This document shows positions 1-64,000 of a stretch of DNA of 64,000 bases, in pieces; within the stretch, counting starts at the first letter, position 1, and each line of letters begins with the position of its first letter. Origin of the DNA: a virus. The notes below the pieces were generated by a model. The model ran no database searches and had not been told where the DNA came from. It saw only the letters and a program-made list of their open reading frames with translations. The position numbers were made by a program, and so were the translations under genes. Location: IMG/VR virus record IMGVR_UViG_3300028920_000029, positions 1 through 64,000 of that record. One strand, 5' to 3'.

Positions 1-745
1 ATAGTTGTTGTATTTCATCTGACGCCTTAGATGAAACGTTCTTTATCTTTGTTATCTCATCCATAATAATAACGTCCCATGTTTTTGGTAGGTTTTCTAT
101 TTCTATCCTAACAGTATCGTACGACATTATCCACAACCAATTAGACTCCATATCTGCCATACCTTCGTGGATCTTTGCCTTACGCTGAACAGCATTACCC
201 TCAACAATGTGAGCCTTTACTCCAGGACAAAACGAGAGTATTTTGTCTACCCAAGGCTTATGTATTTGGTTACTTTCACATACTATTAAACACTTAGAAC
301 CTTTAACTTTATGTAAAGCCATAGCGGCGTATAAAGAAATTATTGTCTTGCCCATCCCAACTTCCAGGGCTAGTAAGTATTTATGCATAAGAAATATTTG
401 ACTTACCACACTCTTTTGGTAGTCATATAACTTTGCCGTAAAGTTGTCCATCTCAGGAAAGTTGCAGCTAGAAACGTCTCCAGCCTTAAGTGACTTTAGT
501 AATTCTGTCTTACTCTTAAAATAGGTGTAAGCATCGTTAATCTTAGTATCTATATTAAATTGTTCCCCAGCTAATTTAAATATATTAAATAAATCATCTA
601 ACTCAGTAACTGGATAATACCAGCTCTTTCGGGCAGCAATCCACTTTCTAGACACACTATTCTTTACCAAGTCCCTAACTATTTGACTATCAGTACTTAT
701 ACGTGCCATACCTGGAAGCATAGCGTCGTACATAATCTCTGTCAT
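1..745 (-). CDS. SNF2/SWI2-family helicase/ATPase (partial, runs off the left edge; not in ORF track)
   Basis: Manual translation from ATG at 745 (RBS AGGAGGT at 751-757 on minus strand): MTEIMYD...KLYDYQK...YLLALEVGMGKT (Q motif and Walker A)...CLIVC...IMSYDTVR...WDVIIMDEITKIKN (SNF2 motif II variant). Confidence 0.85.
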   Translation of the reverse strand, partial: MTEIMYDAMLPGMARISTDSQIVRDLVKNSVSRKWIAARKSWYYPVTELDDLFNIFKLAGEQFNIDTKINDAYTYFKSKTELLKSLKAGDVSSCNFPEMDNFTAKLYDYQKSVVSQIFLMHKYLLALEVGMGKTIISLYAAMALHKVKGSKCLIVCESNQIHKPWVDKILSFCPGVKAHIVEGNAVQRKAKIHEGMADMESNWLWIMSYDTVRIEIENLPKTWDVIIMDEITKIKNVSSKASDEIQQL

Positions 746-779
746 AGACCACCTCCTACACGTATTATACCGAAACATA

Positions 780-1120
780 GCAACATAAACTAGTGTTTCG
801 TATTATGGAACAAGGTATACAAGTTGGAACATATGTTCCATAATGTGGAACTTGTAAGGTATTTTGTCAACCCGTCATTGATGGTACCATCAATGAGTAC
901 AATGGTACTCATTGGTACTCATTGAGTTCATTGGTATCATTGGACCAACCTATGCCAATGGACCAGCTGGGTTCATTGTCCGCGCGTCAATGGATACTTA
1001 AGTACCTAGATACTCTTTTAGTTAGTACTTAAGTATTACGTTCTACTACGTAGAACGTAATATGGGTCGGTAGACCGACCCATATTACGGATGGGTATTA
1101 TACCTTTCGGTATAATACTA
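780..1120. repeat. Palindrome/short-repeat cluster in divergent intergenic region (candidate replication origin or control region)
   Basis: Perfect 22-bp palindrome TCATTGATGGTACCATCAATGA (875-896); many CATTG/CAATG units (876-992); hairpins at 1034-1062, 1056-1089 and 1095-1118; TACTTAAGTA twice. Confidence 0.7.
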
Positions 1121-1151
1121 GTAGGAACATATAAAAGGACAGGAGGACAAT

Positions 1152-1688
1152 ATGTCTTGGGATACTATTAAAGCAATAAACCCAATTGTTTCGCGGCGCA
1201 AGCAGGCGGTGCGGTATATAAAAGATATTCTTATGACTAAGTATAACTTCCCGTATAACGCCTCAGTATTTCAGTTGGACTTCTATAGGCTGTTAAAGAC
1301 TATGGAGTCAGTTCACGAGATGAGTCCATCAGAGATACTGTTAATAATATCCAAGAATCCCTCACTTGTCAATTATATATACAGAAGAAAATATAAGGCG
1401 CTTAAGGATGCCTTGTTGCAGGGTTCTGGAAATGAGAAAAATAGGTTGACAACGTTTGTAACTTTAGTGTATGATTCATACTACAAGAACAAAAGTATTT
1501 TTAAGGCGTTGTTGGAAGTTAGGAAATATCCTTACGATAACTTTAAGAATTTAAAGTTACTAAGTGTTGTAAAGAAAAACTATCCGTTCGTGTTTAGTGA
1601 GGACCACCTAAAGCACGTCAAAGAGAAACTGGACGTGTGTAAGTATGCGGTGTTACTAACCGAGAACGGAATTAAGGAGAGGTACTGA
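1152..1688 (+). CDS. hypothetical protein (basic)
   Basis: ORF with AGGAGG RBS; no recognised motif. Confidence 0.6.
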   Translation: MSWDTIKAINPIVSRRKQAVRYIKDILMTKYNFPYNASVFQLDFYRLLKTMESVHEMSPSEILLIISKNPSLVNYIYRRKYKALKDALLQGSGNEKNRLTTFVTLVYDSYYKNKSIFKALLEVRKYPYDNFKNLKLLSVVKKNYPFVFSEDHLKHVKEKLDVCKYAVLLTENGIKERY

Positions 1689-2308
1689 TGAAGTTGAGTT
1701 ATGAAACATTTCTGGTTAACGATGTACTGCCAGATGACTTATTAGACTATGACCCAGATTTTAGTATTAAAGAATTCTTATCGAGGAAGAGAAGTTTTCT
1801 TTCCAAGTTAGCGGTAGAGGGGTCAGATCTTTTATATCCAGATTGGCTTGACGCAGTTTGTTGTGAGAACAACTTAAACCCAAAAGTTATTCTTGTGAAC
1901 CTACAGAAAGAGCAGAGTTTAGTTACAAAGAAATCAAAACCACCAGAGAAGATTATGAAGCGTGCTCTAGGTTTCGGTATGACTGATAGTGGGGACATAG
2001 AAAAGTATTACGGGTTTGCTAAGCAGAACATTGCAGCCATTAAGTGGTACAATAAGAATATAAGTTCGGCGTCAAGGAAACTTAGTGAAGGTAAGAAACT
2101 CTCAATTACTGTAGACGCTGGACTACTGAAGTTAACTACGGCAACAGTAAACACCTACTTGCTTTATAAATATACTCCATGGACGGGTGCTCCAGGTTCT
2201 TACTATGCTAGAAAGTGGGGTATACACGGAGTATACTTATTTTGGAAACTATGGAAGCAGTGGTGGAGAAAGGATTTAAAGAAATATAACCACGTAGATT
2301 TTAGTTGA
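1688..2308 (+). CDS. putative cell-wall-active protein (NPxVILxxLQKEQ family)
   Basis: Motifs LNPKVILVNLQKEQSLV, ALGFG, YYGFAKQ, LYKYTPW, LFWKLWKQW resemble a conserved domain I recall from actinobacterial/CPR secreted proteins; hydrolase role is inference. Confidence 0.4.
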   Translation: MKLSYETFLVNDVLPDDLLDYDPDFSIKEFLSRKRSFLSKLAVEGSDLLYPDWLDAVCCENNLNPKVILVNLQKEQSLVTKKSKPPEKIMKRALGFGMTDSGDIEKYYGFAKQNIAAIKWYNKNISSASRKLSEGKKLSITVDAGLLKLTTATVNTYLLYKYTPWTGAPGSYYARKWGIHGVYLFWKLWKQWWRKDLKKYNHVDFS

Positions 2309-2338
2309 CATTGACAGTAATTTTAATGTATTATTAAT
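2305..2338 (+). promoter_or_regulatory. sigma70-like promoter
   Basis: Tandem TTGACA (2305, 2311) followed by AT-rich TATTAT/ATTAAT; upstream of the GAAGGAGGAG RBS of the 2357 ORF. Confidence 0.6.
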
Positions 2339-2356
2339 TCATTGAAGGAGGAGCTT

Positions 2357-2998
2357 ATGAAAACTTATTTTAGTTGTCCAAGTTGCAAATTTAAAATCTC
2401 GCCAGAAATGAAAGCAGCGATTAAAGAAGGTAAATGTCCGTCATGTGGAAAGGAGATAGAGGTTAAGGATATTTAATCCGTATTTCTTTTATTACAGACC
2501 TGTGAGGAACTAAAGCTTCCACTATCATCCGCCGACCTACAAAGATTCATTACGGTATTCTTAAAAGATAAGCTTGGTTGTTCGTTTCCTGATATCACTA
2601 TCGAGGAAAGCCTTCAGGATAAGATGGCCATAGCAGCGCAGAAAAGAGAATACACACCTAAGAAAAAACCCGCACCTCAGCCACCAGTTGAGGAGTACGA
2701 TGAAGAGGATATAGAAGATGATGTTGTGTATCCAAGTGCGGAAGATGAGGAAGCGTACGCACCAACCGCTCCTAGTAGACCTGTAGCTCCTAAGAAAAAA
2801 GGTCCGAAGGTTTTGCCTCCTGACCCGTCCAAACTAACCAGAGGTAAGGAAGATAAAGGTATAACATTTTTAGGTAATGATGAAGTTCAGCGGGGGGTTA
2901 ACATATCAGGTAGTAGAACTACCGCCGATGACATTAACGCCGCAGCTGAGGCAGAAGCAAAAAGACCTAGTCCTAAAAAGAATAAAAACGTAGTGTAA
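2357..2998 (+). CDS. zinc-ribbon protein interrupted by one in-frame TAA (2474-2476)
   Basis: ATG 2357 with strong RBS: MKTYFSCPSC...KCPSCGKEIEVKDI*SVFLLLQTCEELKL... The same frame stays open into ORF 2624-2998. Confidence 0.6.
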
Positions 2999-3011
2999 GA
3001 AAGGATATGAT

Positions 3012-3869
3012 ATGGCAGATACAGTTTATGTTGTTGGTTACCAACCAATAGAAACGGTTACACGTAAGTTAAAGATTGTTGACGTCCTTAACTTAGTTAT
3101 ATCAAAGGGGTTAATATCTAATAATATTTTAACTGATGTAGCCAATCATTTATCGACTATAGTTGCGTCAATGGATGACTCAGATTACATACTATTAAAC
3201 TCGGCGCACAACATGAATCTTTTATATGGGTTGTCTAGCCCAAGCGTATTTGTTTACGACCCGTCCATTTCAGCTACTGAGAGAGAACTAACGTCTATAG
3301 TTAGGAACTTACTAATTGGGTTAGGTAGTAACAATACCGCACGATTGTACAGAGATTCTTTAAACAACATAAGGTCTGGAATTACAGAACTAAAAGATCA
3401 GATACCAGCAGATACATATTTTAACCTATTGACTTTACTTACAGATCTTAATAAGTCGGATGTAGAGTCGTTGAATAAATATATATTATCATTAACAAAA
3501 GAAGCTAAGAAGCCGTTTACTAAGAGAGCTATTTACGTGGGAGATGTTATTGACCCAGAGTTTTTTAAGAACTTAGAGGACAGTGGCGTCCACGTCGTTA
3601 AGTATTATCCGTACGAGAACTTCTTACTTCCAGTAGATAGTATGGTTAAGAGTTATTTTAATAACTCGTATTACAACAGAATTTTACTCCACACGAAGAC
3701 CGAGCTCAGAACTGCCCTATTAGAGTATGCCCCGCAGATGTTGATTATCAACCCAGGAGGCATTTACCTAACAGAGATGGAAGCTGATCATTTAGTGGAG
3801 ACGTTTAAGAATGATGTTACGGTTTACAAACTACCAGGAATTTACAAAGGAGTGTCACTACAAACATGA
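3012..3869 (+). CDS. hypothetical protein
   Basis: 285-aa ORF with AAGGA RBS, coupled to the next gene. Confidence 0.6.
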   Translation: MADTVYVVGYQPIETVTRKLKIVDVLNLVISKGLISNNILTDVANHLSTIVASMDDSDYILLNSAHNMNLLYGLSSPSVFVYDPSISATERELTSIVRNLLIGLGSNNTARLYRDSLNNIRSGITELKDQIPADTYFNLLTLLTDLNKSDVESLNKYILSLTKEAKKPFTKRAIYVGDVIDPEFFKNLEDSGVHVVKYYPYENFLLPVDSMVKSYFNNSYYNRILLHTKTELRTALLEYAPQMLIINPGGIYLTEMEADHLVETFKNDVTVYKLPGIYKGVSLQT

Positions 3870-4285
3870 TCCCAGACAAGAAGCTTTTTATTGATCCGTT
3901 TATCGGTGTAGTTAAAGTTGTAACTCCTAAAGATGAGGCGTGGCTTTCGACTGTTAACAAGAAATTTGAAGAACTTCCGACGATTGATGAGTTTGTAGTT
4001 TTTTTAAATGGTATGTACCACACGTGTTCTTGCTTCGGTAAGTTTGCGATGTACAACAAATGGTTGTATCCAAAACTACCAGAGGAAACAGCGATACCTA
4101 AGAAACAGAGAACGGTCGTAGATGCTAAGTTGCATTCAGTGTTTATGAAATGTAATACAAAGTGTTCTAGATGTAAGTTGTATGATAAGTGTATTGAAGT
4201 AGACCTGGAGCGTGAGGAATTATCTGTGCTATGGTTTAATTTATACATAGAACAAGGAAAAAACTTTTTTGAAAGGAGGTTCTAA
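3866..4285 (+). CDS. hypothetical Cys-rich protein
   Basis: ATGA overlap; CxC and CxxxCxxCxxxxxC clusters. Confidence 0.55.
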   Translation: MIPDKKLFIDPFIGVVKVVTPKDEAWLSTVNKKFEELPTIDEFVVFLNGMYHTCSCFGKFAMYNKWLYPKLPEETAIPKKQRTVVDAKLHSVFMKCNTKCSRCKLYDKCIEVDLEREELSVLWFNLYIEQGKNFFERRF

Positions 4286-4287
4286 CT

Positions 4288-4563
4288 ATGACATTGAACA
4301 GTATGGGAGGAGATTTTGAAGGAAACGTAGATAAGGTGGATAAGGATAGATATTTTATTATTGATATGATAGGTATCAATCCTACAAGACCAGGAAATCT
4401 ACAGCCTAGGATTGTTGTATCTAATGCTACTAAGGCGGATATGGATAAGATTAAGGCTGGAGAGGTAAAAATACCTGACCCGATGATTGGCGCTAAACAG
4501 AGAATAACTGTTAAGGTAAGCTCTGTGCGAGATCTCGGTATTAAAGAAGTTCCGAAGGGATAG
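4288..4563 (+). CDS. hypothetical protein
   Basis: AGGAGG RBS; tightly packed. Confidence 0.55.
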   Translation: MTLNSMGGDFEGNVDKVDKDRYFIIDMIGINPTRPGNLQPRIVVSNATKADMDKIKAGEVKIPDPMIGAKQRITVKVSSVRDLGIKEVPKG

Positions 4564-4564
4564 C

Positions 4565-7147
4565 ATGGCTAAGAAGAAAAAGAAAGATAAAGTACAGGCA
4601 TTAGCGATAGATAAGGAAAACTTTTCTTGTGTTAGGTGTGACCTACATAAGACTAAGACTAACTATGTGTTTCCTCACGGAAATATGGATGGAAAGATAT
4701 TGCTTATAGGGGAAGCTCCAGGGAAGGAAGAAGATGTTATGGGCCAGCCCTTTGTCGGTAGGGCTGGCTCTTTACTTCGTAAGGCAGTAGAAAAGGCTGG
4801 TATTGACCCTAGTGAGATAAACATACACAACTGCTGTATGTGTCGCCCACCACAAAATAGGCAGCCATCTAAGACAGAGCTTGAAGCATGCAATCCTTAT
4901 CTTCGTTGGGTTATTGAAAATATGCCAAATCTTAAGTTGGTGGTACTTTTAGGGGCTACCGCACTACAGGCGGTTCTTAAGCTTAAAAAGATTACAGAGA
5001 AGAGAGGAAGTTTAATTGAGAAGGATGGTATGTATTATCTTCCAATGCTCCATCCAGCAGCGATACTTCGTAATATGAATAACCTACCGTTATTTGAAAG
5101 AGACTTTGTATTTGCCCAAGAGATACTATCTGGAGATATTAAGTCTGGGACGTATAACACGGTTAAGAAGATGGATGAGTTTAAGGCGTTGGCTGAAGAA
5201 TTAGTTAAGAGCGATGTAGTTGCTGTTGATATTGAAACGTCTTCGCAGGATGACGGTAGTTTTTCTAACTTTATTAATGACGATATTATTGGTATATCTT
5301 TTGCGTGGAAGGAGTACGAGGGTTGGTATATCCCATTTATAGCTGAGGGGGAGGAGTTATGGAAGAAAGACGAAAAGGAATATATTATTTCTGAATTACG
5401 TAAGGTTCTCAAAATGGAAGGTAAGAAGTTAGTATTTCATAATGGTAAGTTTGACGTTAATTTTTTACGTAAAAGGTTTGACTTAAATTTATATGATGAC
5501 TACAAACACGGCGGTAAGATACGATTTCCGTTTTACTTTGACACTATGCTAGCGCACCAACTCCTAAATGAAAACCAACCCCATGATCTTAAGTGGTTGT
5601 TGAGGGGATACTCAGATATGGCTTTTTACGAGAAAGACCTTAAGATGTTTATTAAAGATAATAAAATAAAAGATTATGGGATGATACCACTTGATATTAT
5701 ATCTAAGTACGCTGCTGCTGACGCAGACGGGACACTAAGGCTATACAATAAATTTTCGAAGAGTATAGTGGATGAAGGTTTTGCGGGTTTATTTTTTGGA
5801 TTAATTATGCCGTTGTGTATGGTTCTATGTGACGTTGAGTATGTCGGGGTTAAGATGTCAAAAACGCTTATGGAAAGTTTAGAGATAAGTTTAAGTAAGA
5901 AGATAGATGATCACAAGTCTAAGATATATCATTTAGCGGGTGAAACATTTAATATTAATTCTAGGCAGCAGTTAGGAAATATACTATTTTATAAGTTGAA
6001 GTTACCTATGCCAGAAAAGAAAACTGCTTCTGGTCAGATATCCACCGATGCAGAGGTGCTAAAAGGTTTGGTTGATAATCATAAAATAGTGGAAGAGCTT
6101 TTAAAGTACTATGAAGTTAAGAAGCTTCACTCAACTTATATAGTTAGTAATCTAAAGAAACTTGATACGGACGATAGGATACATACAAGTTACAAGCAGC
6201 ACGTTGTAGTTACTGGAAGGTTAAGTTCCGCGCATCCAAACCTTCAGAATATACCAGCTCAGGCTGAGTTTAGGAAACTGTTTATTGCCGAGGAAGGGCA
6301 CTCATTTATTATTTCAGACTACTCACAGATAGAACTAAGGGTTATGGCTACGTTTTCTAAGGACCCAGATCTTGTACAGGCTTTTGAATCTGGAGGAGAT
6401 ATTCATACTGAAGTTGCTAAGAAGATTCTTAATAAGCAGGATGGAGATATAATATCTTCAGAAGAGCGAAGATTGGCTAAGACAATTAACTTTGGTCTTG
6501 TGTATGGTATGGGGCCGCTAACATTAGCAGAAAGATTAAATGTATCTATGGAGGACGCAGAAAGATTTTTAAGTACTTACTTTGCTCGGTTTAAGCAAGT
6601 AGCACAGTATCAAAAAGATATAAAGATGTTTGCTAAGAAGAATGGTTATGTTACTACGTTGTTAGGAAGAAAGAGGCGTCTAATAGATATAGATTCAGAT
6701 GTTAGGGGTAAGAGAATGGAAGCGGAGAGGCAGGCATTGAACAGTGGTATACAGGGAACTGCTTCCGAATGTACTAATTTAGCTGCAGTTAAGATATATT
6801 TTGCGTTTAAGGAAGCTAAGATACCCGCCAAGCTCGTACTAACTGTTCACGATGAGTTGGTATACTCTGTTCCAAACGAACACATTCAAGAGGCATCAAA
6901 AATAATTTATAATGTTATGCGTAGCACGGCAGAGAATCTATTAAAGTTACGAGTTGAAGTTGACCAATCTATTAATGATAAGTGGGTCGAGCTTAAGCCT
7001 ACACCGCCGCCAGATAAGATTGAGAAGGATAAAAAGTATGTTGAGGATTATCTTGAAGAGCTTAAGTTACCCAGAGACATGTTTAGTGCTATTGTAGAAA
7101 ACTATAACAAAGAAGTTAACACTTCAGAAAGGGGTAGTACACAATGA
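4565..7147 (+). CDS. polA: DNA polymerase family A with N-terminal family-4 uracil-DNA glycosylase domain (SPO1-like architecture)
   Basis: UDG4: CxxC, GEAPGKEED, PFVGRAG, CRPPQNR, HPAA. 3'-5' exonuclease: DIETS, FHNGKFD, YAAADAD. Polymerase motifs DYSQIELR, RRLAKTINFGLVYG, VHDE. Confidence 0.95.
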   Translation: MAKKKKKDKVQALAIDKENFSCVRCDLHKTKTNYVFPHGNMDGKILLIGEAPGKEEDVMGQPFVGRAGSLLRKAVEKAGIDPSEINIHNCCMCRPPQNRQPSKTELEACNPYLRWVIENMPNLKLVVLLGATALQAVLKLKKITEKRGSLIEKDGMYYLPMLHPAAILRNMNNLPLFERDFVFAQEILSGDIKSGTYNTVKKMDEFKALAEELVKSDVVAVDIETSSQDDGSFSNFINDDIIGISFAWKEYEGWYIPFIAEGEELWKKDEKEYIISELRKVLKMEGKKLVFHNGKFDVNFLRKRFDLNLYDDYKHGGKIRFPFYFDTMLAHQLLNENQPHDLKWLLRGYSDMAFYEKDLKMFIKDNKIKDYGMIPLDIISKYAAADADGTLRLYNKFSKSIVDEGFAGLFFGLIMPLCMVLCDVEYVGVKMSKTLMESLEISLSKKIDDHKSKIYHLAGETFNINSRQQLGNILFYKLKLPMPEKKTASGQISTDAEVLKGLVDNHKIVEELLKYYEVKKLHSTYIVSNLKKLDTDDRIHTSYKQHVVVTGRLSSAHPNLQNIPAQAEFRKLFIAEEGHSFIISDYSQIELRVMATFSKDPDLVQAFESGGDIHTEVAKKILNKQDGDIISSEERRLAKTINFGLVYGMGPLTLAERLNVSMEDAERFLSTYFARFKQVAQYQKDIKMFAKKNGYVTTLLGRKRRLIDIDSDVRGKRMEAERQALNSGIQGTASECTNLAAVKIYFAFKEAKIPAKLVLTVHDELVYSVPNEHIQEASKIIYNVMRSTAENLLKLRVEVDQSINDKWVELKPTPPPDKIEKDKKYVEDYLEELKLPRDMFSAIVENYNKEVNTSERGSTQ

Positions 7148-8007
7148 GTTGGGATGATGTAAGTAAGAATGATGGTTCTGCACCAGGAAAGGAACGTAAA
7201 CAGTTTCTTAAGGTGGAGACCGAAAAAAAGGTTAGGGTTTTAACTGCTCCCGAAATCTTTTACAAGCATTGGACGGGAACAACACTCGGTACAATGACCA
7301 CTGTTAAGTGTCCTGGTAGGGACAAGTGTATGGTGTGTCAGCGTAAACCAGATCAGCCTCCTCGCAAAAGAGGTATTATGGTTGTTCTTGACAGGTCTGA
7401 TGAGCAGTTAAAGTTTTATGATGCTCCGAATACAGTATTAGGGCACCTTAAAGCGTTTCATGAGGACCAATCCTGGGGTCCACTTCATGGATATGACGTA
7501 ACCATAAAAAAGAACGGTACAGGAAGACGTACAGACTACCAGGTTATGCCAAATCCACACAGCGCGTTGCCAGAAGACATTATGGCTAAGGTAAGAGCTG
7601 AGTTGGAAACGTTTGACTTGGTAGCTTTTGCAAGGCCACATACTCCAGAAGAGATTTTAGACATCATTAACGGACGTCCAAAATCTCAAAAGAATGTGGC
7701 TTCACAGTTTAACGTAAACGCAGGTTCAACATCACCGCCTGCACCAGCGCCTAGTGTTGCTCCAGTAAGTGTGGCGCCGAGCAACGTAACGCCGCCGACA
7801 GGTCCAGTACAGCCAGTGCAACCAGTACAGCCTGTACAACCAGTTACACCTGCGCCGTCAGCAGCTCCGCAGGCACCGCCTGCAGTGTCTCCGACACCCG
7901 CGCAGCCCGCGGCTCCTGCTCCGCCACCACCGAGTACGAATCCGCCGAATGCTGGCGGTGATGGTACTAAGACAACCGACGATCCATTCTTTAATAACTT
8001 TCTTTAA
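7144..8007 (+). CDS. single-stranded DNA-binding protein (gp32-like) with Pro-rich linker
   Basis: HW..., CPGxxxCxxC, GYDVTIKKNGTGRRTDYQV; acidic/aromatic C-terminal tip DDPFFNNFL; lies next to the polymerase. Confidence 0.7.
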   Translation: MSWDDVSKNDGSAPGKERKQFLKVETEKKVRVLTAPEIFYKHWTGTTLGTMTTVKCPGRDKCMVCQRKPDQPPRKRGIMVVLDRSDEQLKFYDAPNTVLGHLKAFHEDQSWGPLHGYDVTIKKNGTGRRTDYQVMPNPHSALPEDIMAKVRAELETFDLVAFARPHTPEEILDIINGRPKSQKNVASQFNVNAGSTSPPAPAPSVAPVSVAPSNVTPPTGPVQPVQPVQPVQPVTPAPSAAPQAPPAVSPTPAQPAAPAPPPPSTNPPNAGGDGTKTTDDPFFNNFL

Positions 8008-8016
8008 AGGATAAGT

Positions 8017-8042
8017 TTATGGGGACCTTCGGGTCCCCATAA
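8017..8042 (+). other. stable cUUCGg hairpin after SSB gene
   Basis: TTATGGGGACC-TTCG-GGTCCCCATAA; no U-tract, so more likely mRNA-stabilising or processing than an intrinsic terminator. Confidence 0.6.
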
Positions 8043-8057
8043 CAAAAAGGAGATAAC

Positions 8058-8549
8058 ATGAATGTTTTAGGATTAGATTTATCTACTGTGTCGACTGGGT
8101 GGGCAATTGTTGACGAGAATATTAAGTTAGTCGATAAAGGTATAATAGATTTTGTTTCTAAGACTCCTCACAAGGAGAGGATGGTAATACTATCAGAACT
8201 TATTCAAGAAGTTTTAGATAAGAATGATATAGGTATGGTAGTTATAGAAGATACTTATGTAGCTAAGAACGTTGCTACTACTAAGTTGTTAAATAAGTAT
8301 AGCGGTGTGGCGATTTATACTGTGTATAAGAAGTGTCCTGATACGTGTGATATTGCGGTTTTGTCTCCTCAGACCATACGTTCGGCGCACTTTCCAAAAA
8401 GTAAGAAGCAGCAGACTAAGGAATATATGTATCACTACATAGTAAATAAATTTAGTTTACCCCCAGAAACTGTTAATGATTTAACTGATGCTATAGCTGC
8501 TGCGTGTACACCACATTTAAAGGAGATAGATAGCAAATGGCTGATGTAG
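8058..8549 (+). CDS. ruvC: RuvC-like Holliday junction resolvase
   Basis: VLGLDLSTVSTGWA, VVIED, NDLTDAIA catalytic pattern. Confidence 0.85.
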   Translation: MNVLGLDLSTVSTGWAIVDENIKLVDKGIIDFVSKTPHKERMVILSELIQEVLDKNDIGMVVIEDTYVAKNVATTKLLNKYSGVAIYTVYKKCPDTCDIAVLSPQTIRSAHFPKSKKQQTKEYMYHYIVNKFSLPPETVNDLTDAIAAACTPHLKEIDSKWLM

Positions 8550-8842
8550 AGAATAAGAAGTATACCATATATGTTTTAGGTAACGGTGAGTTCTTAGAGT
8601 TAGGAAACGTAAGCCAAACTGATTATGAAGATTTTGTGCACCTATCCCAGGATGCTCAGAAGGATTTTATAAACAAACGATTGGAAGTTATACCTAAGGA
8701 GCACAGGAAGCATGCAGGATTTTGTAAGGAGAAGAGTAGGCATGTGACTCTTAAGGAGTGTTTGTTATGTGCTAGAGGTAAGAACAAAACTAAAAAAGCT
8801 GAATGGGAAGCATGTAAGAATACGCACTTAGAAAGATATTAG
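8537..8842 (+). CDS. hypothetical Cys/His-containing protein
   Basis: AAGGAG RBS; C...CxxC...C pattern. Confidence 0.55.
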   Translation: MADVENKKYTIYVLGNGEFLELGNVSQTDYEDFVHLSQDAQKDFINKRLEVIPKEHRKHAGFCKEKSRHVTLKECLLCARGKNKTKKAEWEACKNTHLERY

Positions 8843-8947
8843 ATAGGGACTAGATAGACCCGAGCCAGGCGACCGCTCTTTAGCAATGGTGTAATGTGGG
8901 TAAAATAGAATTAAACGCTACAAGCGTTATATTCCTAAAGGAGGCAA

Positions 8948-10033
8948 GTGATGCCCAAGAAAAAATCAAAAGAAAGAACTAACGACACAGTCGACAAGAA
9001 TGTGAAGGGAGACTTACAGGCTAGGTTGGCAGCAGTTAATGCTAAGCTAGCTAAGACGATGGATATAGTTCCATCTTTGCAGCACGAAGAGAAGGAGTTA
9101 ACTTTAAGACCTACAGGAGTTAAAACTTTAGATAACGCTTTATCTGGAGGATTTACTGAGGGAAGAGTAGTTGAGTTGTTTGGTGAGGAGCAGAGCGGTA
9201 AGTCTCTTATCTCTTTACTTACTATTGCGGAAGCGCAAAAATCTGGGAAGGTTTGTATGCTTGTTGATGCTGAGCAGGGGTATGTTCCTGATTGGGGAGC
9301 AAAGCTTGGGGTTGATAATGACAGTCTAATAAAGCTTAGGCAGAATGTTGTTGAGCCAGTATTCCAAACCATAGAGGCGTATGCTAAAGAGGATCTGGTT
9401 GATGTAGTGGTTATTGACAGTATAGCTAACATGGCGTCTAACTCCATGACAGAGAGTGAGATGGGAGCCGCGCAGTACTCCCCAGTGGCGTTAGCTATGT
9501 CACGCATACTTCCACTTATGTTACCGACACTTGCTGACCACAATGTTACACTAATACTCATTAACCAGGTAAGGGATGAGATTGGAGGATATCAAAAGTC
9601 ACTTAAAACTCCTGGCGGAAGGGCCATACGGCACGCCGCGTCCACAAGGATAAGAGTGTTTAAGTCTGGTTCATCTAAGTTAATTCGTCATGCCGAAGCT
9701 GTGACAGGTGTGGAAATAATGTGTGAGGTTAAAAAGCACAGAGGCGGAGCTAACTTTAGGACCGCAGAATTTAGAATAGACTATGAAAAAGGATTTGACA
9801 GGGAGTACGACCTCGCAACAGCTATGTTAGGTAAGGGAATGATAACACGGGCTGGAGCGTTTTATACAGTGTTGGCTACTGGAGCCAAACATCAGGGTTT
9901 TGAAAATCTTCTTGACGCGATGAGAGGAGACGAGCCGTACAGACAGAGACTGGAGGAAATATATAATGGAACCTATACAGCCGATACTGCAAAGTCCACC
10001 ACAGATACACCTGAATCGCCAGTACAAGAATAG
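8948..10033 (+). CDS. recA: RecA/UvsX recombinase
   Basis: PTGVKTLDNALSGG, GEEQSGKS (Walker A), VDAEQ, VVIDSIA, ILINQVR, TPGGRAIRHAASTRI. Confidence 0.93.
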   Translation: MMPKKKSKERTNDTVDKNVKGDLQARLAAVNAKLAKTMDIVPSLQHEEKELTLRPTGVKTLDNALSGGFTEGRVVELFGEEQSGKSLISLLTIAEAQKSGKVCMLVDAEQGYVPDWGAKLGVDNDSLIKLRQNVVEPVFQTIEAYAKEDLVDVVVIDSIANMASNSMTESEMGAAQYSPVALAMSRILPLMLPTLADHNVTLILINQVRDEIGGYQKSLKTPGGRAIRHAASTRIRVFKSGSSKLIRHAEAVTGVEIMCEVKKHRGGANFRTAEFRIDYEKGFDREYDLATAMLGKGMITRAGAFYTVLATGAKHQGFENLLDAMRGDEPYRQRLEEIYNGTYTADTAKSTTDTPESPVQE

Positions 10034-10601
10034 TTATTTTGAGGAAAGAAAGATATCCGAAGAAGTATTTAATGAATTCTATTTAGGTACTTGTGCGGGG
10101 TGCGCAGATAGTGTAATTTTACCACCAGGGATATTTGACTCTCCGACGTTTCCCGTGTATAATATTAATGGGGACTTAAAAGGTTATGGCTTTAGACCAG
10201 GAACAGACTATTGTAAATATTTGATCTTTGGATTTAAAAAGAGAGAGCAGCTTTACGGTATTAACTTTGCTATGGGTTCTATACTAGAGAAGAACAAAGT
10301 ATATATCGTAGAGGGGTACTTTGATGTACTCGCCGCGTTTAGTAAGGGTATACGAAATGTTGTTAGTATATTTGGTAATACCATATCCACGTCGCAGGCG
10401 TATACACTGGCGTCACTAACAGATAACTTTGTTTTTATGTTGGATAGTGACACTAGCGGAATAAACGGGAGCACTAAAAGTGAGAAGTTAGTTAAAAAAA
10501 TACTTCCGAACGTTAACGTTAGTTCGGTTTTATTATATCCTTACAAGGATTTGAACGAAAAACTTATGAGTATTGGAGAGGAGGATGTCAGAAGATTATA
10601 G
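9966..10601 (+). CDS. DnaG-type primase catalytic/TOPRIM core (no N-terminal Zn finger)
   Basis: FPVYN..G..GYGFR, KY, LYG, IVEGYFDV, MLDSDTSG, KDLNE; GGAGGA RBS before 9966. Confidence 0.85.
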   Translation: MEPIQPILQSPPQIHLNRQYKNSYFEERKISEEVFNEFYLGTCAGCADSVILPPGIFDSPTFPVYNINGDLKGYGFRPGTDYCKYLIFGFKKREQLYGINFAMGSILEKNKVYIVEGYFDVLAAFSKGIRNVVSIFGNTISTSQAYTLASLTDNFVFMLDSDTSGINGSTKSEKLVKKILPNVNVSSVLLYPYKDLNEKLMSIGEEDVRRL

Positions 10602-10995
10602 TAAGTCTCACGAAGTTATAGTTGAGTCAATTGAGCAGTTAACTGAGAACGGACTGGTCTCGGAGATGGTGCCGTTTCAGGAAGAGATATATCATTACAA
10701 GGACAATCTACTGTTGATTTTAATGAACTTAGTTTCTACTGAGATAAATAGACTACCAGAAACCCAGCGGGAGGTTATGTTGAGGCACTATATTATGGGC
10801 GAAAGCTTAAGGGTTATTGCTAAGAATATAGGTATTAAGTGGTATGCCGTCCATAGAAGGAAATTGAGAGCGTTGCAGACGTTAAAGAACAGACTAAATA
10901 AGAATCCGTATGCTAATGACCTGTATAAAAAGTTTGAGGAGTCAGATCCTCCAGTAGAGCTACTTGTAAAAATATCTGAATTTTTAGGTAAATGA
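10585..10995 (+). CDS. sigma-70 region-4-like HTH protein
   Basis: INRLPETQREVMLRHY..GESLRVIAKNIGI...VHRRKLRALQTLK; no clear region 2. ATG 10585 preferred as start. Confidence 0.7.
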   Translation: MSEDYSKSHEVIVESIEQLTENGLVSEMVPFQEEIYHYKDNLLLILMNLVSTEINRLPETQREVMLRHYIMGESLRVIAKNIGIKWYAVHRRKLRALQTLKNRLNKNPYANDLYKKFEESDPPVELLVKISEFLGK

Positions 10996-11053
10996 GGGGT
11001 ATACGGCCTTACCATATAGGTAGTGTAGGGCGTAATATGCCTTTTCGGAGGAT

Positions 11054-11497
11054 TTGATGCTAGCCTCAGAAGAAAACGTTAAAGATATAACGCGAATTTT
11101 AGATTTTTTTACTACTTTAGATAATGGTTCTCAGCGTAGGCACACACAAATGTTGCTTCCGCTCATAGAGAACACTAGAATGTTACTTGATAAACTTAAA
11201 GTAGAGGTTGATTTTCGGATACAGCTTCAATCGTTACAGATGCGAGGTTTTGAAGTTAACAACTTAATATTTGGAGATTATCCAAGCTATGATACTATGG
11301 TAACTACTCTTACGGAAGTAGTGGCTAACGCAAAGAAGATGGAATCTATGCGCCAGGAATTTAATTCCTACAGGAATAAGATTCCAGATAAGACTCGGGT
11401 TCGTTTGGAAGAACTATTTAAATATCCAACACGGTACCAGGAGCTATCAAGGTTGTGGAGTAAGGTATTAGATAGAGTTAAACAGGAGGCCAGATGA
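11054..11497 (+). CDS. hypothetical protein
   Basis: GGAGG RBS; helical composition. Confidence 0.55.
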   Translation: MMLASEENVKDITRILDFFTTLDNGSQRRHTQMLLPLIENTRMLLDKLKVEVDFRIQLQSLQMRGFEVNNLIFGDYPSYDTMVTTLTEVVANAKKMESMRQEFNSYRNKIPDKTRVRLEELFKYPTRYQELSRLWSKVLDRVKQEAR

Positions 11498-14400
11498 GTA
11501 ACAAGCGTAAGGCAGCCAGCATAATAAATAACATATTAAATAAAACTACACCTACAGTGTCCGAGACAAGAAACGTTAAGGTTACGTCGGACCTCATACC
11601 ACTAACTTCAAATAATAAACACAAATTTATAAAGATAGGTATTGATACATACGTGTCAGAAGATGACGCATCAAGAACTTGGAGGGTGGAGTATATAGAT
11701 GATGTTCCTTATCTAGTAGCGGCCGACGCAGGTATGGTTTTTAGGCGCGACTATGACGTTAAGGCGAACCCAAAGGATCACACCATAACATTCTATAACG
11801 ATACAAGAGAGATTGGCAGCTTTCAAGCTAATTCTTTTTCACATCTTTTTAATCTTGAGTCTGACTTACAGAGCAGGATTGCGGACTATAGTGTTTTACC
11901 AGAAAATATGTTCTGTGATGTGATGAAGAAGGAAGCAAAGATTCTTGAGTGCAAGCACATTGACGCTAACAAAGTTTTAGCCGCAGATAAAAAAGATAAC
12001 TTCTCTTCATTTCAAAAAACCATACTTGATAAGTTTGTAGATGGAATAGATACTATAGCGGCTAGTGTTAAGTCTGGTCCGTACTTACAACAGGTTATGG
12101 ACCAGCATACTAAATACTATGGGGCGCACTCAGAGGATTCGTCAATAGCTAAACAAAACTTAAAAAAGATTGAGGACGGGAAGTCTGCTGTTATGGTGGC
12201 TTTGGAAAGTTTAAAGAAGAATGTCCTTGCGGCCGTATCATCAAAGAGTATCAGAAAGCACATGGAACTGGTAGAAAAGTATGGTCAGTTATATTCAGCA
12301 CTAAAAGATTCTTTATCATTAGACTCTATAGGAGTTACGGAAGAAGCCTTGCAACCGTTTGTTCAGGTACCGTCCGATATAAAAACATTAACTAATCAAC
12401 TGCTGTCACCTATAAGAAAGGTATACGATGAAGAAGTTAGTAAGGAAGATCAGGTTAGGGTAGTTCAGCCCAAGGAAGATAAAAAGAAAACTAAGAAGGA
12501 TAAGGACTCTGTTTCTTCTGAGTCAGTACTCGCAAGTTTTAAAAGACCAGTTAAGTTACTAGCCTACCTAATTAAATACAAGAAGGATATAGTATCTCCG
12601 ATATTTAGTGCATACTTTGTAAAGGCGGCTAGCGGACTAACACATATAGACACACTACTTGAATACTCTGAAGAAGAACAGGGATCCGTTATGGACTCAG
12701 TTAAAGCTAGCCTTCAGTCAGCTATGGAGGGATTTCTTAACGACCCGTTTAATTTTTCTTTAGGTGAGGAATACGATATATCTGTTAATAAGCAGCAGAT
12801 ACTTTCTAAGGACCACGTTGTTGCACTGCTGCAGTCATCTTTTAGGCAAACGTATGCAGAACTATTTAACAATTCTTTATCATCCTTGGTTTTATCTAAT
12901 CCGTTATCAGATTTTAAGATAGAGTATGAAGATAAAGAAGAAGAGTTTGCGAGGGTATTACATGGTATTGAAACGGCCTCAGCCTCACCTCTATTTAATG
13001 AAGTTAAGTCTGAGATCATAGCGCAGAAACTTTATTTTACTCCTAGAATGAATACTGTAGTCCAGAAAGTAATGGCGTCCAAAGGTATACTTAGTACCGT
13101 TGCTTCTGCAGAAGATATAACAAATCTAGTTTCTAATATTATCGCAGCCATTGTGGATTTAACTAACGGAGTTACTACTAAAAAGGCTGAGATTCAAGGC
13201 GTAGAGAGCTATGTCGATGAAGAGACAGAGCGAATGATAAGTGACGTCAGTAGTTCACTATTTAAGAAGTTCGGTCTTCCAAAAGATTCTAAGTCTGCGG
13301 CTAATTACGAGCACATGGTAAAGATGTTATTTGGGTCTGTTGGGGATGTCGGATCTTATATTACGCTATTAAAGGGTCAGATGGAAAAGGCTGGAAACAC
13401 CATAGCTAAGATAGATGCCATTAGGCAAAAGAAGGGTAAGGTTAAATTTGATAAGGAGTGGTCTGAAGACCCAGAAGTTCGTGAGTTAGAAACTCAAATG
13501 ATCATGGACAGCTTTATGACTTCGTCCATTATGACAAAACTAATTAATATAGTGAGTATGTCGTATACTAATCATGTTGGTGGAGATGATATTGAGGGAC
13601 TTCCAAACTTTATTGGGTTATTGTTAGACGAAGTTGATGAGGACTCCATAACAAACAAAAGAGATATTCAGGATAAAATTTATAGGTATATGCCGTCACC
13701 CACAAGCGGATCACGAGATTTATATCTATTGTCATTATTATTTAACTCTAAAGAACTGGATACATTCTTTAGTATGTTGGAGGAAGCAAGGGAAACTGAT
13801 GAGTATAAAGATAAGGGACCATCGGACACCTTAAGAATCCCTCCAGAAAAGCGTATATTTAATAAGTTTGTTAGCGTAAATATGGGTAAGAAAAGAGAAG
13901 CCATAAAAGGTGATGTCTCTAGAATATTCACAACTCGAGGAGATACAAAAAAGAAGTTTAATAAATATTTAAGTGACAACGCTTTTGTAGACGAGAACGG
14001 TACAAGTTTTTTCCCGCAGGTTAAGCTTCCAAAAGATACTATGGAAATATTAGTAAACCTAGGTAAAAACAATACGTTATTTCAGAGTAAGGAAGGGTCG
14101 TGGAAAGCTAAAATTATCGATCCAAACACTAAAGAACTAAAGCAAACAGTAACTCTTGATGAGTATCAAGATAAATATATGCCAAAGGATCAAAAGAAGA
14201 AGTTTCGTGGTAGGTTATCTGATATAGTTTCCAAATCGTACGAGATAGTTTTAACCGCTACTAGAGAACATAATCAGGTTGATGTAGTATACAACGCCTT
14301 AAAAGATTTTGTTGGAAGTTCTGACGCCATTCAGGAAGCGGTGTCTACGGCAGCAATATTTGGTAGCAGAAGTTTATCGGCTAAAATAAACTTTGAGTTA

Positions 14401-17400
14401 GTTCAGGCCGCATCAACACTTAGTATTACTGGGTTAGGTAATGTGGTGGATCCAGTTTCTGGGGATACTCTGGAAGAGCAGCGTGGTATGGCTGGAATGT
14501 CCTTACCTATGTCCGATCCTGGAAGTTCTAAGGCACTACCTATTTTTCCAGACAAGACAGTATTTAATAAAGAGAATTATATTATGACGCTAAACTTGAT
14601 GTCAGAGGCGTCGGCTAAGAGTAAGTCAAAAGTTAACTCCATGGAAATGTTATTACAGTTGAAAGACTCCTTAAAATCATTTTTAAGCGGTGTAGAGGGT
14701 TACGCCGCAGACTTTATTTCTAAGTTTAACATACGCTTAAATAGTATACACAGAACGGTTAATCAATTTATAACCGAAGATGTTTATAAAAAAGTTCTTA
14801 CTCATAGAAAAAATCAGTTGGAGCAGAATAAAGCGGACCTAGCGATACGTGCCGCCGAGTTGGAGGAGTTTACTGAAAGATCAACAAAGCCTCCCAAGGC
14901 TTCACCGAACGAAGTTAAGGCTATAAAGAATAGTTATATACCCGATATAGATAGGTCTATAGCAGATATTAACAAACAAATATCTAATCCAGATCAAAAG
15001 ATGATTCAGCTATTTAAGAACTACTTTTTTAGTACACTAATAGATGATATGTATTCTGATGGTAAGCTTGACAAGTTAATGAAAGCTCATACTGGGGGAT
15101 ATAAGGCACCAAAGAAGGTTTTACATGAGCTTAAATATAGAAAAAGGACGGATACCCATCTCAGTAACTTAATAAAGAAGTTTGCAAAGGAATCTGCGTC
15201 AGATGATATTATAGGTATGTCACTTACCACATTGCAATCTTTAGGGTTTTTATATGACTCCATGGGACCCCTTAATAGTATAACAAAAATATTATCATCT
15301 ACACATAAGGAAGCAAGTTCTTCTGGAACTATAGTAAGAGTTGCCGAGGAAGACTTTCGGTCTAAGGTTAAGAAGGTTTTAAACAACTGTGGGAGCATAC
15401 CAGCTATTAGTGGGCATCATACAAACTTAATGATAGGAAGGGTTAAAATAATACAAAACATTTTATCGGTTAGTGGTTTGGAAGCTAAGATTAGCCAGTA
15501 CGTAGACTTAGCTGAGTTGAGGTCTGCGCCAAATGTTGGTGCCCGCGCTACTCAGTGGGTACAGGCGCAGCCTAATGCTGCAGGGCTCACAGATGCATTA
15601 AACAAGGTATCGGTAAAAGAGTACACAGATAAAAGAAGAGAGGACTACTCTACAATTCTAGAGTTAGTATCTTCGGCAATGACACGTCTTGATGCCCTTC
15701 ACGGTTCTGGTGATGTTGAGGCGTTGGGTAATAGATATATAGAGGAAGCTCAGTTAGGTGTTCAACGTACTACAGAAGAGTTAAGCGCTGTAGTTAACAA
15801 ACTTAAATCTGGTACGGTTACGCCCGAAGATATGGAAGAACTTAAACGTAAAGAAGAATTACTTCAGTCAGAGATCCTTAAATCTAATAGACGTATAGAG
15901 TTTACGAAGAACATTATTTCACAGTACAAAGAGAATCCCAATGTAGAAATAGAGAAATTACCAGAATATGGTGAGTCATACTTCAGCGTAGGATTTTCAG
16001 AAGTTAAGGTTCCTCAGACCGTATCGCCAGAAGGCAAGGAATCTACTATGAAATTAGTTTCTAGGGAAGTATCGGTATTAGAAAGGAACTACAACCAGTT
16101 AATGACACTATTAAAGGAAGTACTCGGGCTGGACTTTAATATAGTAGAAAGGTTTCTTATGTATTATAACACTATAGATGATATGGTTGTTAGATATTTT
16201 ACTGAAGTAAATAAACTTATTAAGCAGGAAAAGGTTTTGAACCTTAATCCAGCCATGCGCAAGGTTGCAGAGGAAAAGTTAAATACGTCGTTTAGGGCTC
16301 GATTTATTAGAATGATGAGATTACCTTCTATGCATGTTATATCTCCTCACTTTATGTCTAGCCTATATGAGGCTATGGAATCCTTAAATTGGTTTGGTAA
16401 CAGTAAAGAGTATTATGTGGATAAAATAAAAAACTTAACGATAGACAGGAAGGATGCTGTTGATCTTCTTTCTGCCGCGTATAGTATGCTAATAACTAAC
16501 AATCAAAAGTTGGTAAAAATCTCCAGGAAGAGGGTTGACTTTTCTAAGCTATATAGTAACGCTGGCGATATGGATGTAGATTTGGAGCAGAAACTATTAT
16601 CGCAGTTAGGTTTACGTGGAGGAGAAATACGCAACGAGAAAGATCGTGTGCGTGCTAGACATATAATTGAGAAGCATTTACAGTCATTAGAGTTAGACGA
16701 AAAGAAATACAGTAAAGATTTAGTTAATGTTAGCCCCGTAGATTTAGCTACATTTTACTCATACGTACTTAATATCCTAAACATTTCTGAGTCAGAGGGA
16801 ACTTCAGAAGAAGAAACTTTTGCGTCCCTTTTATCTGAAGCAAAGGCTAAACTTAAAGTAAGTGAGAAGGATGCTAATACCGTAGCAGTAGATACAATAC
16901 TTGGTTCTGGTCTTAAGTCTGGGGATTCTTATGAGCTTACAGAAAAACTTTTAGTTTCGTTGTATGGAGTTGAGAGAGGTACTGGTTCTAAGGTAGATAA
17001 GGACCTAGAGTCGTCTCAGGCTAAGCACGTAGAAAATATAAGTAACGCTCACGTAGCCATGAAGAACTCGTTTAATCAGGTATTGGATTCACCGACGCAG
17101 GCGCAAATAAGTCAGATGTCTATGCCATGGCTGGCTGACGTATCTGCGTTTGATAAGCCAGGTACTGAGTTGCCGACTATTGTAGATCCAGTAACTGGTA
17201 AACAAACTAGAGTACAGGTGCCATCAGAAACTTTAAACCCAGTTTCTTTGGCGGATGTTGAGAGTGTTATATCTGATGCAAGGTCGTTGTTACCTGAAAT
17301 AATGGCTATGAGCGGCAGACCCGTTAGGTTGGCGGTAGGTAACTTAGATGAAGGAAACTATGGAGAGTTTGAGGCAGCGGTTATCTCGTTTTTATCTACA

Positions 17401-18117
17401 GACGTTATCACTTATCTGGTAAACATAACTAAAAGTAAAGAGGAGAAAGAGTCAGAAGCTGGCTCGTATATATCTAAGTTTAGTGATAAGAGGGTGTTCT
17501 CCATAACACAAATAGTTAAAGATCTATTATTTTTTATATCGTACATATATGACCAACAGCAGGGAAAGGTAGCTCCTCAAAAGACCATAGCGGACATAGC
17601 AGCTAAAATAGACAAGAAGGTTATTTCTACGGCTAAGGAGAAATCTCCGTACTCTGTGGATCCAAACGATTTACGTCTTATAGTAAACTCGCTTTTAACG
17701 CTGGCGTATAATGGTTTTATATCGCTTAGAAATCATAAGTTAATGGGGTCATTTGTAGATGTTATGTTTGCGCCAGTTACGGCTAAGATGGCTCATAGTA
17801 ATGGATCAGTAAAACTTGGTAAGATTATTGGAAATATGGTACCCACATCTGATATAATATTATCAAAGCTTGGTTCAAGCGAGGATGCAATAATAGAGCA
17901 GAATGTGGTAAAGATAACCAATACAGAGAATGTGTATGAAGGTATTGATTATGGTACCATGGGAGTTATTAACGATACACTAGAAGCTATAAGCGGTCCG
18001 ATGGTTGATACCATGGAAGAGTATACTAACGAGGTGCTTCGTCCAGATGATATGGATAAGCTTCTTGGAGGTATAATTCAGTCGCTAAAGAATATAAATA
18101 ATTTACTTGGAGGTTAA
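11494..18117 (+). CDS. very large (2207 aa) hypothetical protein, possibly internal virion/ejected protein
   Basis: Long helical ORF with no catalytic motif recognised; several K/R-x-A sites (KRKAAS, VKAAS, TKKAE, VRVAEE). Confidence 0.5.
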   Translation: MSNKRKAASIINNILNKTTPTVSETRNVKVTSDLIPLTSNNKHKFIKIGIDTYVSEDDASRTWRVEYIDDVPYLVAADAGMVFRRDYDVKANPKDHTITFYNDTREIGSFQANSFSHLFNLESDLQSRIADYSVLPENMFCDVMKKEAKILECKHIDANKVLAADKKDNFSSFQKTILDKFVDGIDTIAASVKSGPYLQQVMDQHTKYYGAHSEDSSIAKQNLKKIEDGKSAVMVALESLKKNVLAAVSSKSIRKHMELVEKYGQLYSALKDSLSLDSIGVTEEALQPFVQVPSDIKTLTNQLLSPIRKVYDEEVSKEDQVRVVQPKEDKKKTKKDKDSVSSESVLASFKRPVKLLAYLIKYKKDIVSPIFSAYFVKAASGLTHIDTLLEYSEEEQGSVMDSVKASLQSAMEGFLNDPFNFSLGEEYDISVNKQQILSKDHVVALLQSSFRQTYAELFNNSLSSLVLSNPLSDFKIEYEDKEEEFARVLHGIETASASPLFNEVKSEIIAQKLYFTPRMNTVVQKVMASKGILSTVASAEDITNLVSNIIAAIVDLTNGVTTKKAEIQGVESYVDEETERMISDVSSSLFKKFGLPKDSKSAANYEHMVKMLFGSVGDVGSYITLLKGQMEKAGNTIAKIDAIRQKKGKVKFDKEWSEDPEVRELETQMIMDSFMTSSIMTKLINIVSMSYTNHVGGDDIEGLPNFIGLLLDEVDEDSITNKRDIQDKIYRYMPSPTSGSRDLYLLSLLFNSKELDTFFSMLEEARETDEYKDKGPSDTLRIPPEKRIFNKFVSVNMGKKREAIKGDVSRIFTTRGDTKKKFNKYLSDNAFVDENGTSFFPQVKLPKDTMEILVNLGKNNTLFQSKEGSWKAKIIDPNTKELKQTVTLDEYQDKYMPKDQKKKFRGRLSDIVSKSYEIVLTATREHNQVDVVYNALKDFVGSSDAIQEAVSTAAIFGSRSLSAKINFELVQAASTLSITGLGNVVDPVSGDTLEEQRGMAGMSLPMSDPGSSKALPIFPDKTVFNKENYIMTLNLMSEASAKSKSKVNSMEMLLQLKDSLKSFLSGVEGYAADFISKFNIRLNSIHRTVNQFITEDVYKKVLTHRKNQLEQNKADLAIRAAELEEFTERSTKPPKASPNEVKAIKNSYIPDIDRSIADINKQISNPDQKMIQLFKNYFFSTLIDDMYSDGKLDKLMKAHTGGYKAPKKVLHELKYRKRTDTHLSNLIKKFAKESASDDIIGMSLTTLQSLGFLYDSMGPLNSITKILSSTHKEASSSGTIVRVAEEDFRSKVKKVLNNCGSIPAISGHHTNLMIGRVKIIQNILSVSGLEAKISQYVDLAELRSAPNVGARATQWVQAQPNAAGLTDALNKVSVKEYTDKRREDYSTILELVSSAMTRLDALHGSGDVEALGNRYIEEAQLGVQRTTEELSAVVNKLKSGTVTPEDMEELKRKEELLQSEILKSNRRIEFTKNIISQYKENPNVEIEKLPEYGESYFSVGFSEVKVPQTVSPEGKESTMKLVSREVSVLERNYNQLMTLLKEVLGLDFNIVERFLMYYNTIDDMVVRYFTEVNKLIKQEKVLNLNPAMRKVAEEKLNTSFRARFIRMMRLPSMHVISPHFMSSLYEAMESLNWFGNSKEYYVDKIKNLTIDRKDAVDLLSAAYSMLITNNQKLVKISRKRVDFSKLYSNAGDMDVDLEQKLLSQLGLRGGEIRNEKDRVRARHIIEKHLQSLELDEKKYSKDLVNVSPVDLATFYSYVLNILNISESEGTSEEETFASLLSEAKAKLKVSEKDANTVAVDTILGSGLKSGDSYELTEKLLVSLYGVERGTGSKVDKDLESSQAKHVENISNAHVAMKNSFNQVLDSPTQAQISQMSMPWLADVSAFDKPGTELPTIVDPVTGKQTRVQVPSETLNPVSLADVESVISDARSLLPEIMAMSGRPVRLAVGNLDEGNYGEFEAAVISFLSTDVITYLVNITKSKEEKESEAGSYISKFSDKRVFSITQIVKDLLFFISYIYDQQQGKVAPQKTIADIAAKIDKKVISTAKEKSPYSVDPNDLRLIVNSLLTLAYNGFISLRNHKLMGSFVDVMFAPVTAKMAHSNGSVKLGKIIGNMVPTSDIILSKLGSSEDAIIEQNVVKITNTENVYEGIDYGTMGVINDTLEAISGPMVDTMEEYTNEVLRPDDMDKLLGGIIQSLKNINNLLGG

Positions 18118-18122
18118 ATACC

Positions 18123-19292
18123 ATGAATGAAAAGGACATAACTAAATCGTACATCTATCATTCGGGAGGCTTTGAATTTGATAAGGTAAAGTTCGCTAAC
18201 TTTGTTGGCGACTTTCCTGAGCTTGTTCAGGAAATACCTAGAGCCTCACTCGAGAAGACTATCAAAGCAAATTTGGAGTCTGTTGGTGCAGAGATAGATC
18301 CAGAGGTAGATGCCAACGTAATCGAGGAAGTTCTTGTTACGTCGAATGCCGACATTGAGAACTTTCTAAAGGGTGCTCACGGTAAGAGGTTATCCGTAGT
18401 GCTTGGCGAAGTGAGAACATTTCCGTTCTTAAGAAGTGCGAGTATGCACAGGATAAAGACTGCACTTAGAGCAGTATTTGCTGAAGAGATGGCGGATTTT
18501 GGAAATGACGCTTTGGGACCTTATGATCCCGTAGAGTCTGTTGATGAGGTTTCTGGTCCAAAGGACGTAGTAGATGATTTAGCTCCTAAGGAACCAGGTG
18601 ATGAGTTGCAGCCTACTCCAGACGATCCAATGGTTTCTGAGGAAGCGGCTATAGATCCAAAAATAGAAGAGGATGCCATGATGACTATAGAGGGCTACCT
18701 ACAGAGGGAAGTTTTTAACAGTAAACTTATTCCTGCAGTTAAGCTAGTAGAGGCCAAACCGTTAAAAGGAGACAACAGGTACGTAATAAACCTTGAGTTT
18801 TCTTCTCAAGATGGTTCAGCTACGGCGTATGCTGAAGGAGTAATATACAATGGAAAGCTTATTCTTCCAGCAGATTTAGAAACTCAGGAAGGCGAAAGGA
18901 TAGGCGAGTTCAACGCTGAAACATTTCAAAAGGTATTTTCTGTAGAAGAGGCAGGAACTCCAAAGAATGATAATGACTATAACAGTCTTATGGATGACCT
19001 TAACGAGGCGCCGTCTTATACGGAGGCATCTAAGGTTATTGATAAGATTATAGAAAAGTTTGGTTCACACGTAGGAAGGACTACGTTTGAGTCATACTTA
19101 AGAAGGCACGCTCATGATAATAACGAAAAACAAACAGACTTTAAGGCTTCAAGACTTAACGTTCGTGTGGGTGAAACCGATATAGACGAAACAAAAGAAT
19201 ATACAGATAGAATGAGTATGATAGAGGATGACCAATTCCTTAAAGAGATAGAAGATAGGATGGCTAAAAAGAAGAAGAAGGAGGATAAATAA
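18123..19292 (+). CDS. acidic hypothetical protein (putative head-associated)
   Basis: GGAGG RBS; D/E-rich linkers. Confidence 0.5.
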   Translation: MNEKDITKSYIYHSGGFEFDKVKFANFVGDFPELVQEIPRASLEKTIKANLESVGAEIDPEVDANVIEEVLVTSNADIENFLKGAHGKRLSVVLGEVRTFPFLRSASMHRIKTALRAVFAEEMADFGNDALGPYDPVESVDEVSGPKDVVDDLAPKEPGDELQPTPDDPMVSEEAAIDPKIEEDAMMTIEGYLQREVFNSKLIPAVKLVEAKPLKGDNRYVINLEFSSQDGSATAYAEGVIYNGKLILPADLETQEGERIGEFNAETFQKVFSVEEAGTPKNDNDYNSLMDDLNEAPSYTEASKVIDKIIEKFGSHVGRTTFESYLRRHAHDNNEKQTDFKASRLNVRVGETDIDETKEYTDRMSMIEDDQFLKEIEDRMAKKKKKEDK

Positions 19293-19294
19293 CC

Positions 19295-20176
19295 ATGAAA
19301 AACGTATATGACCACAATGGTACGTTGGTTAGCATACTTAAGAAAGCTGATGATAAGAATTGTCTAGTTATAAGTGACAAGGGTGTTACATCAACAGTTA
19401 ACTCAGATGAACTTAAACCAGCTAAGTTGTACAACCAAGGTATATACCATGAAAAGTTTTTTCAGGCAGTTTTAGGCGGGCTGTTAGAGCCTCCTAAAAG
19501 GGTTAAGGCTAGCCTGAGTGTTTACAACGGAAAGTATGGTATAGCTGTAGCAGAGATAACAGATAAGGATTTTGTTAAGTATGCTATAGGATTACCAGAT
19601 GAGGCGTTTGGTCCAGGTGCAGACCGACTTGATGACCTTAAGATTAACAAAGATAAAGAGAAGGACTATGATAAGGATTCTGGAGACGATTGGATGGGAG
19701 AGCTAAGTACTCTTGATTCTATGGATGATCCTATGGGCGAGACTGAGGAGCTTCAGATTTCTGATGACGAACCTTTAGGTAATCTTTCTAAAATTACTAT
19801 CACTTGGGAGAACCCAGCAGCAGATGTATCTATATCAGAGATTAAGAATCTTTTTGGAGAGGGTCAGCCATTACCAGACCCAGATACTATAAAGGTAGAT
19901 ACTGGGGAAGAAACAGTAACCAGAAAGAAAAGTTGGAGAGAACGTCTTACAAAGACAGCTGCGCATAGAAAGGCGTATTATGGGCCAGCTCCAGTTATGT
20001 TTCACACCTGTCCGAAGTGTCAGACAATGCTTGTTATAGATACGAAGGCAGACAGAAAACCAGGAGATGAGAGGCGAGTTATTGTAAGGTGCCCAAATCC
20101 TAAATGTGGTTACGAATCACTTTATGAAGGATCTTTGCCAGGGCACGGTGCTAGCGGGCAGAGTAAACACAACTGA
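19295..20176 (+). CDS. hypothetical protein with C-terminal Zn ribbon
   Basis: CPKC...CPNPKC after LTKTAAHRKA. Confidence 0.55.
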   Translation: MKNVYDHNGTLVSILKKADDKNCLVISDKGVTSTVNSDELKPAKLYNQGIYHEKFFQAVLGGLLEPPKRVKASLSVYNGKYGIAVAEITDKDFVKYAIGLPDEAFGPGADRLDDLKINKDKEKDYDKDSGDDWMGELSTLDSMDDPMGETEELQISDDEPLGNLSKITITWENPAADVSISEIKNLFGEGQPLPDPDTIKVDTGEETVTRKKSWRERLTKTAAHRKAYYGPAPVMFHTCPKCQTMLVIDTKADRKPGDERRVIVRCPNPKCGYESLYEGSLPGHGASGQSKHN

Positions 20177-20186
20177 GGGTTTAATC

Positions 20187-20366
20187 ATGAAAAGTTACGT
20201 TAACCTTAAAAAGATAGCTAAGCTTAGTGATGAAGCTCAGCAGTGGATAAGTGATAAGATAGCATTTCTAATTAAAGAAGAAGGACTGACGCAGGAACAG
20301 GCGCAAGGAAAAGCTTACGGAATGGCCAGACAGAAGTTTCCGTCGGTTCCAGAAAAAGGAGAGTAG
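20187..20366 (+). CDS. small protein with N-terminal MKSYVNLKKIA tag
   Basis: Start reassigned to ATG 20187 (GAGGG upstream; follows the stop at 20176). Confidence 0.65.
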   Translation: MKSYVNLKKIAKLSDEAQQWISDKIAFLIKEEGLTQEQAQGKAYGMARQKFPSVPEKGE

Positions 20367-20367
20367 G

Positions 20368-20655
20368 ATGAAGAGCTATGTGAACATGAAGAAAGTTTCA
20401 GGAGTTGTACCAGGAGTACCTGATGGAACTGGGCCTTATGGAAGAGGAATGGGTCCTGGTGGTGGAAGGGCAGACGGTTCTGGATTACAGAATGGTCCTA
20501 AAACTAATGTAAATAAAAAGAAAGTACCTGGTGTTCCTGACGGAACAGGCCCAGGAAAGGATAGTCCAGCATGTCCGTACAATACTGACAGCGCCGATTA
20601 TGCCAAAGGATATGAGGATGGGCTTGCTGCTGGTAAGTCCAAGAAGGAGGACTAA
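20368..20655 (+). CDS. MKSYVNMKKVS-tagged Gly/Pro-rich protein with two VPGVPDGTGP repeats (DUF5320-related motif)
   Basis: AGGAG RBS; repeated DGTGP. Confidence 0.6.
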   Translation: MKSYVNMKKVSGVVPGVPDGTGPYGRGMGPGGGRADGSGLQNGPKTNVNKKKVPGVPDGTGPGKDSPACPYNTDSADYAKGYEDGLAAGKSKKED

Positions 20656-20657
20656 CG

Positions 20658-20864
20658 ATGCCAAATTTAGACGGAACTGGTCCAAGAGGAGAAGGTCCTA
20701 GAACAGGAAGAGGTATGGGAAATTGTACTATTCCAGGACAAGGAGTATATAGTGCGGGTTTTGGAAGAGGTCGTGGAGGAGTTGGAAGAGGTTTAGGTAG
20801 AGGAAGAGGCAACGGCTGTGGTATGCAGAGAAGAAATCGTTTTGGAAGGTCACAAGGAGAGTAA
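20658..20864 (+). CDS. DUF5320-family protein
   Basis: MPNLDGTGPRGEGPRTGRGMGNC...GFGRGRGG matches the family pattern as I recall it. Confidence 0.8.
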   Translation: MPNLDGTGPRGEGPRTGRGMGNCTIPGQGVYSAGFGRGRGGVGRGLGRGRGNGCGMQRRNRFGRSQGE

Positions 20865-20865
20865 G

Positions 20866-21261
20866 TTGGGATCATTTAATGACACTTTAGGTTTGATTAA
20901 GTATATAAAGACTGACGATGAGGGACACAATTGTCCTATATGTATGAGTCAGCTTATGTATATGTATGATGGAGTATCTGGTTTATTTAAGTGTTTGGAG
21001 TGTGGATACTCCAGGAAGCAGAATAGTGCGTTAGCTGGTCAGCACAGGTATGATCTGCCAGTTACTATTTTATCTGCTCGTTCTTTAAAGAAAGCATGGT
21101 TTGAATTACACCAGCCGATGGATGAGAAGCTTTTTAACATACTCGTTCAGCATGACTGGTCTCCAAACCAAGCTATCAAAGATGTTATAAAGGATTTAAA
21201 TTTGTCCGAGGAGGAATCTTTTCACTTCTTGGAGAAGATTCAGTCCTTAACTAAGGAGTAA
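20866..21261 (+). CDS. Zn-ribbon hypothetical protein
   Basis: TTG 20866 with AGGAG RBS; CPIC...CLECG. Confidence 0.55.
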   Translation: MGSFNDTLGLIKYIKTDDEGHNCPICMSQLMYMYDGVSGLFKCLECGYSRKQNSALAGQHRYDLPVTILSARSLKKAWFELHQPMDEKLFNILVQHDWSPNQAIKDVIKDLNLSEEESFHFLEKIQSLTKE

Positions 21262-21265
21262 TCGT

Positions 21266-21964
21266 ATGGGTATAGAGTCTATACTGACTCATCCGTATAA
21301 AAAGAAGATAGATGATATGTGTATGCAGGATGAGGCGGCTACCAAAATAGTTAGCTGGGTTAAAAATACAGTAGATGAAGACCTAGGTATACCAGAAGAG
21401 AAGAAACAGTCTTACTACTTAACATATGGTAAGGTGTGTGACTACAAAAGGTTACAAAGAGAGACTGTTGGCGGTATGGCTGTGGCAGTTGCTGGGCCCA
21501 AGACTGATATAATAAATCCTGAGGATGTTAGCATAGACTATGGAGAGAATGCTGTCAACCTTAAACTGGTAGAAGAGGATGCTGCAAAGCATTTAATAAA
21601 CACCATAAAGACTTTTAGCAACCTTGCTAATGCCTTACAGGACAGAGCAGGTAAGATTAAGCAACGTCTTGATCTTGAAGGCGATACCATGGATGTTAAA
21701 GATCTTACTCTAATGGAGAAAAACCTTAGAGGTTACTTTGTGGAAATGCGAAACCTTATGAAAGATTATAACATGCAGACAGGTTCAGCAGATTTTTTTA
21801 AGAAACTTGGTGAAGGGTTAGGCGAGCAGGCAGCGAAGAACGTATTAGATAAGCCAAAGCAGGAAGAGATGAAGAATCTTATAACGGATATACTTAAAGA
21901 GGTTGAGGATGTTGATAAGATTCCTAGGTATTTGCAGAGACTAGAGGAGATATTAAACAAATGA
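21266..21964 (+). CDS. hypothetical helical protein (possible terminase small subunit-like)
   Basis: N-terminal HP...IDDM...KIVSWV helical/HTH-like segment plus coiled coil; assignment is weak. Confidence 0.3.
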   Translation: MGIESILTHPYKKKIDDMCMQDEAATKIVSWVKNTVDEDLGIPEEKKQSYYLTYGKVCDYKRLQRETVGGMAVAVAGPKTDIINPEDVSIDYGENAVNLKLVEEDAAKHLINTIKTFSNLANALQDRAGKIKQRLDLEGDTMDVKDLTLMEKNLRGYFVEMRNLMKDYNMQTGSADFFKKLGEGLGEQAAKNVLDKPKQEEMKNLITDILKEVEDVDKIPRYLQRLEEILNK

Positions 21965-22806
21965 GTCCATCACAATACTTTACTCCTTTGATTACACCAA
22001 AGGTAAAAAGAAATAAAGAGAGTTTTAATGATGAGCATCAGGATACGTCCCATGGGGATTATAAAACTGACGCTGCTCAGACTAAAGATATAAATACTAC
22101 TGGCGAAAAGGGCCAGGGAACTTATAATGAGAAAGAAGATAAGAGGGAGTTTTGGAAGTGGATGGATAGCTTGTATGGTACAGAGAATATATTTTTGCAC
22201 AAGCACGATCCTTTAGAACACTTTCCAGGAACTCACCCAAGTTTAGGACCGAACTTAGGTTCTTTGAAAATGCTTAGGCGTAGGGCTGCAGAAGACAAGA
22301 TAAGGATAGAGCTTCTTAAGGCTTTAACTCGTGCATATGATGCGGGAGTTATAACTACTCCTCCGACATACGCTAAGATAGAGGTTGGAGGAAAAGAATA
22401 TACTTATGAAGAACTTCCAGAGCATCTTCTTGATGAGGCGTTTAATAAGATAATTAATGATACGGTAGCTAAGGGACCAGTAGAAGATGATGCTGGCAAT
22501 CCAGAAGCTGACGTTGATGCGTTTACTAACGCTATGGAAAATCCTCCAGCCGACTTAGGTTTGGGAGGAGTTACGGCGGCAGCTACGTTTCCTACTAAGT
22601 GGGACATAGAAGGGGAAACGGTTATTTCACAGCCAGAGCAGACAGATAATAAGAGTCCAGTACACACTGGTCCTAGGTGGAAAAAAGAGATTGCTCCGCA
22701 TAGGGAATCAAAGCCATACATACAAGATGGAAGCGGAGCGGATGATCCAGAAAAGGCCAATGAAGACAGCCTTTTATCAAATGTTGATGTATTTTTCGGT
22801 ATGTAA
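21961..22806 (+). CDS. acidic hypothetical protein
   Basis: GAGGAG RBS; internal LKMLRRRAAE site. Confidence 0.5.
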   Translation: MSPSQYFTPLITPKVKRNKESFNDEHQDTSHGDYKTDAAQTKDINTTGEKGQGTYNEKEDKREFWKWMDSLYGTENIFLHKHDPLEHFPGTHPSLGPNLGSLKMLRRRAAEDKIRIELLKALTRAYDAGVITTPPTYAKIEVGGKEYTYEELPEHLLDEAFNKIINDTVAKGPVEDDAGNPEADVDAFTNAMENPPADLGLGGVTAAATFPTKWDIEGETVISQPEQTDNKSPVHTGPRWKKEIAPHRESKPYIQDGSGADDPEKANEDSLLSNVDVFFGM

Positions 22807-22809
22807 TAT

Positions 22810-22989
22810 ATGGACAAGTATACTTTGTTGAAGAATAGATTAGATACCATTTGTTCTAAGATAGCTGACAAAGAAGTCGCTAGTGAGTTAAGTATATTAT
22901 TCTCTCATATCTTTACAGAGGTAGAGAAGCGAGAGAAAGAGTTGAATAAAGAGATAAAAAAATTAAAAAAAGAGGTGGGCAAGCAATGA
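22810..22989 (+). CDS. small coiled-coil protein (59 aa, not in ORF track)
   Basis: MDKYTLLKNRLDTICSKIAD...KKEVGKQ*; fills the gap, with ATGA overlap into the next gene. Confidence 0.55.
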   Translation: MDKYTLLKNRLDTICSKIADKEVASELSILFSHIFTEVEKREKELNKEIKKLKKEVGKQ

Positions 22990-24419
22990 AAAAAGAAGCA
23001 GCAGGTCAGGGAGGAACAAGTACTAGCTCCTCTATATCAGCGTTAATTGAAGAGGCTGTTAAGAGGTTAATAAAAGGCCAGGAATCCTTTGAGATGATAA
23101 TGGAGGATTGGTCTAACAGATTTCCAAAGATGACAGACAGGGAGAAGTATGAGGTTATGGGAGGACTTACGAATCTTGGGTTCGACATTACTCCATCCGA
23201 ATGGATATTTTATACTCCTCCAGAGTACAGGACTGCTATGATATCTTCTCAGTTTTTAAAGAGAGGTAAGACATATGGTTCCAGGTATGAGGATGTACAG
23301 GAAGCCATAAAGAAACTGAAAGAGGATATTAAAGAATGTGATCAGTGGCTTAAGGAAAATCCAGATGCTTCACGGATGAACCCACAGACTTTTAGAGATA
23401 AGAGTAGCAAACATTCTGCTATGGTTAGTAGGCTGGAAGAGTTAAACGAGGTACTTAAGGTAACCAAGTCAGCTTCTGTTTACAGTAAGAATGATCCTCT
23501 TGGAAGGGCTATGACTATTTTAGGTGTTAACGTTCATGACGCTATCACTGTTGTGGCTACTGACAAAGATAACAACCTAATATTTCTTGCTGCGGATGAG
23601 TTATCTGACACATCTCTTAAGAGTGAAATACTTGATGAAGACTCCGAAGAACCATTGGATCTTAACAGAAGTTTTGAAATGCTCGTTAAGAGTGGTGACC
23701 CACTTCAGACGTTCTTTGCAACTTACGATGTAGTAAACGGAGATGTACCAATAGAAAAAGAAAATCTTGAAACATATATAAAGGATTTTCTTACTCACAT
23801 AGAAAGCGAAAAGAATCTTTACGACTTTAAACCAGAGGAAGTTAACGATGCATTTAAGAAGTTAGCGGACTTTGTTGAGGAAAAAGGTCTTAACGTTGAT
23901 GTATCACAGTATATAGACTCAAGTATAGTTGCTCCAGAAGGGGAAGAAGTAGCCCCAGATGAAGACCTTGGAGAGGAAGTTGGAGATATGGAACCTACCA
24001 GGGAGCCAGAAGAGTCTATGCAGACAGAATCCATAAATCCCCCAGTTAGGGAGGCAGCAACAAAGGCTGAGATTAAGATAGCCGATACTGTAAGATATAT
24101 GAATAACATTCAGGATATACTTAAAAGGTTGAAAACGGCTGTAGACTTACCTAAAACGGCTGCGGCTGACCAAGCTATAGATAGTCTTTCTGAGTCTATA
24201 GATGAAGTACAGTTTTATATAAAAGAAGAACTACCTAACGAGCCTAACGTTAACAAGGAAGCTGCGTATGTATTTTTGAGGAACATAACTAACAAACTTA
24301 AAGATGTTGAAGCAGCTTATAAAAGCATAGATAAAGGATCAGAGATGCCGTATATTGTTGCTAAGTCACTAGTTAATGATATTAAGAAGGCTAAGTTAAT
24401 GCTTAACTCTTTAGGATAA
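22986..24419 (+). CDS. acidic hypothetical protein (putative head-associated)
   Basis: Repeated KEAA/REAA/KTAA/KSAS sites. Confidence 0.5.
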   Translation: MKKEAAGQGGTSTSSSISALIEEAVKRLIKGQESFEMIMEDWSNRFPKMTDREKYEVMGGLTNLGFDITPSEWIFYTPPEYRTAMISSQFLKRGKTYGSRYEDVQEAIKKLKEDIKECDQWLKENPDASRMNPQTFRDKSSKHSAMVSRLEELNEVLKVTKSASVYSKNDPLGRAMTILGVNVHDAITVVATDKDNNLIFLAADELSDTSLKSEILDEDSEEPLDLNRSFEMLVKSGDPLQTFFATYDVVNGDVPIEKENLETYIKDFLTHIESEKNLYDFKPEEVNDAFKKLADFVEEKGLNVDVSQYIDSSIVAPEGEEVAPDEDLGEEVGDMEPTREPEESMQTESINPPVREAATKAEIKIADTVRYMNNIQDILKRLKTAVDLPKTAAADQAIDSLSESIDEVQFYIKEELPNEPNVNKEAAYVFLRNITNKLKDVEAAYKSIDKGSEMPYIVAKSLVNDIKKAKLMLNSLG

Positions 24420-24430
24420 GGTGGTAGACT

Positions 24431-25111
24431 ATGTCTTTTCCATTAGTTAACAGCGGAACATCACAATCAGAGACGCTGACTTTAGCTGCTGATGGTTCAT
24501 ATCAGTCAGTAAGTTTGACTTATAGGGCCAGAGGTCAGGAGGTACTATCGAGCGGTGCTATATCTCCGTCGACCATAGTAGTTACTAGAGGTGGCGTAAC
24601 ATACACGGAAGTTTTTAGTTTGCCGATAAGTACAGGAGATTACTTTTACCACGAGGATGATGCTACGAACGAGACCAGTAAGCTACTGTTTCACAGTGAT
24701 CAATCTGGAGACGTTTCAGTTTCTTACACCACTCGCGGAAGTATTGTACAAGCCTCATATTTTAATATGTGGACTGGCGATGTGCCGAAAGCGATACTTT
24801 CTGGGTTAGTTGCATCCGCGTCATGGAGTACCATAGCTGTTAATGGCGGTACTTCTGTGTATGGTACTAGTATTGACACATCGGCTTACACCAGTGACGC
24901 GTCATTAGCCATAGTACAGGTTACTGTGGGAATGAATGACGCTACTGGAGACGCTGCAGGAACGGGATTGGTAGGCTCATCGTTTAAAAACGTCACAGGT
25001 TACGATGCCACAGACGTTATAGTTGGGACGCTATCCGACCCTACGGGTCTTTCAGATCTGGAGCTATATTACACTATAACAATACCGAGCACATCACCAG
25101 ATCCAGCATAG
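24431..25111 (+). CDS. putative virion structural protein (S/T/G-rich, beta-type)
   Basis: Composition and context only. Confidence 0.45.
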   Translation: MSFPLVNSGTSQSETLTLAADGSYQSVSLTYRARGQEVLSSGAISPSTIVVTRGGVTYTEVFSLPISTGDYFYHEDDATNETSKLLFHSDQSGDVSVSYTTRGSIVQASYFNMWTGDVPKAILSGLVASASWSTIAVNGGTSVYGTSIDTSAYTSDASLAIVQVTVGMNDATGDAAGTGLVGSSFKNVTGYDATDVIVGTLSDPTGLSDLELYYTITIPSTSPDPA

Positions 25112-25125
25112 GAAGGAGGAGGCTA

Positions 25126-25536
25126 GTGGTAGGTACAGAAGGTAAACACATAGTGTTTGACGTTTGGGGTGCCGATAAAGGTAAGCTTAACGATGTACGC
25201 TATATACAGGAGTTACTTTTAGAAGCCGCCAAGTTGGCGGAAGCTACCACGTTACATTCGTTCTTTCACCAGTTTGACCCTGACGGAATAACTGGTGTGG
25301 TTGTTGTATCAGAGAGTCATATCTCTATACATACGTGGCCTGGTGAAGGATTTGCCAGTGTGGATGTATATACTTGCGGTAATAAATGCTTTCCCGAGAG
25401 AGCAGTTAAATATATAACAGAAGAACTTGAAGGTAAATGTTGTAACGTAATAGGAATAGATAGGGGAAGCCGTCCGCGGTCTTTGGAAGATATGACTCCA
25501 GCGAAAGGAGGAGTTACTACAGATGAAAAAGAGTAA
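25126..25536 (+). CDS. speD: S-adenosylmethionine decarboxylase proenzyme (class 1b, pyruvoyl)
   Basis: GKH...D, HQFDPDGITGVVVVSE|SHISIHTWP, DVYTCG. Confidence 0.92.
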   Translation: MVGTEGKHIVFDVWGADKGKLNDVRYIQELLLEAAKLAEATTLHSFFHQFDPDGITGVVVVSESHISIHTWPGEGFASVDVYTCGNKCFPERAVKYITEELEGKCCNVIGIDRGSRPRSLEDMTPAKGGVTTDEKE

Positions 25537-26155
25537 AAAGTCGCGTGAGGGTCGTACAACCTTACGTGCAATACTTGCGTTATCTTTAGTTTTTGTTATA
25601 GGGTTTAGTCAGAGTGCCCATGAGGCTGGTGTAACATACTCAAACCCTAAAACTATGGATGAGGCGATTAGGGCATATTTGTCTATGTTTCCAAACTTAA
25701 CTTACACAGAAGCCCAAACTAACTTTTTAGTTGAGAGTTCAGGGAATCCTAAGTGTAAGTATTACGAACCGACTTTAAATGAACACTCTTGGGGTCCTGG
25801 CCAGATTTTGGAAAGTACTGCAAGAGCGTTAGGATACGATGGTCCTATGGAAAAAATGCTAACTTGGAAAGTAGGAGCTTTTTGGAGTATGAAGTACCTT
25901 AGTGATTGTAAGGCTAGGGCAGTTGAATATAGTAATAAGAAGTATCAGAAGTATGATAGGTATGTTGTACGGAGACATATGTACCACTTATACAACGCAG
26001 GAATGCCTAAGTGGAAATGGAAAGTAGTTAACGGTAAACGGCGTTGGGTGTATAAAAACAGGTGGCACGTACTGAAGTGTGAAAGGGTATACTGGAAAAA
26101 GTATAACCTAAATAAGCAAAAAGGAAGTTGGTATGTTCACGATCCATGCAGTTAA
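25523..26155 (+). CDS. lytic transglycosylase (SLT/lysozyme-like) with N-terminal hydrophobic anchor; candidate endolysin
   Basis: VESSGNP (catalytic Glu), SWGPGQILESTARALG, KYL, YNAG; basic N-terminus followed by a hydrophobic helix. Confidence 0.75.
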   Translation: MKKSKKSREGRTTLRAILALSLVFVIGFSQSAHEAGVTYSNPKTMDEAIRAYLSMFPNLTYTEAQTNFLVESSGNPKCKYYEPTLNEHSWGPGQILESTARALGYDGPMEKMLTWKVGAFWSMKYLSDCKARAVEYSNKKYQKYDRYVVRRHMYHLYNAGMPKWKWKVVNGKRRWVYKNRWHVLKCERVYWKKYNLNKQKGSWYVHDPCS

Positions 26156-26426
26156 AGATACAGGATTATGGATAAAGATGGAGTTAGGCGGTGACGTAGG
26201 GTCAATCGTTACTAATGTACTTTCAGATAGGCCAGATGTGAAGGATAAAGTTTTGGCTCACAAATCAGATCCCAGGTTGAGACAGGAAATAGACAAGGTT
26301 CTATCGACGCTTCAACGGGACATAGATTTAGCCGCCAATAAGTTAGATAGTTATACTATGTTTACCGAGGCCGTTGATAAGTTAAGGACTGTTTTTTTAA
26401 ACTACGTAGGAGTTTCTGAGGAGTAG
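26133..26426 (+). CDS. hypothetical protein
   Basis: Tightly packed ORF. Confidence 0.5.
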   Translation: MFTIHAVKDTGLWIKMELGGDVGSIVTNVLSDRPDVKDKVLAHKSDPRLRQEIDKVLSTLQRDIDLAANKLDSYTMFTEAVDKLRTVFLNYVGVSEE

Positions 26427-26428
26427 TT

Positions 26429-26704
26429 ATGGCCAAAAAGCTTAAGAAAACTTTACAGGATATTCTTATAGCTGTGTCAGAAATAAAGAAGCGTGAGTTA
26501 GTCATGACTGTTAATGGAGGTTGTTCCATAAATATTATGATTAGTGGGTCTCCGTCCTCGGAGGATGTACAAAAAGAGATATTAAGTATTGTAAAGGGAC
26601 TTCCAACGACGTCATATACTATATCTGAAGTAATAAGGTATCGTAAGAACTTTACACAAGATAAGAGAGACACTATTACGGAATTAGATATTAAACTAAA
26701 GTGA
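26429..26704 (+). CDS. hypothetical protein
   Basis: GAGGAG RBS. Confidence 0.5.
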   Translation: MAKKLKKTLQDILIAVSEIKKRELVMTVNGGCSINIMISGSPSSEDVQKEILSIVKGLPTTSYTISEVIRYRKNFTQDKRDTITELDIKLK

Positions 26705-26711
26705 GGATTTA

Positions 26712-28577
26712 ATGGGATTACAGAAGCCACATTTTTCAGTTATAGATGGTACAAAGATATATGTCAATGACCTGGAAAGGCTTTCTGATTATGTGGAAGA
26801 GCTTAGAAAGTTTACTGGACAAGTAGTCAAAGATGGTATTCTTCATGGATTGGCCCTTACGTCATCCGACGGCGTTACTGCGACGTTAGGTACTGGTGCG
26901 GCTATGACAGAGACTGGAGATATAATAGTACTTAATTCTGATGATAGTGATGTAAGTATATCAGTAGCGCTTATAGCGGCCGCGGGTATTCAGGGGCAGA
27001 CTAAGGAGCTATGGTTATATAAGTTTGGTACGGATGACACGTTTACTAAGACAAGGTCTAACATAGGTAGTGGTACAGTAATAGTTGCTGATAAGGATAA
27101 CTGGGCTTTGGAATTAGTAACTCCAGGTACAAACCCACAGCTGCCGTTTCCTAGAGTTAAGATAGCGCAAACTTTGGAATTTAACACCGACCCAAGCGCG
27201 TTTACGTGGAGTAATACTGGAACGTACTTTAATTATTTTTATGCACTTAAGCAATTATCATACTTAAATAAACTTATTAACGGCAGGTATTCTGGAAAAT
27301 TAATTACTGAGGACGGATTGGGAAGTTCCGCCGTTGATACAGACAACATAGTTGACGGCGCTATAACCAATGACAAGGTTAGTGATATTGACGGAAGCAA
27401 GTTCTTAGACAGCAGTATAGACGCAAGTACAAAATTATCGAACGACGAGTTTTCTGGCACCCTTCTTACGGATTATACGTTATCAAGGAGTAAGTTGGAT
27501 AGATCAATTAAAAGAACGGTTAAGATGCCTACGGTACTTGCCATGCCTTATATATCTAATGGTGAGGTTGGTTATTATTCAGTTGATACGTTTGATAAGT
27601 CTACAGGTACTTTTTCAGATTTAATTTTTGCCTTTTGTTTATTTGGGGAAATACCAACCGACATAAGTACAGTAAATTTTGATAACATTGTTTGGGATAA
27701 AACGGTAAAAGATTTTATTGAGGCAAAGTGTACCGCCATAGATCCGAGTGACAACATAGTCTTTTCTAGAGATAGAATAAACGTTACGGAGACAGCTACC
27801 GTAGGTCAGATAGACGTTACTGGAGATGACGCGTATACGTATTCTTCAATAGCGCCAATTTTATCTGATGGATATGGATTTTGGTTGTTGGATCAGTATC
27901 CAAGTGGTGGAGGATATCCTAATGCTATAAAGATTTGCAACTATCTACCTAGGTCATTAGGTTACCCAGACTACATAGACATAATTGGGCAGACTAAGCT
28001 TGCTAGACAGTCTACTTCTACAGAGTTAAATCAGATAAGAAGAACGTTTACTTCGGGAGCTACAACGGCAACTAAGACTCCGATAGCGTTGTTATCTTCT
28101 CATATAGTTCCGCCAGATGGGTATGTTGTGGATAACATCCAGGCCGTACTAGTTATTAACAGCGAGTTTGTTGATAGATGTAGTTGGAAAAAATATCCAG
28201 TATGTTATACGTGGAGCATTCATGATAGATTTTGTTTGGCGCCGCCGTCAAAATCTTGGAATATGCATGACCATACAATATATATTGGTGATGGTTCTAT
28301 GCTCGGGACATATGATAGGGCAATAGTTTCATATAGCGGGTTTGAGGATTTGTTTCATGATAATACCACAGTTCTTGATTTAAGAATAAGTTTACGGTAT
28401 GTGGACCCAACTGACATAGGTAAGTCGCTATCTTCAGGTGGCGCGATATATGACAGCTATTCCACGGACTCAAATCCGTTTTATTTACATATGAGTGTTT
28501 GGAACAGTAAATGGAAAGTGTGGACTTTTATAGATAGGGATGCGTTGCTGGCGGAAGATTCAGCAACTATAGCATAG
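26712..28577 (+). CDS. tail fibre/baseplate-like protein, paralog 1
   Basis: GILHGLAL...GAAMTETGDIIV N-terminal domain; AVDTDNIVDGAITNDKV fibre repeat. Confidence 0.6.
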   Translation: MGLQKPHFSVIDGTKIYVNDLERLSDYVEELRKFTGQVVKDGILHGLALTSSDGVTATLGTGAAMTETGDIIVLNSDDSDVSISVALIAAAGIQGQTKELWLYKFGTDDTFTKTRSNIGSGTVIVADKDNWALELVTPGTNPQLPFPRVKIAQTLEFNTDPSAFTWSNTGTYFNYFYALKQLSYLNKLINGRYSGKLITEDGLGSSAVDTDNIVDGAITNDKVSDIDGSKFLDSSIDASTKLSNDEFSGTLLTDYTLSRSKLDRSIKRTVKMPTVLAMPYISNGEVGYYSVDTFDKSTGTFSDLIFAFCLFGEIPTDISTVNFDNIVWDKTVKDFIEAKCTAIDPSDNIVFSRDRINVTETATVGQIDVTGDDAYTYSSIAPILSDGYGFWLLDQYPSGGGYPNAIKICNYLPRSLGYPDYIDIIGQTKLARQSTSTELNQIRRTFTSGATTATKTPIALLSSHIVPPDGYVVDNIQAVLVINSEFVDRCSWKKYPVCYTWSIHDRFCLAPPSKSWNMHDHTIYIGDGSMLGTYDRAIVSYSGFEDLFHDNTTVLDLRISLRYVDPTDIGKSLSSGGAIYDSYSTDSNPFYLHMSVWNSKWKVWTFIDRDALLAEDSATIA

Positions 28578-28588
28578 GAGGATAAGAT

Positions 28589-30487
28589 ATGAGTAAAATT
28601 AAACCAAATTTTAGCGCGCTTGATGCCGTTCATCCAAAGAGCGAAGACTTTAAGCGTATGCTAGATTATACGGTAGAGCTGATAGAGTCCTTAGGGCAGA
28701 CGTTTAATCCAGGGATACTATTTGGATTACAACTAAGTGCGATTGACGGGACAACATTAAGCTTGTCTCCTGGCGCCGCCATGTCAGAGAATGGTGATAT
28801 CATAGTTGTGGAGTCTGGGGAAGTTACGCTTCCTATTTCCACTATTGCGCCGTATTTTTTCGGTGAAGATAACTTAGGCGATATATGGTTGTACTACGAC
28901 GAAGCTGGTGGGGTCGTACAGCGAGCAGACCAGGATGGAGTTCTTCAGACGGTAGCATCAAAAAACTTATATACAGTTTCTATGGTGTCGGAGGATGCGA
29001 CAGGTGATTTTGATACTCCGAGAGTAAAGCTTGGTACTACGATTTCTCAGATTGATGATAACAGTCCTACACAATCTCAGCAGCAATTCTTAGATAATTT
29101 TACGTGGTCAAATACCGCTACTTATATAGATTACAGATACGCGTTAGAGAGTTTGACACATACTGGTGAACTAAATTCAGATGGTAAGTATACTGGTCCT
29201 CAGTTAGGGCCAGGTTCCTTGGCTGACGATGCGGTGCAAACCGCTAACATAGCTGATGGAGCGGTAACGAATAATAAGGTATCTTCGAATTCGACGGATG
29301 CCATAGACGGTTCCAAGATAGCTGATGCATCGATAGACGCAAATACTAAGTTGTATAATCTAAATATAAGTGGTGCAATGTTATCAGATTTTACTATTCC
29401 AGAAACTAAGTTGTCCAGGGATACTACTAGGAAGGTAAAGATTCCAAGTTGGGTAATATTACCTACGGCTGTAATCTCTGGAGGAAGTCAGATACCGTCG
29501 TATGCCGCGCTGAAGTGGTATAACGACGATACAAACAACTTTATATCCAGGCAGGATTTTCAGGACTTTAATGGAGACCAGTTAAACTCTCAGCATGAGG
29601 ATTGGCTTACAGTATATAGTGCTGGAAATATAAATCCAGATAATAATATACTATTTAGTCATGAGGCTATATCGGCCACAACGGATCCGTACCTTATATT
29701 GTTTGGAAGGACAGATTGTTGGGGCAGTGCTGGAAATTCTTATCCAGAGTATGCTAAGATTAGTAACTACCTAGCCGCAGGTTTAGGTTATCCAGGGTCT
29801 ATAGAGCTTGAGGGTATATGGCCGTTTGTGCGACCACTTTATAATACTCAATTTTCTGGTAACTGGGGATACACGCCATACATTATACCTCCAGATGGAT
29901 ACGTTATAGATAGCATAATATGTAATCTATCCACAGTAGACTTCGTTAGTGGGGCTTCAGTTGCGGATCCTTACTATGCGCCGTTAGTTGAGGTAGAACC
30001 TTTACACGGTCCAAATTGGTGGACGTGGGCTGGTTCTTGGAACTTATCTGTGGCTAATAGGATGTTGAATACAAAAACGTTAGTAGGTACCAAAGGAAGG
30101 GCTATTGTAGGACATTGGGGAGTAGCTAATTGGGGAGGAAACAGTTCGCCAGTTGCTGGAGTGTTTACATCTGGTGTAAACATTAACATAAAGTTGAGGT
30201 ATGTTGACCCTAACGATGCTACTACAGATAATCCTTATGGTATAGGATTTAATGTTAGTGATGCTAATAGTAGCACCGTAACGTTTACTGATTTTGATTC
30301 TGGGGATTACTCAGATCCAAATACTTTACCGTTCTATTTGCAGCAAAAAGTAAATAATAAGGGTACGTCGGATGGGACCATCTCTGGCCCAGAGGATGGA
30401 GAAACGTCCACCAGTTCGTCTTCAGTACTCAATAGTAGGCAACCTACTAAGATGTGGAGTTTTATCGATAGGAATTCATTAATTTAA
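28589..30487 (+). CDS. tail fibre/baseplate-like protein, paralog 2
   Basis: Collinear with 26712-28577 (GILFGLQL, GAAMSENGDIIV, AVQTANIADGAVTNNKV, IPPDGYVID, LRYVDP, WSFIDR). Confidence 0.6.
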   Translation: MSKIKPNFSALDAVHPKSEDFKRMLDYTVELIESLGQTFNPGILFGLQLSAIDGTTLSLSPGAAMSENGDIIVVESGEVTLPISTIAPYFFGEDNLGDIWLYYDEAGGVVQRADQDGVLQTVASKNLYTVSMVSEDATGDFDTPRVKLGTTISQIDDNSPTQSQQQFLDNFTWSNTATYIDYRYALESLTHTGELNSDGKYTGPQLGPGSLADDAVQTANIADGAVTNNKVSSNSTDAIDGSKIADASIDANTKLYNLNISGAMLSDFTIPETKLSRDTTRKVKIPSWVILPTAVISGGSQIPSYAALKWYNDDTNNFISRQDFQDFNGDQLNSQHEDWLTVYSAGNINPDNNILFSHEAISATTDPYLILFGRTDCWGSAGNSYPEYAKISNYLAAGLGYPGSIELEGIWPFVRPLYNTQFSGNWGYTPYIIPPDGYVIDSIICNLSTVDFVSGASVADPYYAPLVEVEPLHGPNWWTWAGSWNLSVANRMLNTKTLVGTKGRAIVGHWGVANWGGNSSPVAGVFTSGVNINIKLRYVDPNDATTDNPYGIGFNVSDANSSTVTFTDFDSGDYSDPNTLPFYLQQKVNNKGTSDGTISGPEDGETSTSSSSVLNSRQPTKMWSFIDRNSLI

Positions 30488-30501
30488 TTGGGAGGATTTT
30501 A

Positions 30502-30681
30502 ATGGAAAAAGAAAAGGCAATTAAGGATTTAAAAGATACTAAGGAAAAGTTAAAAAATTTCGTTCCGAAGGAATGTGAGATATATAGTCGCGTAGTGGGA
30601 TACTACAGGCCTATTAAGCAATGGAATCCTGGTAAGCAGGAAGAATGGAAAGACAGGGTAACGTACGAGAATTTAGACTAA
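30502..30681 (+). CDS. stand-alone NrdD (class III RNR) C-terminal glycyl-radical domain (59 aa, not in ORF track)
   Basis: GGGAGG RBS; ...CEIYSRVVGYYRPIKQWNPGKQEEWKDR matches the NrdD RxxGY radical loop and the WNxGKxxE motif. Confidence 0.85.
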   Translation: MEKEKAIKDLKDTKEKLKNFVPKECEIYSRVVGYYRPIKQWNPGKQEEWKDRVTYENLD

Positions 30682-30694
30682 AGGTGGAGAGTTA

Positions 30695-31192
30695 ATGGAA
30701 ATGAAAAAGCTTATAGTGTTAGTAATAGTTTTTTGGGCTATTATGTTTCTATTTGTAGCCTTAACTAAAGCAGGGGCTGTGGATATTGGTGGAGATATAG
30801 GAGAGATAGAGAAAACTCCAGTAGTTAAACCTACGCAAGTAGTTAAACCTACAGTCATACCTACGGCAACTCCAACCCCAACCCCCATACCAACACCATT
30901 TTATACCATTGTAAAGTATACAACGTCAACAGATATAAAGTATACGGCATTGCTGGCAGAACCCATTTATACCGAAAAAATGCTTTCTGTTAATCCTATA
31001 GTGTCTAAAGCTATATCAGCGTACCCAATTTCATCTGGGTTTGAGTATAGTGAAGATAAAAAAACTTCTTATGTTACATCAAAAATTGAGAGTAGGTATA
31101 AGTCTCTGTTTGAAAAAATGAAGCTTACGCCAGTTAATAACATTACAGAGGTATACTATAAGCCCACACCAACAGTGACGGTGGTAAAATGA
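30695..31192 (+). CDS. exported protein with signal peptide and PT-rich linker
   Basis: MKKLIVLVIVFWAIMFLFVALTKAGA; (VVKPTQ)2 and PTATPTPTP. Confidence 0.65.
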   Translation: MEMKKLIVLVIVFWAIMFLFVALTKAGAVDIGGDIGEIEKTPVVKPTQVVKPTVIPTATPTPTPIPTPFYTIVKYTTSTDIKYTALLAEPIYTEKMLSVNPIVSKAISAYPISSGFEYSEDKKTSYVTSKIESRYKSLFEKMKLTPVNNITEVYYKPTPTVTVVK

Positions 31193-33012
31193 AACGAATA
31201 CTAACTATACTAACCATACTTTTACTACTTCCTTTATCGGCGTACTCTGCGACAGCTACTTGGCCAGAAGACGTAGTGGGTGTATGGGAATTTGAGGGAG
31301 ACGGAACCGATGATATAGGAGATATTGGAGATTTTGCCACGTATGGAGTAGGACCACAATTTAATACTTCGGTTGTTAAATATGGGACGTACTCTTATCA
31401 AACAAATGGGACTGGGTCCTATTACTTCTCAAATGACCAGTATACAAACTTAGCGGCGCTTGACCCAATAACAATTGAAGGATGGTGGAGATACGGGACA
31501 AACAATTCAAGTTTTTGGAAAATATGGTTAAAAGGAAATTGGGATTCAACTAGTGGTTTATATTGGATGCGAGGCGGTTATGGTTTATGGCCAGCTAGTG
31601 AAACAACCCTTTTTTGCACCCACTTTAACTGGAGGACTCCCGCGGGTCCTTCGGCAGATACTTGGGCTCATATATCGGCTCAATGGGATAGCGTAAGTCA
31701 AGTAGGCTCAATATATTTAGACGGCGTGAAGGTTGGAGATTGGACAGGTCAAGCAACAAACCCTTTTGCCTGTTATACAAGCAATAATTTTTTAGGGTGT
31801 AATACTAATGGAGCTAACTCAGCTACTGACGTTTATCTTGATAGAATAGTGGTTAGTAACGCACTAAGAAACGGTGTAGAAACAACACCCGAAGTTACGA
31901 CACCCACGGTTACTGAGACAGTAACTCAAACAGTAACTCAGACAGTAACCAAGACTATAACGTGTACGTGTACTCAGACAGTAACCAAAACGGTAACACC
32001 CACATATACGGTTACTAAGACTTCTACAGCAACACGAACGATAACTCCCACTTATACGGCTACGCCTACGGCTACTCCGACAGCTACAGTAAGTCACACA
32101 TTTACAGCTACGCCTACATTTACTCCTCAACCAACACTTATTATAGCAAAATCACAGAGTTCTGGTAGTATTTCTAATGGAGATACGTTTACATACTACA
32201 TTAATTGGGAAATTACTGGTAGTTCTACAGGTATTACAATACGCGATATTTACGACGCGTCTAAGATAGACTTTTTAGCGGCTTCACCAGTACCGACTAT
32301 TATTGCGACCACCCAAATAGTTTGGGATTTAGGTGAACAGCACGATACTGCAGGTGGTATAACGTTTACGGCAAGAGCGAAGGTAGGAACAGGTACGTTT
32401 TCTAACGTATCTAGAATAGAGGTTGCTTCCGCGCCAGTATTTCCGTCCGCAGAAATTACCGTAGGGTTTAATACTCCAACATTTACCGCTACTCCAACGT
32501 ATACTGTAACTCCTACACATACTATTTCACAGACGCATACAGTCTCTCCTACGCACACAGTAACAGAGTCTCATACGGCGTCGCCCACTATATCAAATAC
32601 GCATACCATAACGCCTACGATAACAGAGACCGTAACACTTACTCCGACCTTAACGATAACTATGACACATACGGTGACACCCACATGTACAGCCACACCA
32701 ACAATAAATTTAACTCCGCACTACTACTATAGTAGTTTAGATTACTTAGCGCACCCACAAAAGGTTAAGGTTACTACAACCACTGGAACAAAGATAATGG
32801 AGCATCCGTGGGCTGGCGGTATAGTTTCAGTCGGTATAGCTCAACTGAGGTCTGGTCCGTTGTCACCAGCAGTGGCAGTGGATGTTCAGATAAGGACATT
32901 TAATACATACACAGAGTTTAAGATAGTAGATAGTTCTGGGGATACGGTGGATTGTTCTTCAGTGAATGCTATACTAGAATACTTCGCCATACGCGAAAGG
33001 AATGAATTCTAA
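31189..33012 (+). CDS. exported LamG/ConA-like + TPT mucin-like + DUF11/Ig-like protein with shared C-terminal domain
   Basis: Signal peptide ending AYS-A; ITIEGWW, WAHISAQWD, IYLDGV, YLDRIVVS; IAKS...GDTFTYYI..IRD; long TxT/TPT tracts. Confidence 0.7.
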   Translation: MKRILTILTILLLLPLSAYSATATWPEDVVGVWEFEGDGTDDIGDIGDFATYGVGPQFNTSVVKYGTYSYQTNGTGSYYFSNDQYTNLAALDPITIEGWWRYGTNNSSFWKIWLKGNWDSTSGLYWMRGGYGLWPASETTLFCTHFNWRTPAGPSADTWAHISAQWDSVSQVGSIYLDGVKVGDWTGQATNPFACYTSNNFLGCNTNGANSATDVYLDRIVVSNALRNGVETTPEVTTPTVTETVTQTVTQTVTKTITCTCTQTVTKTVTPTYTVTKTSTATRTITPTYTATPTATPTATVSHTFTATPTFTPQPTLIIAKSQSSGSISNGDTFTYYINWEITGSSTGITIRDIYDASKIDFLAASPVPTIIATTQIVWDLGEQHDTAGGITFTARAKVGTGTFSNVSRIEVASAPVFPSAEITVGFNTPTFTATPTYTVTPTHTISQTHTVSPTHTVTESHTASPTISNTHTITPTITETVTLTPTLTITMTHTVTPTCTATPTINLTPHYYYSSLDYLAHPQKVKVTTTTGTKIMEHPWAGGIVSVGIAQLRSGPLSPAVAVDVQIRTFNTYTEFKIVDSSGDTVDCSSVNAILEYFAIRERNEF

Positions 33013-33422
33013 TGACTACTTTAGAAGAAAAGTTTAAGCTTATAAAGTTGGGTGCAGAAACATTTAGGGCTGTACTTTTAGATATAGGAATTATACTAGG
33101 TATCTTGGGAGCCCTAGCACAGGGTGGAGACCTGGTATTAAAGAAGGTAAACTTTGGTAGTGGCGGTATAGATGTAGCGTACGAGGCTAAAGAAAGGAAA
33201 ACCGTTAAGTTGGAGGCTATTAGGATTGAGGGGGCTGGTACAGGTTCTACGGACAAGAAGTTAAGGTTAATGCACCCAGATAAACTAAAACAGTTATCGC
33301 TTAAGAATAAGAAAGAGCAGGATATGATAACGCTTAGAAATTGGATTTTCGGTATAATGATGTTAGGACTACTAGGATTATTTTTTAGGAAGAAAAAGAA
33401 AAGAAAAGTGGAGTATCTGTAA
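33012..33422 (+). CDS. membrane protein (two hydrophobic segments, basic C-tail)
   Basis: VLLDIGIILGILGALA and WIFGIMMLGLLGLFF followed by RKKKKRK. Confidence 0.6.
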   Translation: MTTLEEKFKLIKLGAETFRAVLLDIGIILGILGALAQGGDLVLKKVNFGSGGIDVAYEAKERKTVKLEAIRIEGAGTGSTDKKLRLMHPDKLKQLSLKNKKEQDMITLRNWIFGIMMLGLLGLFFRKKKKRKVEYL

Positions 33423-35740
33423 TGAAGAAATTATTATTAGGAGTTATGTTACTCCTACTCAGTACCCAGATATTTGCGGCCGCTGCATATGATACCGTAT
33501 CATTTACGCAGGGAACCAATAGTACGTTTACATTTTCACATACCTGTACAGGTAATGACCTAGTACTTTTAGTATTTGTTACAATGGAACGGCAAACACA
33601 AACAGTAAGTTCTATAACTTATAATGGGGACGCCCTCACATTTGTTCGTAGGGATACCACAGCTGTAAACACCGATATTACACAGGAAGTGTGGAAAAAG
33701 GTAGACCCAGCTACTGGCGCTAACGATATAGTGGTTACCCTAACTGGTAGTGTTGATACGGTTATCGGGGCACAGAGTTATACGGGTGTATCCGATGTTG
33801 GGGCTAATACTGGAAATGCAGGTGCCTCACCCACCAATGCTTTATCCACAACTATTACAACAACTGCCGATAATTCTTATTTAGTTGGAGTTGTCGCACA
33901 AGAAAGGGGCGGCGTTACAATAACTATGTATCCAGATATGCAGCTACGTTATGCGGTACAAACGGGAGGGGGCGTGGGGGATATGTATGGTTCAGGATTT
34001 GACAGATTAGTAACTTCTACAGGAGATTATATTTTAGGATTTACAAGTAGCTCAGCTGTAGGTAGCGCTATATCCGCAGTAGAGTTATTAGAGTTTATAG
34101 CTACCCCAACAGTAACTCCAACAATAACAGAAACCTTTGAAGATACCTTGACAGTAACTCCGACTGTAACACCGACGCGTACAAATACGCCAGATTGGAC
34201 ACGTACAATAACACCGACGCTCACGATTACGCCCTATTGTTCTTTATATTACGGAGGTACTGGGTTAGATAGATTTACGGATTCATTAGTGGACTCGCGT
34301 ACAAACGAGCAGGTAATAGTAGGGTACTCAGATTCGGAGGGATATGGGGATTCTGATGTGTGGATAAGGTGGCAGGATTTGGATGGTACGCTCCTAGAAG
34401 AAAAGTTTATAGGCGGAACAGAATTTGATGCTGCTTACGCAATTTCTGAGCACCCCACCGATGGCTGGGTACTTGTTGGGCAAACCGATTCTTTTGGGGT
34501 AACGGGACAAAATATATACGTAGTTAGGGTTAACGCAGAGTATAATGTGGTATGGCAAAAATATTATGGCGCTAGCGGTAACGCTAGAGGGGCGCACATA
34601 AAAGAAATAACATCTGATGGAGAAATAACGGGGTACGTTATAGTCGGGTACACCAACGATTTTACTTCTGGGAATTTAGACGCGTATATAATTATAACAG
34701 ATGTAGAGGGTAACTGTACTAACTCACATACGTATGGCAGTACTTGGGACGATGAATTTACGTCGGTAGAATACCATGAGGACGAAAATCATTTCCATAT
34801 TACGGGATATAAATCTGTAGCCTCAGATAACAAGGATGGGTGGGTGGCTGTTATTGACGCGACGTCGTTAGCAATACTTGATGAGAATACGTATGGTGGT
34901 GACGGAAACGACGTAATATATGATTGGGATACTTCTGAAGAAGATCCAGACGTTTCGTATTGCTATGGAACTTATACTAATAGTAGTTTAGACTTTTGGT
35001 TTTTACGAGTTGGAACAGAGTCTTTGAGTTTATTAAGTTCACATACTTATGGTGGTAGTGGTGTGGAATACGGTTATAGGGGTGTTGAACTTAACGGAAA
35101 TATATATATTTCGGGGAGTACCAGTTCTTATGGCGCAGGAGGGTTAGACGCGTATGTTGTTTGGGCAGAGACAGATGGTACTGAACTACGAACTTGGACT
35201 TTTGGGGGACCAAACGATGACGAAATTTATGATTATATTACTATAAACGCACCTATTGGAGAGATACACGCTTACGGATATACAGAATCGTACGGTTCTG
35301 GTCAGGCAGACGGTTGGATTTTATGTGGGCTTGATCCGCAATTTCCACAAATACCTTTTACCGCTACTGCGACAGCGACATTTACCTCAACTGTTACGCC
35401 GTCACCAACTATAACTCCTACGGCTACAATAACGCCAGGATCAATACTTATGACTAGTGTGCACTCAAAGATGCTACACGTTACTATAGACACCGAAGGC
35501 GGTACTGGTACCGCAACATGGCAAGGGCAATTTCCGTGGACTTGGTTTAACACGTACCCGTTTATACAGTACGTAAGTATGCCAGCAGATTCTATGGTAA
35601 AAAGGAATTATACATATTTAAGTAACACGTTGTCGTTTAGCGTGGTTGACATATCAGACGGCATTACTCCAGTAGACTGTTCGTCTACTAACGCAGTATT
35701 TGACGTTTTGATATTAGCCCCATTGGAGACTAGAGAATGA
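33422..35740 (+). CDS. exported beta-propeller-repeat protein with TPT linkers and shared C-terminal domain
   Basis: Signal peptide ending IFA-A; repeated (T)YGG...D...G(Y)T.S(Y/F)G.G..D.W units. Confidence 0.7.
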   Translation: MKKLLLGVMLLLLSTQIFAAAAYDTVSFTQGTNSTFTFSHTCTGNDLVLLVFVTMERQTQTVSSITYNGDALTFVRRDTTAVNTDITQEVWKKVDPATGANDIVVTLTGSVDTVIGAQSYTGVSDVGANTGNAGASPTNALSTTITTTADNSYLVGVVAQERGGVTITMYPDMQLRYAVQTGGGVGDMYGSGFDRLVTSTGDYILGFTSSSAVGSAISAVELLEFIATPTVTPTITETFEDTLTVTPTVTPTRTNTPDWTRTITPTLTITPYCSLYYGGTGLDRFTDSLVDSRTNEQVIVGYSDSEGYGDSDVWIRWQDLDGTLLEEKFIGGTEFDAAYAISEHPTDGWVLVGQTDSFGVTGQNIYVVRVNAEYNVVWQKYYGASGNARGAHIKEITSDGEITGYVIVGYTNDFTSGNLDAYIIITDVEGNCTNSHTYGSTWDDEFTSVEYHEDENHFHITGYKSVASDNKDGWVAVIDATSLAILDENTYGGDGNDVIYDWDTSEEDPDVSYCYGTYTNSSLDFWFLRVGTESLSLLSSHTYGGSGVEYGYRGVELNGNIYISGSTSSYGAGGLDAYVVWAETDGTELRTWTFGGPNDDEIYDYITINAPIGEIHAYGYTESYGSGQADGWILCGLDPQFPQIPFTATATATFTSTVTPSPTITPTATITPGSILMTSVHSKMLHVTIDTEGGTGTATWQGQFPWTWFNTYPFIQYVSMPADSMVKRNYTYLSNTLSFSVVDISDGITPVDCSSTNAVFDVLILAPLETRE

Positions 35741-38223
35741 AGAAGATATTTTTAGTGTGTATATTAGTTTTTATAGCGTGTAACGTTTCGGCGTATACCT
35801 GGACAAACCCAGCAGATGTTACTACTACGTCAGCAGGCTCGGTTAGTATCGCTGCCAGTGATGCAGTAGTTATGAATGATTACCTGTATATTTTTGGGGA
35901 AGGAAACACATTAAATCCTAACGGTACGTCGAACACCTTATATACGGCTCCGTTGGCGTTTAGTACTCCGTTTGTTACAAGGCCAGAGAGGGTTACGATA
36001 TCTAGTAAGTTCGGGGATATTTTTGGGTATAGTAATAGGTTATACTGGTTTCCGCAAACTATTGAGTACGACGCTGTTCCAGGACACTGCTACGATATTT
36101 ATTCATCTATAGTTTTTGGTACGTACGTTGGAGGGTTTAGCGATATAGGAGATCTGCCTGGGTATGATACTTATCCAGGAATACTCAGAACTATGGCGCA
36201 CGACGAAACCAATAATAGATTTTATACGTTTGGCGGCGCAATATACCCCAATCAGATAACGTCAAACTATTTGAATGTTGCTTCCGACGGTACCGACGTT
36301 TTAGTTAGTCAAATACAAATACAACATTTTGCGTTTAAAAGTCTTTGGCATCCTACGTGGTTTAAGATGGGCTCAGACCTTTTTTCTACGGATTTTGCTA
36401 GGGCATTAGATTTTTATACAGTAGCAAACATCTCCGTAACTTATGGAGGTTCTGATTGGTATATACTAACTGGGCATAGTGATGGCGGAAATGATGGTAA
36501 TGGGTATGGTATTCATAGAATAGACTCAGATGGGAATACATTGGCAATAGCGGATGTAACCGAAACAACGGGCCCTGAAGACTTATTATATTCTAATAGT
36601 GCAGTATATATGTGTGGAGACTTAGGTTCGGCTGGAGCATTAGTAAGAAAGTTTGATACAGATCTTAATAGTATTGCTGCTAGGTCTACAGGTATAGCTG
36701 GAACCACAGCTTTTAATGCTTTAACCGATAATGACACATACGTTTATGCTTGTGGCTATGTATCTGCAGCAGATCCAGTTGTACTAATTTCTAAGTTTCC
36801 AAGCGACTTATCATCTGTTCAGAACATGACGGTAAATGTAGTAAATAGTGCTGCTGAGAGTTTGTATGTTGGTACATCATATGACGATAATATATATTTT
36901 GGTGGAGTTGCCAATAACAACGCGTTAGTTATGAAAGTTAATCCGCAACTTACACCAATATGGACAAGAACATATGATCAAGGTGTTACAGAGACCATAG
37001 ACAACGGAATTTTTGTAGACTCTACTGGCGGGTCGGTTTGTGTTGTTGGTGATGCTGGAGGGTCGGATTTACTATTAGTAGTATATGATCTTGACGGAAC
37101 ATGCGTTACTGCAAAAACATTTACATCTGTAGCTATGGATGGTGAGGCCGCAATGTTGGATGACTATGTATATGGTGGTAATGCATCTAAGCTGCACAAA
37201 ATAGATTTCTTAGGTACCTCCATAGTATCTAGAGCCTGGGGATACGCGTCCTCAGATGTGTATCCGTCAAATATTATCTCAGGTACGGCTATATACGCTA
37301 ACTCAATAACAGATTCTTGGACAACCACCCTACCAGTAAGGTTATACGATGCGTATGCTACAGTGTATGGAGGATATTTATATATAGCTGGGGGTAGGGC
37401 GGTTAAGGATACGTCTCTTAGTGCAGTATACTCCGTTCAGCTTAACACAGATGGCACCCTTAAAATGAGTACGTGGGCCGCACAAACTTCACTACCTGCG
37501 GGGTATTCATTTGGTAGAAGTAAAAGAGAAAACAACATTTGGTATATTTTTGGGCAGCCAGATGATTCAGCAACAACTAACCACATGGTGGTTGGCGTTC
37601 TAGATGGGGCTGGCGGTATAGATAGTTGGACTGCCGACACTTCGCATCCAGCCAATTTGGCGTACGAAGATGTGGTAGTTAACGATAACGTATTGTACAC
37701 TATCGGCGGTTTCTCGGCGATGAATGAGACCCCAGTACATAACATTTATATGTCTTCATTAGACACCCCAACCTTTACTCCTACACAAACTGTAACACCA
37801 ACAAGTAATGCGTCTCCGTCTAGTACGGGAACGCCAAGAAATACTGGTACACCTACAATTACTATGACGCCCACAATAACTCCAACGTTTAGCACAACAC
37901 CTACAATAACGCCCACACATACAAACACGCCGCACGCTATATATTATAGGACTAGCCTAAACTACATACAGGGGTCCGTTTATATAGGAACCACAACTGG
38001 CGCAAATACTGTAGATGTGTCTGCACACTGGACGTGGTTTGAAGATGGTTATAGTGTATTTACAAGCAGAGATATAGTACAGGATAACACAAATATAGTT
38101 GTTTCAGAGAATGAATCTGGGCAATACTTTACAATTACCGTAGTTGACAAGACTACAGGTGACCCTATAGACGCATCGTCTAACACATGTCGCGTCTATT
38201 ATCAGGCTTTAAGAGAGCCGTAA
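35737..38223 (+). CDS. exported Kelch/beta-propeller-like protein with TPT linker and shared C-terminal domain
   Basis: Signal peptide ending VSA-Y; YLYIFG, FYTFGG, YLYIAGG, LYTIGG Kelch-like motifs. Confidence 0.7.
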   Translation: MKKIFLVCILVFIACNVSAYTWTNPADVTTTSAGSVSIAASDAVVMNDYLYIFGEGNTLNPNGTSNTLYTAPLAFSTPFVTRPERVTISSKFGDIFGYSNRLYWFPQTIEYDAVPGHCYDIYSSIVFGTYVGGFSDIGDLPGYDTYPGILRTMAHDETNNRFYTFGGAIYPNQITSNYLNVASDGTDVLVSQIQIQHFAFKSLWHPTWFKMGSDLFSTDFARALDFYTVANISVTYGGSDWYILTGHSDGGNDGNGYGIHRIDSDGNTLAIADVTETTGPEDLLYSNSAVYMCGDLGSAGALVRKFDTDLNSIAARSTGIAGTTAFNALTDNDTYVYACGYVSAADPVVLISKFPSDLSSVQNMTVNVVNSAAESLYVGTSYDDNIYFGGVANNNALVMKVNPQLTPIWTRTYDQGVTETIDNGIFVDSTGGSVCVVGDAGGSDLLLVVYDLDGTCVTAKTFTSVAMDGEAAMLDDYVYGGNASKLHKIDFLGTSIVSRAWGYASSDVYPSNIISGTAIYANSITDSWTTTLPVRLYDAYATVYGGYLYIAGGRAVKDTSLSAVYSVQLNTDGTLKMSTWAAQTSLPAGYSFGRSKRENNIWYIFGQPDDSATTNHMVVGVLDGAGGIDSWTADTSHPANLAYEDVVVNDNVLYTIGGFSAMNETPVHNIYMSSLDTPTFTPTQTVTPTSNASPSSTGTPRNTGTPTITMTPTITPTFSTTPTITPTHTNTPHAIYYRTSLNYIQGSVYIGTTTGANTVDVSAHWTWFEDGYSVFTSRDIVQDNTNIVVSENESGQYFTITVVDKTTGDPIDASSNTCRVYYQALREP

Positions 38224-38283
38224 TATTCGACTTTTCATTATATATGTTGGTATACTGTATAATGGACTGAAAGGAGGTTCACG

Positions 38284-38916
38284 ATGGCGTGGCCAAGCAG
38301 TTATGATACTTTTACGACAGTAAAAAACAGAGGAGATTCGGTAACGGAATCTCATACGCTTACCGCATCAGCAGTAGCTTTTACTGTTACTACAGATTTC
38401 AATATACTTGAGAGTGTTTCATTTTCTGGTATATACACTACAGAGGTTACCACATCTCCAGCAGCTACACAGTTTAGGGTATACTATAGGTCTAATCAAA
38501 TTGAATTAGGGCCGTTAGCCTCTAACGCAACACTTAATATTACGTATGTTACATCTGGTAAGGCGGCTAAGGCGGACCATATCACGGATTTAAATACGGC
38601 GGTAACCAACCTACAGGAAACATTAGGTTTGAATCCTCAGGGTACTGAGGATACTTTGGTTGACAGGCTTGACGTTTTAGCGTCAACAACAGGTATGCAG
38701 GCTGAAATAGAAGATTTTACTACGGATCTTGATGGAGCAACAAATATATTTGGTTTATCTTATCAGCCAGTAGATGCTAGGCACGTTTCAGTTGAACTTA
38801 ATGGAATTCAGTTAAGGTTTAATACCGACTATATCGTTGATATTCAGAATGTTGTACTGTCGGAAAATCCGTATTCCACAGATACACTTCAGATTAAGTA
38901 CTTTAGAAGTACATAA
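38284..38916 (+). CDS. virion structural protein
   Basis: MAWPSSYD start; ADHITDLNTAVTNLQETLGLNP; VELNGIQL..DY C-terminal domain typical of tail/fibre proteins. Confidence 0.55.
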   Translation: MAWPSSYDTFTTVKNRGDSVTESHTLTASAVAFTVTTDFNILESVSFSGIYTTEVTTSPAATQFRVYYRSNQIELGPLASNATLNITYVTSGKAAKADHITDLNTAVTNLQETLGLNPQGTEDTLVDRLDVLASTTGMQAEIEDFTTDLDGATNIFGLSYQPVDARHVSVELNGIQLRFNTDYIVDIQNVVLSENPYSTDTLQIKYFRST

Positions 38917-38927
38917 GGAGGCGCTAA

Positions 38928-39236
38928 ATGGCTTTTTCGGTTAGGATACATGGTGTAAGAGACATACAGGCAGGAACTATTACCAATGATAGTATTAGTA
39001 CTAGCGCCGCCATAGTAGAAAGTAAGTTAAGTTTAACGCATACTACTGCGAATCTATACAACTATGGATTACGAACAGATGAAAGTAGAACTATAGAGAA
39101 TAACGTTTATGTAACATTTCCCACCACTGGGTTTAAGTGGGTAGATTCGCAAAACGGACGAACATATTTTGCTACTATAGTAAACGGAGTAATGACTCTT
39201 ACTGAAGATGCTTCAGGAGATGCTACAGGATCATAA
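38928..39236 (+). CDS. putative virion structural protein
   Basis: IQAGTITNDSISTSAAIVESKL fibre-like repeat. Confidence 0.5.
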   Translation: MAFSVRIHGVRDIQAGTITNDSISTSAAIVESKLSLTHTTANLYNYGLRTDESRTIENNVYVTFPTTGFKWVDSQNGRTYFATIVNGVMTLTEDASGDATGS

Positions 39237-39251
39237 TAAGGAGCTGATATT

Positions 39252-39401
39252 ATGGGTAATGGTGTTAAGGTTCTTGACCACAAGTCGATGTCAAAAGATT
39301 TAAAATACGTGGTTAAGGAATTTAAGAAGGTAAATAAAAACGTAGTGAGGAAGGCCAATGATCTTAGGACCCAACTTGTACAAAGAATCAAAACTAGGTG
39401 A
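39252..39401 (+). CDS. small ORF (49 aa, not in track), possibly frameshifted 5' part of 39358-39603
   Basis: AAGGAG RBS; MGNGVKVLDHK...QRIKTR*. Confidence 0.45.
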   Translation: MGNGVKVLDHKSMSKDLKYVVKEFKKVNKNVVRKANDLRTQLVQRIKTR

Positions 39402-39603
39402 AGAAGAGGCGTCGGCGATAGACCGAGCCAAAAAGAGAATACTTAAGAATCCTATAAAGCAATTGCCGTTGTCTAATAAGGGTGATGGTACTAATAGGTT
39501 TAACTCTAACGAGAAACCAGAACACGATATTAATTGGCAGTATACGCATGACGATATTCAGAAGGTTGATAATACCTTTAACGAGATCAAACCTTTTCTA
39601 TAA
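39358..39603 (+). CDS. hypothetical protein
   Basis: ORF track; start uncertain. Confidence 0.45.
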   Translation: MILGPNLYKESKLGEEEASAIDRAKKRILKNPIKQLPLSNKGDGTNRFNSNEKPEHDINWQYTHDDIQKVDNTFNEIKPFL

Positions 39604-39612
39604 GGCGGGAAC

Positions 39613-40287
39613 ATGACAAAACATGCACTAATCTTAAAGAAGGCTGAATACCTGATAGGCAGAGAGCTTACCAGGGTAGAAGCTAAAGAGATAGTTCAGA
39701 ACGTCAAAGTCGGGAATATGAAAGAACTTAAGGACGCAGTAGATAAGTTTGATAGAGTAAGAGATTTTACTGATGTAGGTAGCATTGTAGAGGGCAGTCA
39801 GATAAAGGATAAAACAACTAAGGAAGAACTTAACTCAGTAATCCACGATATAGCTGTTAAGGCTACCTCAGTTGATAGCGGTATGAAGTTGTTAAGGGCT
39901 TCAACTGGTAAGAGCAGGGAGAGTCTGATGAAGTATATAATGAATTTATATCTAAGGGATGCTATGATGAAAGATAAAAGAAGGAAAACAGCAGATGGTC
40001 ATAGGACAATACTAGACGGTCCAGCATCACTTACTGATAACGTATCTGATACTGATCCGTTTGTTACGCCATTTCATAATCCTGGGCAGGAAGATAACTC
40101 AACTACTCAGGTACAGGATGAGTATCAGCAATCTGGGTATACTAAGAATGAGCTTGAGACAAGGCCGTATCATAATGAAAAGAAAAGAAATAAGAAGATG
40201 AAAGATCAAATTAGGAAGTATATAGAAAACAACATTGGAAAACCTACTGGTGGAAAAGAAGATAGTGATTCCATCGGTAAGACATAA
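39613..40287 (+). CDS. hypothetical protein
   Basis: ILKKAE and RRKTAD sites. Confidence 0.5.
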   Translation: MTKHALILKKAEYLIGRELTRVEAKEIVQNVKVGNMKELKDAVDKFDRVRDFTDVGSIVEGSQIKDKTTKEELNSVIHDIAVKATSVDSGMKLLRASTGKSRESLMKYIMNLYLRDAMMKDKRRKTADGHRTILDGPASLTDNVSDTDPFVTPFHNPGQEDNSTTQVQDEYQQSGYTKNELETRPYHNEKKRNKKMKDQIRKYIENNIGKPTGGKEDSDSIGKT

Positions 40288-40298
40288 GGAGGAAGTAA

Positions 40299-40535
40299 AT
40301 GAAGGGTCAGTACACACAAAAGATTAATAGGAAATCAGGTATGAAGAGACAGGCGTTTCTTGACGACTTAGCTACAGAGGCTGTTGAAGATGCGTATAAC
40401 TTCAACTCAGTAGATGAGGCAGTTAATCACCTAACCTCTAAGTACGAGCTTTCAACTAATGAGGTTATATATCTCAAGAAGAAAGCTAAAGCTAACAAAA
40501 TTGGTTTTGTTGAGGAAAAAAGAAAGGAGAACTAG
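40299..40535 (+). CDS. hypothetical protein
   Basis: AGGAGG RBS. Confidence 0.55.
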   Translation: MKGQYTQKINRKSGMKRQAFLDDLATEAVEDAYNFNSVDEAVNHLTSKYELSTNEVIYLKKKAKANKIGFVEEKRKEN

Positions 40536-40537
40536 TA

Positions 40538-42271
40538 GTGATTGTTGAGCAGGTTGATCCACTCAGGTTTGTAGAGGAACACTTTACATTACAGGGAAAG
40601 CCATTTATTTTACTAGATGATACCCCAGACAATGCTAGGCATTATTTGCAAGGTATGTATAATACTATTGTCTTTAGGGCACCAGTACTAAAGAAACCCA
40701 TAATTATTGTTAAGGGTCGTCAGGTTGAGATGACAACTACAATGAATAACCTAGTGGCATACTATTTAGCCAACAATAAGTTCTTTGATATTTTGTACAC
40801 GTTTCCTAAAGGGGACCAGGCTAAGCGTTTTTCTGATACAAGGTTTGATCCGTTACTTAGGTATATGAGCGCTGCAGATATACTTCCAAGACTTAAAGAC
40901 GGTACTTATAATAAATCAGTTAAGCAGTTTGCTAATGGTTCCACGTTGTTTATTTATGGTGCGGCGGATAAAGGTGATAACATTCGAAGTATTGCTGCGC
41001 AGATGCTTATAAAGGATGAGTATCAGGATATGGATAAGGCCGTAGAGGAAACGATAGATGAAACATTAACTCACTCGAAGTATAAGCTAAACATATCTTT
41101 AGGTACGCCAAAGTATACGGCCACGAGATTTGAGGAGAGATGGAAACAATCTAATATGATGTACTACAATTTGTTTTGTGAGTCTTGTGGTACACCTTTC
41201 GTATTAACCATGGATAGAATGGTTAAGGAGCATATAGTTAGGTGCCCTAAATGTAAGCATGACGCTGATAAGAGATTACTTATTCCTAACGGTAAGTGGA
41301 TGCACCACGGAGAGAAGGACGCCGACTATTTAGGATTTCACTTATCTCAGCTATACGTACCTTATATAACACTTGAGGAGTTACAAAGGAAAATAAAGCA
41401 GCGTGAGCAGGAAGGGGCCGACGTAGAGCGGTATATTAAGAACGAAATATTAGGGGAGTTTTATAGTGGTATTAGGCAGCAGCCCGACAGAAACGTTATA
41501 AGACGGGCGTTTAATAGGGAGCTACCGTATGATGTGTTTATTCCTATGCATATTAGGGTATATATGGGAATTGATTGGGGTGGTTGGAATTCTATTGACA
41601 ACAACCCAGAAAGCAGCTATACTGTAGTTAGTATAGGAGCGTTTGATAAGTTTGGTAATTTGAGAGTAAACTACATAGAAGTTATAGATGAAAAGGATGA
41701 GATGAAGCAGGTGGATAGAGTATCGCAGCTTATAGATAAGTATCACGTATATCTAGCGGTAGCCGACAAAGGTTATGGTAAAGTAAAGAATCATCACCTT
41801 AAGGTTAAGTGGGGTAATAGATTTAAGGATTGTAAGTATCTACAAGGTAGTGCTGGTACGTTATATAAAGAAGGAGATAATGGTACTATTATGATAAACA
41901 GGGATTATTCATTAGAGGAACTATATTCGTCTATGGGTAATGGTAATATGCAGATTCCGCATAACGATCGTACAGAGTGGATCATAGAGCATTTTCTTAA
42001 TCATGAGATTATGGTTGAGGAACACGGAGGAACCGTGTACAAAAGATTTGTTAAGGTTGACGGGCATAATAAAAGAACTGACGCTGTACATTCTATAAAC
42101 TATTTAAGGATAGCAGCGTTTAAAGATAATAAAGCTTATGACCACTCACCGCTTATAGGGGCAGATAAGAAAAGGCATCAGGCCCCGAGGCCTAGGTTAT
42201 CTGGATCGGCTTTGGAAGGGCCGACTATGATGAAAATCCATAAACAGTTAAAAGCTATGAGAAGGTCCTAA
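40538..42271 (+). CDS. terL: terminase large subunit (lambda GpA-like)
   Basis: KGRQVEMTT, TFP..AKRFS, IKDEYQD (Walker B), GTPK, Zn ribbon CESC..CPKC, GFHLSQLY, MGIDWGG nuclease motif. Confidence 0.9.
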   Translation: MIVEQVDPLRFVEEHFTLQGKPFILLDDTPDNARHYLQGMYNTIVFRAPVLKKPIIIVKGRQVEMTTTMNNLVAYYLANNKFFDILYTFPKGDQAKRFSDTRFDPLLRYMSAADILPRLKDGTYNKSVKQFANGSTLFIYGAADKGDNIRSIAAQMLIKDEYQDMDKAVEETIDETLTHSKYKLNISLGTPKYTATRFEERWKQSNMMYYNLFCESCGTPFVLTMDRMVKEHIVRCPKCKHDADKRLLIPNGKWMHHGEKDADYLGFHLSQLYVPYITLEELQRKIKQREQEGADVERYIKNEILGEFYSGIRQQPDRNVIRRAFNRELPYDVFIPMHIRVYMGIDWGGWNSIDNNPESSYTVVSIGAFDKFGNLRVNYIEVIDEKDEMKQVDRVSQLIDKYHVYLAVADKGYGKVKNHHLKVKWGNRFKDCKYLQGSAGTLYKEGDNGTIMINRDYSLEELYSSMGNGNMQIPHNDRTEWIIEHFLNHEIMVEEHGGTVYKRFVKVDGHNKRTDAVHSINYLRIAAFKDNKAYDHSPLIGADKKRHQAPRPRLSGSALEGPTMMKIHKQLKAMRRS

Positions 42272-42283
42272 CGGAGGTACTAT

Positions 42284-43909
42284 ATGTACATTGAGAAAAA
42301 TCAGCCACAGATGAGTTCAAGATCAAAAAATATAATTAAGAACTCTCAGGCTTCTACTCCTGCAAATGTATTACGCAGGGAAGCGGCTATAGGTACTAGC
42401 GCTATGAGTCCTGGAGTTTTAGGTGCGGTTAACAGTGGTCCAGTTTTACGTATGGCTATGAAGCCGTTCTCTCCACTATACCAAGAATCTAACCTCATGC
42501 TTCCAAAAGATAGGAAGACCATGAACGCTTATAATAGACATTACTATGAAACGGACTACTGGGTAGGCAATGCTATAGAACTACATACAACCTTCCCGTT
42601 GGGAGGGTTTCAGATAATTTCAAGGCACAAAGAAATAGAAAAAGTGTTTAACAAGATGGCAAAAAAGATAGACTTATATAATATACTATTGGCAGTTGGT
42701 TTGGAATATTGGATATACGGAGAGTCATTCCCATTCTTAGAGTGGGATGAGACAGAAGGAATGTGGTATAGGGCAACCGTATTTAATCCAGACCTTATTG
42801 AAGTACGTAGGACTCCGTTCTCTAACAAATCAATAATATCACTTATACCAGATTCAGAACTTAAACGAATAGCGACATCGACTCACCCCTCTGACCAGGT
42901 ATTACGTTCGCAGATATCGCCGAAGATTCTCGATTACGTCCTAAAGGGTGAGTCGATTCCTTTAAACTTTAGAAACGTTGCTCACGTAGTTAGAAAGACG
43001 GTCCACCATGACGTTAGAGGAACATCTATTATTCAGCGTGTTTGGAAAGAGCTTATGCTTAGAGACGCTATGAGAGAGGTTCTTTTTGTTATGGCGCAGA
43101 ACCACATAACTCCGTTAAAGATATTTAGGATTGGAGGGAAGGAGAAAGATTACTTCCCGACGGATGATGAACTTGAGTACTGGCAGGGTATAGTTGAGGA
43201 AGCTCAGAACGACCCGAACTACTCAATTGTTACTCACGAAGCTTTCGATGTAGAGTATAAAGGTTTTACTGGGCAGGTCCTTGACGTTACACAATACTTA
43301 AAGCTTATAGAAGATCACGTTCTTCAGGGTCTTGGAGTTACTAAGGCTATCATTTCTGCCGAGGGTGTTGCTTATGCTAATGCTTCTGTAGCGTATGAAA
43401 TTCTACAGAAGAGATACTCATATGTTAGAAACGTTATGTCTCAATGGCTTATCAATAAGGTATTTATGCCAGTGTCCATCGCACACGGATTTAAAGATAA
43501 GCGTGGGGGATATATAGTTCCTATGATTAAGTGGGACAACATATCCTTTACTAAGGATGGAGATTGGAGAAGGATGATTGTTGACCTTAATAAGTCTAAA
43601 AAGGTATCTGATAGAACACTCATTACTGAAGTTGGTCTTGACTACGACGAAGAGCAGGAGCTAGTAATTAAAGAACAAGTAGCGGCCAAACTTAAGAAGG
43701 AAAATATAAAAGCTATGCAGGATCAGGCCGAAAGCGGAGGTCTTGGGGACCTTGGCGGTATGGGAGGCGGAATGGATCTTGGTGGCGGCATGGGAGGAAT
43801 GGGCGGAGGAATGTCTGACCTAGGAGACTTAGGAGAGGGATTTGCTGGCGAAGGTGGAGAAGTTCCTTCAGGAGAAATGGGAGGCGGCGAGGAACTCGGC
43901 GCTCCATAA
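42284..43909 (+). CDS. portal protein
   Basis: Directly after TerL; AIELHTTFPL, EYWIYGE, HVVRK...RGTSII, YANASVA; Gly/Met-rich acidic tail. Confidence 0.8.
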   Translation: MYIEKNQPQMSSRSKNIIKNSQASTPANVLRREAAIGTSAMSPGVLGAVNSGPVLRMAMKPFSPLYQESNLMLPKDRKTMNAYNRHYYETDYWVGNAIELHTTFPLGGFQIISRHKEIEKVFNKMAKKIDLYNILLAVGLEYWIYGESFPFLEWDETEGMWYRATVFNPDLIEVRRTPFSNKSIISLIPDSELKRIATSTHPSDQVLRSQISPKILDYVLKGESIPLNFRNVAHVVRKTVHHDVRGTSIIQRVWKELMLRDAMREVLFVMAQNHITPLKIFRIGGKEKDYFPTDDELEYWQGIVEEAQNDPNYSIVTHEAFDVEYKGFTGQVLDVTQYLKLIEDHVLQGLGVTKAIISAEGVAYANASVAYEILQKRYSYVRNVMSQWLINKVFMPVSIAHGFKDKRGGYIVPMIKWDNISFTKDGDWRRMIVDLNKSKKVSDRTLITEVGLDYDEEQELVIKEQVAAKLKKENIKAMQDQAESGGLGDLGGMGGGMDLGGGMGGMGGGMSDLGDLGEGFAGEGGEVPSGEMGGGEELGAP

Positions 43910-43928
43910 TAATAGGAGGTAATACAAC

Positions 43929-44321
43929 ATGGCAATAATCAATCAGAGGTATAAGACAGTTATAACAGATGATTTGAGTACGGACCCGCAGGTTACTCAG
44001 GAAGTTAACTATACGAACTCAAACTATGACAACCACATAACTAAGACCATTACAGCTAGTTCATCTGGGGACGGCGCTATATCTAGCAACACTCCAGTAA
44101 GCATTATAAATGAGTCTAGTGATGCACGGTATGTTATTATTAACAGTACAAAGAAGGTACACCTGTATCTTAACTCGGCTACGTCTCCGACAGTAACAGG
44201 AACTAACCAGGATTTATCGGCTACGTTCATGGTACTGGACGGTAACATAAATGAGGTGTGGGCGGTTAACACCGACACTGACGGGAACTCGGCCTACATT
44301 AAGGTGGTATACGTTTATTAA
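43929..44321 (+). CDS. putative structural protein
   Basis: AGGAGG RBS; beta-rich S/T/N composition. Confidence 0.45.
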   Translation: MAIINQRYKTVITDDLSTDPQVTQEVNYTNSNYDNHITKTITASSSGDGAISSNTPVSIINESSDARYVIINSTKKVHLYLNSATSPTVTGTNQDLSATFMVLDGNINEVWAVNTDTDGNSAYIKVVYVY

Positions 44322-44332
44322 GGAGGTAGTGG

Positions 44333-44545
44333 ATGGGTAGCAGAAAGAAAGGTAAGAATAGACATAATCCCAGAGTTGGGCGATTTAAAGTTCTTGATCT
44401 GGTCTCTATGGCTAACATTACTTTTGGCAGCGATGACTTTAAAAAGTATGCCGCAGCTTACGCCAAAGGTAAGAACACGACAGTTGAAGCCTTATCGAAA
44501 CCTGAACTTTTATCGCTGTATCAGAAGTATTTGGGAGGACAATAA
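44333..44545 (+). CDS. hypothetical basic protein
   Basis: AGGAGG RBS. Confidence 0.55.
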   Translation: MGSRKKGKNRHNPRVGRFKVLDLVSMANITFGSDDFKKYAAAYAKGKNTTVEALSKPELLSLYQKYLGGQ

Positions 44546-44548
44546 TAC

Positions 44549-45430
44549 ATGAAACTTAATAGGCGCATAGTATTTGCTAAAGGAAAGTTCTATATAAAGA
44601 ACATTACCGTTCCAATGATACATGAGTATTACAACTCAGTACTTCCAAGAATGGAATCTGAGTTGGAGGATAACAAACTATATCTTCTTAATGGTGTAGA
44701 GGCTGTTAAGACTTTAAAAGATAACGAACCTTTTGTTATGGTACACGTCTCTCCGTTACGTGGAGTAGGTGATAGTGTTTTCAAACCAATAGTTAAAGAG
44801 TTTATATCTACTGTTCAGGGTATGCCAGATATAGATAGTCTTCAGGTATACTTTGATGGTAATAGAGGATATAAGATATGTCCGTATTTTGGAGGACCCA
44901 AACGTATGTCTGATAGCAACTCAGCGCTAACTGAGCTACTTAATCCACTGTTCACTAAATATGTTGATAAGGTTCGTTCTACAGTAAATGTGCCAAATCA
45001 GCGCGTAACTTTACCTTACTCCATAAATAAAGACACGGGTCTTGCGCAGATACCAGTTAAAGATTTAGATACATTTAACGCGGAAGATGCCAAGATTACA
45101 AACTATACTAAGGCTAGCTACGTTATGCTGCCAGAGTCAGAAAGCGAAGTTCCAGCTATAGGTATAGACTTTGATAACACTCTCTTTCTTCCTTATGGTG
45201 AAGACTATTATTCTGGAGAGCTAAATGAAAGTGTAGCTGAGTTAGCTATCTATGCTAAGAAGGCAGGTTATAAAGTTATAATATTAACCGCCAGGGTAGT
45301 TAACCATCCAGAAGACATCGATTTCATAGCTAAGTTTTTGGAAGCGCACGGGGTTCCATTCGATGAGATTACACCCATAAAGAAGCCAGAGATTGAGATA
45401 ATAATTGATGACAAGGCTGTAGCGCCGTAA
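44549..45430 (+). CDS. degenerate AEP primase-like domain fused to HAD-family phosphatase
   Basis: VYFDGNRGYKI and RVTLPYSINKDTGL resemble AEP/PriS motifs. HAD motifs IGIDFDNTL, ILTAR, K, IDDKA. Confidence 0.6.
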   Translation: MKLNRRIVFAKGKFYIKNITVPMIHEYYNSVLPRMESELEDNKLYLLNGVEAVKTLKDNEPFVMVHVSPLRGVGDSVFKPIVKEFISTVQGMPDIDSLQVYFDGNRGYKICPYFGGPKRMSDSNSALTELLNPLFTKYVDKVRSTVNVPNQRVTLPYSINKDTGLAQIPVKDLDTFNAEDAKITNYTKASYVMLPESESEVPAIGIDFDNTLFLPYGEDYYSGELNESVAELAIYAKKAGYKVIILTARVVNHPEDIDFIAKFLEAHGVPFDEITPIKKPEIEIIIDDKAVAP

Positions 45431-45447
45431 GGCAGGAAGGAGGTTTT

Positions 45448-46203
45448 ATGGTTACTGCGGAGAAGTTTACTCCGAAGAAACTCAAAATTCTAAATAAAGT
45501 AGTTAGTTTGTGCGCAAAAGGAATGTCCAAACGAGGTATAGACGCAAAGCTTGGTGTGGACAGAAGTACTATCAGGTATGACTTTGTAAGCTCCTATAAT
45601 GTAACATTTGATTATGCTAACAAAGTTTCTCAGGATGTTCTAAAGCATAAGCTTACGTATCTTGATGTAAAATCTAAGTATGGTAGAAAAGGCTTAACTG
45701 CATTGTGGCACTTTCATGTGTTATTAGAGCAGAATAGGTATCTAAAGTTAGGTACAAAAGTTAAGGACTTTAGGGAGAAGGGTTTATCGTTTGGCGAGAT
45801 CGGTAAGAAGTTAAACTTGTCTTATACATCTACCAACATGGCTTATAGAAAGCTAATGAATGTTACAAGGACTGGAAACGTTCACTGCGATAAGGGAGAA
45901 AAGTTGGCCAAAAAAGTGTTGAGTCTCTATGCGGAAGGAAAGACGATAAAAGAAATAGCTAAGACAGTAAAACGTACAGAGGCTCATATAAGGTCTACAC
46001 TCAGGGAAAAGTTTGGTATAGCTATTAAACCAACTAAGTACAATCTTACTGACGCAGATTTGGGAAAGCTGCATAAATTACGTGGTAAGCTTTCCTGGGC
46101 AGAGTTAGCGTATGTTTTTTCTGTACCACGACAGTCTTTACAATATCAGTATAGTAGGTATCTAGCCGAAAGGAGGCATACAAATGCCAAAGAAAAAAAG
46201 TAA
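45448..46203 (+). CDS. multi-HTH DNA-binding protein
   Basis: Four HTH-like units (GMSKRGIDAKLGV, GLSFGEIGKKLNL, GKTIKEIAKTV, LSWAELAYVFSV). Confidence 0.7.
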   Translation: MVTAEKFTPKKLKILNKVVSLCAKGMSKRGIDAKLGVDRSTIRYDFVSSYNVTFDYANKVSQDVLKHKLTYLDVKSKYGRKGLTALWHFHVLLEQNRYLKLGTKVKDFREKGLSFGEIGKKLNLSYTSTNMAYRKLMNVTRTGNVHCDKGEKLAKKVLSLYAEGKTIKEIAKTVKRTEAHIRSTLREKFGIAIKPTKYNLTDADLGKLHKLRGKLSWAELAYVFSVPRQSLQYQYSRYLAERRHTNAKEKK

Positions 46204-47323
46204 CGCAAGGCTTACTACAAGGGACAAAGAGATCATTCATGCTTTAAAGAACAAAGGTAATTCTGTAGATGAAATTGCGGAGTTTTTGGAAATCTCAAAG
46301 AAGCGCGTAGAGATGGTTTTGAAGACGTTTGAGCCCTCAGATGTACTAGATACGTTTAAGACATCGTATCAGGAAAAGGTAGAGCAGATTGAGGATTTTG
46401 AAAGGATACTTCAGAACAAGAAAGACAGTGCCGACAAAGGAAAAGAGATATGGGAGATAATGAAAAAGAAGCATGTCGACTATAAGGCCAGTTGGGAGGC
46501 AGACAGCAAGGCAACATTTAACTTTAAGCAAAGGAATATATGCTTAGCGTTGGTAGCGGACTTCCATATAGGCCACGAGGGAGTAGATCTTGAGAGGTTG
46601 GAACAGGACCTAAGGTTACTGGCGAAGACACCTAATATGTATATGGCGTTTTTAGGAGACTCGATAGATAACTTTATTGATTTAGAACATAGAGAGGCCA
46701 TGATTAACGCAGTTACATCTCCTAAGGAGCAGCTATATATGTTGCTGCATATGTTTAAAAACATACTTAAGGAGCCTAGTCATAAGATATTGTTTGCCAC
46801 AAAGGATAATCACGTTACTCACAGAAACAAAAAGAATACTGGTATAGACTGGTCGAATAAGTTATGGAGTGACATGAATGTTTTTTATGGCGGTGAGGAG
46901 GTTTTGGCTACACTTAACGTAGGTAAGGTTTCCTATAAGCTATTGGCTCGCCACAAGTATAGAGGTAAGTCAAATATACATTTGACTGCCAGTTGTAAGA
47001 ACCTACTTAAGAATGGTAGATATGAGGATGTTGATATTGTGGGGTTGGCTCATACACATGAGGGTGCCGTGGAAAACTTCAGCTATAGAGGTAGGTCTAG
47101 GGTAGCATGTCAGACAAGTACCTATAAGTTGTTTGATCCGTATGCCGCTAAGTTGGGGTTTGATAAGCCTAACATATACATGCCGTGTGTAATACTTTCT
47201 CCAGACGAGAAGGAGTATGTTACATGTACAAGTATAAAGAAGGGCGCAGAGATGATTACAAAAATGAACGCGGGACCAGAATGTAAGTGTAAAACTAGAA
47301 GAAAAGTTAAAAGGAGAAAATAG
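46184..47323 (+). CDS. HTH + calcineurin-like metallophosphoesterase
   Basis: GNSVDEIAEFLEIS; DFHIG, GDSID, DNH, ARH, AHTH. Confidence 0.8.
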   Translation: MPKKKSNARLTTRDKEIIHALKNKGNSVDEIAEFLEISKKRVEMVLKTFEPSDVLDTFKTSYQEKVEQIEDFERILQNKKDSADKGKEIWEIMKKKHVDYKASWEADSKATFNFKQRNICLALVADFHIGHEGVDLERLEQDLRLLAKTPNMYMAFLGDSIDNFIDLEHREAMINAVTSPKEQLYMLLHMFKNILKEPSHKILFATKDNHVTHRNKKNTGIDWSNKLWSDMNVFYGGEEVLATLNVGKVSYKLLARHKYRGKSNIHLTASCKNLLKNGRYEDVDIVGLAHTHEGAVENFSYRGRSRVACQTSTYKLFDPYAAKLGFDKPNIYMPCVILSPDEKEYVTCTSIKKGAEMITKMNAGPECKCKTRRKVKRRK

Positions 47324-47324
47324 A

Positions 47325-47615
47325 ATGGGTATGTATGATTGGGTGGAGTACTCTTGTAAGTGCCCAAAGTGTGGGACCAAAGTTGATGGGTTTCAAACTA
47401 AGAGTGGGCCAAGTATGCTAAAGGTGCTTAAAGTTGGTGAGGTGGATAACTTTTACTCCTCGTGCGAAAAGTGCGGTACTTGGGTAGAGTACACCCTTAA
47501 ACCTGATTCAAAGCATTTGTATAGCATTGACGACTATACTATGTCTACTGAAAATCCACTGGCTTCAGATGATGATGCCGATGACTTTGAGGAGCCAATG
47601 GATACTCAGAGATAA
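47325..47615 (+). CDS. Zn-ribbon protein
   Basis: MGMYDWV..CPKCG..FQTK..CEKCG. Confidence 0.65.
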   Translation: MGMYDWVEYSCKCPKCGTKVDGFQTKSGPSMLKVLKVGEVDNFYSSCEKCGTWVEYTLKPDSKHLYSIDDYTMSTENPLASDDDADDFEEPMDTQR

Positions 47616-47710
47616 AATCTAACCGCCCGTGTGCGGGCATAATTTAAAGCTAATCGTCCCAGGTTGGGTAGCCCTGGCCTGGGACTATAAGTTCTTTCGG
47701 CTATTTTCCT

Positions 47711-47743
47711 AGTCCCCCGACAGCCTCGGGGGACTTTTTCTTT
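47711..47743 (+). terminator. intrinsic terminator
   Basis: AGTCCCCCGA-CAGCC-TCGGGGGACT followed by TTTTCTTT. Confidence 0.85.
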
Positions 47744-47827
47744 CCAATCTATGCCATATTCGGTATAATTCTGTCAATTTCTTGCTACACCCAACTCCAT
47801 ATATATTATAGAGGGGAAAGGAGAGGT

Positions 47828-48088
47828 ATGTTGAATATAAGGTTTTTAAGGCGTTTAGCAGAGGGCGGTTCTTCACAGCCAGCTCCTAGTTTAGGGGATG
47901 CAACTAGTGGACCAGTTCCTACCACAGACCCAGAAGGTACTGGAGATCCAGAAAATATATCTAACAGATATAAGTATGAACGTATGTACAGTAAGATATC
48001 TTTAGATAAGCTTTTGGAGTTATATCCAGAGCTTAGTAAAAATATAAAAGATGTAAAAGATCAATACAACAGGAATTATTGGGAGTAA
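47828..48088 (+). CDS. hypothetical protein (starts MLNIRFLRRLA)
   Basis: AGGAGAGG RBS; possible promoter TTGCTA..TATTAT at 47782-47809. Confidence 0.55.
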   Translation: MLNIRFLRRLAEGGSSQPAPSLGDATSGPVPTTDPEGTGDPENISNRYKYERMYSKISLDKLLELYPELSKNIKDVKDQYNRNYWE

Positions 48089-48091
48089 ATT

Positions 48092-48265
48092 ATGTCATTT
48101 AAAAAGATCGGGGATTCAACACTAACAAAGGTAATCAAAGAGGATGATGGGGAAGATAAGGTTATGTTAGTGTGCCCTAAATGTGGAGTTAGATACTCTT
48201 CATCAACCTGCCCAAATTGTGACGGAGGATCCAAAAAGGATGGACGCGAAAGCAAAAGCAAATAA
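48092..48265 (+). CDS. small Zn-ribbon protein (57 aa, not in track)
   Basis: GGGAG RBS; CPKCG...CPNCDG. Confidence 0.6.
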   Translation: MSFKKIGDSTLTKVIKEDDGEDKVMLVCPKCGVRYSSSTCPNCDGGSKKDGRESKSK

Positions 48266-50735
48266 GGTTTTGGAGTACGTAGAAACAGCCCCTAAGACGC
48301 CTACCTCAGAAGAGGTAGCAACTCTTAACCAGGCTAACGCTGAGAAGCGCGCCGAGTTTACCAACGTATTAATAGATAATATTAAGAACGGGTATGTTTC
48401 CTACGAGGACGCAGTTAAACGCGCCAAGAATTACTCCAAAAATCCTGATGACGCAAGCGTTATACTTGCCAGGATTAGCGAATACGAGTTTCCTATGCAG
48501 CGTTCAGCTAGCGAGAAATCTAAATCGGAGGTTGAGAATATGGATCCTATTGCAGAGAATCTGAATGTTCTTGCTAAAAGGTTTCCCAACTGGTCCAGGT
48601 GTCTTGGAGAAGTCCTGAAAGATGAAGGATGGATTAAAGATAGCTGGAACATGGGTACTGGAGAGCAAGCCCCGCCCGATAATACTATCGAGCAGGTGAA
48701 GAAAGAAGAAGACAACAGAATGAAGTCACAAACAAAGGAAGGTGAATCCCAGATGAAAGACAACGAGAAGAAGAAAGAAGAGCATCTTAGGGCTGACGAC
48801 AAGTCTCCTAAGAAAGAAGCAGCTGACAAGAAAGCCTGGAATTTAGGTACAGGAGATGCAGTTGATTCTAAGAAGTGGGACAAGAACGTAGACAAAGAAG
48901 AAGAGAAGAGAAAAGGCGCCGAGATTAAGGAAGGCGAAAAGGTAATGAAAGAGAACGAAAAGAAAAGAGAAGAGTACCTAAGGGCTGGATCCGAGCAGTG
49001 GAAAGTTACACTTGCTAAGGATGAGAAGAACGTTAGAAAATCAGCCTGGGAGATCAGGGATACAAAAGATGGAGACCTTGTAGTTAGGGCAACCATTGAT
49101 GACATCACTGATGGTAACGAAAAGTTTACTGATGAAGCTATTGCAGAAGCTACTTCAGAAGACTTCGGAAACCTTATCACAGAAAATCTTGGAGAGCACG
49201 GCTTGGAAGCTGTTGCTAAAACACTTCTTGGTGACGACCTTACCAAGTATGCTATGGCAGAAGAAGGTTCAATTGATCAGTCCAACAAGGACACATCAAT
49301 GTTTAACGTAAAAAACTATGGTGCTACCCAGGGTAAGGGTGGAAAGGACATAGATTTTGGTAAGACAGAAGTTAAAGAAGGCGGAGAAGCAGGTAAGCAC
49401 GTTGATGCAGAAAACAAAGTATCAATGGAAAAGATCGCTTCTCAGTACTTTGCATACAGGGGTATCTTTGCTGACCTTAAGGATACAGTTTCAGAGTTTG
49501 CTAAAAAGGCTGAATCAAAGTCAGTTAGCGAGCTCGTTAAGAAAGCAGAAGATATGCTTGACGGCGTTAAGACAATGATAGACGAAGGAGCTCCAGAAGG
49601 AGATATTATAGAGCCATTAGCTGATGCAGGTTCTTCACTTAATCAGCTTAATGACATCTCATCTCTGATCGCAGAAGCTAAGGGTATGACTGACGACCCA
49701 GCTTTGGCTGAGCTTCTTGATAAAATAGAGGCTGCAGCTGCTCCAGCAGCAGACGTAGCTATAGAAGGAGAAGTAGAAATAGAATCATCTGACGCTCCTG
49801 CAGAGGAAGAAGCTTCTGAAGAAGAGAAGGAAGAAAAGGAAGAGGAAGAAGTAGACGAAACAGTTGAAGCAGCAAACTCACTGAAGAACAAACTCAAAAA
49901 GATGGCTGCTGGTAAAGACTCAAAAGACTATGACATTCCTCAGACTCACAACATTCAGAAAGATTTCCACGGCGGAGAAAAAGGAATACAGCAGGATGGA
50001 GCTAAGTTCCATAACATATGGGAAGTAGCAAAAGAAATAGACGCTATCGGCGGAAAGAAAGCTGCTGGTAAGCTGTCATCCATGCTTGCAAAGATAAAGA
50101 AAATCGCAGAAGAAAAGGGCGTAGATCCTAAGAAGTACTTCGATTCAATATTCGGAGATCCTAAAGCTACAAAAGAGTACCTAGCACCTAACTCAGTTGA
50201 CGGAGTTATGAGCGAATGGAACGCAGCTACAAAGGACAGCACTTCACAGTCTTACGCTAACTTAATAACAAAAGTAAAGAAAGCATATTGGGCAGCCCAG
50301 GACATGGTTAAGAGGGGTATGCTTAAAGAATCAAAAGAAGAGATCGATTCTCAGGTTGATAGGTTCATAAACATGGACGAAAAGAACATGGAGAACTATC
50401 TTGAAAGCCTGGAGAAGCTCTCAGCTTCCATCGATTTTGAAGATGGAAGGATCAAAGTAGCTGTTATAGACCCAGCAGAAGACAAGTTTGTTGTTAGAGG
50501 ATTTGTTGATGGTGTTCCTGTAGCAAGGTTTACTAAGGAAGACCTTAACATCTCTGGCAAGGTAACTAGAACTGCACTGAGAAGGTCAGCGGCTCTTACA
50601 AAAACAGCTCTTGAAAACGGAATGTTTGACGAAGTTTTGGCAGACGACGACGCTCTTGAATCAGTAGGCGAAACGCTTGATGGTATGAACGTTGGCGTGG
50701 AAGAAACCAAACTTACAAACATAAACGATTTTTAA
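48240..50735 (+). CDS. prohead scaffold/core-like protein
   Basis: Very acidic, helical, immediately upstream of the capsid genes; internal repeat (SWNMGTGE.../AWNLGTGD...). Start reassigned to ATG 48240. Confidence 0.6.
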   Translation: MDAKAKANKVLEYVETAPKTPTSEEVATLNQANAEKRAEFTNVLIDNIKNGYVSYEDAVKRAKNYSKNPDDASVILARISEYEFPMQRSASEKSKSEVENMDPIAENLNVLAKRFPNWSRCLGEVLKDEGWIKDSWNMGTGEQAPPDNTIEQVKKEEDNRMKSQTKEGESQMKDNEKKKEEHLRADDKSPKKEAADKKAWNLGTGDAVDSKKWDKNVDKEEEKRKGAEIKEGEKVMKENEKKREEYLRAGSEQWKVTLAKDEKNVRKSAWEIRDTKDGDLVVRATIDDITDGNEKFTDEAIAEATSEDFGNLITENLGEHGLEAVAKTLLGDDLTKYAMAEEGSIDQSNKDTSMFNVKNYGATQGKGGKDIDFGKTEVKEGGEAGKHVDAENKVSMEKIASQYFAYRGIFADLKDTVSEFAKKAESKSVSELVKKAEDMLDGVKTMIDEGAPEGDIIEPLADAGSSLNQLNDISSLIAEAKGMTDDPALAELLDKIEAAAAPAADVAIEGEVEIESSDAPAEEEASEEEKEEKEEEEVDETVEAANSLKNKLKKMAAGKDSKDYDIPQTHNIQKDFHGGEKGIQQDGAKFHNIWEVAKEIDAIGGKKAAGKLSSMLAKIKKIAEEKGVDPKKYFDSIFGDPKATKEYLAPNSVDGVMSEWNAATKDSTSQSYANLITKVKKAYWAAQDMVKRGMLKESKEEIDSQVDRFINMDEKNMENYLESLEKLSASIDFEDGRIKVAVIDPAEDKFVVRGFVDGVPVARFTKEDLNISGKVTRTALRRSAALTKTALENGMFDEVLADDDALESVGETLDGMNVGVEETKLTNINDF

Positions 50736-50744
50736 TTTTAGTAG

Positions 50745-50866
50745 TGCCCCGACTCCCTAGCGGAGTCGGGTCGCTCCCCTGCGGCACAATGTCGCCTTAT
50801 GAGGATAACACGGAGCGAACCTGACGAAGTAAAGGGTAAGGGCAATAAAGACTTTAAAGTCTTTAT
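50745..50866 (+). ncRNA. candidate structured RNA leader upstream of capsid genes
   Basis: TGCCC/GGGCA closing stem enclosing CCGACTCC/GGAGTCGG and CGCTCC/GGAGCG stems; then a perfect 22-bp palindrome at 50845-50866. Confidence 0.45.
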
Positions 50867-50891
50867 AATATTTATTAGGAGGAATGTCTAG

Positions 50892-51752
50892 ATGGCTTAT
50901 TTAAGACCGTTACAGACACTGGATAAACCAGTCAGCTACACACTTGGCACAAGCCAAACAGTGTACAGAGGACAGGTAGTTACACTACTTGCTTCTGACG
51001 GCCTTGCTTACGGAACATATTCGTCAGGCAATGCTATGGTAGCAGGTTTATCTATCGACAACAACGCTTCCAGTATCTATGAAAAGTTAATTGCTACGTA
51101 CACAACGTCAATTACACTTGATGCAACAGGTTCTGGAACAGCATCAACAATCTCAACAGGTAAGGTTTTTAAAGGTTCAGACATGGGTGCTACAGGATTC
51201 GACTCTCTTACGGGTTGGACCGTTACTCACAAAGGACCTTCAGAATCAACTTACACTGCCGTAGATGACACATCTACGTGGTATGCTGCTACTGACGTTT
51301 CTGCAGGAACAATCGCTGTTACATCGGTTAACTCAACTGGTGACGCGACTGGCGCAGGATCAATTCAGGTTACAGCAGTTCTTGACATTTTAAAGTCAGG
51401 AGACGGATTTACATCCGTAGAGGACCAGTTTGACAACAGTACTTCTGGTTCTGGAAAGACAACTGTTTATTGGAGTGAAGGTATCTACGAAACTGACCAG
51501 TATGATCCTAACGTATCCTACTCAGTAGGAGCACCACTCTATGTTAAAGGCGACGGAACACTCGTTGCTGGAACAGAAAGCGCCGTATTAAAAGATGCTG
51601 ACGGAGACCTTGTAGTTGGACAGGTGCTTAGAGCACCATCGTTAACACTCACTGCGGAAACCAGAGTAACATCTGGAGAATCGAACCCGAAACCAGAATC
51701 GCTTCAATTTTTCTTTAGGAAACCTGTTACACAGGTTACTTCCTTAGCGTAA
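50892..51752 (+). CDS. head decoration/minor capsid protein
   Basis: Directly upstream of MCP; TSGSGKTTVYW..GIYETDQYD..YSVGAPLYV..G.L motif. Confidence 0.65.
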   Translation: MAYLRPLQTLDKPVSYTLGTSQTVYRGQVVTLLASDGLAYGTYSSGNAMVAGLSIDNNASSIYEKLIATYTTSITLDATGSGTASTISTGKVFKGSDMGATGFDSLTGWTVTHKGPSESTYTAVDDTSTWYAATDVSAGTIAVTSVNSTGDATGAGSIQVTAVLDILKSGDGFTSVEDQFDNSTSGSGKTTVYWSEGIYETDQYDPNVSYSVGAPLYVKGDGTLVAGTESAVLKDADGDLVVGQVLRAPSLTLTAETRVTSGESNPKPESLQFFFRKPVTQVTSLA

Positions 51753-51767
51753 TAGGAGGAAAGTATA

Positions 51768-52796
51768 ATGGAAATAATTAACAAGAAAAACTCACTCGAC
51801 AAAAAGGCTAGCGTTAGCTTCGGCGACGACGGCCACATTAACGCCTCCGACCGAACAGACGCGATTAAAAGGGTTGCCAAGTACTTAAAAGCTGGCGACG
51901 AAGGTTCATATGATGAGAAGGTGTCTAACCTCTTTACCGCAGAAGAGCAGACACAGTTAACGAACAGATTTGCTTCACAGAATACAAGGTACGTAATTGG
52001 TCAGGCAATGGCTTCACCTCTTAAAACATTCTTAGAATATAAGGGTGTTATGAGAAGAGCGCTTAGGGTCGATCCTCTCGCCCCTGGTGCGCTGCCTGTG
52101 TACGACAGGGATACTGAGGAAATCTCAGCAGACGTCCTTGCAGCACAGTCTTCAGTAGATCAGACAAGGGTAATCGGCGACAGGATATACGTTCCAGTAT
52201 TTGAAATCGCTGCATATCCTACTGTTAAACTGAGGGAAATCAAGATCAGAAGGTTCAACATGATTGACCGTATCCAGGTTAGGACAAGGCAGTTCATGCA
52301 GGAATCAGAAGATGCGACAATCATCAACCTTATTGATACAGCTTCAACAAGAGACAACACCGAGTTGACTGTTGACACATCTGACTCAGGAAACGGTCTC
52401 GGCTACATCAAGAGGCTCGACCTTGTTAAGTTGGCTCGACAGATCACAAGGCACGACCTGTTCGCAGTTTCTTACTTCATGTCAATATACCGCTACAGCG
52501 ATATAGAAATGTGGGGAAGAGACGAGCTCGATATTCTGACACAGAAACAGATTATCGACACAGGCTTGCTGGCAACACTGCACGGTAAGAATATCTACGT
52601 AACCAAGAAAATTGAGTACGATACGATATACTGTACCTCAGACCCTGACTACGTTGGAATTTTCCCAGTGTACCAGGACATCGAGGTAATCCCTGCTGAC
52701 ATACCTTACCAGACATCGTTTGGCTGGGTATTCACAGAGCTTATAGGTGCCGCGATTTTCAATGGAAAAGGTGTTGCAAAGACAACTATTTCCTAA
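51768..52796 (+). CDS. major capsid protein (HK97 fold)
   Basis: QAMASPLKTFLEYKGVMRRALRVDPLAPGALPVYDRD, VPVFEIAAYP, GWVFTELIG; size, position and high-expression-like codon use. Confidence 0.85.
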   Translation: MEIINKKNSLDKKASVSFGDDGHINASDRTDAIKRVAKYLKAGDEGSYDEKVSNLFTAEEQTQLTNRFASQNTRYVIGQAMASPLKTFLEYKGVMRRALRVDPLAPGALPVYDRDTEEISADVLAAQSSVDQTRVIGDRIYVPVFEIAAYPTVKLREIKIRRFNMIDRIQVRTRQFMQESEDATIINLIDTASTRDNTELTVDTSDSGNGLGYIKRLDLVKLARQITRHDLFAVSYFMSIYRYSDIEMWGRDELDILTQKQIIDTGLLATLHGKNIYVTKKIEYDTIYCTSDPDYVGIFPVYQDIEVIPADIPYQTSFGWVFTELIGAAIFNGKGVAKTTIS

Positions 52797-52799
52797 TGG

Positions 52800-52830
52800 T
52801 TGACAATACCACATTTTTGTGGTATCTATA
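52800..52830 (+). promoter_or_regulatory. sigma70-like promoter with palindromic operator in spacer
   Basis: TTGACA (52800-52805); ATACCACA-TTTT-TGTGGTAT inverted repeat (52806-52825); imperfect -10 TATCTA. Confidence 0.55.
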
Positions 52831-53008
52831 GGGTGGAGGGGGCCTAGCAATAGGCCCCCGAAATCCAGTTCTTTAAAGCAATTATAGAAGGGCGCGCCGT
52901 AGTAGTTACGACCCCTTAAAACTAAATCATCCCCGACCCACATCGGGCCCCTACTCCCTGTGGAGTAGGGACGCACTTATAATAAATACACGGAGAACTA
53001 TTGAAGGA
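52831..53008 (+). ncRNA. candidate structured RNA 5' of HNH ORF
   Basis: GC-rich hairpins GGGGGCCTA-GCAA-TAGGCCCCC, CCCGA/TCGGG, CCCTACTCC/GGAGTAGGG with no U-tracts. Confidence 0.45.
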
Positions 53009-53016
53009 AAAAACTC

Positions 53017-53625
53017 GTGAACATAACTAGATTGGCTTTGAAAGCTAAGAAAAAGTACGTAACTGATTCCAAAGAGTATATGAGGTTGCATTGCCAAGCT
53101 TATAGGTATGAATTCAAACTTAAGGCTTTAAAGATTTATGGTTTGGTTTGTGCTGAGTGCGGGATGGATGACCCAGATACTTTATGTTTTGACCATATTG
53201 GTGGCGTAAGGAAGGAAGATAGGTCACCCTCGTTCATTTATAGGTTGGTGCGGGAACCTAAAAGAGAGGATATCCAGATACTTTGTGCGAACTGTAACTG
53301 GAAAAAGCAAAGTAACCTTTATACTAGACGTAGCCCAAGGACATACTTTACCACTAAAGTTAAGGTGTTGAGGGCTTATAGTACCACACCTGAGGCTTCT
53401 TGTGTGTTATGTGGCGAGAATGATATAGAATTACTTTGTGTTGATCATATTGACGGGGGAGGAAACAAACATAAGCGTACAGCTAATATTAAGGGACGAC
53501 TACCTACTTGGTTAAAAAAGCATAATTATCCGCCAGGATACAGAACCTTGTGTTTTAATTGTAATTTGAAATCATATATAAAACTAGCACGTGCAAGGCT
53601 TCACGAGGTCTTGCACGCTCCGTAA
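53017..53625 (+). CDS. tandem (double) HNH endonuclease
   Basis: Two repeats: CAECG..DHI..QILCANCN and CVLCG..DHIDGGG..RTLCFNCN. Confidence 0.85.
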   Translation: MNITRLALKAKKKYVTDSKEYMRLHCQAYRYEFKLKALKIYGLVCAECGMDDPDTLCFDHIGGVRKEDRSPSFIYRLVREPKREDIQILCANCNWKKQSNLYTRRSPRTYFTTKVKVLRAYSTTPEASCVLCGENDIELLCVDHIDGGGNKHKRTANIKGRLPTWLKKHNYPPGYRTLCFNCNLKSYIKLARARLHEVLHAP

Positions 53626-53795
53626 GGAGCCTCCTTCAATGATGTGCTACAGGGGCTGAGGGCCTCTTCCCGTGTAGGTCCTTAGCCCTGCCTTTTAGGA
53701 CTTATATTTATACTTAGGAGGATTGCTAATGGTACTATATATTAACTATGGGCTAATCACCCACCCACGTAATACGTCTGTTTGGAGGTGTCTAA

Positions 53796-54617
53796 ATGGC
53801 CTTACCTAAACCTACCGATTTTACAGGTACTTATGAGCCCTTAGCCTATGACAGGTTTTCCGCCAATCTTTTGTGGACTCCCGTAGATGGCGCGGATGAG
53901 TACTGGATTTACAGAGACTTAGATAAGATAGTAGTAGAGCCTCCCTTTGAGACTACTGTATACAACAACCAGGAATATGTTATCTATAGGGATACTGCTG
54001 CGTGGACCAACGCGCAGCCTCTGGATTGTTTCTTTTGGGTACAGGCAGTAGAAGGCCCAGATGCTACAGGTAACTACGAAGAGGGAGACCAGACCGACGC
54101 CCTGTCTCTTATCCATCCATTTGTTATAAGGATTATAGAAGAGGCCAGGTCTATGATAGGAGACGACTTTAGGATCTTTGGTAACATAGCTTCCACTGGT
54201 ACTGACCTACTTGAACAGGTAAGCGCTTATAACTATAAGGTGGCTGTGGAGCAGGCTTTATCCGACATCAACTCTACTCCTACTCCTACGGCGTATAACT
54301 ATGGTACCTTCCCCGCAATGTGGAAGAACCTAATAACCGTGGGTACCTTGGTGTGGATGCTGCCCAGACTTATATTATTCGAGAAAGCTAAGGCTATGCA
54401 GTTTCAGGATCAGGGGCAGGAGTGGACTCCACCCGATCTATCAGAGTCCCTTAAGGGATTGCTCGATATGTATAAAGATATATATGACGACAGGCGAGTG
54501 GCTATTAAACATAACGTGAGGCCTATGCCTAAGGCTGTGGGAAGTCTTCGTGCTCTTTTCATATCACCACAGTTGCTCAAATGGCGCCATGTGCCCACAG
54601 GAAGGCCTTATTTTTAA
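53796..54617 (+). CDS. head-tail adaptor/neck-like protein
   Basis: Position after MCP; FN3-like N-terminus (LLWTPVDGADEYWIYR); ALSDINSTPTPT...F.DQG motif. Confidence 0.5.
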   Translation: MALPKPTDFTGTYEPLAYDRFSANLLWTPVDGADEYWIYRDLDKIVVEPPFETTVYNNQEYVIYRDTAAWTNAQPLDCFFWVQAVEGPDATGNYEEGDQTDALSLIHPFVIRIIEEARSMIGDDFRIFGNIASTGTDLLEQVSAYNYKVAVEQALSDINSTPTPTAYNYGTFPAMWKNLITVGTLVWMLPRLILFEKAKAMQFQDQGQEWTPPDLSESLKGLLDMYKDIYDDRRVAIKHNVRPMPKAVGSLRALFISPQLLKWRHVPTGRPYF

Positions 54618-54675
54618 GGGGTTTTTTAGGATTTATTTGGGGAGCCAGGAAACAGTAATAAAGTAACAGAAATAT

Positions 54676-54733
54676 TTGACATGAGGTTTTTAATTTTGCT
54701 ATACTTCTAATAACTTAAAAACTTATTAGGAGG
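54676..54733 (+). promoter_or_regulatory. promoter overlapping an RBS-sequestering hairpin
   Basis: TTGACA(54676)-18 nt-TATACT(54700) with TG extension; CTTCTAATAA pairs with TTATTAGGAG, covering the RBS. Confidence 0.7.
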
Positions 54734-54740
54734 TAGTAAA

Positions 54741-55751
54741 ATGGAAAAGAGAAAACGTGGAAAGAAAGTTACGGTAGTATGCGACGCTTGTGGTAAGGAG
54801 TTCACTAAGCCACCTAGCCTCGTGAAATCACGAAACTATTGTAACCGAGAATGTAAGGCGAAGGGAAACTCAATGCTCTTTGATCAGGAACCAGAGAGGC
54901 GTAAGTTGGCAGCTCAGAAAACTAAGGAACAGCTTGCAACCAAGGGCCACCCCAGTATTGGTAGGCACCATAACGCTGAAACCAAGATTAAGATAAGTGA
55001 AAAGCGCAAAGCCTTTTATCAAACTGAGGAAGGTAAAGAAGCCAGGACTAAGATATCCGAGCAGCGTAGGGCCAGCGCTGGTAACTATCATCACTCCGAT
55101 GAAACCATCGAGAAGATACGAGCCAAGAAGCTAGAGCGTGATAAGGACCCAAGCTACCAGGACAAGATTAACGACTCACTAGAAGAAAAGCGAAAGGACC
55201 CAGAGTACCATAAGAACCTTAGTGAAGGGGTTAAGCGTTTCCATGCTAGTCCAGAAGGACATGAGGTAGCCAAGCGTAAGAGTATTAAGATGAGACTAAT
55301 AAAAAAATCGTTCTATAAAACTCCTGAAGGTAAGCTGGTTAGGGGGAAATTAAGTAGTCTCATGTCTGATAAAATAGTTTCAGGAGAAATAAAGCCCAAT
55401 AGTCATGGGCACTTCGGTATACGCGCGGATCTTAACGAAGTCTTTAGGTCCAACTTAGAAGCTAACTACGCCAGGATACTTAAGTACAAAGGTACCTCAT
55501 ATGAATATGAGAATACGACATTTAAACTTAGTACTGGGCAGACTTACACACCAGACTTTTACTTACCAGATACTGACGAATATGTAGAACTAAAAGGATA
55601 TTATAAGGCAGGAGAAAGACTTAAGTACGATATGTTTAAAAAGGAGTACCCCAACGTGAAGTGGAGAATTATACTACAGACATCACAGGAGTGGGAAGAC
55701 TTAAGGAGTAAGTACAAACCCTTAATCCCACTATGGGAAGGAGTAAAATGA
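54741..55751 (+). CDS. free-standing homing-type endonuclease: Zn finger + NUMOD3 repeats + PD-(D/E)xK nuclease
   Basis: CDACGKEF..YCNREC; GRHHNAETKIKISE, HHSDETIEKIR; RSNLEANYA..YEYE..YTPDFYLP..VELKGY. Confidence 0.8.
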   Translation: MEKRKRGKKVTVVCDACGKEFTKPPSLVKSRNYCNRECKAKGNSMLFDQEPERRKLAAQKTKEQLATKGHPSIGRHHNAETKIKISEKRKAFYQTEEGKEARTKISEQRRASAGNYHHSDETIEKIRAKKLERDKDPSYQDKINDSLEEKRKDPEYHKNLSEGVKRFHASPEGHEVAKRKSIKMRLIKKSFYKTPEGKLVRGKLSSLMSDKIVSGEIKPNSHGHFGIRADLNEVFRSNLEANYARILKYKGTSYEYENTTFKLSTGQTYTPDFYLPDTDEYVELKGYYKAGERLKYDMFKKEYPNVKWRIILQTSQEWEDLRSKYKPLIPLWEGVK

Positions 55752-56146
55752 AAAGCTACGTTAACTTAAAAAAGTTAGGATCAGATGTGTTATCCCAACT
55801 TAAAGATGAAAATAAAAAGCAGCTGTATAAAGATGCAGTTAAGGCGCTGCCACTTTTATCTAAGTTTGAGCTCCACCCGCCCATTAGTCCTGGTTACTAT
55901 GATATAATACTTACATTAGACACATCAGGGTTACTTCAGAGTACGGCTACAGCCATAGTTAACAAGATTTTAGATGCTGGTCAGGAGTTATTTGATAAAC
56001 GTATAGTGGATATAGACGGTGCAGTGAGTTTTACTGGTGGTAGACTATGGTTGTTTGGTCAGGGAAAAGACAGCTTTATGTCGGTTATTAACCAGGGCGC
56101 CAAAATTGACACTATAGACGTAAGTATAGGAGAAGTAATAAAATAA
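55748..56146 (+). CDS. MKSYVNLKKLG-tagged protein carrying one PxL(S/R)KF-family domain
   Basis: ATG 55748 with AAGGAG RBS; ALPLLSKF..LTLDTSG. Confidence 0.65.
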   Translation: MKSYVNLKKLGSDVLSQLKDENKKQLYKDAVKALPLLSKFELHPPISPGYYDIILTLDTSGLLQSTATAIVNKILDAGQELFDKRIVDIDGAVSFTGGRLWLFGQGKDSFMSVINQGAKIDTIDVSIGEVIK

Positions 56147-56167
56147 AGCTTATAGGAGAGAAAGGTA

Positions 56168-57991
56168 GTGGAAATAGATAACAAAGCTACAGAAGAGCAA
56201 GGTTTAGAGTTGGCGTATAGACTAATTCCTTTTCTACGGAAGTTTACTTACAAGAAATTTTCTCCTAGGTCTATGACGCTACACTGGACTTTGGACGTAT
56301 CAAAAATGTCCAGGCAGTTTATTATTAGTATAATGAAAAAACTAGCTGAGCTGCATAATATCGAAGATTTAAATTATAGACCTTCTAAAAGGATGCTAAA
56401 TTGTTTTTTGCGAGATGAGCACGGACGTGGAATAACTAATAACTTTGTTACTCCTCATTCGATAGAACACACAGTAGCTACGGAGCCTAATATTCCCACG
56501 CTTATAACCGAAGAGCTTGCGCTTAATAGCGATGATATGGTTAAGAAATCTAAAAGCCTCGTTAACTTAAAGAAAGCAGCCAAAGACGGGGTGTTAGAAG
56601 AAATATATTCGATTCTTCCAGAGTTACGAAAGTTTTCTATGTTTCGGTATTTTGGTTCGGAAGCCAACCCATATACAGATTTTAAACTTAATGTGGAGGG
56701 TTGGTCTAGGACTGCTATAATAGGTGTGATGAAGCTCATAAGGCATTCTGGGTTTGTGGGTAAGCTACGAGCGGCGGGCAGTGGTGAGTTAATTAGCTCT
56801 TGGTATAACGACGAAAGCTTAAACATAGCCCTAGCGAACCCAAATATTTATCCCTTGTCCATATCTGTAAGGATATATGACATATCTATTCGTCCCACGC
56901 AAGCAGGAAGCCTCGTTAACTTAAAGAAAGTATCTACAGCTGACGGTAAATGGGAACTTAACTATATACTTAGTGTAGTCCCAGAGCTAAGCAAGTTTAA
57001 CATAAGTGCTCCTATACAAGTATATAACGGAGACCTGGTTCAGTTTAAGTTTAGTTTGGGTGCTGGGCCGCTCAGTAACGTTACTGTAGCTACCTTGCTA
57101 CGTAATATCTATAAAAAACTTATTGAGAACGCGAGGAATAATAAGCCTATACGGAATACTTATGCGGACATGTCCATAGAACTAAGTCCTCAACTTAAAG
57201 ATACGTCGGTTTTGGAAGATACCTACCCTGCGCTTGGTGAGGTAGTAGCTCAGGCCGAAAGAGGTAACATAGCTATACTTGCGATGTATATTATGACTCC
57301 CTCTAAAGAGTACCGAGATGGCGAACCAGAAAAAAGGAACCGACCTCTGCGGGACTATACGGATGCTAAGTCCTGCGTTAACTTAAAAAGAATATCAGCA
57401 GAAGATGAAAAGATGAATAACATACTTAGATATAAGGTTATGCAGCTTAGAAATGATAAGGATATAGAAGCTTATATTCCAGTGTATTATAAGAAGATAA
57501 TAGATAAGTTTAGGAAGGGTGAGCACCTGCAGCCCCCAGAAATCATGGGGTCCATTAAGTCTATCAACGACGCGTTAAAATCGTGGAGGGATAGCAAAGA
57601 GCACTACAGAAAGATGCACGGGAGTTACGTTAACTTAAAAAAGATAGCTGAAGATAAGCTGGACAAGTTTTGTCCGTCTTGTGGTATGATGGTTGACAGG
57701 TTGTACCCAGTTATTGGTAAGGAAAAGATATGCTATGATTGTTACAAGAAGATGCTTAGGGACCGTAAGAAGAAAGCTGGAAGGTTTGAAAGTGATAAAG
57801 AGTTGGAGGATGTTAAGGAACTCTTTGCTTACTTTGAGAAGCAGCCCTATCCATGGAACGAAAGGGCCGAAGCTATAGCAAAGAAGCATGATTACTATGG
57901 TACTCCGTTATCCATAGTTAAACGGATGTTAGTAAACATACAAAAGGAACAGCAGGGAGTAGATCAATTTCCAACTAAGGAGGATAAGTAA
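56168..57991 (+). CDS. modular polyprotein-like ORF: three PxL(S/R)KF domains, further domains and a Zn finger, separated by four SxVNLK(K/R) linkers
   Basis: Linkers at 56555, 56909, 57371, 57623; CPSC..CYDC. Confidence 0.65.
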   Translation: MEIDNKATEEQGLELAYRLIPFLRKFTYKKFSPRSMTLHWTLDVSKMSRQFIISIMKKLAELHNIEDLNYRPSKRMLNCFLRDEHGRGITNNFVTPHSIEHTVATEPNIPTLITEELALNSDDMVKKSKSLVNLKKAAKDGVLEEIYSILPELRKFSMFRYFGSEANPYTDFKLNVEGWSRTAIIGVMKLIRHSGFVGKLRAAGSGELISSWYNDESLNIALANPNIYPLSISVRIYDISIRPTQAGSLVNLKKVSTADGKWELNYILSVVPELSKFNISAPIQVYNGDLVQFKFSLGAGPLSNVTVATLLRNIYKKLIENARNNKPIRNTYADMSIELSPQLKDTSVLEDTYPALGEVVAQAERGNIAILAMYIMTPSKEYRDGEPEKRNRPLRDYTDAKSCVNLKRISAEDEKMNNILRYKVMQLRNDKDIEAYIPVYYKKIIDKFRKGEHLQPPEIMGSIKSINDALKSWRDSKEHYRKMHGSYVNLKKIAEDKLDKFCPSCGMMVDRLYPVIGKEKICYDCYKKMLRDRKKKAGRFESDKELEDVKELFAYFEKQPYPWNERAEAIAKKHDYYGTPLSIVKRMLVNIQKEQQGVDQFPTKEDK

Positions 57992-58161
57992 TGGCTACTA
58001 AAAAGCATGGGCGTAACAAAGACAAGTGTAAGTTGTATCAATCTAACGGGACTAGAAGAAAGAACAAAGTTAGGAATCTTAAGAAGAGATTAAAAGGGTA
58101 TAAGAGCCCAGAGAACTATATGATAGATGAAGATAAGTTTATGATTGTGAAGGTAAAATGA
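57991..58161 (+). CDS. small basic protein (56 aa, not in track)
   Basis: AGGAGG RBS; MATKKHGRNKDKCK... Confidence 0.55.
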   Translation: MATKKHGRNKDKCKLYQSNGTRRKNKVRNLKKRLKGYKSPENYMIDEDKFMIVKVK

Positions 58162-58268
58162 AGATACTTAAATATATTGCGTTTGGTTTTTGGATATTAG
58201 TAGCAATAGTTATATACATAGTCTGCGCAATATGGGACGGTATTAAGAGATTGTTTGGGAGGATATAG
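58158..58268 (+). CDS. small membrane peptide (36 aa, not in track)
   Basis: ATGA overlap; MKILKYIAFGFWILVAIVIYIVCAIWDGIKRLFGRI. Confidence 0.5.
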   Translation: MKILKYIAFGFWILVAIVIYIVCAIWDGIKRLFGRI

Positions 58269-58594
58269 TGTTTACTGTAGCAGGATGGAAAGAGGATGAG
58301 GACAGAGCGATGAAGACTGCCTACAAGTTGTATCAGAAACTTGTAGCCTCAGAGTATCCTGGTGTGAAGGATAAGGCGGAGAAGATAGCTAGCGACTTAG
58401 TGCTTAAAAATATAAATGTTTACGAAGCGTTGGGGGAGTTCAGGAGTATATTTGTTCCTTCTGAAAAAGAATTTAGTATGGAAGACGGGTCAACAATGGA
58501 ACACCTCAAAGAAAGACACGGACTTATAAAACTAATTTTAAAGGAGGGATACCATGTTACAGCTCCTAAAGTTTTTATTCGTAGGAAAGGATAA
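58268..58594 (+). CDS. hypothetical protein
   Basis: GGGAGG RBS before GTG. Confidence 0.5.
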   Translation: MFTVAGWKEDEDRAMKTAYKLYQKLVASEYPGVKDKAEKIASDLVLKNINVYEALGEFRSIFVPSEKEFSMEDGSTMEHLKERHGLIKLILKEGYHVTAPKVFIRRKG

Positions 58595-58862
58595 GTTTGC
58601 GCAGGAATGGTTTGATAAGATACTTGAAGCTACAGAGAGGTTGTCTAAGTCTGGGCAAAGAAAACTGTTTAAGACTGTGCTGGCTATGCTGTTAGTTTTT
58701 ATCCTGTGCATACTATTTATTGTAGTAGCTCACGATAAAGACTTTTTTCTTCAAGGAATACAAGCATTCCTGACGGCTATCTGTGTGTTGGCTGGAGTAT
58801 ATAGTGTGGCTAACTCAGTTGAGCATGCCACTGATGGAGGTAAGAAAAAGAATGGCAAGTAA
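58554..58862 (+). CDS. holin-like two-TM membrane protein
   Basis: RKLF + TM1; TM2 ending LAGVYSVANSVEH; basic tail. Confidence 0.5.
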   Translation: MLQLLKFLFVGKDKFAQEWFDKILEATERLSKSGQRKLFKTVLAMLLVFILCILFIVVAHDKDFFLQGIQAFLTAICVLAGVYSVANSVEHATDGGKKKNGK

Positions 58863-59250
58863 TCCAGAACCATATACTAAAGACCAGATAGTGGAATACA
58901 TAGTATCTTATCTTCCTAGTCTACGTAAGTTTGACTTATATAGCTTTGATGAGGTTCAGCCAAATAAGATGACCACTTTAGTGTTTAGGTTAGATGTATC
59001 TAAGTTTAATATATCTACGAGGGTAAAGCTAATTTACAACTTGGCTGACGCTGCTAAGGCTGTTAACGATACAGATGGCGCGTCTATTAGTTTTGACTCG
59101 CCTCTGTTTAAAAGGCTTGATGCTAACGGAGAAGACCTTTCGACGTCCTCTCGGTTCGTATTAAGGCAAGACGGGCATAGTGTGGTAGAAGAAAAGGCTG
59201 CAGACCCAAAGTTTCACTACATCGAAATGACGGTATTTTATTATGGTTGA
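58852..59250 (+). CDS. single PxL(S/R)KF-family domain protein (no tag)
   Basis: ATG 58852 with GGAGG upstream; YLPSLRKF..FRLDVSKF. Confidence 0.6.
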   Translation: MASNPEPYTKDQIVEYIVSYLPSLRKFDLYSFDEVQPNKMTTLVFRLDVSKFNISTRVKLIYNLADAAKAVNDTDGASISFDSPLFKRLDANGEDLSTSSRFVLRQDGHSVVEEKAADPKFHYIEMTVFYYG

Positions 59251-59351
59251 GGTGCAAATAGTTGAGTTTACTTGTAAGAATAATGTATACTATTACTAAG
59301 CGGACTAAAGAGCTTTACCTTCGGTACCGCTATGCTTAAAGGAGGTATGAT

Positions 59352-60221
59352 ATGTTTATAAAGACTGCTGATTGTTCTGTTGTAGACGTCTTAGATACCA
59401 GGAAAGCTGGGTCTATCTTTGATGAGATAGTTACCAACTCCGAGATAGCTAAGGCTTCTACGCTGGACGAGAGTGATATAAGGCGTCAAGGTTATAATAG
59501 GTTTAGGGCTATAGCCGAGAAACGTTCTGATCGTTTGGCTATAGCAACCAGAGCCATCTCAGCTTATGAAACTCACTCGTTTAACAAGAACGGTGATGCC
59601 TTTGAGAGGGATCAACTTGAGAAATTTCATAAGACGTTTATACTTAAGCCGCATCTTTGGGACCACGATTTATCAATAGGTTCAGTTAGGGGTATAATAG
59701 CTGACGCAAGTTGGAATCCAAAGGAAGACTATGTTGAGACGCTTATCTTTATTGATAGGGAACAGTTTCCTAAGTATGCTTCTAACGTGGAGAAGGGGTA
59801 CATAAATAGTTTTTCTATGGGAGTAGAAGTTAAGGAGGCTGAGTGTTCTATTTGTCACAATATCGCGCGGACACCCGCGGAATTATGTATTCACGCAGAA
59901 AGATACAAAGGACTTTACGTTCAGGGTAAGAAGTGTTTTGAGTTTAACAGGGACCTGGAGTTTATTGAGCAGAGTGCTGTTGCATCTCCAGCAGACCCAG
60001 ACTCACATACTTTGTACATACTGGCGCACGCAAAGGCTGGTCAGCATAAAGAGATAGAGAATCTTAGGAAGCTTGCGTCAATACTTGATAGCTATACAGA
60101 GGAAGACAAGCGTAGGTTTAACGATGAGTACTACCTTATCACATCTTCTGTTGATAGGTTGGCTACCAGAATAGCAAAGGATCTTGGGATATCGTTTGGG
60201 GATCCGAGGCGAGGTGAGTAA
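59352..60221 (+). CDS. prohead maturation protease-like protein (with Zn-binding insert)
   Basis: NKNGDAF, HLWDHD (His), RGIIADA, SFSMG (Ser), CSIC..C.H, FIEQSAVASPAD; herpes/HK97-type protease pattern. Confidence 0.7.
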   Translation: MFIKTADCSVVDVLDTRKAGSIFDEIVTNSEIAKASTLDESDIRRQGYNRFRAIAEKRSDRLAIATRAISAYETHSFNKNGDAFERDQLEKFHKTFILKPHLWDHDLSIGSVRGIIADASWNPKEDYVETLIFIDREQFPKYASNVEKGYINSFSMGVEVKEAECSICHNIARTPAELCIHAERYKGLYVQGKKCFEFNRDLEFIEQSAVASPADPDSHTLYILAHAKAGQHKEIENLRKLASILDSYTEEDKRRFNDEYYLITSSVDRLATRIAKDLGISFGDPRRGE

Positions 60222-60955
60222 TGGGGCACATATATAAATTCACAAAACATGTACTTGCATACTCACCATATTTTAATGAGGCTGAGAGAGTATACTTTGA
60301 TACATTATCAAAGGGTATTACTGGGTCATACCTAGTACTTGCTAAGTACGGTTTAGGTGGAGAAGCCAACAAAGATCTGAAGGATTTGTATAGGCACCTT
60401 AGTTGGTATAACCTTAAGAAGAACGACAAAGATTACAGGCCCACCGATTTAGGTATGCTGTTTAGTCAAATAGCTACGGTAGTGGATGAGTCTTTAGTAA
60501 AGCACGGAATAGTTAACAAGCAAGGACTTGATGAGTTTTTACCCAGGGATATATTAAGTAAGCTTCCGAGCACTCCCATGCAGCAGAACCCAAAGAATTA
60601 CATACCAGAAGAGCAAATGATTAAGGATACATCATTACGATCCGCGCCAGCTGAGAAGGATAAGGGAGTACTACAGTCATTGGAGGAACAAGCTATGGAT
60701 AGAAACAAAAAGTGGAAGGAGTATAGAGAGCACCAGGATACACCGCCAACCCCAGTTAGGGCCAGTCTTATAGGAAACATTCTTAAGAAAGGCGAGGCAG
60801 TAACACAGGATATAGGTAAGCTTCCTATGAGTAGTTCAGATGATATGAAGGAAGTAGCAAAGAAGACTAAGGATAACATCACAAAGAACAAGCAACTTCT
60901 TGACGAGGCCGACGCCTTAGCTGAAGATATGGAAGAGTTAGATAAGATTACATAA
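60221..60955 (+). CDS. hypothetical protein
   Basis: Translationally coupled ORF. Confidence 0.5.
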   Translation: MGHIYKFTKHVLAYSPYFNEAERVYFDTLSKGITGSYLVLAKYGLGGEANKDLKDLYRHLSWYNLKKNDKDYRPTDLGMLFSQIATVVDESLVKHGIVNKQGLDEFLPRDILSKLPSTPMQQNPKNYIPEEQMIKDTSLRSAPAEKDKGVLQSLEEQAMDRNKKWKEYREHQDTPPTPVRASLIGNILKKGEAVTQDIGKLPMSSSDDMKEVAKKTKDNITKNKQLLDEADALAEDMEELDKIT

Positions 60956-60967
60956 GGAGTAACCTTA

Positions 60968-61909
60968 ATGGCATTTTATGAGTTGCACCGCTACGTTAGA
61001 AGGGTAGTAGTACAAGAGCTGCAGTTGTTGGTGAACGATCATCCAATGTACACCACAGATAGGGCTGACGACACTAAGTTTCAGACGTCCCCTACTAAGG
61101 TTATGGAACGATATAACTTTGACGGCAGACAGTACCCAGCTATAGTAGTTACCACTACTGAGTCTAACGAACAGCGTTTGTCTATGGACAGGCTAATAAC
61201 TGAGGCTTACGGGCACTCAAGAGCAGCTACTATGATGTCATATGTAACTCCTAAAGTGGTAGATGATTCAGAGTACACTGGCACATACTCTGATGCAGTG
61301 TACTTACTAGAGTACGCACAGACATTTGCTGAGGATGATGAGGATATTAAGCTTAAGAAATTCTCGGTAGCTGCAGTAGACGATGACCCCACAGGAGCAT
61401 CAGGAGATGTTGAGTGGTTTGATATTGTACCAGATGAAAGGCGCACAGATATAATAGATGGTGTAGAAATACATATAGGTTCTTTTAATGACATACGTCC
61501 TGGCAACCAAATATACATAGAGACGTTTGAGGATAACAGATACCTGGGAGATATATTCGGGAGCAGGTTTGATATATCTATGAACATATCTGTGTATGCG
61601 CAGACGCAGTACGAAACTGAAGAGTTACTTGATATGGTAAATTCGTGGTTCACATACTATTTACCACATCAATTATACTTTAAGCACAGCATCAACGCCA
61701 AAACAGTTAACACTAGTGGAGCAGTGGAAAAGGATGAGCGATACGGAGAAGAGGCGTTTACTGGTAACCTTACAGTTACGTTCTCTGTAGAACACCAGTT
61801 CTTTAACCCAGTAAATATAATGACGTCTTATCAGTTATGGCTAGCGCTTAGAGAGCAGGTAGACTCTACGACTGGGCAGATACTTTTACCTATAGAGATT
61901 GAGGATTAG
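60968..61909 (+). CDS. tail terminator/neck-like protein
   Basis: QYPAIVV, ISVYAQTQYETEELLD, LTVTFSVE pattern. Confidence 0.5.
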   Translation: MAFYELHRYVRRVVVQELQLLVNDHPMYTTDRADDTKFQTSPTKVMERYNFDGRQYPAIVVTTTESNEQRLSMDRLITEAYGHSRAATMMSYVTPKVVDDSEYTGTYSDAVYLLEYAQTFAEDDEDIKLKKFSVAAVDDDPTGASGDVEWFDIVPDERRTDIIDGVEIHIGSFNDIRPGNQIYIETFEDNRYLGDIFGSRFDISMNISVYAQTQYETEELLDMVNSWFTYYLPHQLYFKHSINAKTVNTSGAVEKDERYGEEAFTGNLTVTFSVEHQFFNPVNIMTSYQLWLALREQVDSTTGQILLPIEIED

Positions 61910-61917
61910 GAGATACT

Positions 61918-62691
61918 ATGGCATATTTAAGAAACATACCAAGCAGCGGTGACCCGTTTGAGAAAGGTAAGAATGGATTTATACCATCTAATCCTACCGA
62001 CGCTGGGGTGGAGCAGAGGTTTGATAGCTTGACAGATAGGTTCCAACCTAAGGAACAGTATACAAGAAAGATATACCAGGTAGCAACTGGAGATGAGAAC
62101 GTACTGCACGAACATATTGAAAGGCTTAGCAGGATGATAGAAGCCAGAGGCGAGCTTGTAACGCTTGTTAAACGTAAACTTGATGGTGAAAGATGTAACT
62201 GCTATGATACAGTTATGGATGTTGTTAGGCGTAAGTATTGCTTGCAGTGTTATGGTACTAGGATAAAGAATGGTTATGAGCTATTTAATAATACTAATAG
62301 AGATGATGGTAAGATATACATAGCGGCTCCGTTTGCTGAAGCTAGGATAGATTGGGAAGACCACGGACGAGTACAGACGGAGGAGCTAACTTATTGGACT
62401 TTGCCGTATACCCCGTTAGAAAACGGAAGCACTACGTATTCTTACGACTGGTTAATAAGATATAATAATGATGGTACTGAGTTAGGAAGGTATTATATAC
62501 ATAATGTTAAACCTTCTAGGAGTGTAGATAACTATGTTACGTATCAACACTTTACGGCTGCGTTAGCAACAAGACCTACTTACGATCATGAAGGAACTAT
62601 GGTAAGGCGAGGCGATTTGATATATGAAGTGGATACTAGTACGTTAGATGTAGTTGAGGGAAACTTAGAAAAAGGAGCTGACGAACGATGA
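61918..62691 (+). CDS. head-closure/neck-like protein with Cys cluster
   Basis: GELVTLVKR..GERCNC..CLQCYGT..GY. Confidence 0.5.
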   Translation: MAYLRNIPSSGDPFEKGKNGFIPSNPTDAGVEQRFDSLTDRFQPKEQYTRKIYQVATGDENVLHEHIERLSRMIEARGELVTLVKRKLDGERCNCYDTVMDVVRRKYCLQCYGTRIKNGYELFNNTNRDDGKIYIAAPFAEARIDWEDHGRVQTEELTYWTLPYTPLENGSTTYSYDWLIRYNNDGTELGRYYIHNVKPSRSVDNYVTYQHFTAALATRPTYDHEGTMVRRGDLIYEVDTSTLDVVEGNLEKGADER

Positions 62692-62996
62692 AATCAGTAG
62701 TTAACTTATACAAGATAGCTAAGTGGGAAGCTGAGCATGAAGCTGCTCTTAAAGAAGATGCAATGAGAGAGAAGGGAGAACAAATAGAGGGAGGGCTTGC
62801 CGATAATATGACATTGGAAGACATAGCTAATAGGCATGGAGTAAACATGGGTAAGATAGTGTCACAAATAAATAAAGGTATCCGTGTTGAGTATGAGCAC
62901 ACGAATGATGCTAAACAAGCTATGGAGATAGCTAAGGATCATCTGGTTGAGGATTCAGAATACTACACAAAATTAGAAATGATAGAAAATCACTAA
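62688..62996 (+). CDS. DUF5661-like protein with N-terminal MKSVVNLYKIA tag
   Basis: GGLAD...KGIRVEYEHT..AMEIAKDHLVED..YYTKL. Confidence 0.75.
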   Translation: MKSVVNLYKIAKWEAEHEAALKEDAMREKGEQIEGGLADNMTLEDIANRHGVNMGKIVSQINKGIRVEYEHTNDAKQAMEIAKDHLVEDSEYYTKLEMIENH

Positions 62997-63007
62997 GGAG
63001 GTAACGT

Positions 63008-63334
63008 ATGAAAGACCATCAGTTTTACCAGAAGCACCAAGAAGTAGCAGATGCAGAGAATTTTAACTTTACTATTGACGGTACGACTACTATTCATCAC
63101 GATAAGAAAGCTGTTCTTATTGTTGGCGATGATTCGGATGTTGAAGTATGGGTAAGGGTTGGAGATTCCAGAGTTGATTGGACTACAATGACTGACTACG
63201 TTGATAGCGTAGGCTCTGGCGCAACAAAGCTTACATATGTAAACATACCGTTTCCATGTAGCTCGGTTACGTTGGCAGTTACTAATGATTCTGGTTCAGC
63301 AATTCAAGTATCATATTATGGGGGCTCTGCATAA
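63008..63334 (+). CDS. putative structural protein
   Basis: AGGAGG RBS; beta-rich. Confidence 0.45.
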   Translation: MKDHQFYQKHQEVADAENFNFTIDGTTTIHHDKKAVLIVGDDSDVEVWVRVGDSRVDWTTMTDYVDSVGSGATKLTYVNIPFPCSSVTLAVTNDSGSAIQVSYYGGSA

Positions 63335-64000
63335 TGCTGCATTTGTTACGAAAGATTGCAGGTAAGAAAGCCAAGCCTACTGTAGAGGGGGAGATAGGAC
63401 TGTCAGAACTTAAGTCCAGATTTCAAAGTGGTAGGCTTTTAAACAAGGTTCTTCCGTTGATATCTTTTACGTACAAACCAGTTAGTGGTTCCAGCGAAAC
63501 ATACAATGCTGAGGATATTAAACTCTACTATGAACATAAATATGAAGGAGAGGACTACGCTTTATACAGTACACCTATAATGAGGCAGATGGTTATAGAT
63601 GTAATAGACGCTCACTTCTTAGAGATGTTAAATCTTCTAGGTACTATATCATCTGATGGGTCTATAATTCCTCCAGAGGATGATGCTATAGTAGCTGTTA
63701 CAGCTATGCTTGTTAGGAGATATATTGAAGAGGCTGATCGAGGTGGGTCACTTAACGTTAATATGTTAAACGATGTATTCGACCGAGACCACTATAAGCA
63801 GAAGGGAGTTACTGGTCCAAGGATGACGTTTAACAATAACACTACCAGCCAAAGCAGACTTATAGATCAGAACAGAGACAGGCTTAACTTCTTTTCACAG
63901 AACGTAGACATACGAAGACTTAATGAGATGACCAATCTTAAGCAGCTGGTTGAGTATTTCTTAGAGATCCAAGATAAGGATTCGGCTATTAAATTGGTGA
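63334..64000 (+). CDS. hypothetical protein (partial; starts MLHLLRKIAG)
   Basis: Open from ATG 63334 to the window end. Confidence 0.55.
   Translation, partial: MLHLLRKIAGKKAKPTVEGEIGLSELKSRFQSGRLLNKVLPLISFTYKPVSGSSETYNAEDIKLYYEHKYEGEDYALYSTPIMRQMVIDVIDAHFLEMLNLLGTISSDGSIIPPEDDAIVAVTAMLVRRYIEEADRGGSLNVNMLNDVFDRDHYKQKGVTGPRMTFNNNTTSQSRLIDQNRDRLNFFSQNVDIRRLNEMTNLKQLVEYFLEIQDKDSAIKLV

What the first reader, a model, noticed from the sequence alone, without database searches (positions are those of the whole stretch)
20187..62720. Shared SxVNLKKx(A/S/G) peptide tag on unrelated proteins: candidate capsid-targeting/cargo-loading system
Seen: four otherwise unrelated ORFs begin MKSYVNLKKIA (20187), MKSYVNMKKVS (20368), MKSYVNLKKLG (55748) and MKSVVNLYKIA (62688). 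The same motif occurs four more times inside ORF 56168-57991. Synonymous codon differences (CTT/TTA, AGT/AGC/TCA, GTT/GTG) point to selection on the peptide. Known: T4 internal proteins carry a ~10-aa N-terminal capsid-targeting sequence (MKTYQEFIAE type) that the prohead protease removes. Inference: this is an analogous but distinct tag that loads diverse cargo into the head for delivery to the host.
Basis: partly seen in the sequence, partly recalled or inferred. Interest (0 to 1): 0.85.

Follow-up and report, generated by a model that had tools for sequence, protein, structure and literature searches.

The report
Head-module address tag on phage proteins
An uncultured 173-kb phage and its relatives put the same nine-residue peptide in front of many otherwise unrelated small proteins encoded next to the head-maturation protease, which most likely marks them for loading into, or cutting inside, the capsid, as phage T4's capsid-targeting sequence does; nobody has yet observed the loading or the cutting.

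Summary
S-x-V-N-[LM]-x-[KR] occurs exactly 8 times in the six-frame translation of the whole 173,362-bp genome. All 8 are in + strand ORFs: 4 directly follow a start codon and 4 sit inside ORF 56168-57991.

Five related phage contigs (protease 54-62% identical) carry the same peptide in a sister dialect, M-S-[FY]-[VI]-N-F-[KR]-[KR]-[LIM]-[ASG]. Their codons vary freely, so selection acts on the peptide. In a complete 150-kb relative all 5 copies lie within 5 kb around the prohead protease gene.

The tagged genes fill a hypervariable slot between conserved head genes, and only the tag is shared. Several tagged proteins are multi-tag polyproteins. The neighbouring protease has the T4 gp21 fold.

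The tag has no Glu, so it is not the T4 or phiKZ cleavage rule. The major capsid protein lacks it.

In relatives, one tagged cargo is a half-ferritin of the type that encapsulins carry.

Best reading (about 0.6): a new dialect of capsid-targeting or protease-processing tag. Packaging, cleavage and delivery to the host are untested.

This scan has already found T4-like (hydrophobic-x-Glu) tags on other phages. This one differs in chemistry and lineage.

The parts
20187..20366 (+). Tagged 59-aa protein (MKSYVNLKKIA...). The tag core S..A is 20193-20219. It has no family match.
   Evidence: A GAGGG ribosome-binding site lies 8 nt upstream.
20368..20655 (+). Tagged 95-aa Gly/Pro-rich protein (MKSYVNMKKVS...), tag core 20374-20400. 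A decayed second tag TNVNKKKVP (20503-20529) precedes a repeat of PGVPDGTGP.
20658..20864 (+). Untagged DUF5320 protein. Its N-terminus (DGTGPRGEGPRTGRGMG) looks like the repeat unit of the tagged neighbour.
   Evidence: PF17253, E 3.4e-10; the likeness to the neighbour is by eye
48183..50735 (+). 850-aa acidic scaffold-like protein, conserved in relatives. After its acidic tract it has a semi-conserved tag-like segment (ANSLKNKLKKMAAG; relatives have AALRKLGAD and EALKKLGAD).
51768..52796 (+). Major capsid protein. It has no tag. Its first 52 residues are absent from the phage G homologue.
   Evidence: (phrog_2522, 2.6e-54)
53796..54617 (+). Conserved 273-aa head-module protein that marks the upstream edge of the variable cargo slot in all relatives.
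55748..56146 (+). Tagged 132-aa protein (MKSYVNLKKLG...), tag core 55754-55780. It is a member of the LPxLxKF paralogue family. Its start overlaps the stop of the upstream HNH gene (ATGA).
56168..57991 (+). 607-aa polyprotein: three paralogous modules, a helical module and a Zn-ribbon module. Four internal tags sit at the module borders (56555-56581, 56909-56935, 57371-57397, 57623-57649).
   Evidence: No homologue of similar length was found.
58852..59250 (+). Untagged paralogue of the cargo module (MASNPEPYTKD...).
59352..60221 (+). Prohead (head maturation) protease with the T4 gp21 / herpesvirus assemblin fold.
   Evidence: phrog_18299, 1.1e-13; annotated prohead proteases of phage G, E3 and Pupper; 5jbl_A Z 8.1, 123 residues aligned, rmsd 3.5; VZV protease Z 5.7
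62688..62996 (+). Tagged 102-aa DUF5661 protein (MKSVVNLYKIA...), tag core 62694-62720. It is a lineage-specific insertion between two conserved structural genes.
   Evidence: PF18905, 2.3e-13; absent at this place in G001, G002 and L004; the G001 DUF5661 protein is untagged

Best explanation
The nine-residue peptide S-[YFL]-[VI]-N-[LFM]-[KR]-[KR]-[ILVM]-[ASG] is a head-assembly address tag. It is used by a clade of uncultured large phages distantly related to Bacillus phage G.

The tag sits at the N-terminus, or between modules, of small fast-evolving proteins. These proteins are encoded inside the head-morphogenesis operon beside a gp21-fold prohead protease. The tag most likely docks them onto the assembling procapsid interior (scaffold core, shell or protease) and marks where the protease separates tag and modules. 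This would parallel the T4 capsid targeting sequence, but with different chemistry: basic and without Glu.

Shown here:
- the motif and its exclusivity within whole genomes;
- its conservation as a peptide;
- its linkage to the protease and head genes;
- the turnover of the cargo;
- the multi-tag polyproteins;
- the fold of the protease.

Inferred only: binding to the procapsid, cleavage and its position, presence in virions, and any delivery to the host.
For: 1. Exclusivity. There are 8 copies in 173 kb and no others in six frames. In the complete relative G002 there are 5 copies in 150 kb, all at 104.6-109.4 kb around the protease gene (108450-109340), against 0.05 expected, P about 2.5e-9.

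2. Peptide-level selection. 26 copies from five sources keep S (24/26), an aromatic or Leu, V/I, N, F/L/M, K/R, K/R, an aliphatic residue and a small residue. Conservation stops abruptly after the small residue. Codons vary freely.

3. Head-module linkage. In G000, G001, G002, L004, L009 and L015 the tagged genes fill the slot between a conserved 273-aa gene and the protease, or directly follow the protease. L015 has 9 strict and 3 degenerate copies in the 6 kb upstream of its protease.

4. Cargo turnover. BLASTP between the cargo slots of the relatives finds almost nothing, while the flanking head genes are 42-70% identical. This is the T4 internal-protein pattern (PMC3012670).

5. Polyproteins. 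Proteins with 2-4 tags at module borders occur in G000, G001, G002, L004, L015 and the metagenome protein P0033.

6. Protease. PHROG head maturation protease, with T4 gp21 as the best structural match, Z 8.1.

7. A tag-like L-[KR]-K-[LMF]-[GA] segment is semi-conserved in the scaffold-like protein.

8. One cargo domain is preceded by different tag dialects in different lineages: SFVNFKK, SYVNLKR, MWLKRTA, TWLKKAE. This is expected if the tag co-evolves with each lineage's assembly machinery.

9. No multi-copy cluster of the tag exists in 596 Gb of prokaryote genomes. In IMG/VR such clusters exist only in these relatives.
Against: - There is no direct evidence of packaging or cleavage.
- The tag lacks the Glu that the characterised gp21-type proteases need at the cut site (T4 and phiKZ from own knowledge; SPN3US in PMC10052503), and no Glu lies at a fixed distance after it.
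- The capsid protein carries no copy, unlike T4 gp23, which is cut at the same rule as the internal proteins.
- Two paralogous cargo modules in this genome have no tag.
- A degenerate copy ends a G001 protein exactly at its C-terminus, where a cut after the tag would be pointless.
- Two of the tagged genes (20187 and 20368) lie 35 kb from the protease, among genes of unknown role.
- Within G000 five copies share 11 nt of DNA, so some of the local similarity comes from recent duplication.
Confidence: 0.6

Rival explanations
1. The tag is an encapsulin-style loading peptide. It binds a pocket on the inner face of the HK97-fold capsid protein, is not removed, and holds cargo such as a ferritin-like ferroxidase inside the shell rather than preparing it for injection.
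For: - Tagged cargo in relatives is a half-ferritin. Its profile matches encapsulated ferritins (6suw 3.7e-5, 6sv1 6.3e-5, 5da5 7.9e-5), EncC (9.2e-5) and EncB (2.4e-4). It also matches Pfam EncFtn-like, below the cut-off.
- Encapsulin targeting peptides are likewise short, with spaced hydrophobic residues followed by Lys or Arg: GSLxIGSLK, LTVGSLRR (PMC10960027).
- The G000 internal copy GSLVNLKK looks similar by eye.
- A degenerate copy at a C-terminus in G001 would suit a pure docking peptide.
- The capsid protein has no such site to be cut.
Against: - Family 1 encapsulin peptides are C-terminal (PMC10960027). These tags are N-terminal or internal.
- The likeness of the peptides is by eye only.
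- The ferritin-like cargo is absent from this genome.
- A dedicated protease is always next door.
- Multi-tag polyproteins suggest processing.
Confidence: 0.14
2. The motif is only the cutting site of the prohead protease, or of another protease. It serves as a linker that lets polyproteins be cut into modules, and it has no addressing role. Cargo would enter the head by other means, or not at all.
For: - Internal copies lie at module borders in at least six proteins.
- Conservation ends sharply at a small residue, as at many protease P1 positions.
- A tag-like segment occurs in the scaffold-like protein, a typical protease substrate.
Against: - Half or more of the copies are at the very N-terminus, directly after Met. 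A cut there would release only 9-11 residues, which is hard to explain without an addressing role. It is exactly the T4 CTS arrangement.
- The capsid protein lacks the site.
Confidence: 0.14
3. The tag is read by machinery unrelated to the capsid: a ClpXP-type N-terminal degradation signal, a chaperone signal, or the recognition leader of a modifying enzyme.
For: - G000 encodes a ClpP-like protease at 164772-165287(-), and phage G encodes ClpXP (preprint 10.1101/2024.12.16.628780).
- An earlier finding of this scan (e1-127136) showed that a shared phage N-terminal tag can belong to a radical-SAM enzyme rather than to the capsid.
Against: - The complete relative G002 has the tags but no ClpP homologue.
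- Internal and C-terminal copies do not fit an N-terminal degradation signal.
- The only gene that always accompanies the tags is the prohead protease.
- No modifying enzyme recurs near them.
Confidence: 0.07
4. The shared sequence is a by-product of cassette duplication or recombination at the DNA level and has no function of its own.
For: GTTAACTTAAA is shared, wobble positions included, by the five copies between 55.7 and 57.6 kb.
Against: - Across relatives the peptide is kept while the codons differ.
- A matrix built from the relatives alone recovers the G000 copies.
- Every copy is in frame, in an ORF and on the coding strand.
Confidence: 0.03

Closest known systems
Phage T4 capsid targeting sequence (CTS; MKTYQEFIAE type) on internal proteins IPI, IPII, IPIII and Alt, removed by prohead protease gp21
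   Same: - A tag of about 10 residues at the very N-terminus of otherwise unrelated small proteins.
- The genes form hypervariable loci in which only the tag is conserved (PMC3012670).
- A gp21-fold protease is encoded in the same head module.
- Both tags begin M-K-[ST]-Y in this genome.
   Different: - The sequence is basic (K-K) and has no Glu, whereas the T4 tag ends in the gp21 site hydrophobic-x-Glu.
- The tag also occurs inside polyproteins.
- The capsid protein has no matching site.
- The lineage is related to phage G, not to T4.
- Packaging and cleavage are unproven here.
N-terminal propeptides of head and ejection proteins of giant phages phiKZ, 201phi2-1 and SPN3US, cut by gp175 / gp245
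   Same: Many head proteins carry N-terminal propeptides, some with several sites per protein, and the propeptides are thought to guide proteins into the prohead (PMC10052503).
   Different: Those sites follow a small-residue-x-Glu rule (own knowledge; PMC10052503 gives the SPN3US logo), and the propeptides are long and dissimilar to each other. Here a single nine-residue peptide is repeated nearly verbatim.
Family 1 encapsulin targeting peptides (GSLxIGSLK, LTVGSLRR, GGDLGIRK)
   Same: Short peptides with spaced hydrophobic residues and a terminal Lys or Arg address unrelated cargo to the inside of an HK97-fold shell (PMC10960027). The relatives' tagged cargo includes an encapsulated-ferritin-like domain.
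   Different: Encapsulin peptides are C-terminal, are not cut, and bind the shell directly. Here the tags are N-terminal or internal, in tailed phages with a maturation protease. Shell binding was not tested.
N-terminal M-K-R-L-I-K-K-[SA] / x-R-L-K-K-[VT]-[SA] motif of Bacillus phage G proteins (seen here; not found in the literature searched)
   Same: Phage G has the closest cultured homologues of this phage's capsid protein and protease. At least 14 of its proteins begin with a basic L-K-K-x-[SA] motif, and 4 of them are encoded within 12 kb of its protease gp19.
   Different: In phage G the motif is scattered over the whole 498-kb genome. The sequences differ: there is no S-aromatic-V-N. 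Whether the two motifs are homologous or functionally equivalent is unknown.

Membership tests
T4-type capsid targeting sequence system | A conserved peptide of about 10 residues at the N-terminus of otherwise unrelated proteins | tested here: met
   4 N-terminal copies in G000 and at least 15 in relatives
T4-type capsid targeting sequence system | The tag ends in the protease site hydrophobic-x-Glu | tested here: not met
   The conserved block ends K/R-K/R-aliphatic-small, and no Glu lies at a fixed position
T4-type capsid targeting sequence system | The phage encodes a gp21-family prohead protease | tested here: met
   phrog_18299 1.1e-13; 5jbl_A Z 8.1, rmsd 3.5, 123 residues aligned. The model has only pLDDT 63, and the Foldseek match is weak, E 0.04.
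T4-type capsid targeting sequence system | Tagged genes form polymorphic loci in which only the tag is conserved | tested here: met
T4-type capsid targeting sequence system | Tagged proteins are packaged in the head and the tag is removed by the protease | not testable with these tools
Encapsulin Family 1 targeting peptide | Located at the C-terminus of the cargo | tested here: not met
   The copies are N-terminal or internal. One degenerate C-terminal copy occurs in G001.
Encapsulin Family 1 targeting peptide | Binds a hydrophobic pocket on the inner face of the shell protein's P-domain | not testable with these tools
Encapsulin Family 1 targeting peptide | Cargo of the ferritin-like, peroxidase or similar classes | tested here: inconclusive
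   An EncFtn-like domain is tagged in relatives but is absent from G000. The G000 cargo is DUF5661, a Gly-rich protein and unknown modules.
ClpX N-terminal degradation signal | Needs a free N-terminus and a ClpXP partner | tested here: not met
   Internal copies exist. The complete relative G002 has the tags but no phage ClpP. Host ClpXP cannot be excluded.

The most novel reading that the evidence does not exclude
The tag is a shell- or core-docking peptive of the same functional kind as encapsulin targeting peptides, used by tailed phages to load a swappable set of proteins into the capsid. In some relatives this set includes an encapsulated-ferritin-type ferroxidase. That would make these phages a living link between phage internal-protein loading and encapsulin cargo loading. 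Basic L-K-K-type tag dialects (this clade, phage G, and the MWLKR group seen in metagenome proteins) would then be a widespread, sequence-predictable address code for phage head cargo that does not depend on the Glu rule of T4.
Probability: 0.2. Interest if true: 0.85.

Novelty: new variant of a known kind. Interest (0 to 1): 0.62.

Why it matters
If the tag loads proteins into the capsid, the whole set of packaged proteins can be read from sequence in a phage clade that nobody has cultured. These proteins are possibly injected, so they are candidates for anti-defence or take-over functions.

It would also show that capsid addressing is not tied to the T4 or phiKZ Glu rule, and so give a second, chemically different tag for packaging foreign proteins into phage heads.

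The ferritin-like cargo in relatives, and the similar basic tags in cultured phage G, make two questions testable. One is how phage internal-protein loading relates to encapsulin cargo loading. The other is what a gp21-fold protease recognises outside the T4 group.

Tried and rejected
The closest relatives (protease 66-79% identical: P0005-P0009) could not be fetched.
Docking of the tag to the protease, capsid protein or scaffold was not tested.

Searches for relatives that found nothing:
- Single-protein search of IMG/VR with the protease. The alignment-based scans worked.
- The exact G000 tag as a DNA pattern in IMG/VR.

Folds and family searches that gave nothing usable:
- The fold of the 607-aa polyprotein failed (pLDDT 35), so I make no statement on whether the tags lie in linkers.
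- The polyprotein has no homologue in phage records or among proteins of similar length.
- The ESM Atlas gave nothing usable for the 132-aa module.
- Pfam and PHROGs gave nothing for the 59-aa, 95-aa and 132-aa proteins or the polyprotein.
- The PDB sequence search with the protease profile found nothing. Only the fold comparison found gp21.
- DUF5661 is unrelated to the ferritin-like domain.

Literature: I found no description of this motif or of a phage G cleavage rule. The phage G proteome table held here was truncated and did not show which tagged proteins are in virions.

Rejected readings:
- A DNA-level element.
- A secretion signal: there is no hydrophobic core and no Cys.
- A promoter or translation enhancer: the internal in-frame copies and free codon variation argue against both.
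- HpaI-site significance of GTTAAC: the site is common, 87 copies in the genome.

Full report
**What is there.** The window is the first 64 kb of a complete 173,362-bp IMG/VR virus record; earlier notes of this scan place it in marine sediment.
- Four open ORFs: 20187 (59 aa), 20368 (95 aa), 55748 (132 aa) and 62688 (102 aa).
- Four lie inside ORF 56168-57991 (607 aa).
- In the six-frame translation of the whole genome, S.VN[LM].[KR] has these eight matches and no others. Shuffles give 1.3.
- Three of the four N-terminal genes start within 4 nt of the upstream gene's stop: 55748 and 62688 overlap it (ATGA) and 20368 follows after 1 nt. All four have Shine-Dalgarno sequences. They are therefore ordinary members of + strand operons.

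**DNA or peptide.** Inside this genome the core is also conserved as DNA. GTTAACTTAAA occurs only in the five copies between 55.7 and 57.6 kb, so those copies are recent duplicates or are homogenised. The decisive evidence comes from relatives.
- An alignment of protease homologues retrieved five distinct related contigs, among them the complete 149,961-bp genome G002 and the 107-kb G001.
- These carry M-S-[FY]-[VI]-N-F-[KR]-[KR]-[LIM]-[ASG].
- 26 strict copies from five sources share S, aromatic or Leu, V/I, N, F/L/M, two basic residues, an aliphatic residue and a small residue. Nothing is conserved after that. Every degenerate codon position varies.
- A weight matrix built only from the relatives ranks 7 of the 8 G000 copies among its 9 best genome-wide hits.
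- The pattern M-S-F-[VI]-N-F-K occurs in several copies per contig only in these relatives among 2.9 million IMG/VR contigs. It occurs only as scattered single hits in 596 Gb of prokaryote genomes.

**Context.**
- ORF 59352-60221 is a head maturation protease. Its closest cultured homologues are phage G gp19 and actinophage prohead proteases. Its model's best structural match is T4 gp21: Z 8.1, 123 residues aligned, rmsd 3.5. Varicella-zoster virus protease follows at Z 5.7. The model is only moderately confident (pLDDT 63).
- The major capsid protein is 51768-52796. The large terminase is 40538-42271.
- Gene order is conserved in all relatives: scaffold-like protein, decoration-like protein, capsid protein, a 273-aa protein, then a variable slot, the protease, and two further conserved genes.
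- The variable slot holds the tagged genes. Its proteins share essentially nothing between relatives except the tag.
- In G002 all five genomic copies lie within 5 kb around the protease (P about 2.5e-9). L015 has nine strict and three degenerate copies in 6 kb.
- In relatives, the conserved genes directly before and after the protease are themselves tagged.
- The tagged DUF5661 gene of G000 is an insertion between two conserved genes. The DUF5661 protein of G001 has no tag. The tag is therefore modular.

**Polyproteins.** ORF 56168-57991 consists of three modules paralogous to the 55748 protein and to the untagged 58852-59250 protein, followed by helical and Zn-ribbon parts. Tags sit at the borders. 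Multi-tag proteins recur in G001, G002, L004, L015 and the metagenome protein P0033. In relatives several internal copies are preceded by Met and an RBS-like stretch, which suggests fused genes. In G000 they are truly internal. The fold of the polyprotein failed.

**Cargo identity.**
- In G000 the cargo is DUF5661, a Gly/Pro-rich protein whose repeat resembles its DUF5320 neighbour by eye, a 59-aa helical protein, and the unknown module family.
- In L004 and G002 a tagged cargo is a two-helix ferritin-like domain. A profile of it matches a bacterioferritin (2.7e-12) and then a run of encapsulated ferritins, EncC and EncB (4e-5 to 2e-4).
- The same domain in other metagenome proteins is preceded by other dialects: SYVNLKR, MWLKRTA, TWLKKAE, MWLTRKA.
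- This domain is absent from G000.

**Mechanism.** The closest model is the T4 capsid targeting sequence. There, diverse internal proteins share only a short N-terminal tag that brings them into the scaffolding core (PMC3012670), and gp21 then removes it.

Several features fit here: tag length and position, hypervariable cargo, the gp21-fold protease next door, and multi-site polyproteins. A tag-like L-[KR]-K-[LMF]-[GA] segment is also semi-conserved in the scaffold-like protein, a natural protease substrate.

Other features do not fit. There is no Glu, no site in the capsid protein, and one degenerate copy sits at a C-terminus. I therefore cannot say whether the tag is cut, or on which side. 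A cut before Ser would give polyprotein products the same free N-terminus as the monocistronic proteins of the relatives, where Met-Ser should lose its Met. A cut after the small residue would mimic T4.

The encapsulin-like reading is a real alternative: a docking peptide that is kept, with cargo acting inside the shell. Encapsulin peptides have a similar make-up (PMC10960027).

A ClpXP signal is unlikely. G000 has a ClpP-like gene, but the complete G002 has none, and internal copies do not fit.

**Phage G.** At least 14 phage G proteins begin M-K-R-L-I-K-K-[SA] or x-R-L-K-K-[VT]-[SA], four of them near its protease. Some are enzymes: a GNAT (2.5e-5), a SLOG domain (2.8e-6) and weak PARP-like matches. 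I found no description of this in print. It may be a sister dialect, which would give a cultured system for testing.

**Novelty and verdict.** This scan has reported T4-like hydrophobic-x-Glu tags in several other phages. The present tag is of the same functional kind but has different chemistry, in a different lineage, with polyproteins and an encapsulin-type cargo in relatives. I rate it a new variant of a known kind, with interest 0.62. Confidence is 0.6 in a head-targeting and/or protease-processing role.

Noticed in passing
whole genome G000 (window 1-64000 included): CCGG is completely absent: 0 sites in 173,362 bp against about 273 expected. Relatives G001 (394 sites) and G002 (109 sites) do not avoid it. 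This suggests strong selection by a CCGG-specific restriction system in this phage's host.
   Followed up: partly
L004:6782-7030; G002 104661-106235 (= L027:5161-6735), residues about 455-512: Relatives encode a tagged two-helix ferritin-like domain whose profile matches encapsulated ferritins, EncB and EncC of encapsulin systems. In G002 it ends a polyprotein in this order: tag, a domain that looks by eye like a nucleotidyltransferase (only a sub-threshold Pfam match), a coiled coil, a second tag, a Gly-rich tract, then the ferritin-like domain.
   Followed up: partly
Bacillus phage G, NC_023719.1 (L036-L060), e.g. 9964, 16061, 17783, 28224, 70971, 81754, 246000, 446715: At least 14 proteins begin with M-K-R-L-I-K-K-[SA] or x-R-L-K-K-[VT]-[SA]. 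They include a GNAT, a SLOG domain and a multigene family with weak PARP-like matches. I found no description of this in the literature searched.
   Followed up: partly
G000:164772-165287 (- strand, outside the window): A ClpP-like protease gene (PF00574, E 4.8e-20). None is present in the complete relative G002.
   Followed up: partly
L015:6619-8556: This relative's prohead protease gene is interrupted by an intein. The protease match is split into 1-180 and 179-282, and protein P0018 carries Hint/intein Pfam domains.
   Followed up: no
window 54741-55751: An HNH / endonuclease-VII-like gene sits between the conserved 273-aa head gene and the cargo slot, and its stop overlaps the first tagged gene's start. 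A homologue occupies the same place in L015.
   Followed up: no
window 51768-51923 (capsid protein residues 1-52): The capsid protein of this clade has a conserved 52-residue N-terminal extension that is absent from the phage G homologue. It may be a short propeptide. It has no tag.
   Followed up: partly
window 11494-18117: A 2,207-aa ORF with no Pfam or PHROG match lies upstream of the first pair of tagged genes.
   Followed up: no

Follow-up and report, generated by a model that had tools for sequence, protein, structure and literature searches.

In bacteriophage T4, the internal proteins IPI-III and Alt carry a targeting tag, the CTS, which is removed by the prohead protease gp21 (PMC8442874, PMC3012670, PMC9026906). 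In phiKZ, 201phi2-1, and SPN3US, head and inner-body proteins are processed at several sites by gp175/gp245 (PMC10052503, PMC9026906). Here, we analyzed a gene with repeated copies of one short peptide in the genome (173,362 bp) of an uncultured phage. The gene lies in the window, namely, the 64,000 nucleotides at positions 1 to 64,000 of IMG/VR record IMGVR_UViG_3300028920_000029, and all features described below are on its forward strand.

Domains and tags of the 607-residue protein

The gene at positions 56168 to 57991, a candidate polyprotein gene with five or six small domains, is a single open frame that encodes 607 amino acids and begins with GTG, 8 to 13 nt downstream of an SD-like GGAGAG that was rated as a good ribosome-binding site. 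The four linkers that had been quoted in the original prediction were found on translation exactly as written, at residues 130, 248, 402, and 486, and constitute four internal copies of the motif S-x-V-N-L-K-K/R-x-[A/S] (here, the tag), with their Ser codons at positions 56555, 56909, 57371, and 57623. A profile built from five paralogues of the first domain type (the A domain) gave envelopes of residues 3 to 133, 134 to 249, and 252 to 396, which places tags 1 to 3 at the repeat junctions. Domain A1 (residues 1 to 129; 56168 to 56554), which is 28% identical to A2, starts with V-V-E-I-D-N-K, a stretch that aligns to the tag and resembles a decayed copy of it. Tag 1 (residues 130 to 138; 56555 to 56581) leads the body of A2 (56582 to 56908), while tag 2 (residues 248 to 256; 56909 to 56935), the first 21 nt of which are the same as those of tag 1, leads the body of A3 with its long C-terminal extension (56936 to 57370). 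Tag 3 (residues 402 to 410; 57371 to 57397), with TCC rather than AGY as its Ser codon, is followed by a basic segment (residues 411 to 485; 57398 to 57622) that is predicted to be helical in an AF2 model of low confidence, the tag-to-tag segment containing it having an overall pI of 9.5. Tag 4 (residues 486 to 494; 57623 to 57649), like the other three a motif match, stands directly ahead of a Cys4 zinc ribbon (approximately residues 498 to 536; 57659 to 57775) with 64% identity to the N terminus of P0026, a separate protein of 132 amino acids from another phage; P0026 begins with the ribbon, which confirms the N-terminal border. Behind a basic patch, the protein ends with a helical segment (57776 to 57988). 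Thus, the predicted location of the linkers at domain borders was borne out for tags 1 to 3 by the profile envelopes and for tag 4 by the ribbon start in P0026, while the 'KKKA' junction, proposed as a further linker, is a basic patch without a tag copy. At the place matching this junction, behind its ribbon, P0026 has a degenerate tag, S-S-V-N-L. As in viral maturation polyproteins, this single ORF encodes a series of autonomous domains, and one consensus site recurs between them. The internal tags were also considered as internal translation starts and rejected as such, with an SD sequence at none of them and a Met within two codons at one only.

Searches for homologues of the whole ORF (word-index search, tblastn against 50,697 phage records, and a pattern scan of IMG/VR) returned none, and an exhaustive phmmer search of 1.8 billion representative proteins revealed the zinc ribbon as the sole part with a relative. 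No family for this ORF or for the A-domain genes was present in Pfam or PHROGs, the A-domain profile detected no copy in the loci of related phages, and a word-index search of longer proteins with P0026 gave no match. Structure prediction, from which independent domains with flexible linkers had been expected, agreed with this in one part: A2, modeled by AF2 with the alignment of five paralogues (moderate overall pLDDT of 57), showed an alpha/beta core with a pLDDT of 66 to 77 and two tag-bearing ends outside the core with values below 50. The full-length AF2 model (pLDDT 35) was useless. Foldseek comparison of the A2 model with PDB and BFVD yielded nothing below an E value of 0.03; its best matches, type IV pilins, were regarded as noise (E value of 0.27, no hydrophobic N-helix), and a small AEP/primase-like domain hinted at for A1 by the Atlas was at chance level (0.92) and was set aside.

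Distribution of the tag in the genome and among relatives

A six-frame scan of the whole genome revealed the full motif elsewhere only at the N termini of the ORFs starting at 20187, 20368, and 55748, together with a Y-for-K variant at 62688. All eight tag sites in the 173 kb are on the coding strand and in frame, at either an N terminus or a domain junction, and six of them belong to the head module. A scoring matrix derived solely from the tags of relatives recovered all eight (8/8) and, at a threshold of 14, gave five matches versus none in the reversed-sequence control. The gene at 55748 to 56146 (A0) encodes a separate tag plus A domain, as identified by motif and A-domain profile, and shares its reading frame with the 607-residue ORF, from which it is divided by two stops and a ribosome-binding site; these stops and the SD sequence stand where a tag would be. 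An untagged A-domain paralogue was detected by the profile at 58855 to 59250, and this copy and A1 are the two A domains without a good tag. The variant tag at 62688 leads a DUF5661 protein of 102 amino acids (62688 to 62996). The other two tagged genes, located 35 kb from the head module, encode proteins of 59 amino acids (20187 to 20366) and 95 amino acids (20368 to 20655), both with an N-terminal motif match; the latter is Gly-rich with an internal tag-like repeat and has a homologue within the head module of the related phage L011.

The same peptide recurs in five related phages whose capsid proteins are 56 to 74% identical to that of this phage (the nearest relative by capsid protein is P0003, 80% identical). 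Copies of the S-F-V/I-N-F-K-K type start many unrelated small proteins in these relatives, occur also inside longer ones, and map to, or next to, the variable region that separates the capsid gene from the prohead protease gene; in a complete relative of 150 kb, all five strict copies (5/5) fall in the variable region of the head module. N-terminal tags were counted on 4 ORFs of the genome itself and on ∼16 of the relatives. Among 30 instances in the six genomes, 20 directly after a start and 10 internal, Asn was present in 30/30 and Ser in 26/30; the residue after Asn was always F, L, M, or V, and the flanks show a strand-like alternating pattern. As judged from these sequences, the consensus of the clade is S-[F/Y/L]-[V/I]-N-[L/F]-K-[K/R]-hydrophobic-[A/S/G]. 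The logo contains no fixed Glu, an acidic residue being found only at a variable distance behind the tag. Considering that both AGY and TCN codons are used for Ser and that other codons are used in relatives, selection acts at the peptide level; considering that the tags of the A domains have hardly changed, although the domains themselves are down to ∼28 to 29% identity, selection also maintains the internal copies. The tag is a peptide-level element common to unrelated head-module proteins in six genomes, and the modular character claimed for the ORF was confirmed, as was the use of its repeated peptide as the leading tag of separate small genes. In Bacillus phage G, seven proteins start with an analogous tag, in which Asn is absent and which is dissimilar in look.

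Comparison of the relatives further shows that cassettes fused in one phage have homologues encoded separately in another, and a tag marks each junction. A tagged protein of 82 amino acids from the relative L007 matches residues 452 to 490 of a tagged fusion of 524 amino acids in L002, with 87% identity. In a second comparison, an extra tagged C-terminal cassette was present in L007 and absent from the L002 orthologue, and this orthologue pair has one conserved internal tag in common. The 82-residue protein has a bacterioferritin as its best match (2e-4) and weakly resembles the ferritin-like encapsulin cargo proteins EncB, EncC, and EncFtn (E values of 0.036 to 0.55). In P0026, the partner behind the zinc ribbon is a different one, with the degenerate tag between them: it is a domain homologous to the small ORF at 58268 to 58594 (43% identity, E value of 2e-15). 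With homologous cassettes both fused and separate in relatives, their number and order are variable, as had been predicted for homologous loci. As to the proposed origin of the ORF by fusion of separate tagged cassettes, tandem duplication of a tag-plus-domain unit could instead be the source of its A1-A3 part.

The head module and its protease

The 607-residue ORF is situated between the major capsid gene and that of a prohead-type protease, in the one part of the head module that is completely different among relatives; the rest of the module is syntenic. The major capsid protein (51768 to 52796; phrog_2522, 3e-54) is of the HK97 fold type and is 37.6% identical to gp27 of Bacillus phage G; a portal and a terminase are also encoded. 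Upstream, a strongly acidic scaffold-like protein of 850 amino acids (48183 to 50735) might serve as the docking partner of the basic tags, its pI of 4.7 contrasting with the 8.7 to 9.5 of all segments of the 607-residue protein. The protease (59352 to 60221; phrog_18299, 1e-13), a prohead (head maturation) serine protease and the candidate processing enzyme, is syntenic and 54 to 62% identical in relatives. It has a conserved Ser within the block N-S-F-S-M-G. Its Atlas neighbours carry Peptidase_S78, S77, and S80, while none of five orthologues (0/5) matched Pfam, including Peptidase_S77, and no sequence match was found in PDB. Neither the capsid protein, whose N terminus bears a loose resemblance to the tag, nor the portal has a clear tag copy, so that the specificity of the protease for the tag is unreadable from standard substrates. 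A half-motif, hydrophobic-K-K-hydrophobic-small, is present in the scaffold and at the C terminus of the protease; this general pattern (24 matches versus a mean of ∼9 for permuted orders) proved, in the permutation test, too unspecific to count as evidence of a protease site.

Proposed loading and processing of the putative precursor

Our favored reading, to which we give about an even chance, is that the gene encodes a precursor of small cargo cassettes, each led by the head-module tag, which would be loaded in a T4-CTS-like or encapsulin-like manner and cut at the tags. The cassettes would be the three paralogous alpha/beta A domains, the helical segment, and the zinc ribbon with its helical tail. 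During assembly, the tag would dock its bearer on the procapsid interior or on the acidic scaffold, as is the case for the T4 CTS and encapsulin cargo-loading peptides, after which the cassettes would be separated at the tags by the prohead protease, whose gene lies 1.4 kb downstream. A cut just before the conserved Ser would leave every piece with the same N-terminal tag as the separately encoded cassettes; if the cut instead followed the small residue at position 9, the tag would be lost, as happens in T4. The data favor neither site. The cassettes so released would serve as internal proteins of the head, mildly basic in charge and perhaps coinjected. More tentatively, we suggest that the tag, with its invariant Asn, is a general and portable label for head loading that doubles as a processing site, in a lineage reaching the cultured Bacillus phage G; the idea of a phage counterpart of encapsulin cargo-loading peptides is part of this same tentative reading. 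A tag with such a dual role would allow cassettes to join or leave polyproteins by loss or gain of a stop codon.

Loading need not imply cutting, as the targeting peptides of encapsulins are uncleaved. It is conceivable, although rather unlikely in our estimation, that the tag loads cargo and is never cut, the 607-residue protein staying whole as beads on a string and tethered to several capsid or scaffold subunits, with its four internal tags and the decayed N-terminal one serving as multiple docking peptides in encapsulin style. Multivalent binding would explain the selection on internal tags equally well, and the similarity of a relative's tagged protein to ferritin-like encapsulin cargo, the HK97 fold type of the capsid, and the lack of the tag on any standard protease substrate point the same way. 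What argues for cutting is the presence of a prohead protease in the same module, the processing-site look of a tag with position 9 kept small and Ser at position 1, and the free interchange of fused and split forms among relatives, for which a later resolution of the fusions is the simplest account.

Three further explanations were considered. The tag-coding stretches have a GTTAACTTA core, those of tags 1 and 2 agree in 21 consecutive nt, and the eight contain 103 same-codon pairs versus 64 expected from codon usage (simulation, P < 0.0002), as would fit repeats that act chiefly as recombination modules at the DNA level or were left behind by cassette shuffling, with a functionless peptide and an ORF arising from accidental read-through fusion. 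We rate this explanation as very improbable, given that Ser alternates between the AGY and TCN codon families, that the peptide is kept in relatives with other codons and an F-for-L change, that its frame and strand are always coding, and that tags persist where flanking domains are down to 28 to 29% identity. Asn chemistry has precedents in the self-cleavage after Asn (Asn-Ala, Asn-Phe) of nodavirus and tetravirus capsid maturation and in the Asn-Lys isopeptide bonds of the HK97 chainmail and pilin isopeptags. That the Asn of the tag would act through self-cleavage or through an isopeptide bond to a capsid Lys is suggested by its being the sole invariant residue (30/30), followed by F, L, M, or V within strand-like alternating flanks; such a role is nevertheless remote, considering that no catalytic partner was identified, that the analogous tag of phage G is without Asn, and that a dedicated protease is present. 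An improbable alternative is a leader without any addressing role that is cut by a host protease, in the Prp/L27 style of the capsid and scaffold proteins of staphylococcal phage 80alpha. The tag is N-terminal and of ∼10 residues, like the L27 leader, and its core, hydrophobic-N-L/F-K-K-hydrophobic-small, shares an outline with the L27 motif (D/N)-L-Q-(F/L)-F'A (PMC9405229), but K/R and I/L/V replace the aromatics beside the Prp cut site, and the tag is missing here from the capsid protein, on which Prp mainly acts in 80alpha. Moreover, PF04327 found no Prp in this phage, no prophage or MAG relative was found from which a host could be named, and the tag of phage G looks unrelated although its host has an L27 leader.

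If the reading as a cleaved cargo precursor is correct, the set of packaged or ejected proteins of an uncultured phage clade would become listable from sequence alone, and it is among internal and ejected phage proteins that anti-defense and host-takeover functions tend to sit. A tag working both N-terminally and internally would offer a simple evolutionary route to add, drop, fuse, and split packaged cargo, and it would add to the T4 CTS and the encapsulin peptides another short natural sequence with which foreign proteins could be loaded into HK97-fold shells. The ferritin-like, encapsulin-type cargo with the same tag in a relative bears on the relationship between phage capsids and encapsulins, and the analogous N-terminal tag of phage G opens an experimental route.

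Comparison with known systems

The T4 CTS is alike in being a peptide of ∼10 residues at the N terminus of unrelated, fast-changing, and mostly basic small proteins whose genes lie with head genes and whose presumed destination is the scaffold core (PMC8442874, PMC3012670, PMC9026906). In this phage, too, one short N-terminal peptide is found on otherwise unrelated proteins, the genes carrying it are linked to the head module with its prohead protease, and the tags of both phages start with M-K-[S/T]-Y. The cores differ, however (V-N-L-K-K here versus Q-E-F-I-A-E in T4), a consistent hydrophobic-x-Glu cut motif is lacking here, and no Pfam match assigns the protease to the gp21 family (Peptidase_S77); the T4 tag occurs once per protein and at the N terminus, whereas the tag described here also serves as internal punctuation. 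Systems of the phiKZ type share head proteins of large phages, some of them paralogous, with several copies of a short motif as prohead-protease sites, a function that is putative here (PMC10052503, PMC9026906). There, the sites recur within long propeptides that end up degraded, and they follow S/A/G-x-Glu, a motif not present at every site here, whereas the repeats in this phage part folded paralogous domains and are each a full 9-residue tag identical to the N-terminal leader. The Prp/L27 leader of 80alpha is likewise N-terminal, of similar length, and of the outline D/N-L-polar-x-hydrophobic-small (PMC9405229, PMC5744158), but the phage analyzed here lacks the aromatics, a tagged capsid protein, and a Prp gene and probably does not belong to that system.

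Family 1 encapsulins (EncFtn, EncB/EncC) also have a short peptide on unrelated cargo, and docking inside an HK97-fold shell would be common to both; a tagged protein of a relative weakly matches their half-ferritin cargo. Their peptides, however, are usually C-terminal, of the Gly-Ser-Leu type, and uncleaved, whereas the tag is N-terminal or internal with another consensus, and their shell has no portal, whereas this is a tailed phage with portal, terminase, and protease. The locus is accordingly not an encapsulin system, cargo type being the sole shared feature. Among large eukaryotic double-stranded DNA viruses, the core-shell polyproteins pp220 and pp62 of ASFV are cut at Gly-Gly-X. Several internal virion proteins derived from one ORF during maturation by a virus protease at a repeated consensus site would be the common feature, with cleavage presumed in the phage, while virus lineage, protease, and motif are all unrelated. 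The literature searched contained no cargo precursor in which copies of a targeting tag recur as punctuation, and to that extent the claim of the original prediction that the design had not been described holds. Targeting tags in T4 and multisite processing in phiKZ/SPN3US are already known; the new element is the tag as internal punctuation.

Tag-punctuated architecture of the 607-residue ORF

The four linkers from which the original prediction of a tag-joined polyprotein was made are present at residues 130, 248, 402, and 486 of the ORF at 56168-57991 (plus strand, 607 open codons), which has an SD-like sequence upstream of its GTG start. The window covers the initial 64 kb of one phage record of 173,362 bp, and a six-frame search of this whole genome found the full nine-residue tag motif only at the four internal sites and at the N termini of the ORFs at 20187, 20368, and 55748, together with a close variant at 62688. 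ATG 55748 is the likelier gene start than 55733 because AAGGAG precedes it. When a matrix was built from the tags of relatives only, the window's sites came out highest in the 173-kb genome. The variant-tagged protein (62688-62996) belongs to DUF5661 (Pfam 2e-13) and is the sole tagged protein here having a curated family. The tagged protein at 20368-20655 is Gly rich: it repeats the unit P-D-G-T-G-P-x-G-R-G-M-G-P-G, weakly resembles DUF5320, and contains in its interior T-N-V-N-K-K-K, which is similar to the tag. Its homologue (5214-5712 of locus L011) lies within the head module of that relative, which also has a second, untagged DUF5320-like ORF, while in this phage the gene is 35 kb from the head module. 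The tagged pair of ORFs at 20.2 kb has, 2 kb upstream, a 2,207-residue ORF (11494-18117) with no PHROG match.

The ORF itself was an orphan in homologue searches. Its segments 1-129, 130-247, and 248-401 (A1 to A3) are paralogues with 28-29% identity, and the separate genes 55748-56146 and 58855-59250 are further paralogues. A five-paralogue profile gave envelopes of 3-133, 134-249, and 252-396, placing tags 1 to 3 at the repeat junctions, and tag 4 precedes a Cys4 zinc ribbon; the proposed fifth linker, "KKKA," is a basic patch only. The ribbon is autonomous, since it forms the N terminus (64% identity) of P0026, a 132-residue protein from another phage, in which S-S-V-N-L, a degenerate tag, comes next and the last domain shares 43% identity with the separate window ORF at 58268-58594. 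At the N terminus of A1, the residues can be aligned with the tag and resemble a copy of it that has decayed. The upstream tag-plus-A gene (55748-56146) is in frame with the polyprotein, separated from it only by two stop codons and a ribosome-binding site, which lie exactly at the expected tag position. Structure prediction, expected to return independent domains with flexible linkers, gained little: pLDDT was 35 at full length and 57 for A2 with its flanking tags, modelled from the five-paralogue alignment. In the A2 model the alpha/beta core scored 66-77 and the two ends that bear tags scored under 50; searches for a similar fold returned no match.

The head module and its variable segment in relatives

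The ORF lies within a head module comprising the large terminase (40538-42271), portal (42284-43909), a strongly acidic scaffold-like protein of 850 residues (48183-50735; pI 4.7), the major capsid protein (51768-52796; phrog_2522, 3e-54; 37.6% identity to Bacillus phage G gp27), a conserved 273-residue protein (53796-54617), a segment of small genes, and the prohead protease (59352-60221). The protease matched phrog_18299 at 1e-13 and had Atlas neighbours with Peptidase_S78, S77, and S80, with no Pfam match and no PDB sequence match. Homing-endonuclease-type insertions occur at 53017-53625 (HNH endonuclease) and 54741-55751 (endonuclease I/NUMOD type), and the four relatives for which synteny data are complete have no homologue of either; in L011 an unrelated double-HNH gene follows the capsid gene. 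Immediately after the polyprotein ORF, with a stop/start overlap, is an extremely basic 56-residue ORF (57991-58161; pI 10.4, net +14), followed by a short hydrophobic single-pass peptide ORF (∼58158-58270).

Relatives' loci were retrieved from IMG/VR and JGI metagenomes with alignment of their capsid proteins (56-80% identity). Synteny was kept on both flanks of the segment between the 273-residue gene and the protease, while the segment itself (2.2 to 4 kb) is unrelated in sequence among relatives. It is rich in genes starting M-S-F-[V/I]-N-F-K-[K/R]-hydrophobic-small, and its longer genes carry the peptide internally; L011 is an exception, with tagged genes immediately upstream of the 273-residue gene. 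In three relatives the first gene downstream of the protease is also tag led, and the five strict DNA matches of a complete relative (150 kb) all fell in the variable region on the coding strand. Among 30 instances (20 directly after the start, 10 internal), the logo read S (26/30), F/Y, V/I, N (30/30), F/L, K, K/R, hydrophobic, A/S/G.

Pairs of relatives illustrate fusion and splitting. Between an 82-residue tagged protein of locus L007 and residues 452-490 of a 524-residue protein of locus L002, identity is 87%; in L002, the matching region stands behind a weakly nucleotidyltransferase-like domain (subthreshold Pfam hits) and is preceded by an internal tag with its Met still retained. This half-ferritin-like domain is free-standing at L007:6782-7030 and fused at L002:12812-14386 (residues 452-512), there also behind a Gly-rich L-G-P-G repeat. 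A 343-residue L007 protein and a 300-residue L002 protein (56% identity) share one conserved internal tag, and the former has a second tag, decayed in L002, and an extra C-terminal tagged cassette. Cassette number and order therefore vary, as had been anticipated, and these pairs, P0026, and the same-frame neighbour of the polyprotein mark the tags as points of cassette joining or separation. The ORF's modular design with tags as punctuation is shown, as is the plasticity of this design in evolution.

Function of the tag and alternative explanations

Head loading is the best-supported candidate function of the tag, considering its position in the head module, its N-terminal placement, the adjoining protease, and the tagged postprotease gene in relatives. 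The tag leads unrelated, fast-changing, mildly basic proteins (pI 8.7-9.5, versus 4.7 for the scaffold-like protein). The L007 82-residue protein weakly resembles encapsulin half-ferritin cargo (EncB, EncC, and EncFtn; E 0.036-0.55), its best match being a bacterioferritin (E 2e-4); this likeness also connects the tag with the cargo-loading peptides of encapsulins. The Ser codons of the tags (AGT, AGC, TCC, and TCA) switch codon family, and relatives retain the peptide while encoding it differently; both observations contradict a repeat that exists at the DNA level only. The varied Ser and Lys codons indicate that the peptide is under selection. Uniformity of the tag DNA also exceeds the expectation from codon usage (103 same-codon pairs versus 64; simulation p<0.0002). 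The tags have a GTTAACTTA core, and tags 1 and 2 are identical across 21 nt. This pattern suggests that homogenisation or recombination acts at these sites in addition to peptide selection. The tag has an outline like that of a host Prp/L27-type leader (PMC9405229), but it does not have the aromatic residues of that leader, and no Prp was found in the phage. The invariant Asn prompted the idea of Asn-based self-cleavage or isopeptide anchoring, which is of low probability.

The internal tags are nearly identical while the domains between them have drifted to 28-29% identity, so the internal copy has a function of its own, which may be either a processing site, as originally proposed, or a separate docking point per copy. 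Cleavage of the ORF product into separate products is plausible. A cut before the conserved Ser would give each released piece the N terminus of the separately encoded cassettes, on which, in relatives, Met removal would expose the same Ser; if the cut instead followed position 9, where the residue is small, the tag would be lost, as in T4. Both positions are plausible. Multivalent docking by an uncut protein is a serious alternative, albeit one that we consider rather unlikely.

Expected substrates of the protease offer hints only. A half-motif (hydrophobic-K/R-K-hydrophobic-small) is conserved at a scaffold domain boundary and ∼50 residues from the protease C terminus, and these may be maturation sites, in a proteome where the pattern class is common (24 matches versus a mean of ∼9 for permuted orders). 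In this phage, L-K/R-K-hydrophobic-A/G lies at residues ∼560-580 of the scaffold-like protein, after an acidic low-complexity linker, and at protease residues 236-244, and all relatives have it in both proteins. The capsid N terminus carries hydrophobic-D-K-K-A, with L here and F in relatives with F-type tags, a covariation that amounts to a single event; as a hint, this motif is a possible tag-related site of processing or docking. Residues 9-31 of the capsid protein (51768-51860) are unusually conserved in the alignment (hydrophobic-D-K-K-A-x-V-S-F ... G-x-I-N-A-x-D), and the closest relative also has L.

Comparison with known systems

In the 497-kb genome of Bacillus phage G (NC_023719), a six-frame search found [K/R]-R-L-I-K-K seven times (16058, 28221, 73333, 147657, 245997, 254655, and 446712), always directly after an ATG or TTG start. 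Shorter relatives of this motif lead further genes, including gp10 and gp20, the latter of which follows protease gp19. The tagged proteins include one with a SLOG domain (LDcluster4), and three or four of them have a common F-H-G-T-S-type N-terminal block. At so short a length, this tag may or may not be homologous to that of the window; no mention of either was found in the literature searched. Phage G is in culture, and mass spectra, whether existing or new, could show packaging and processing there. The capsid-targeting sequence of T4 is a known head-loading tag (PMC8442874, PMC9026906), and several features of the window's tag fit the same kind. The theme of a capsid-targeting tag is already known, and its internal, repeated use is the new element.
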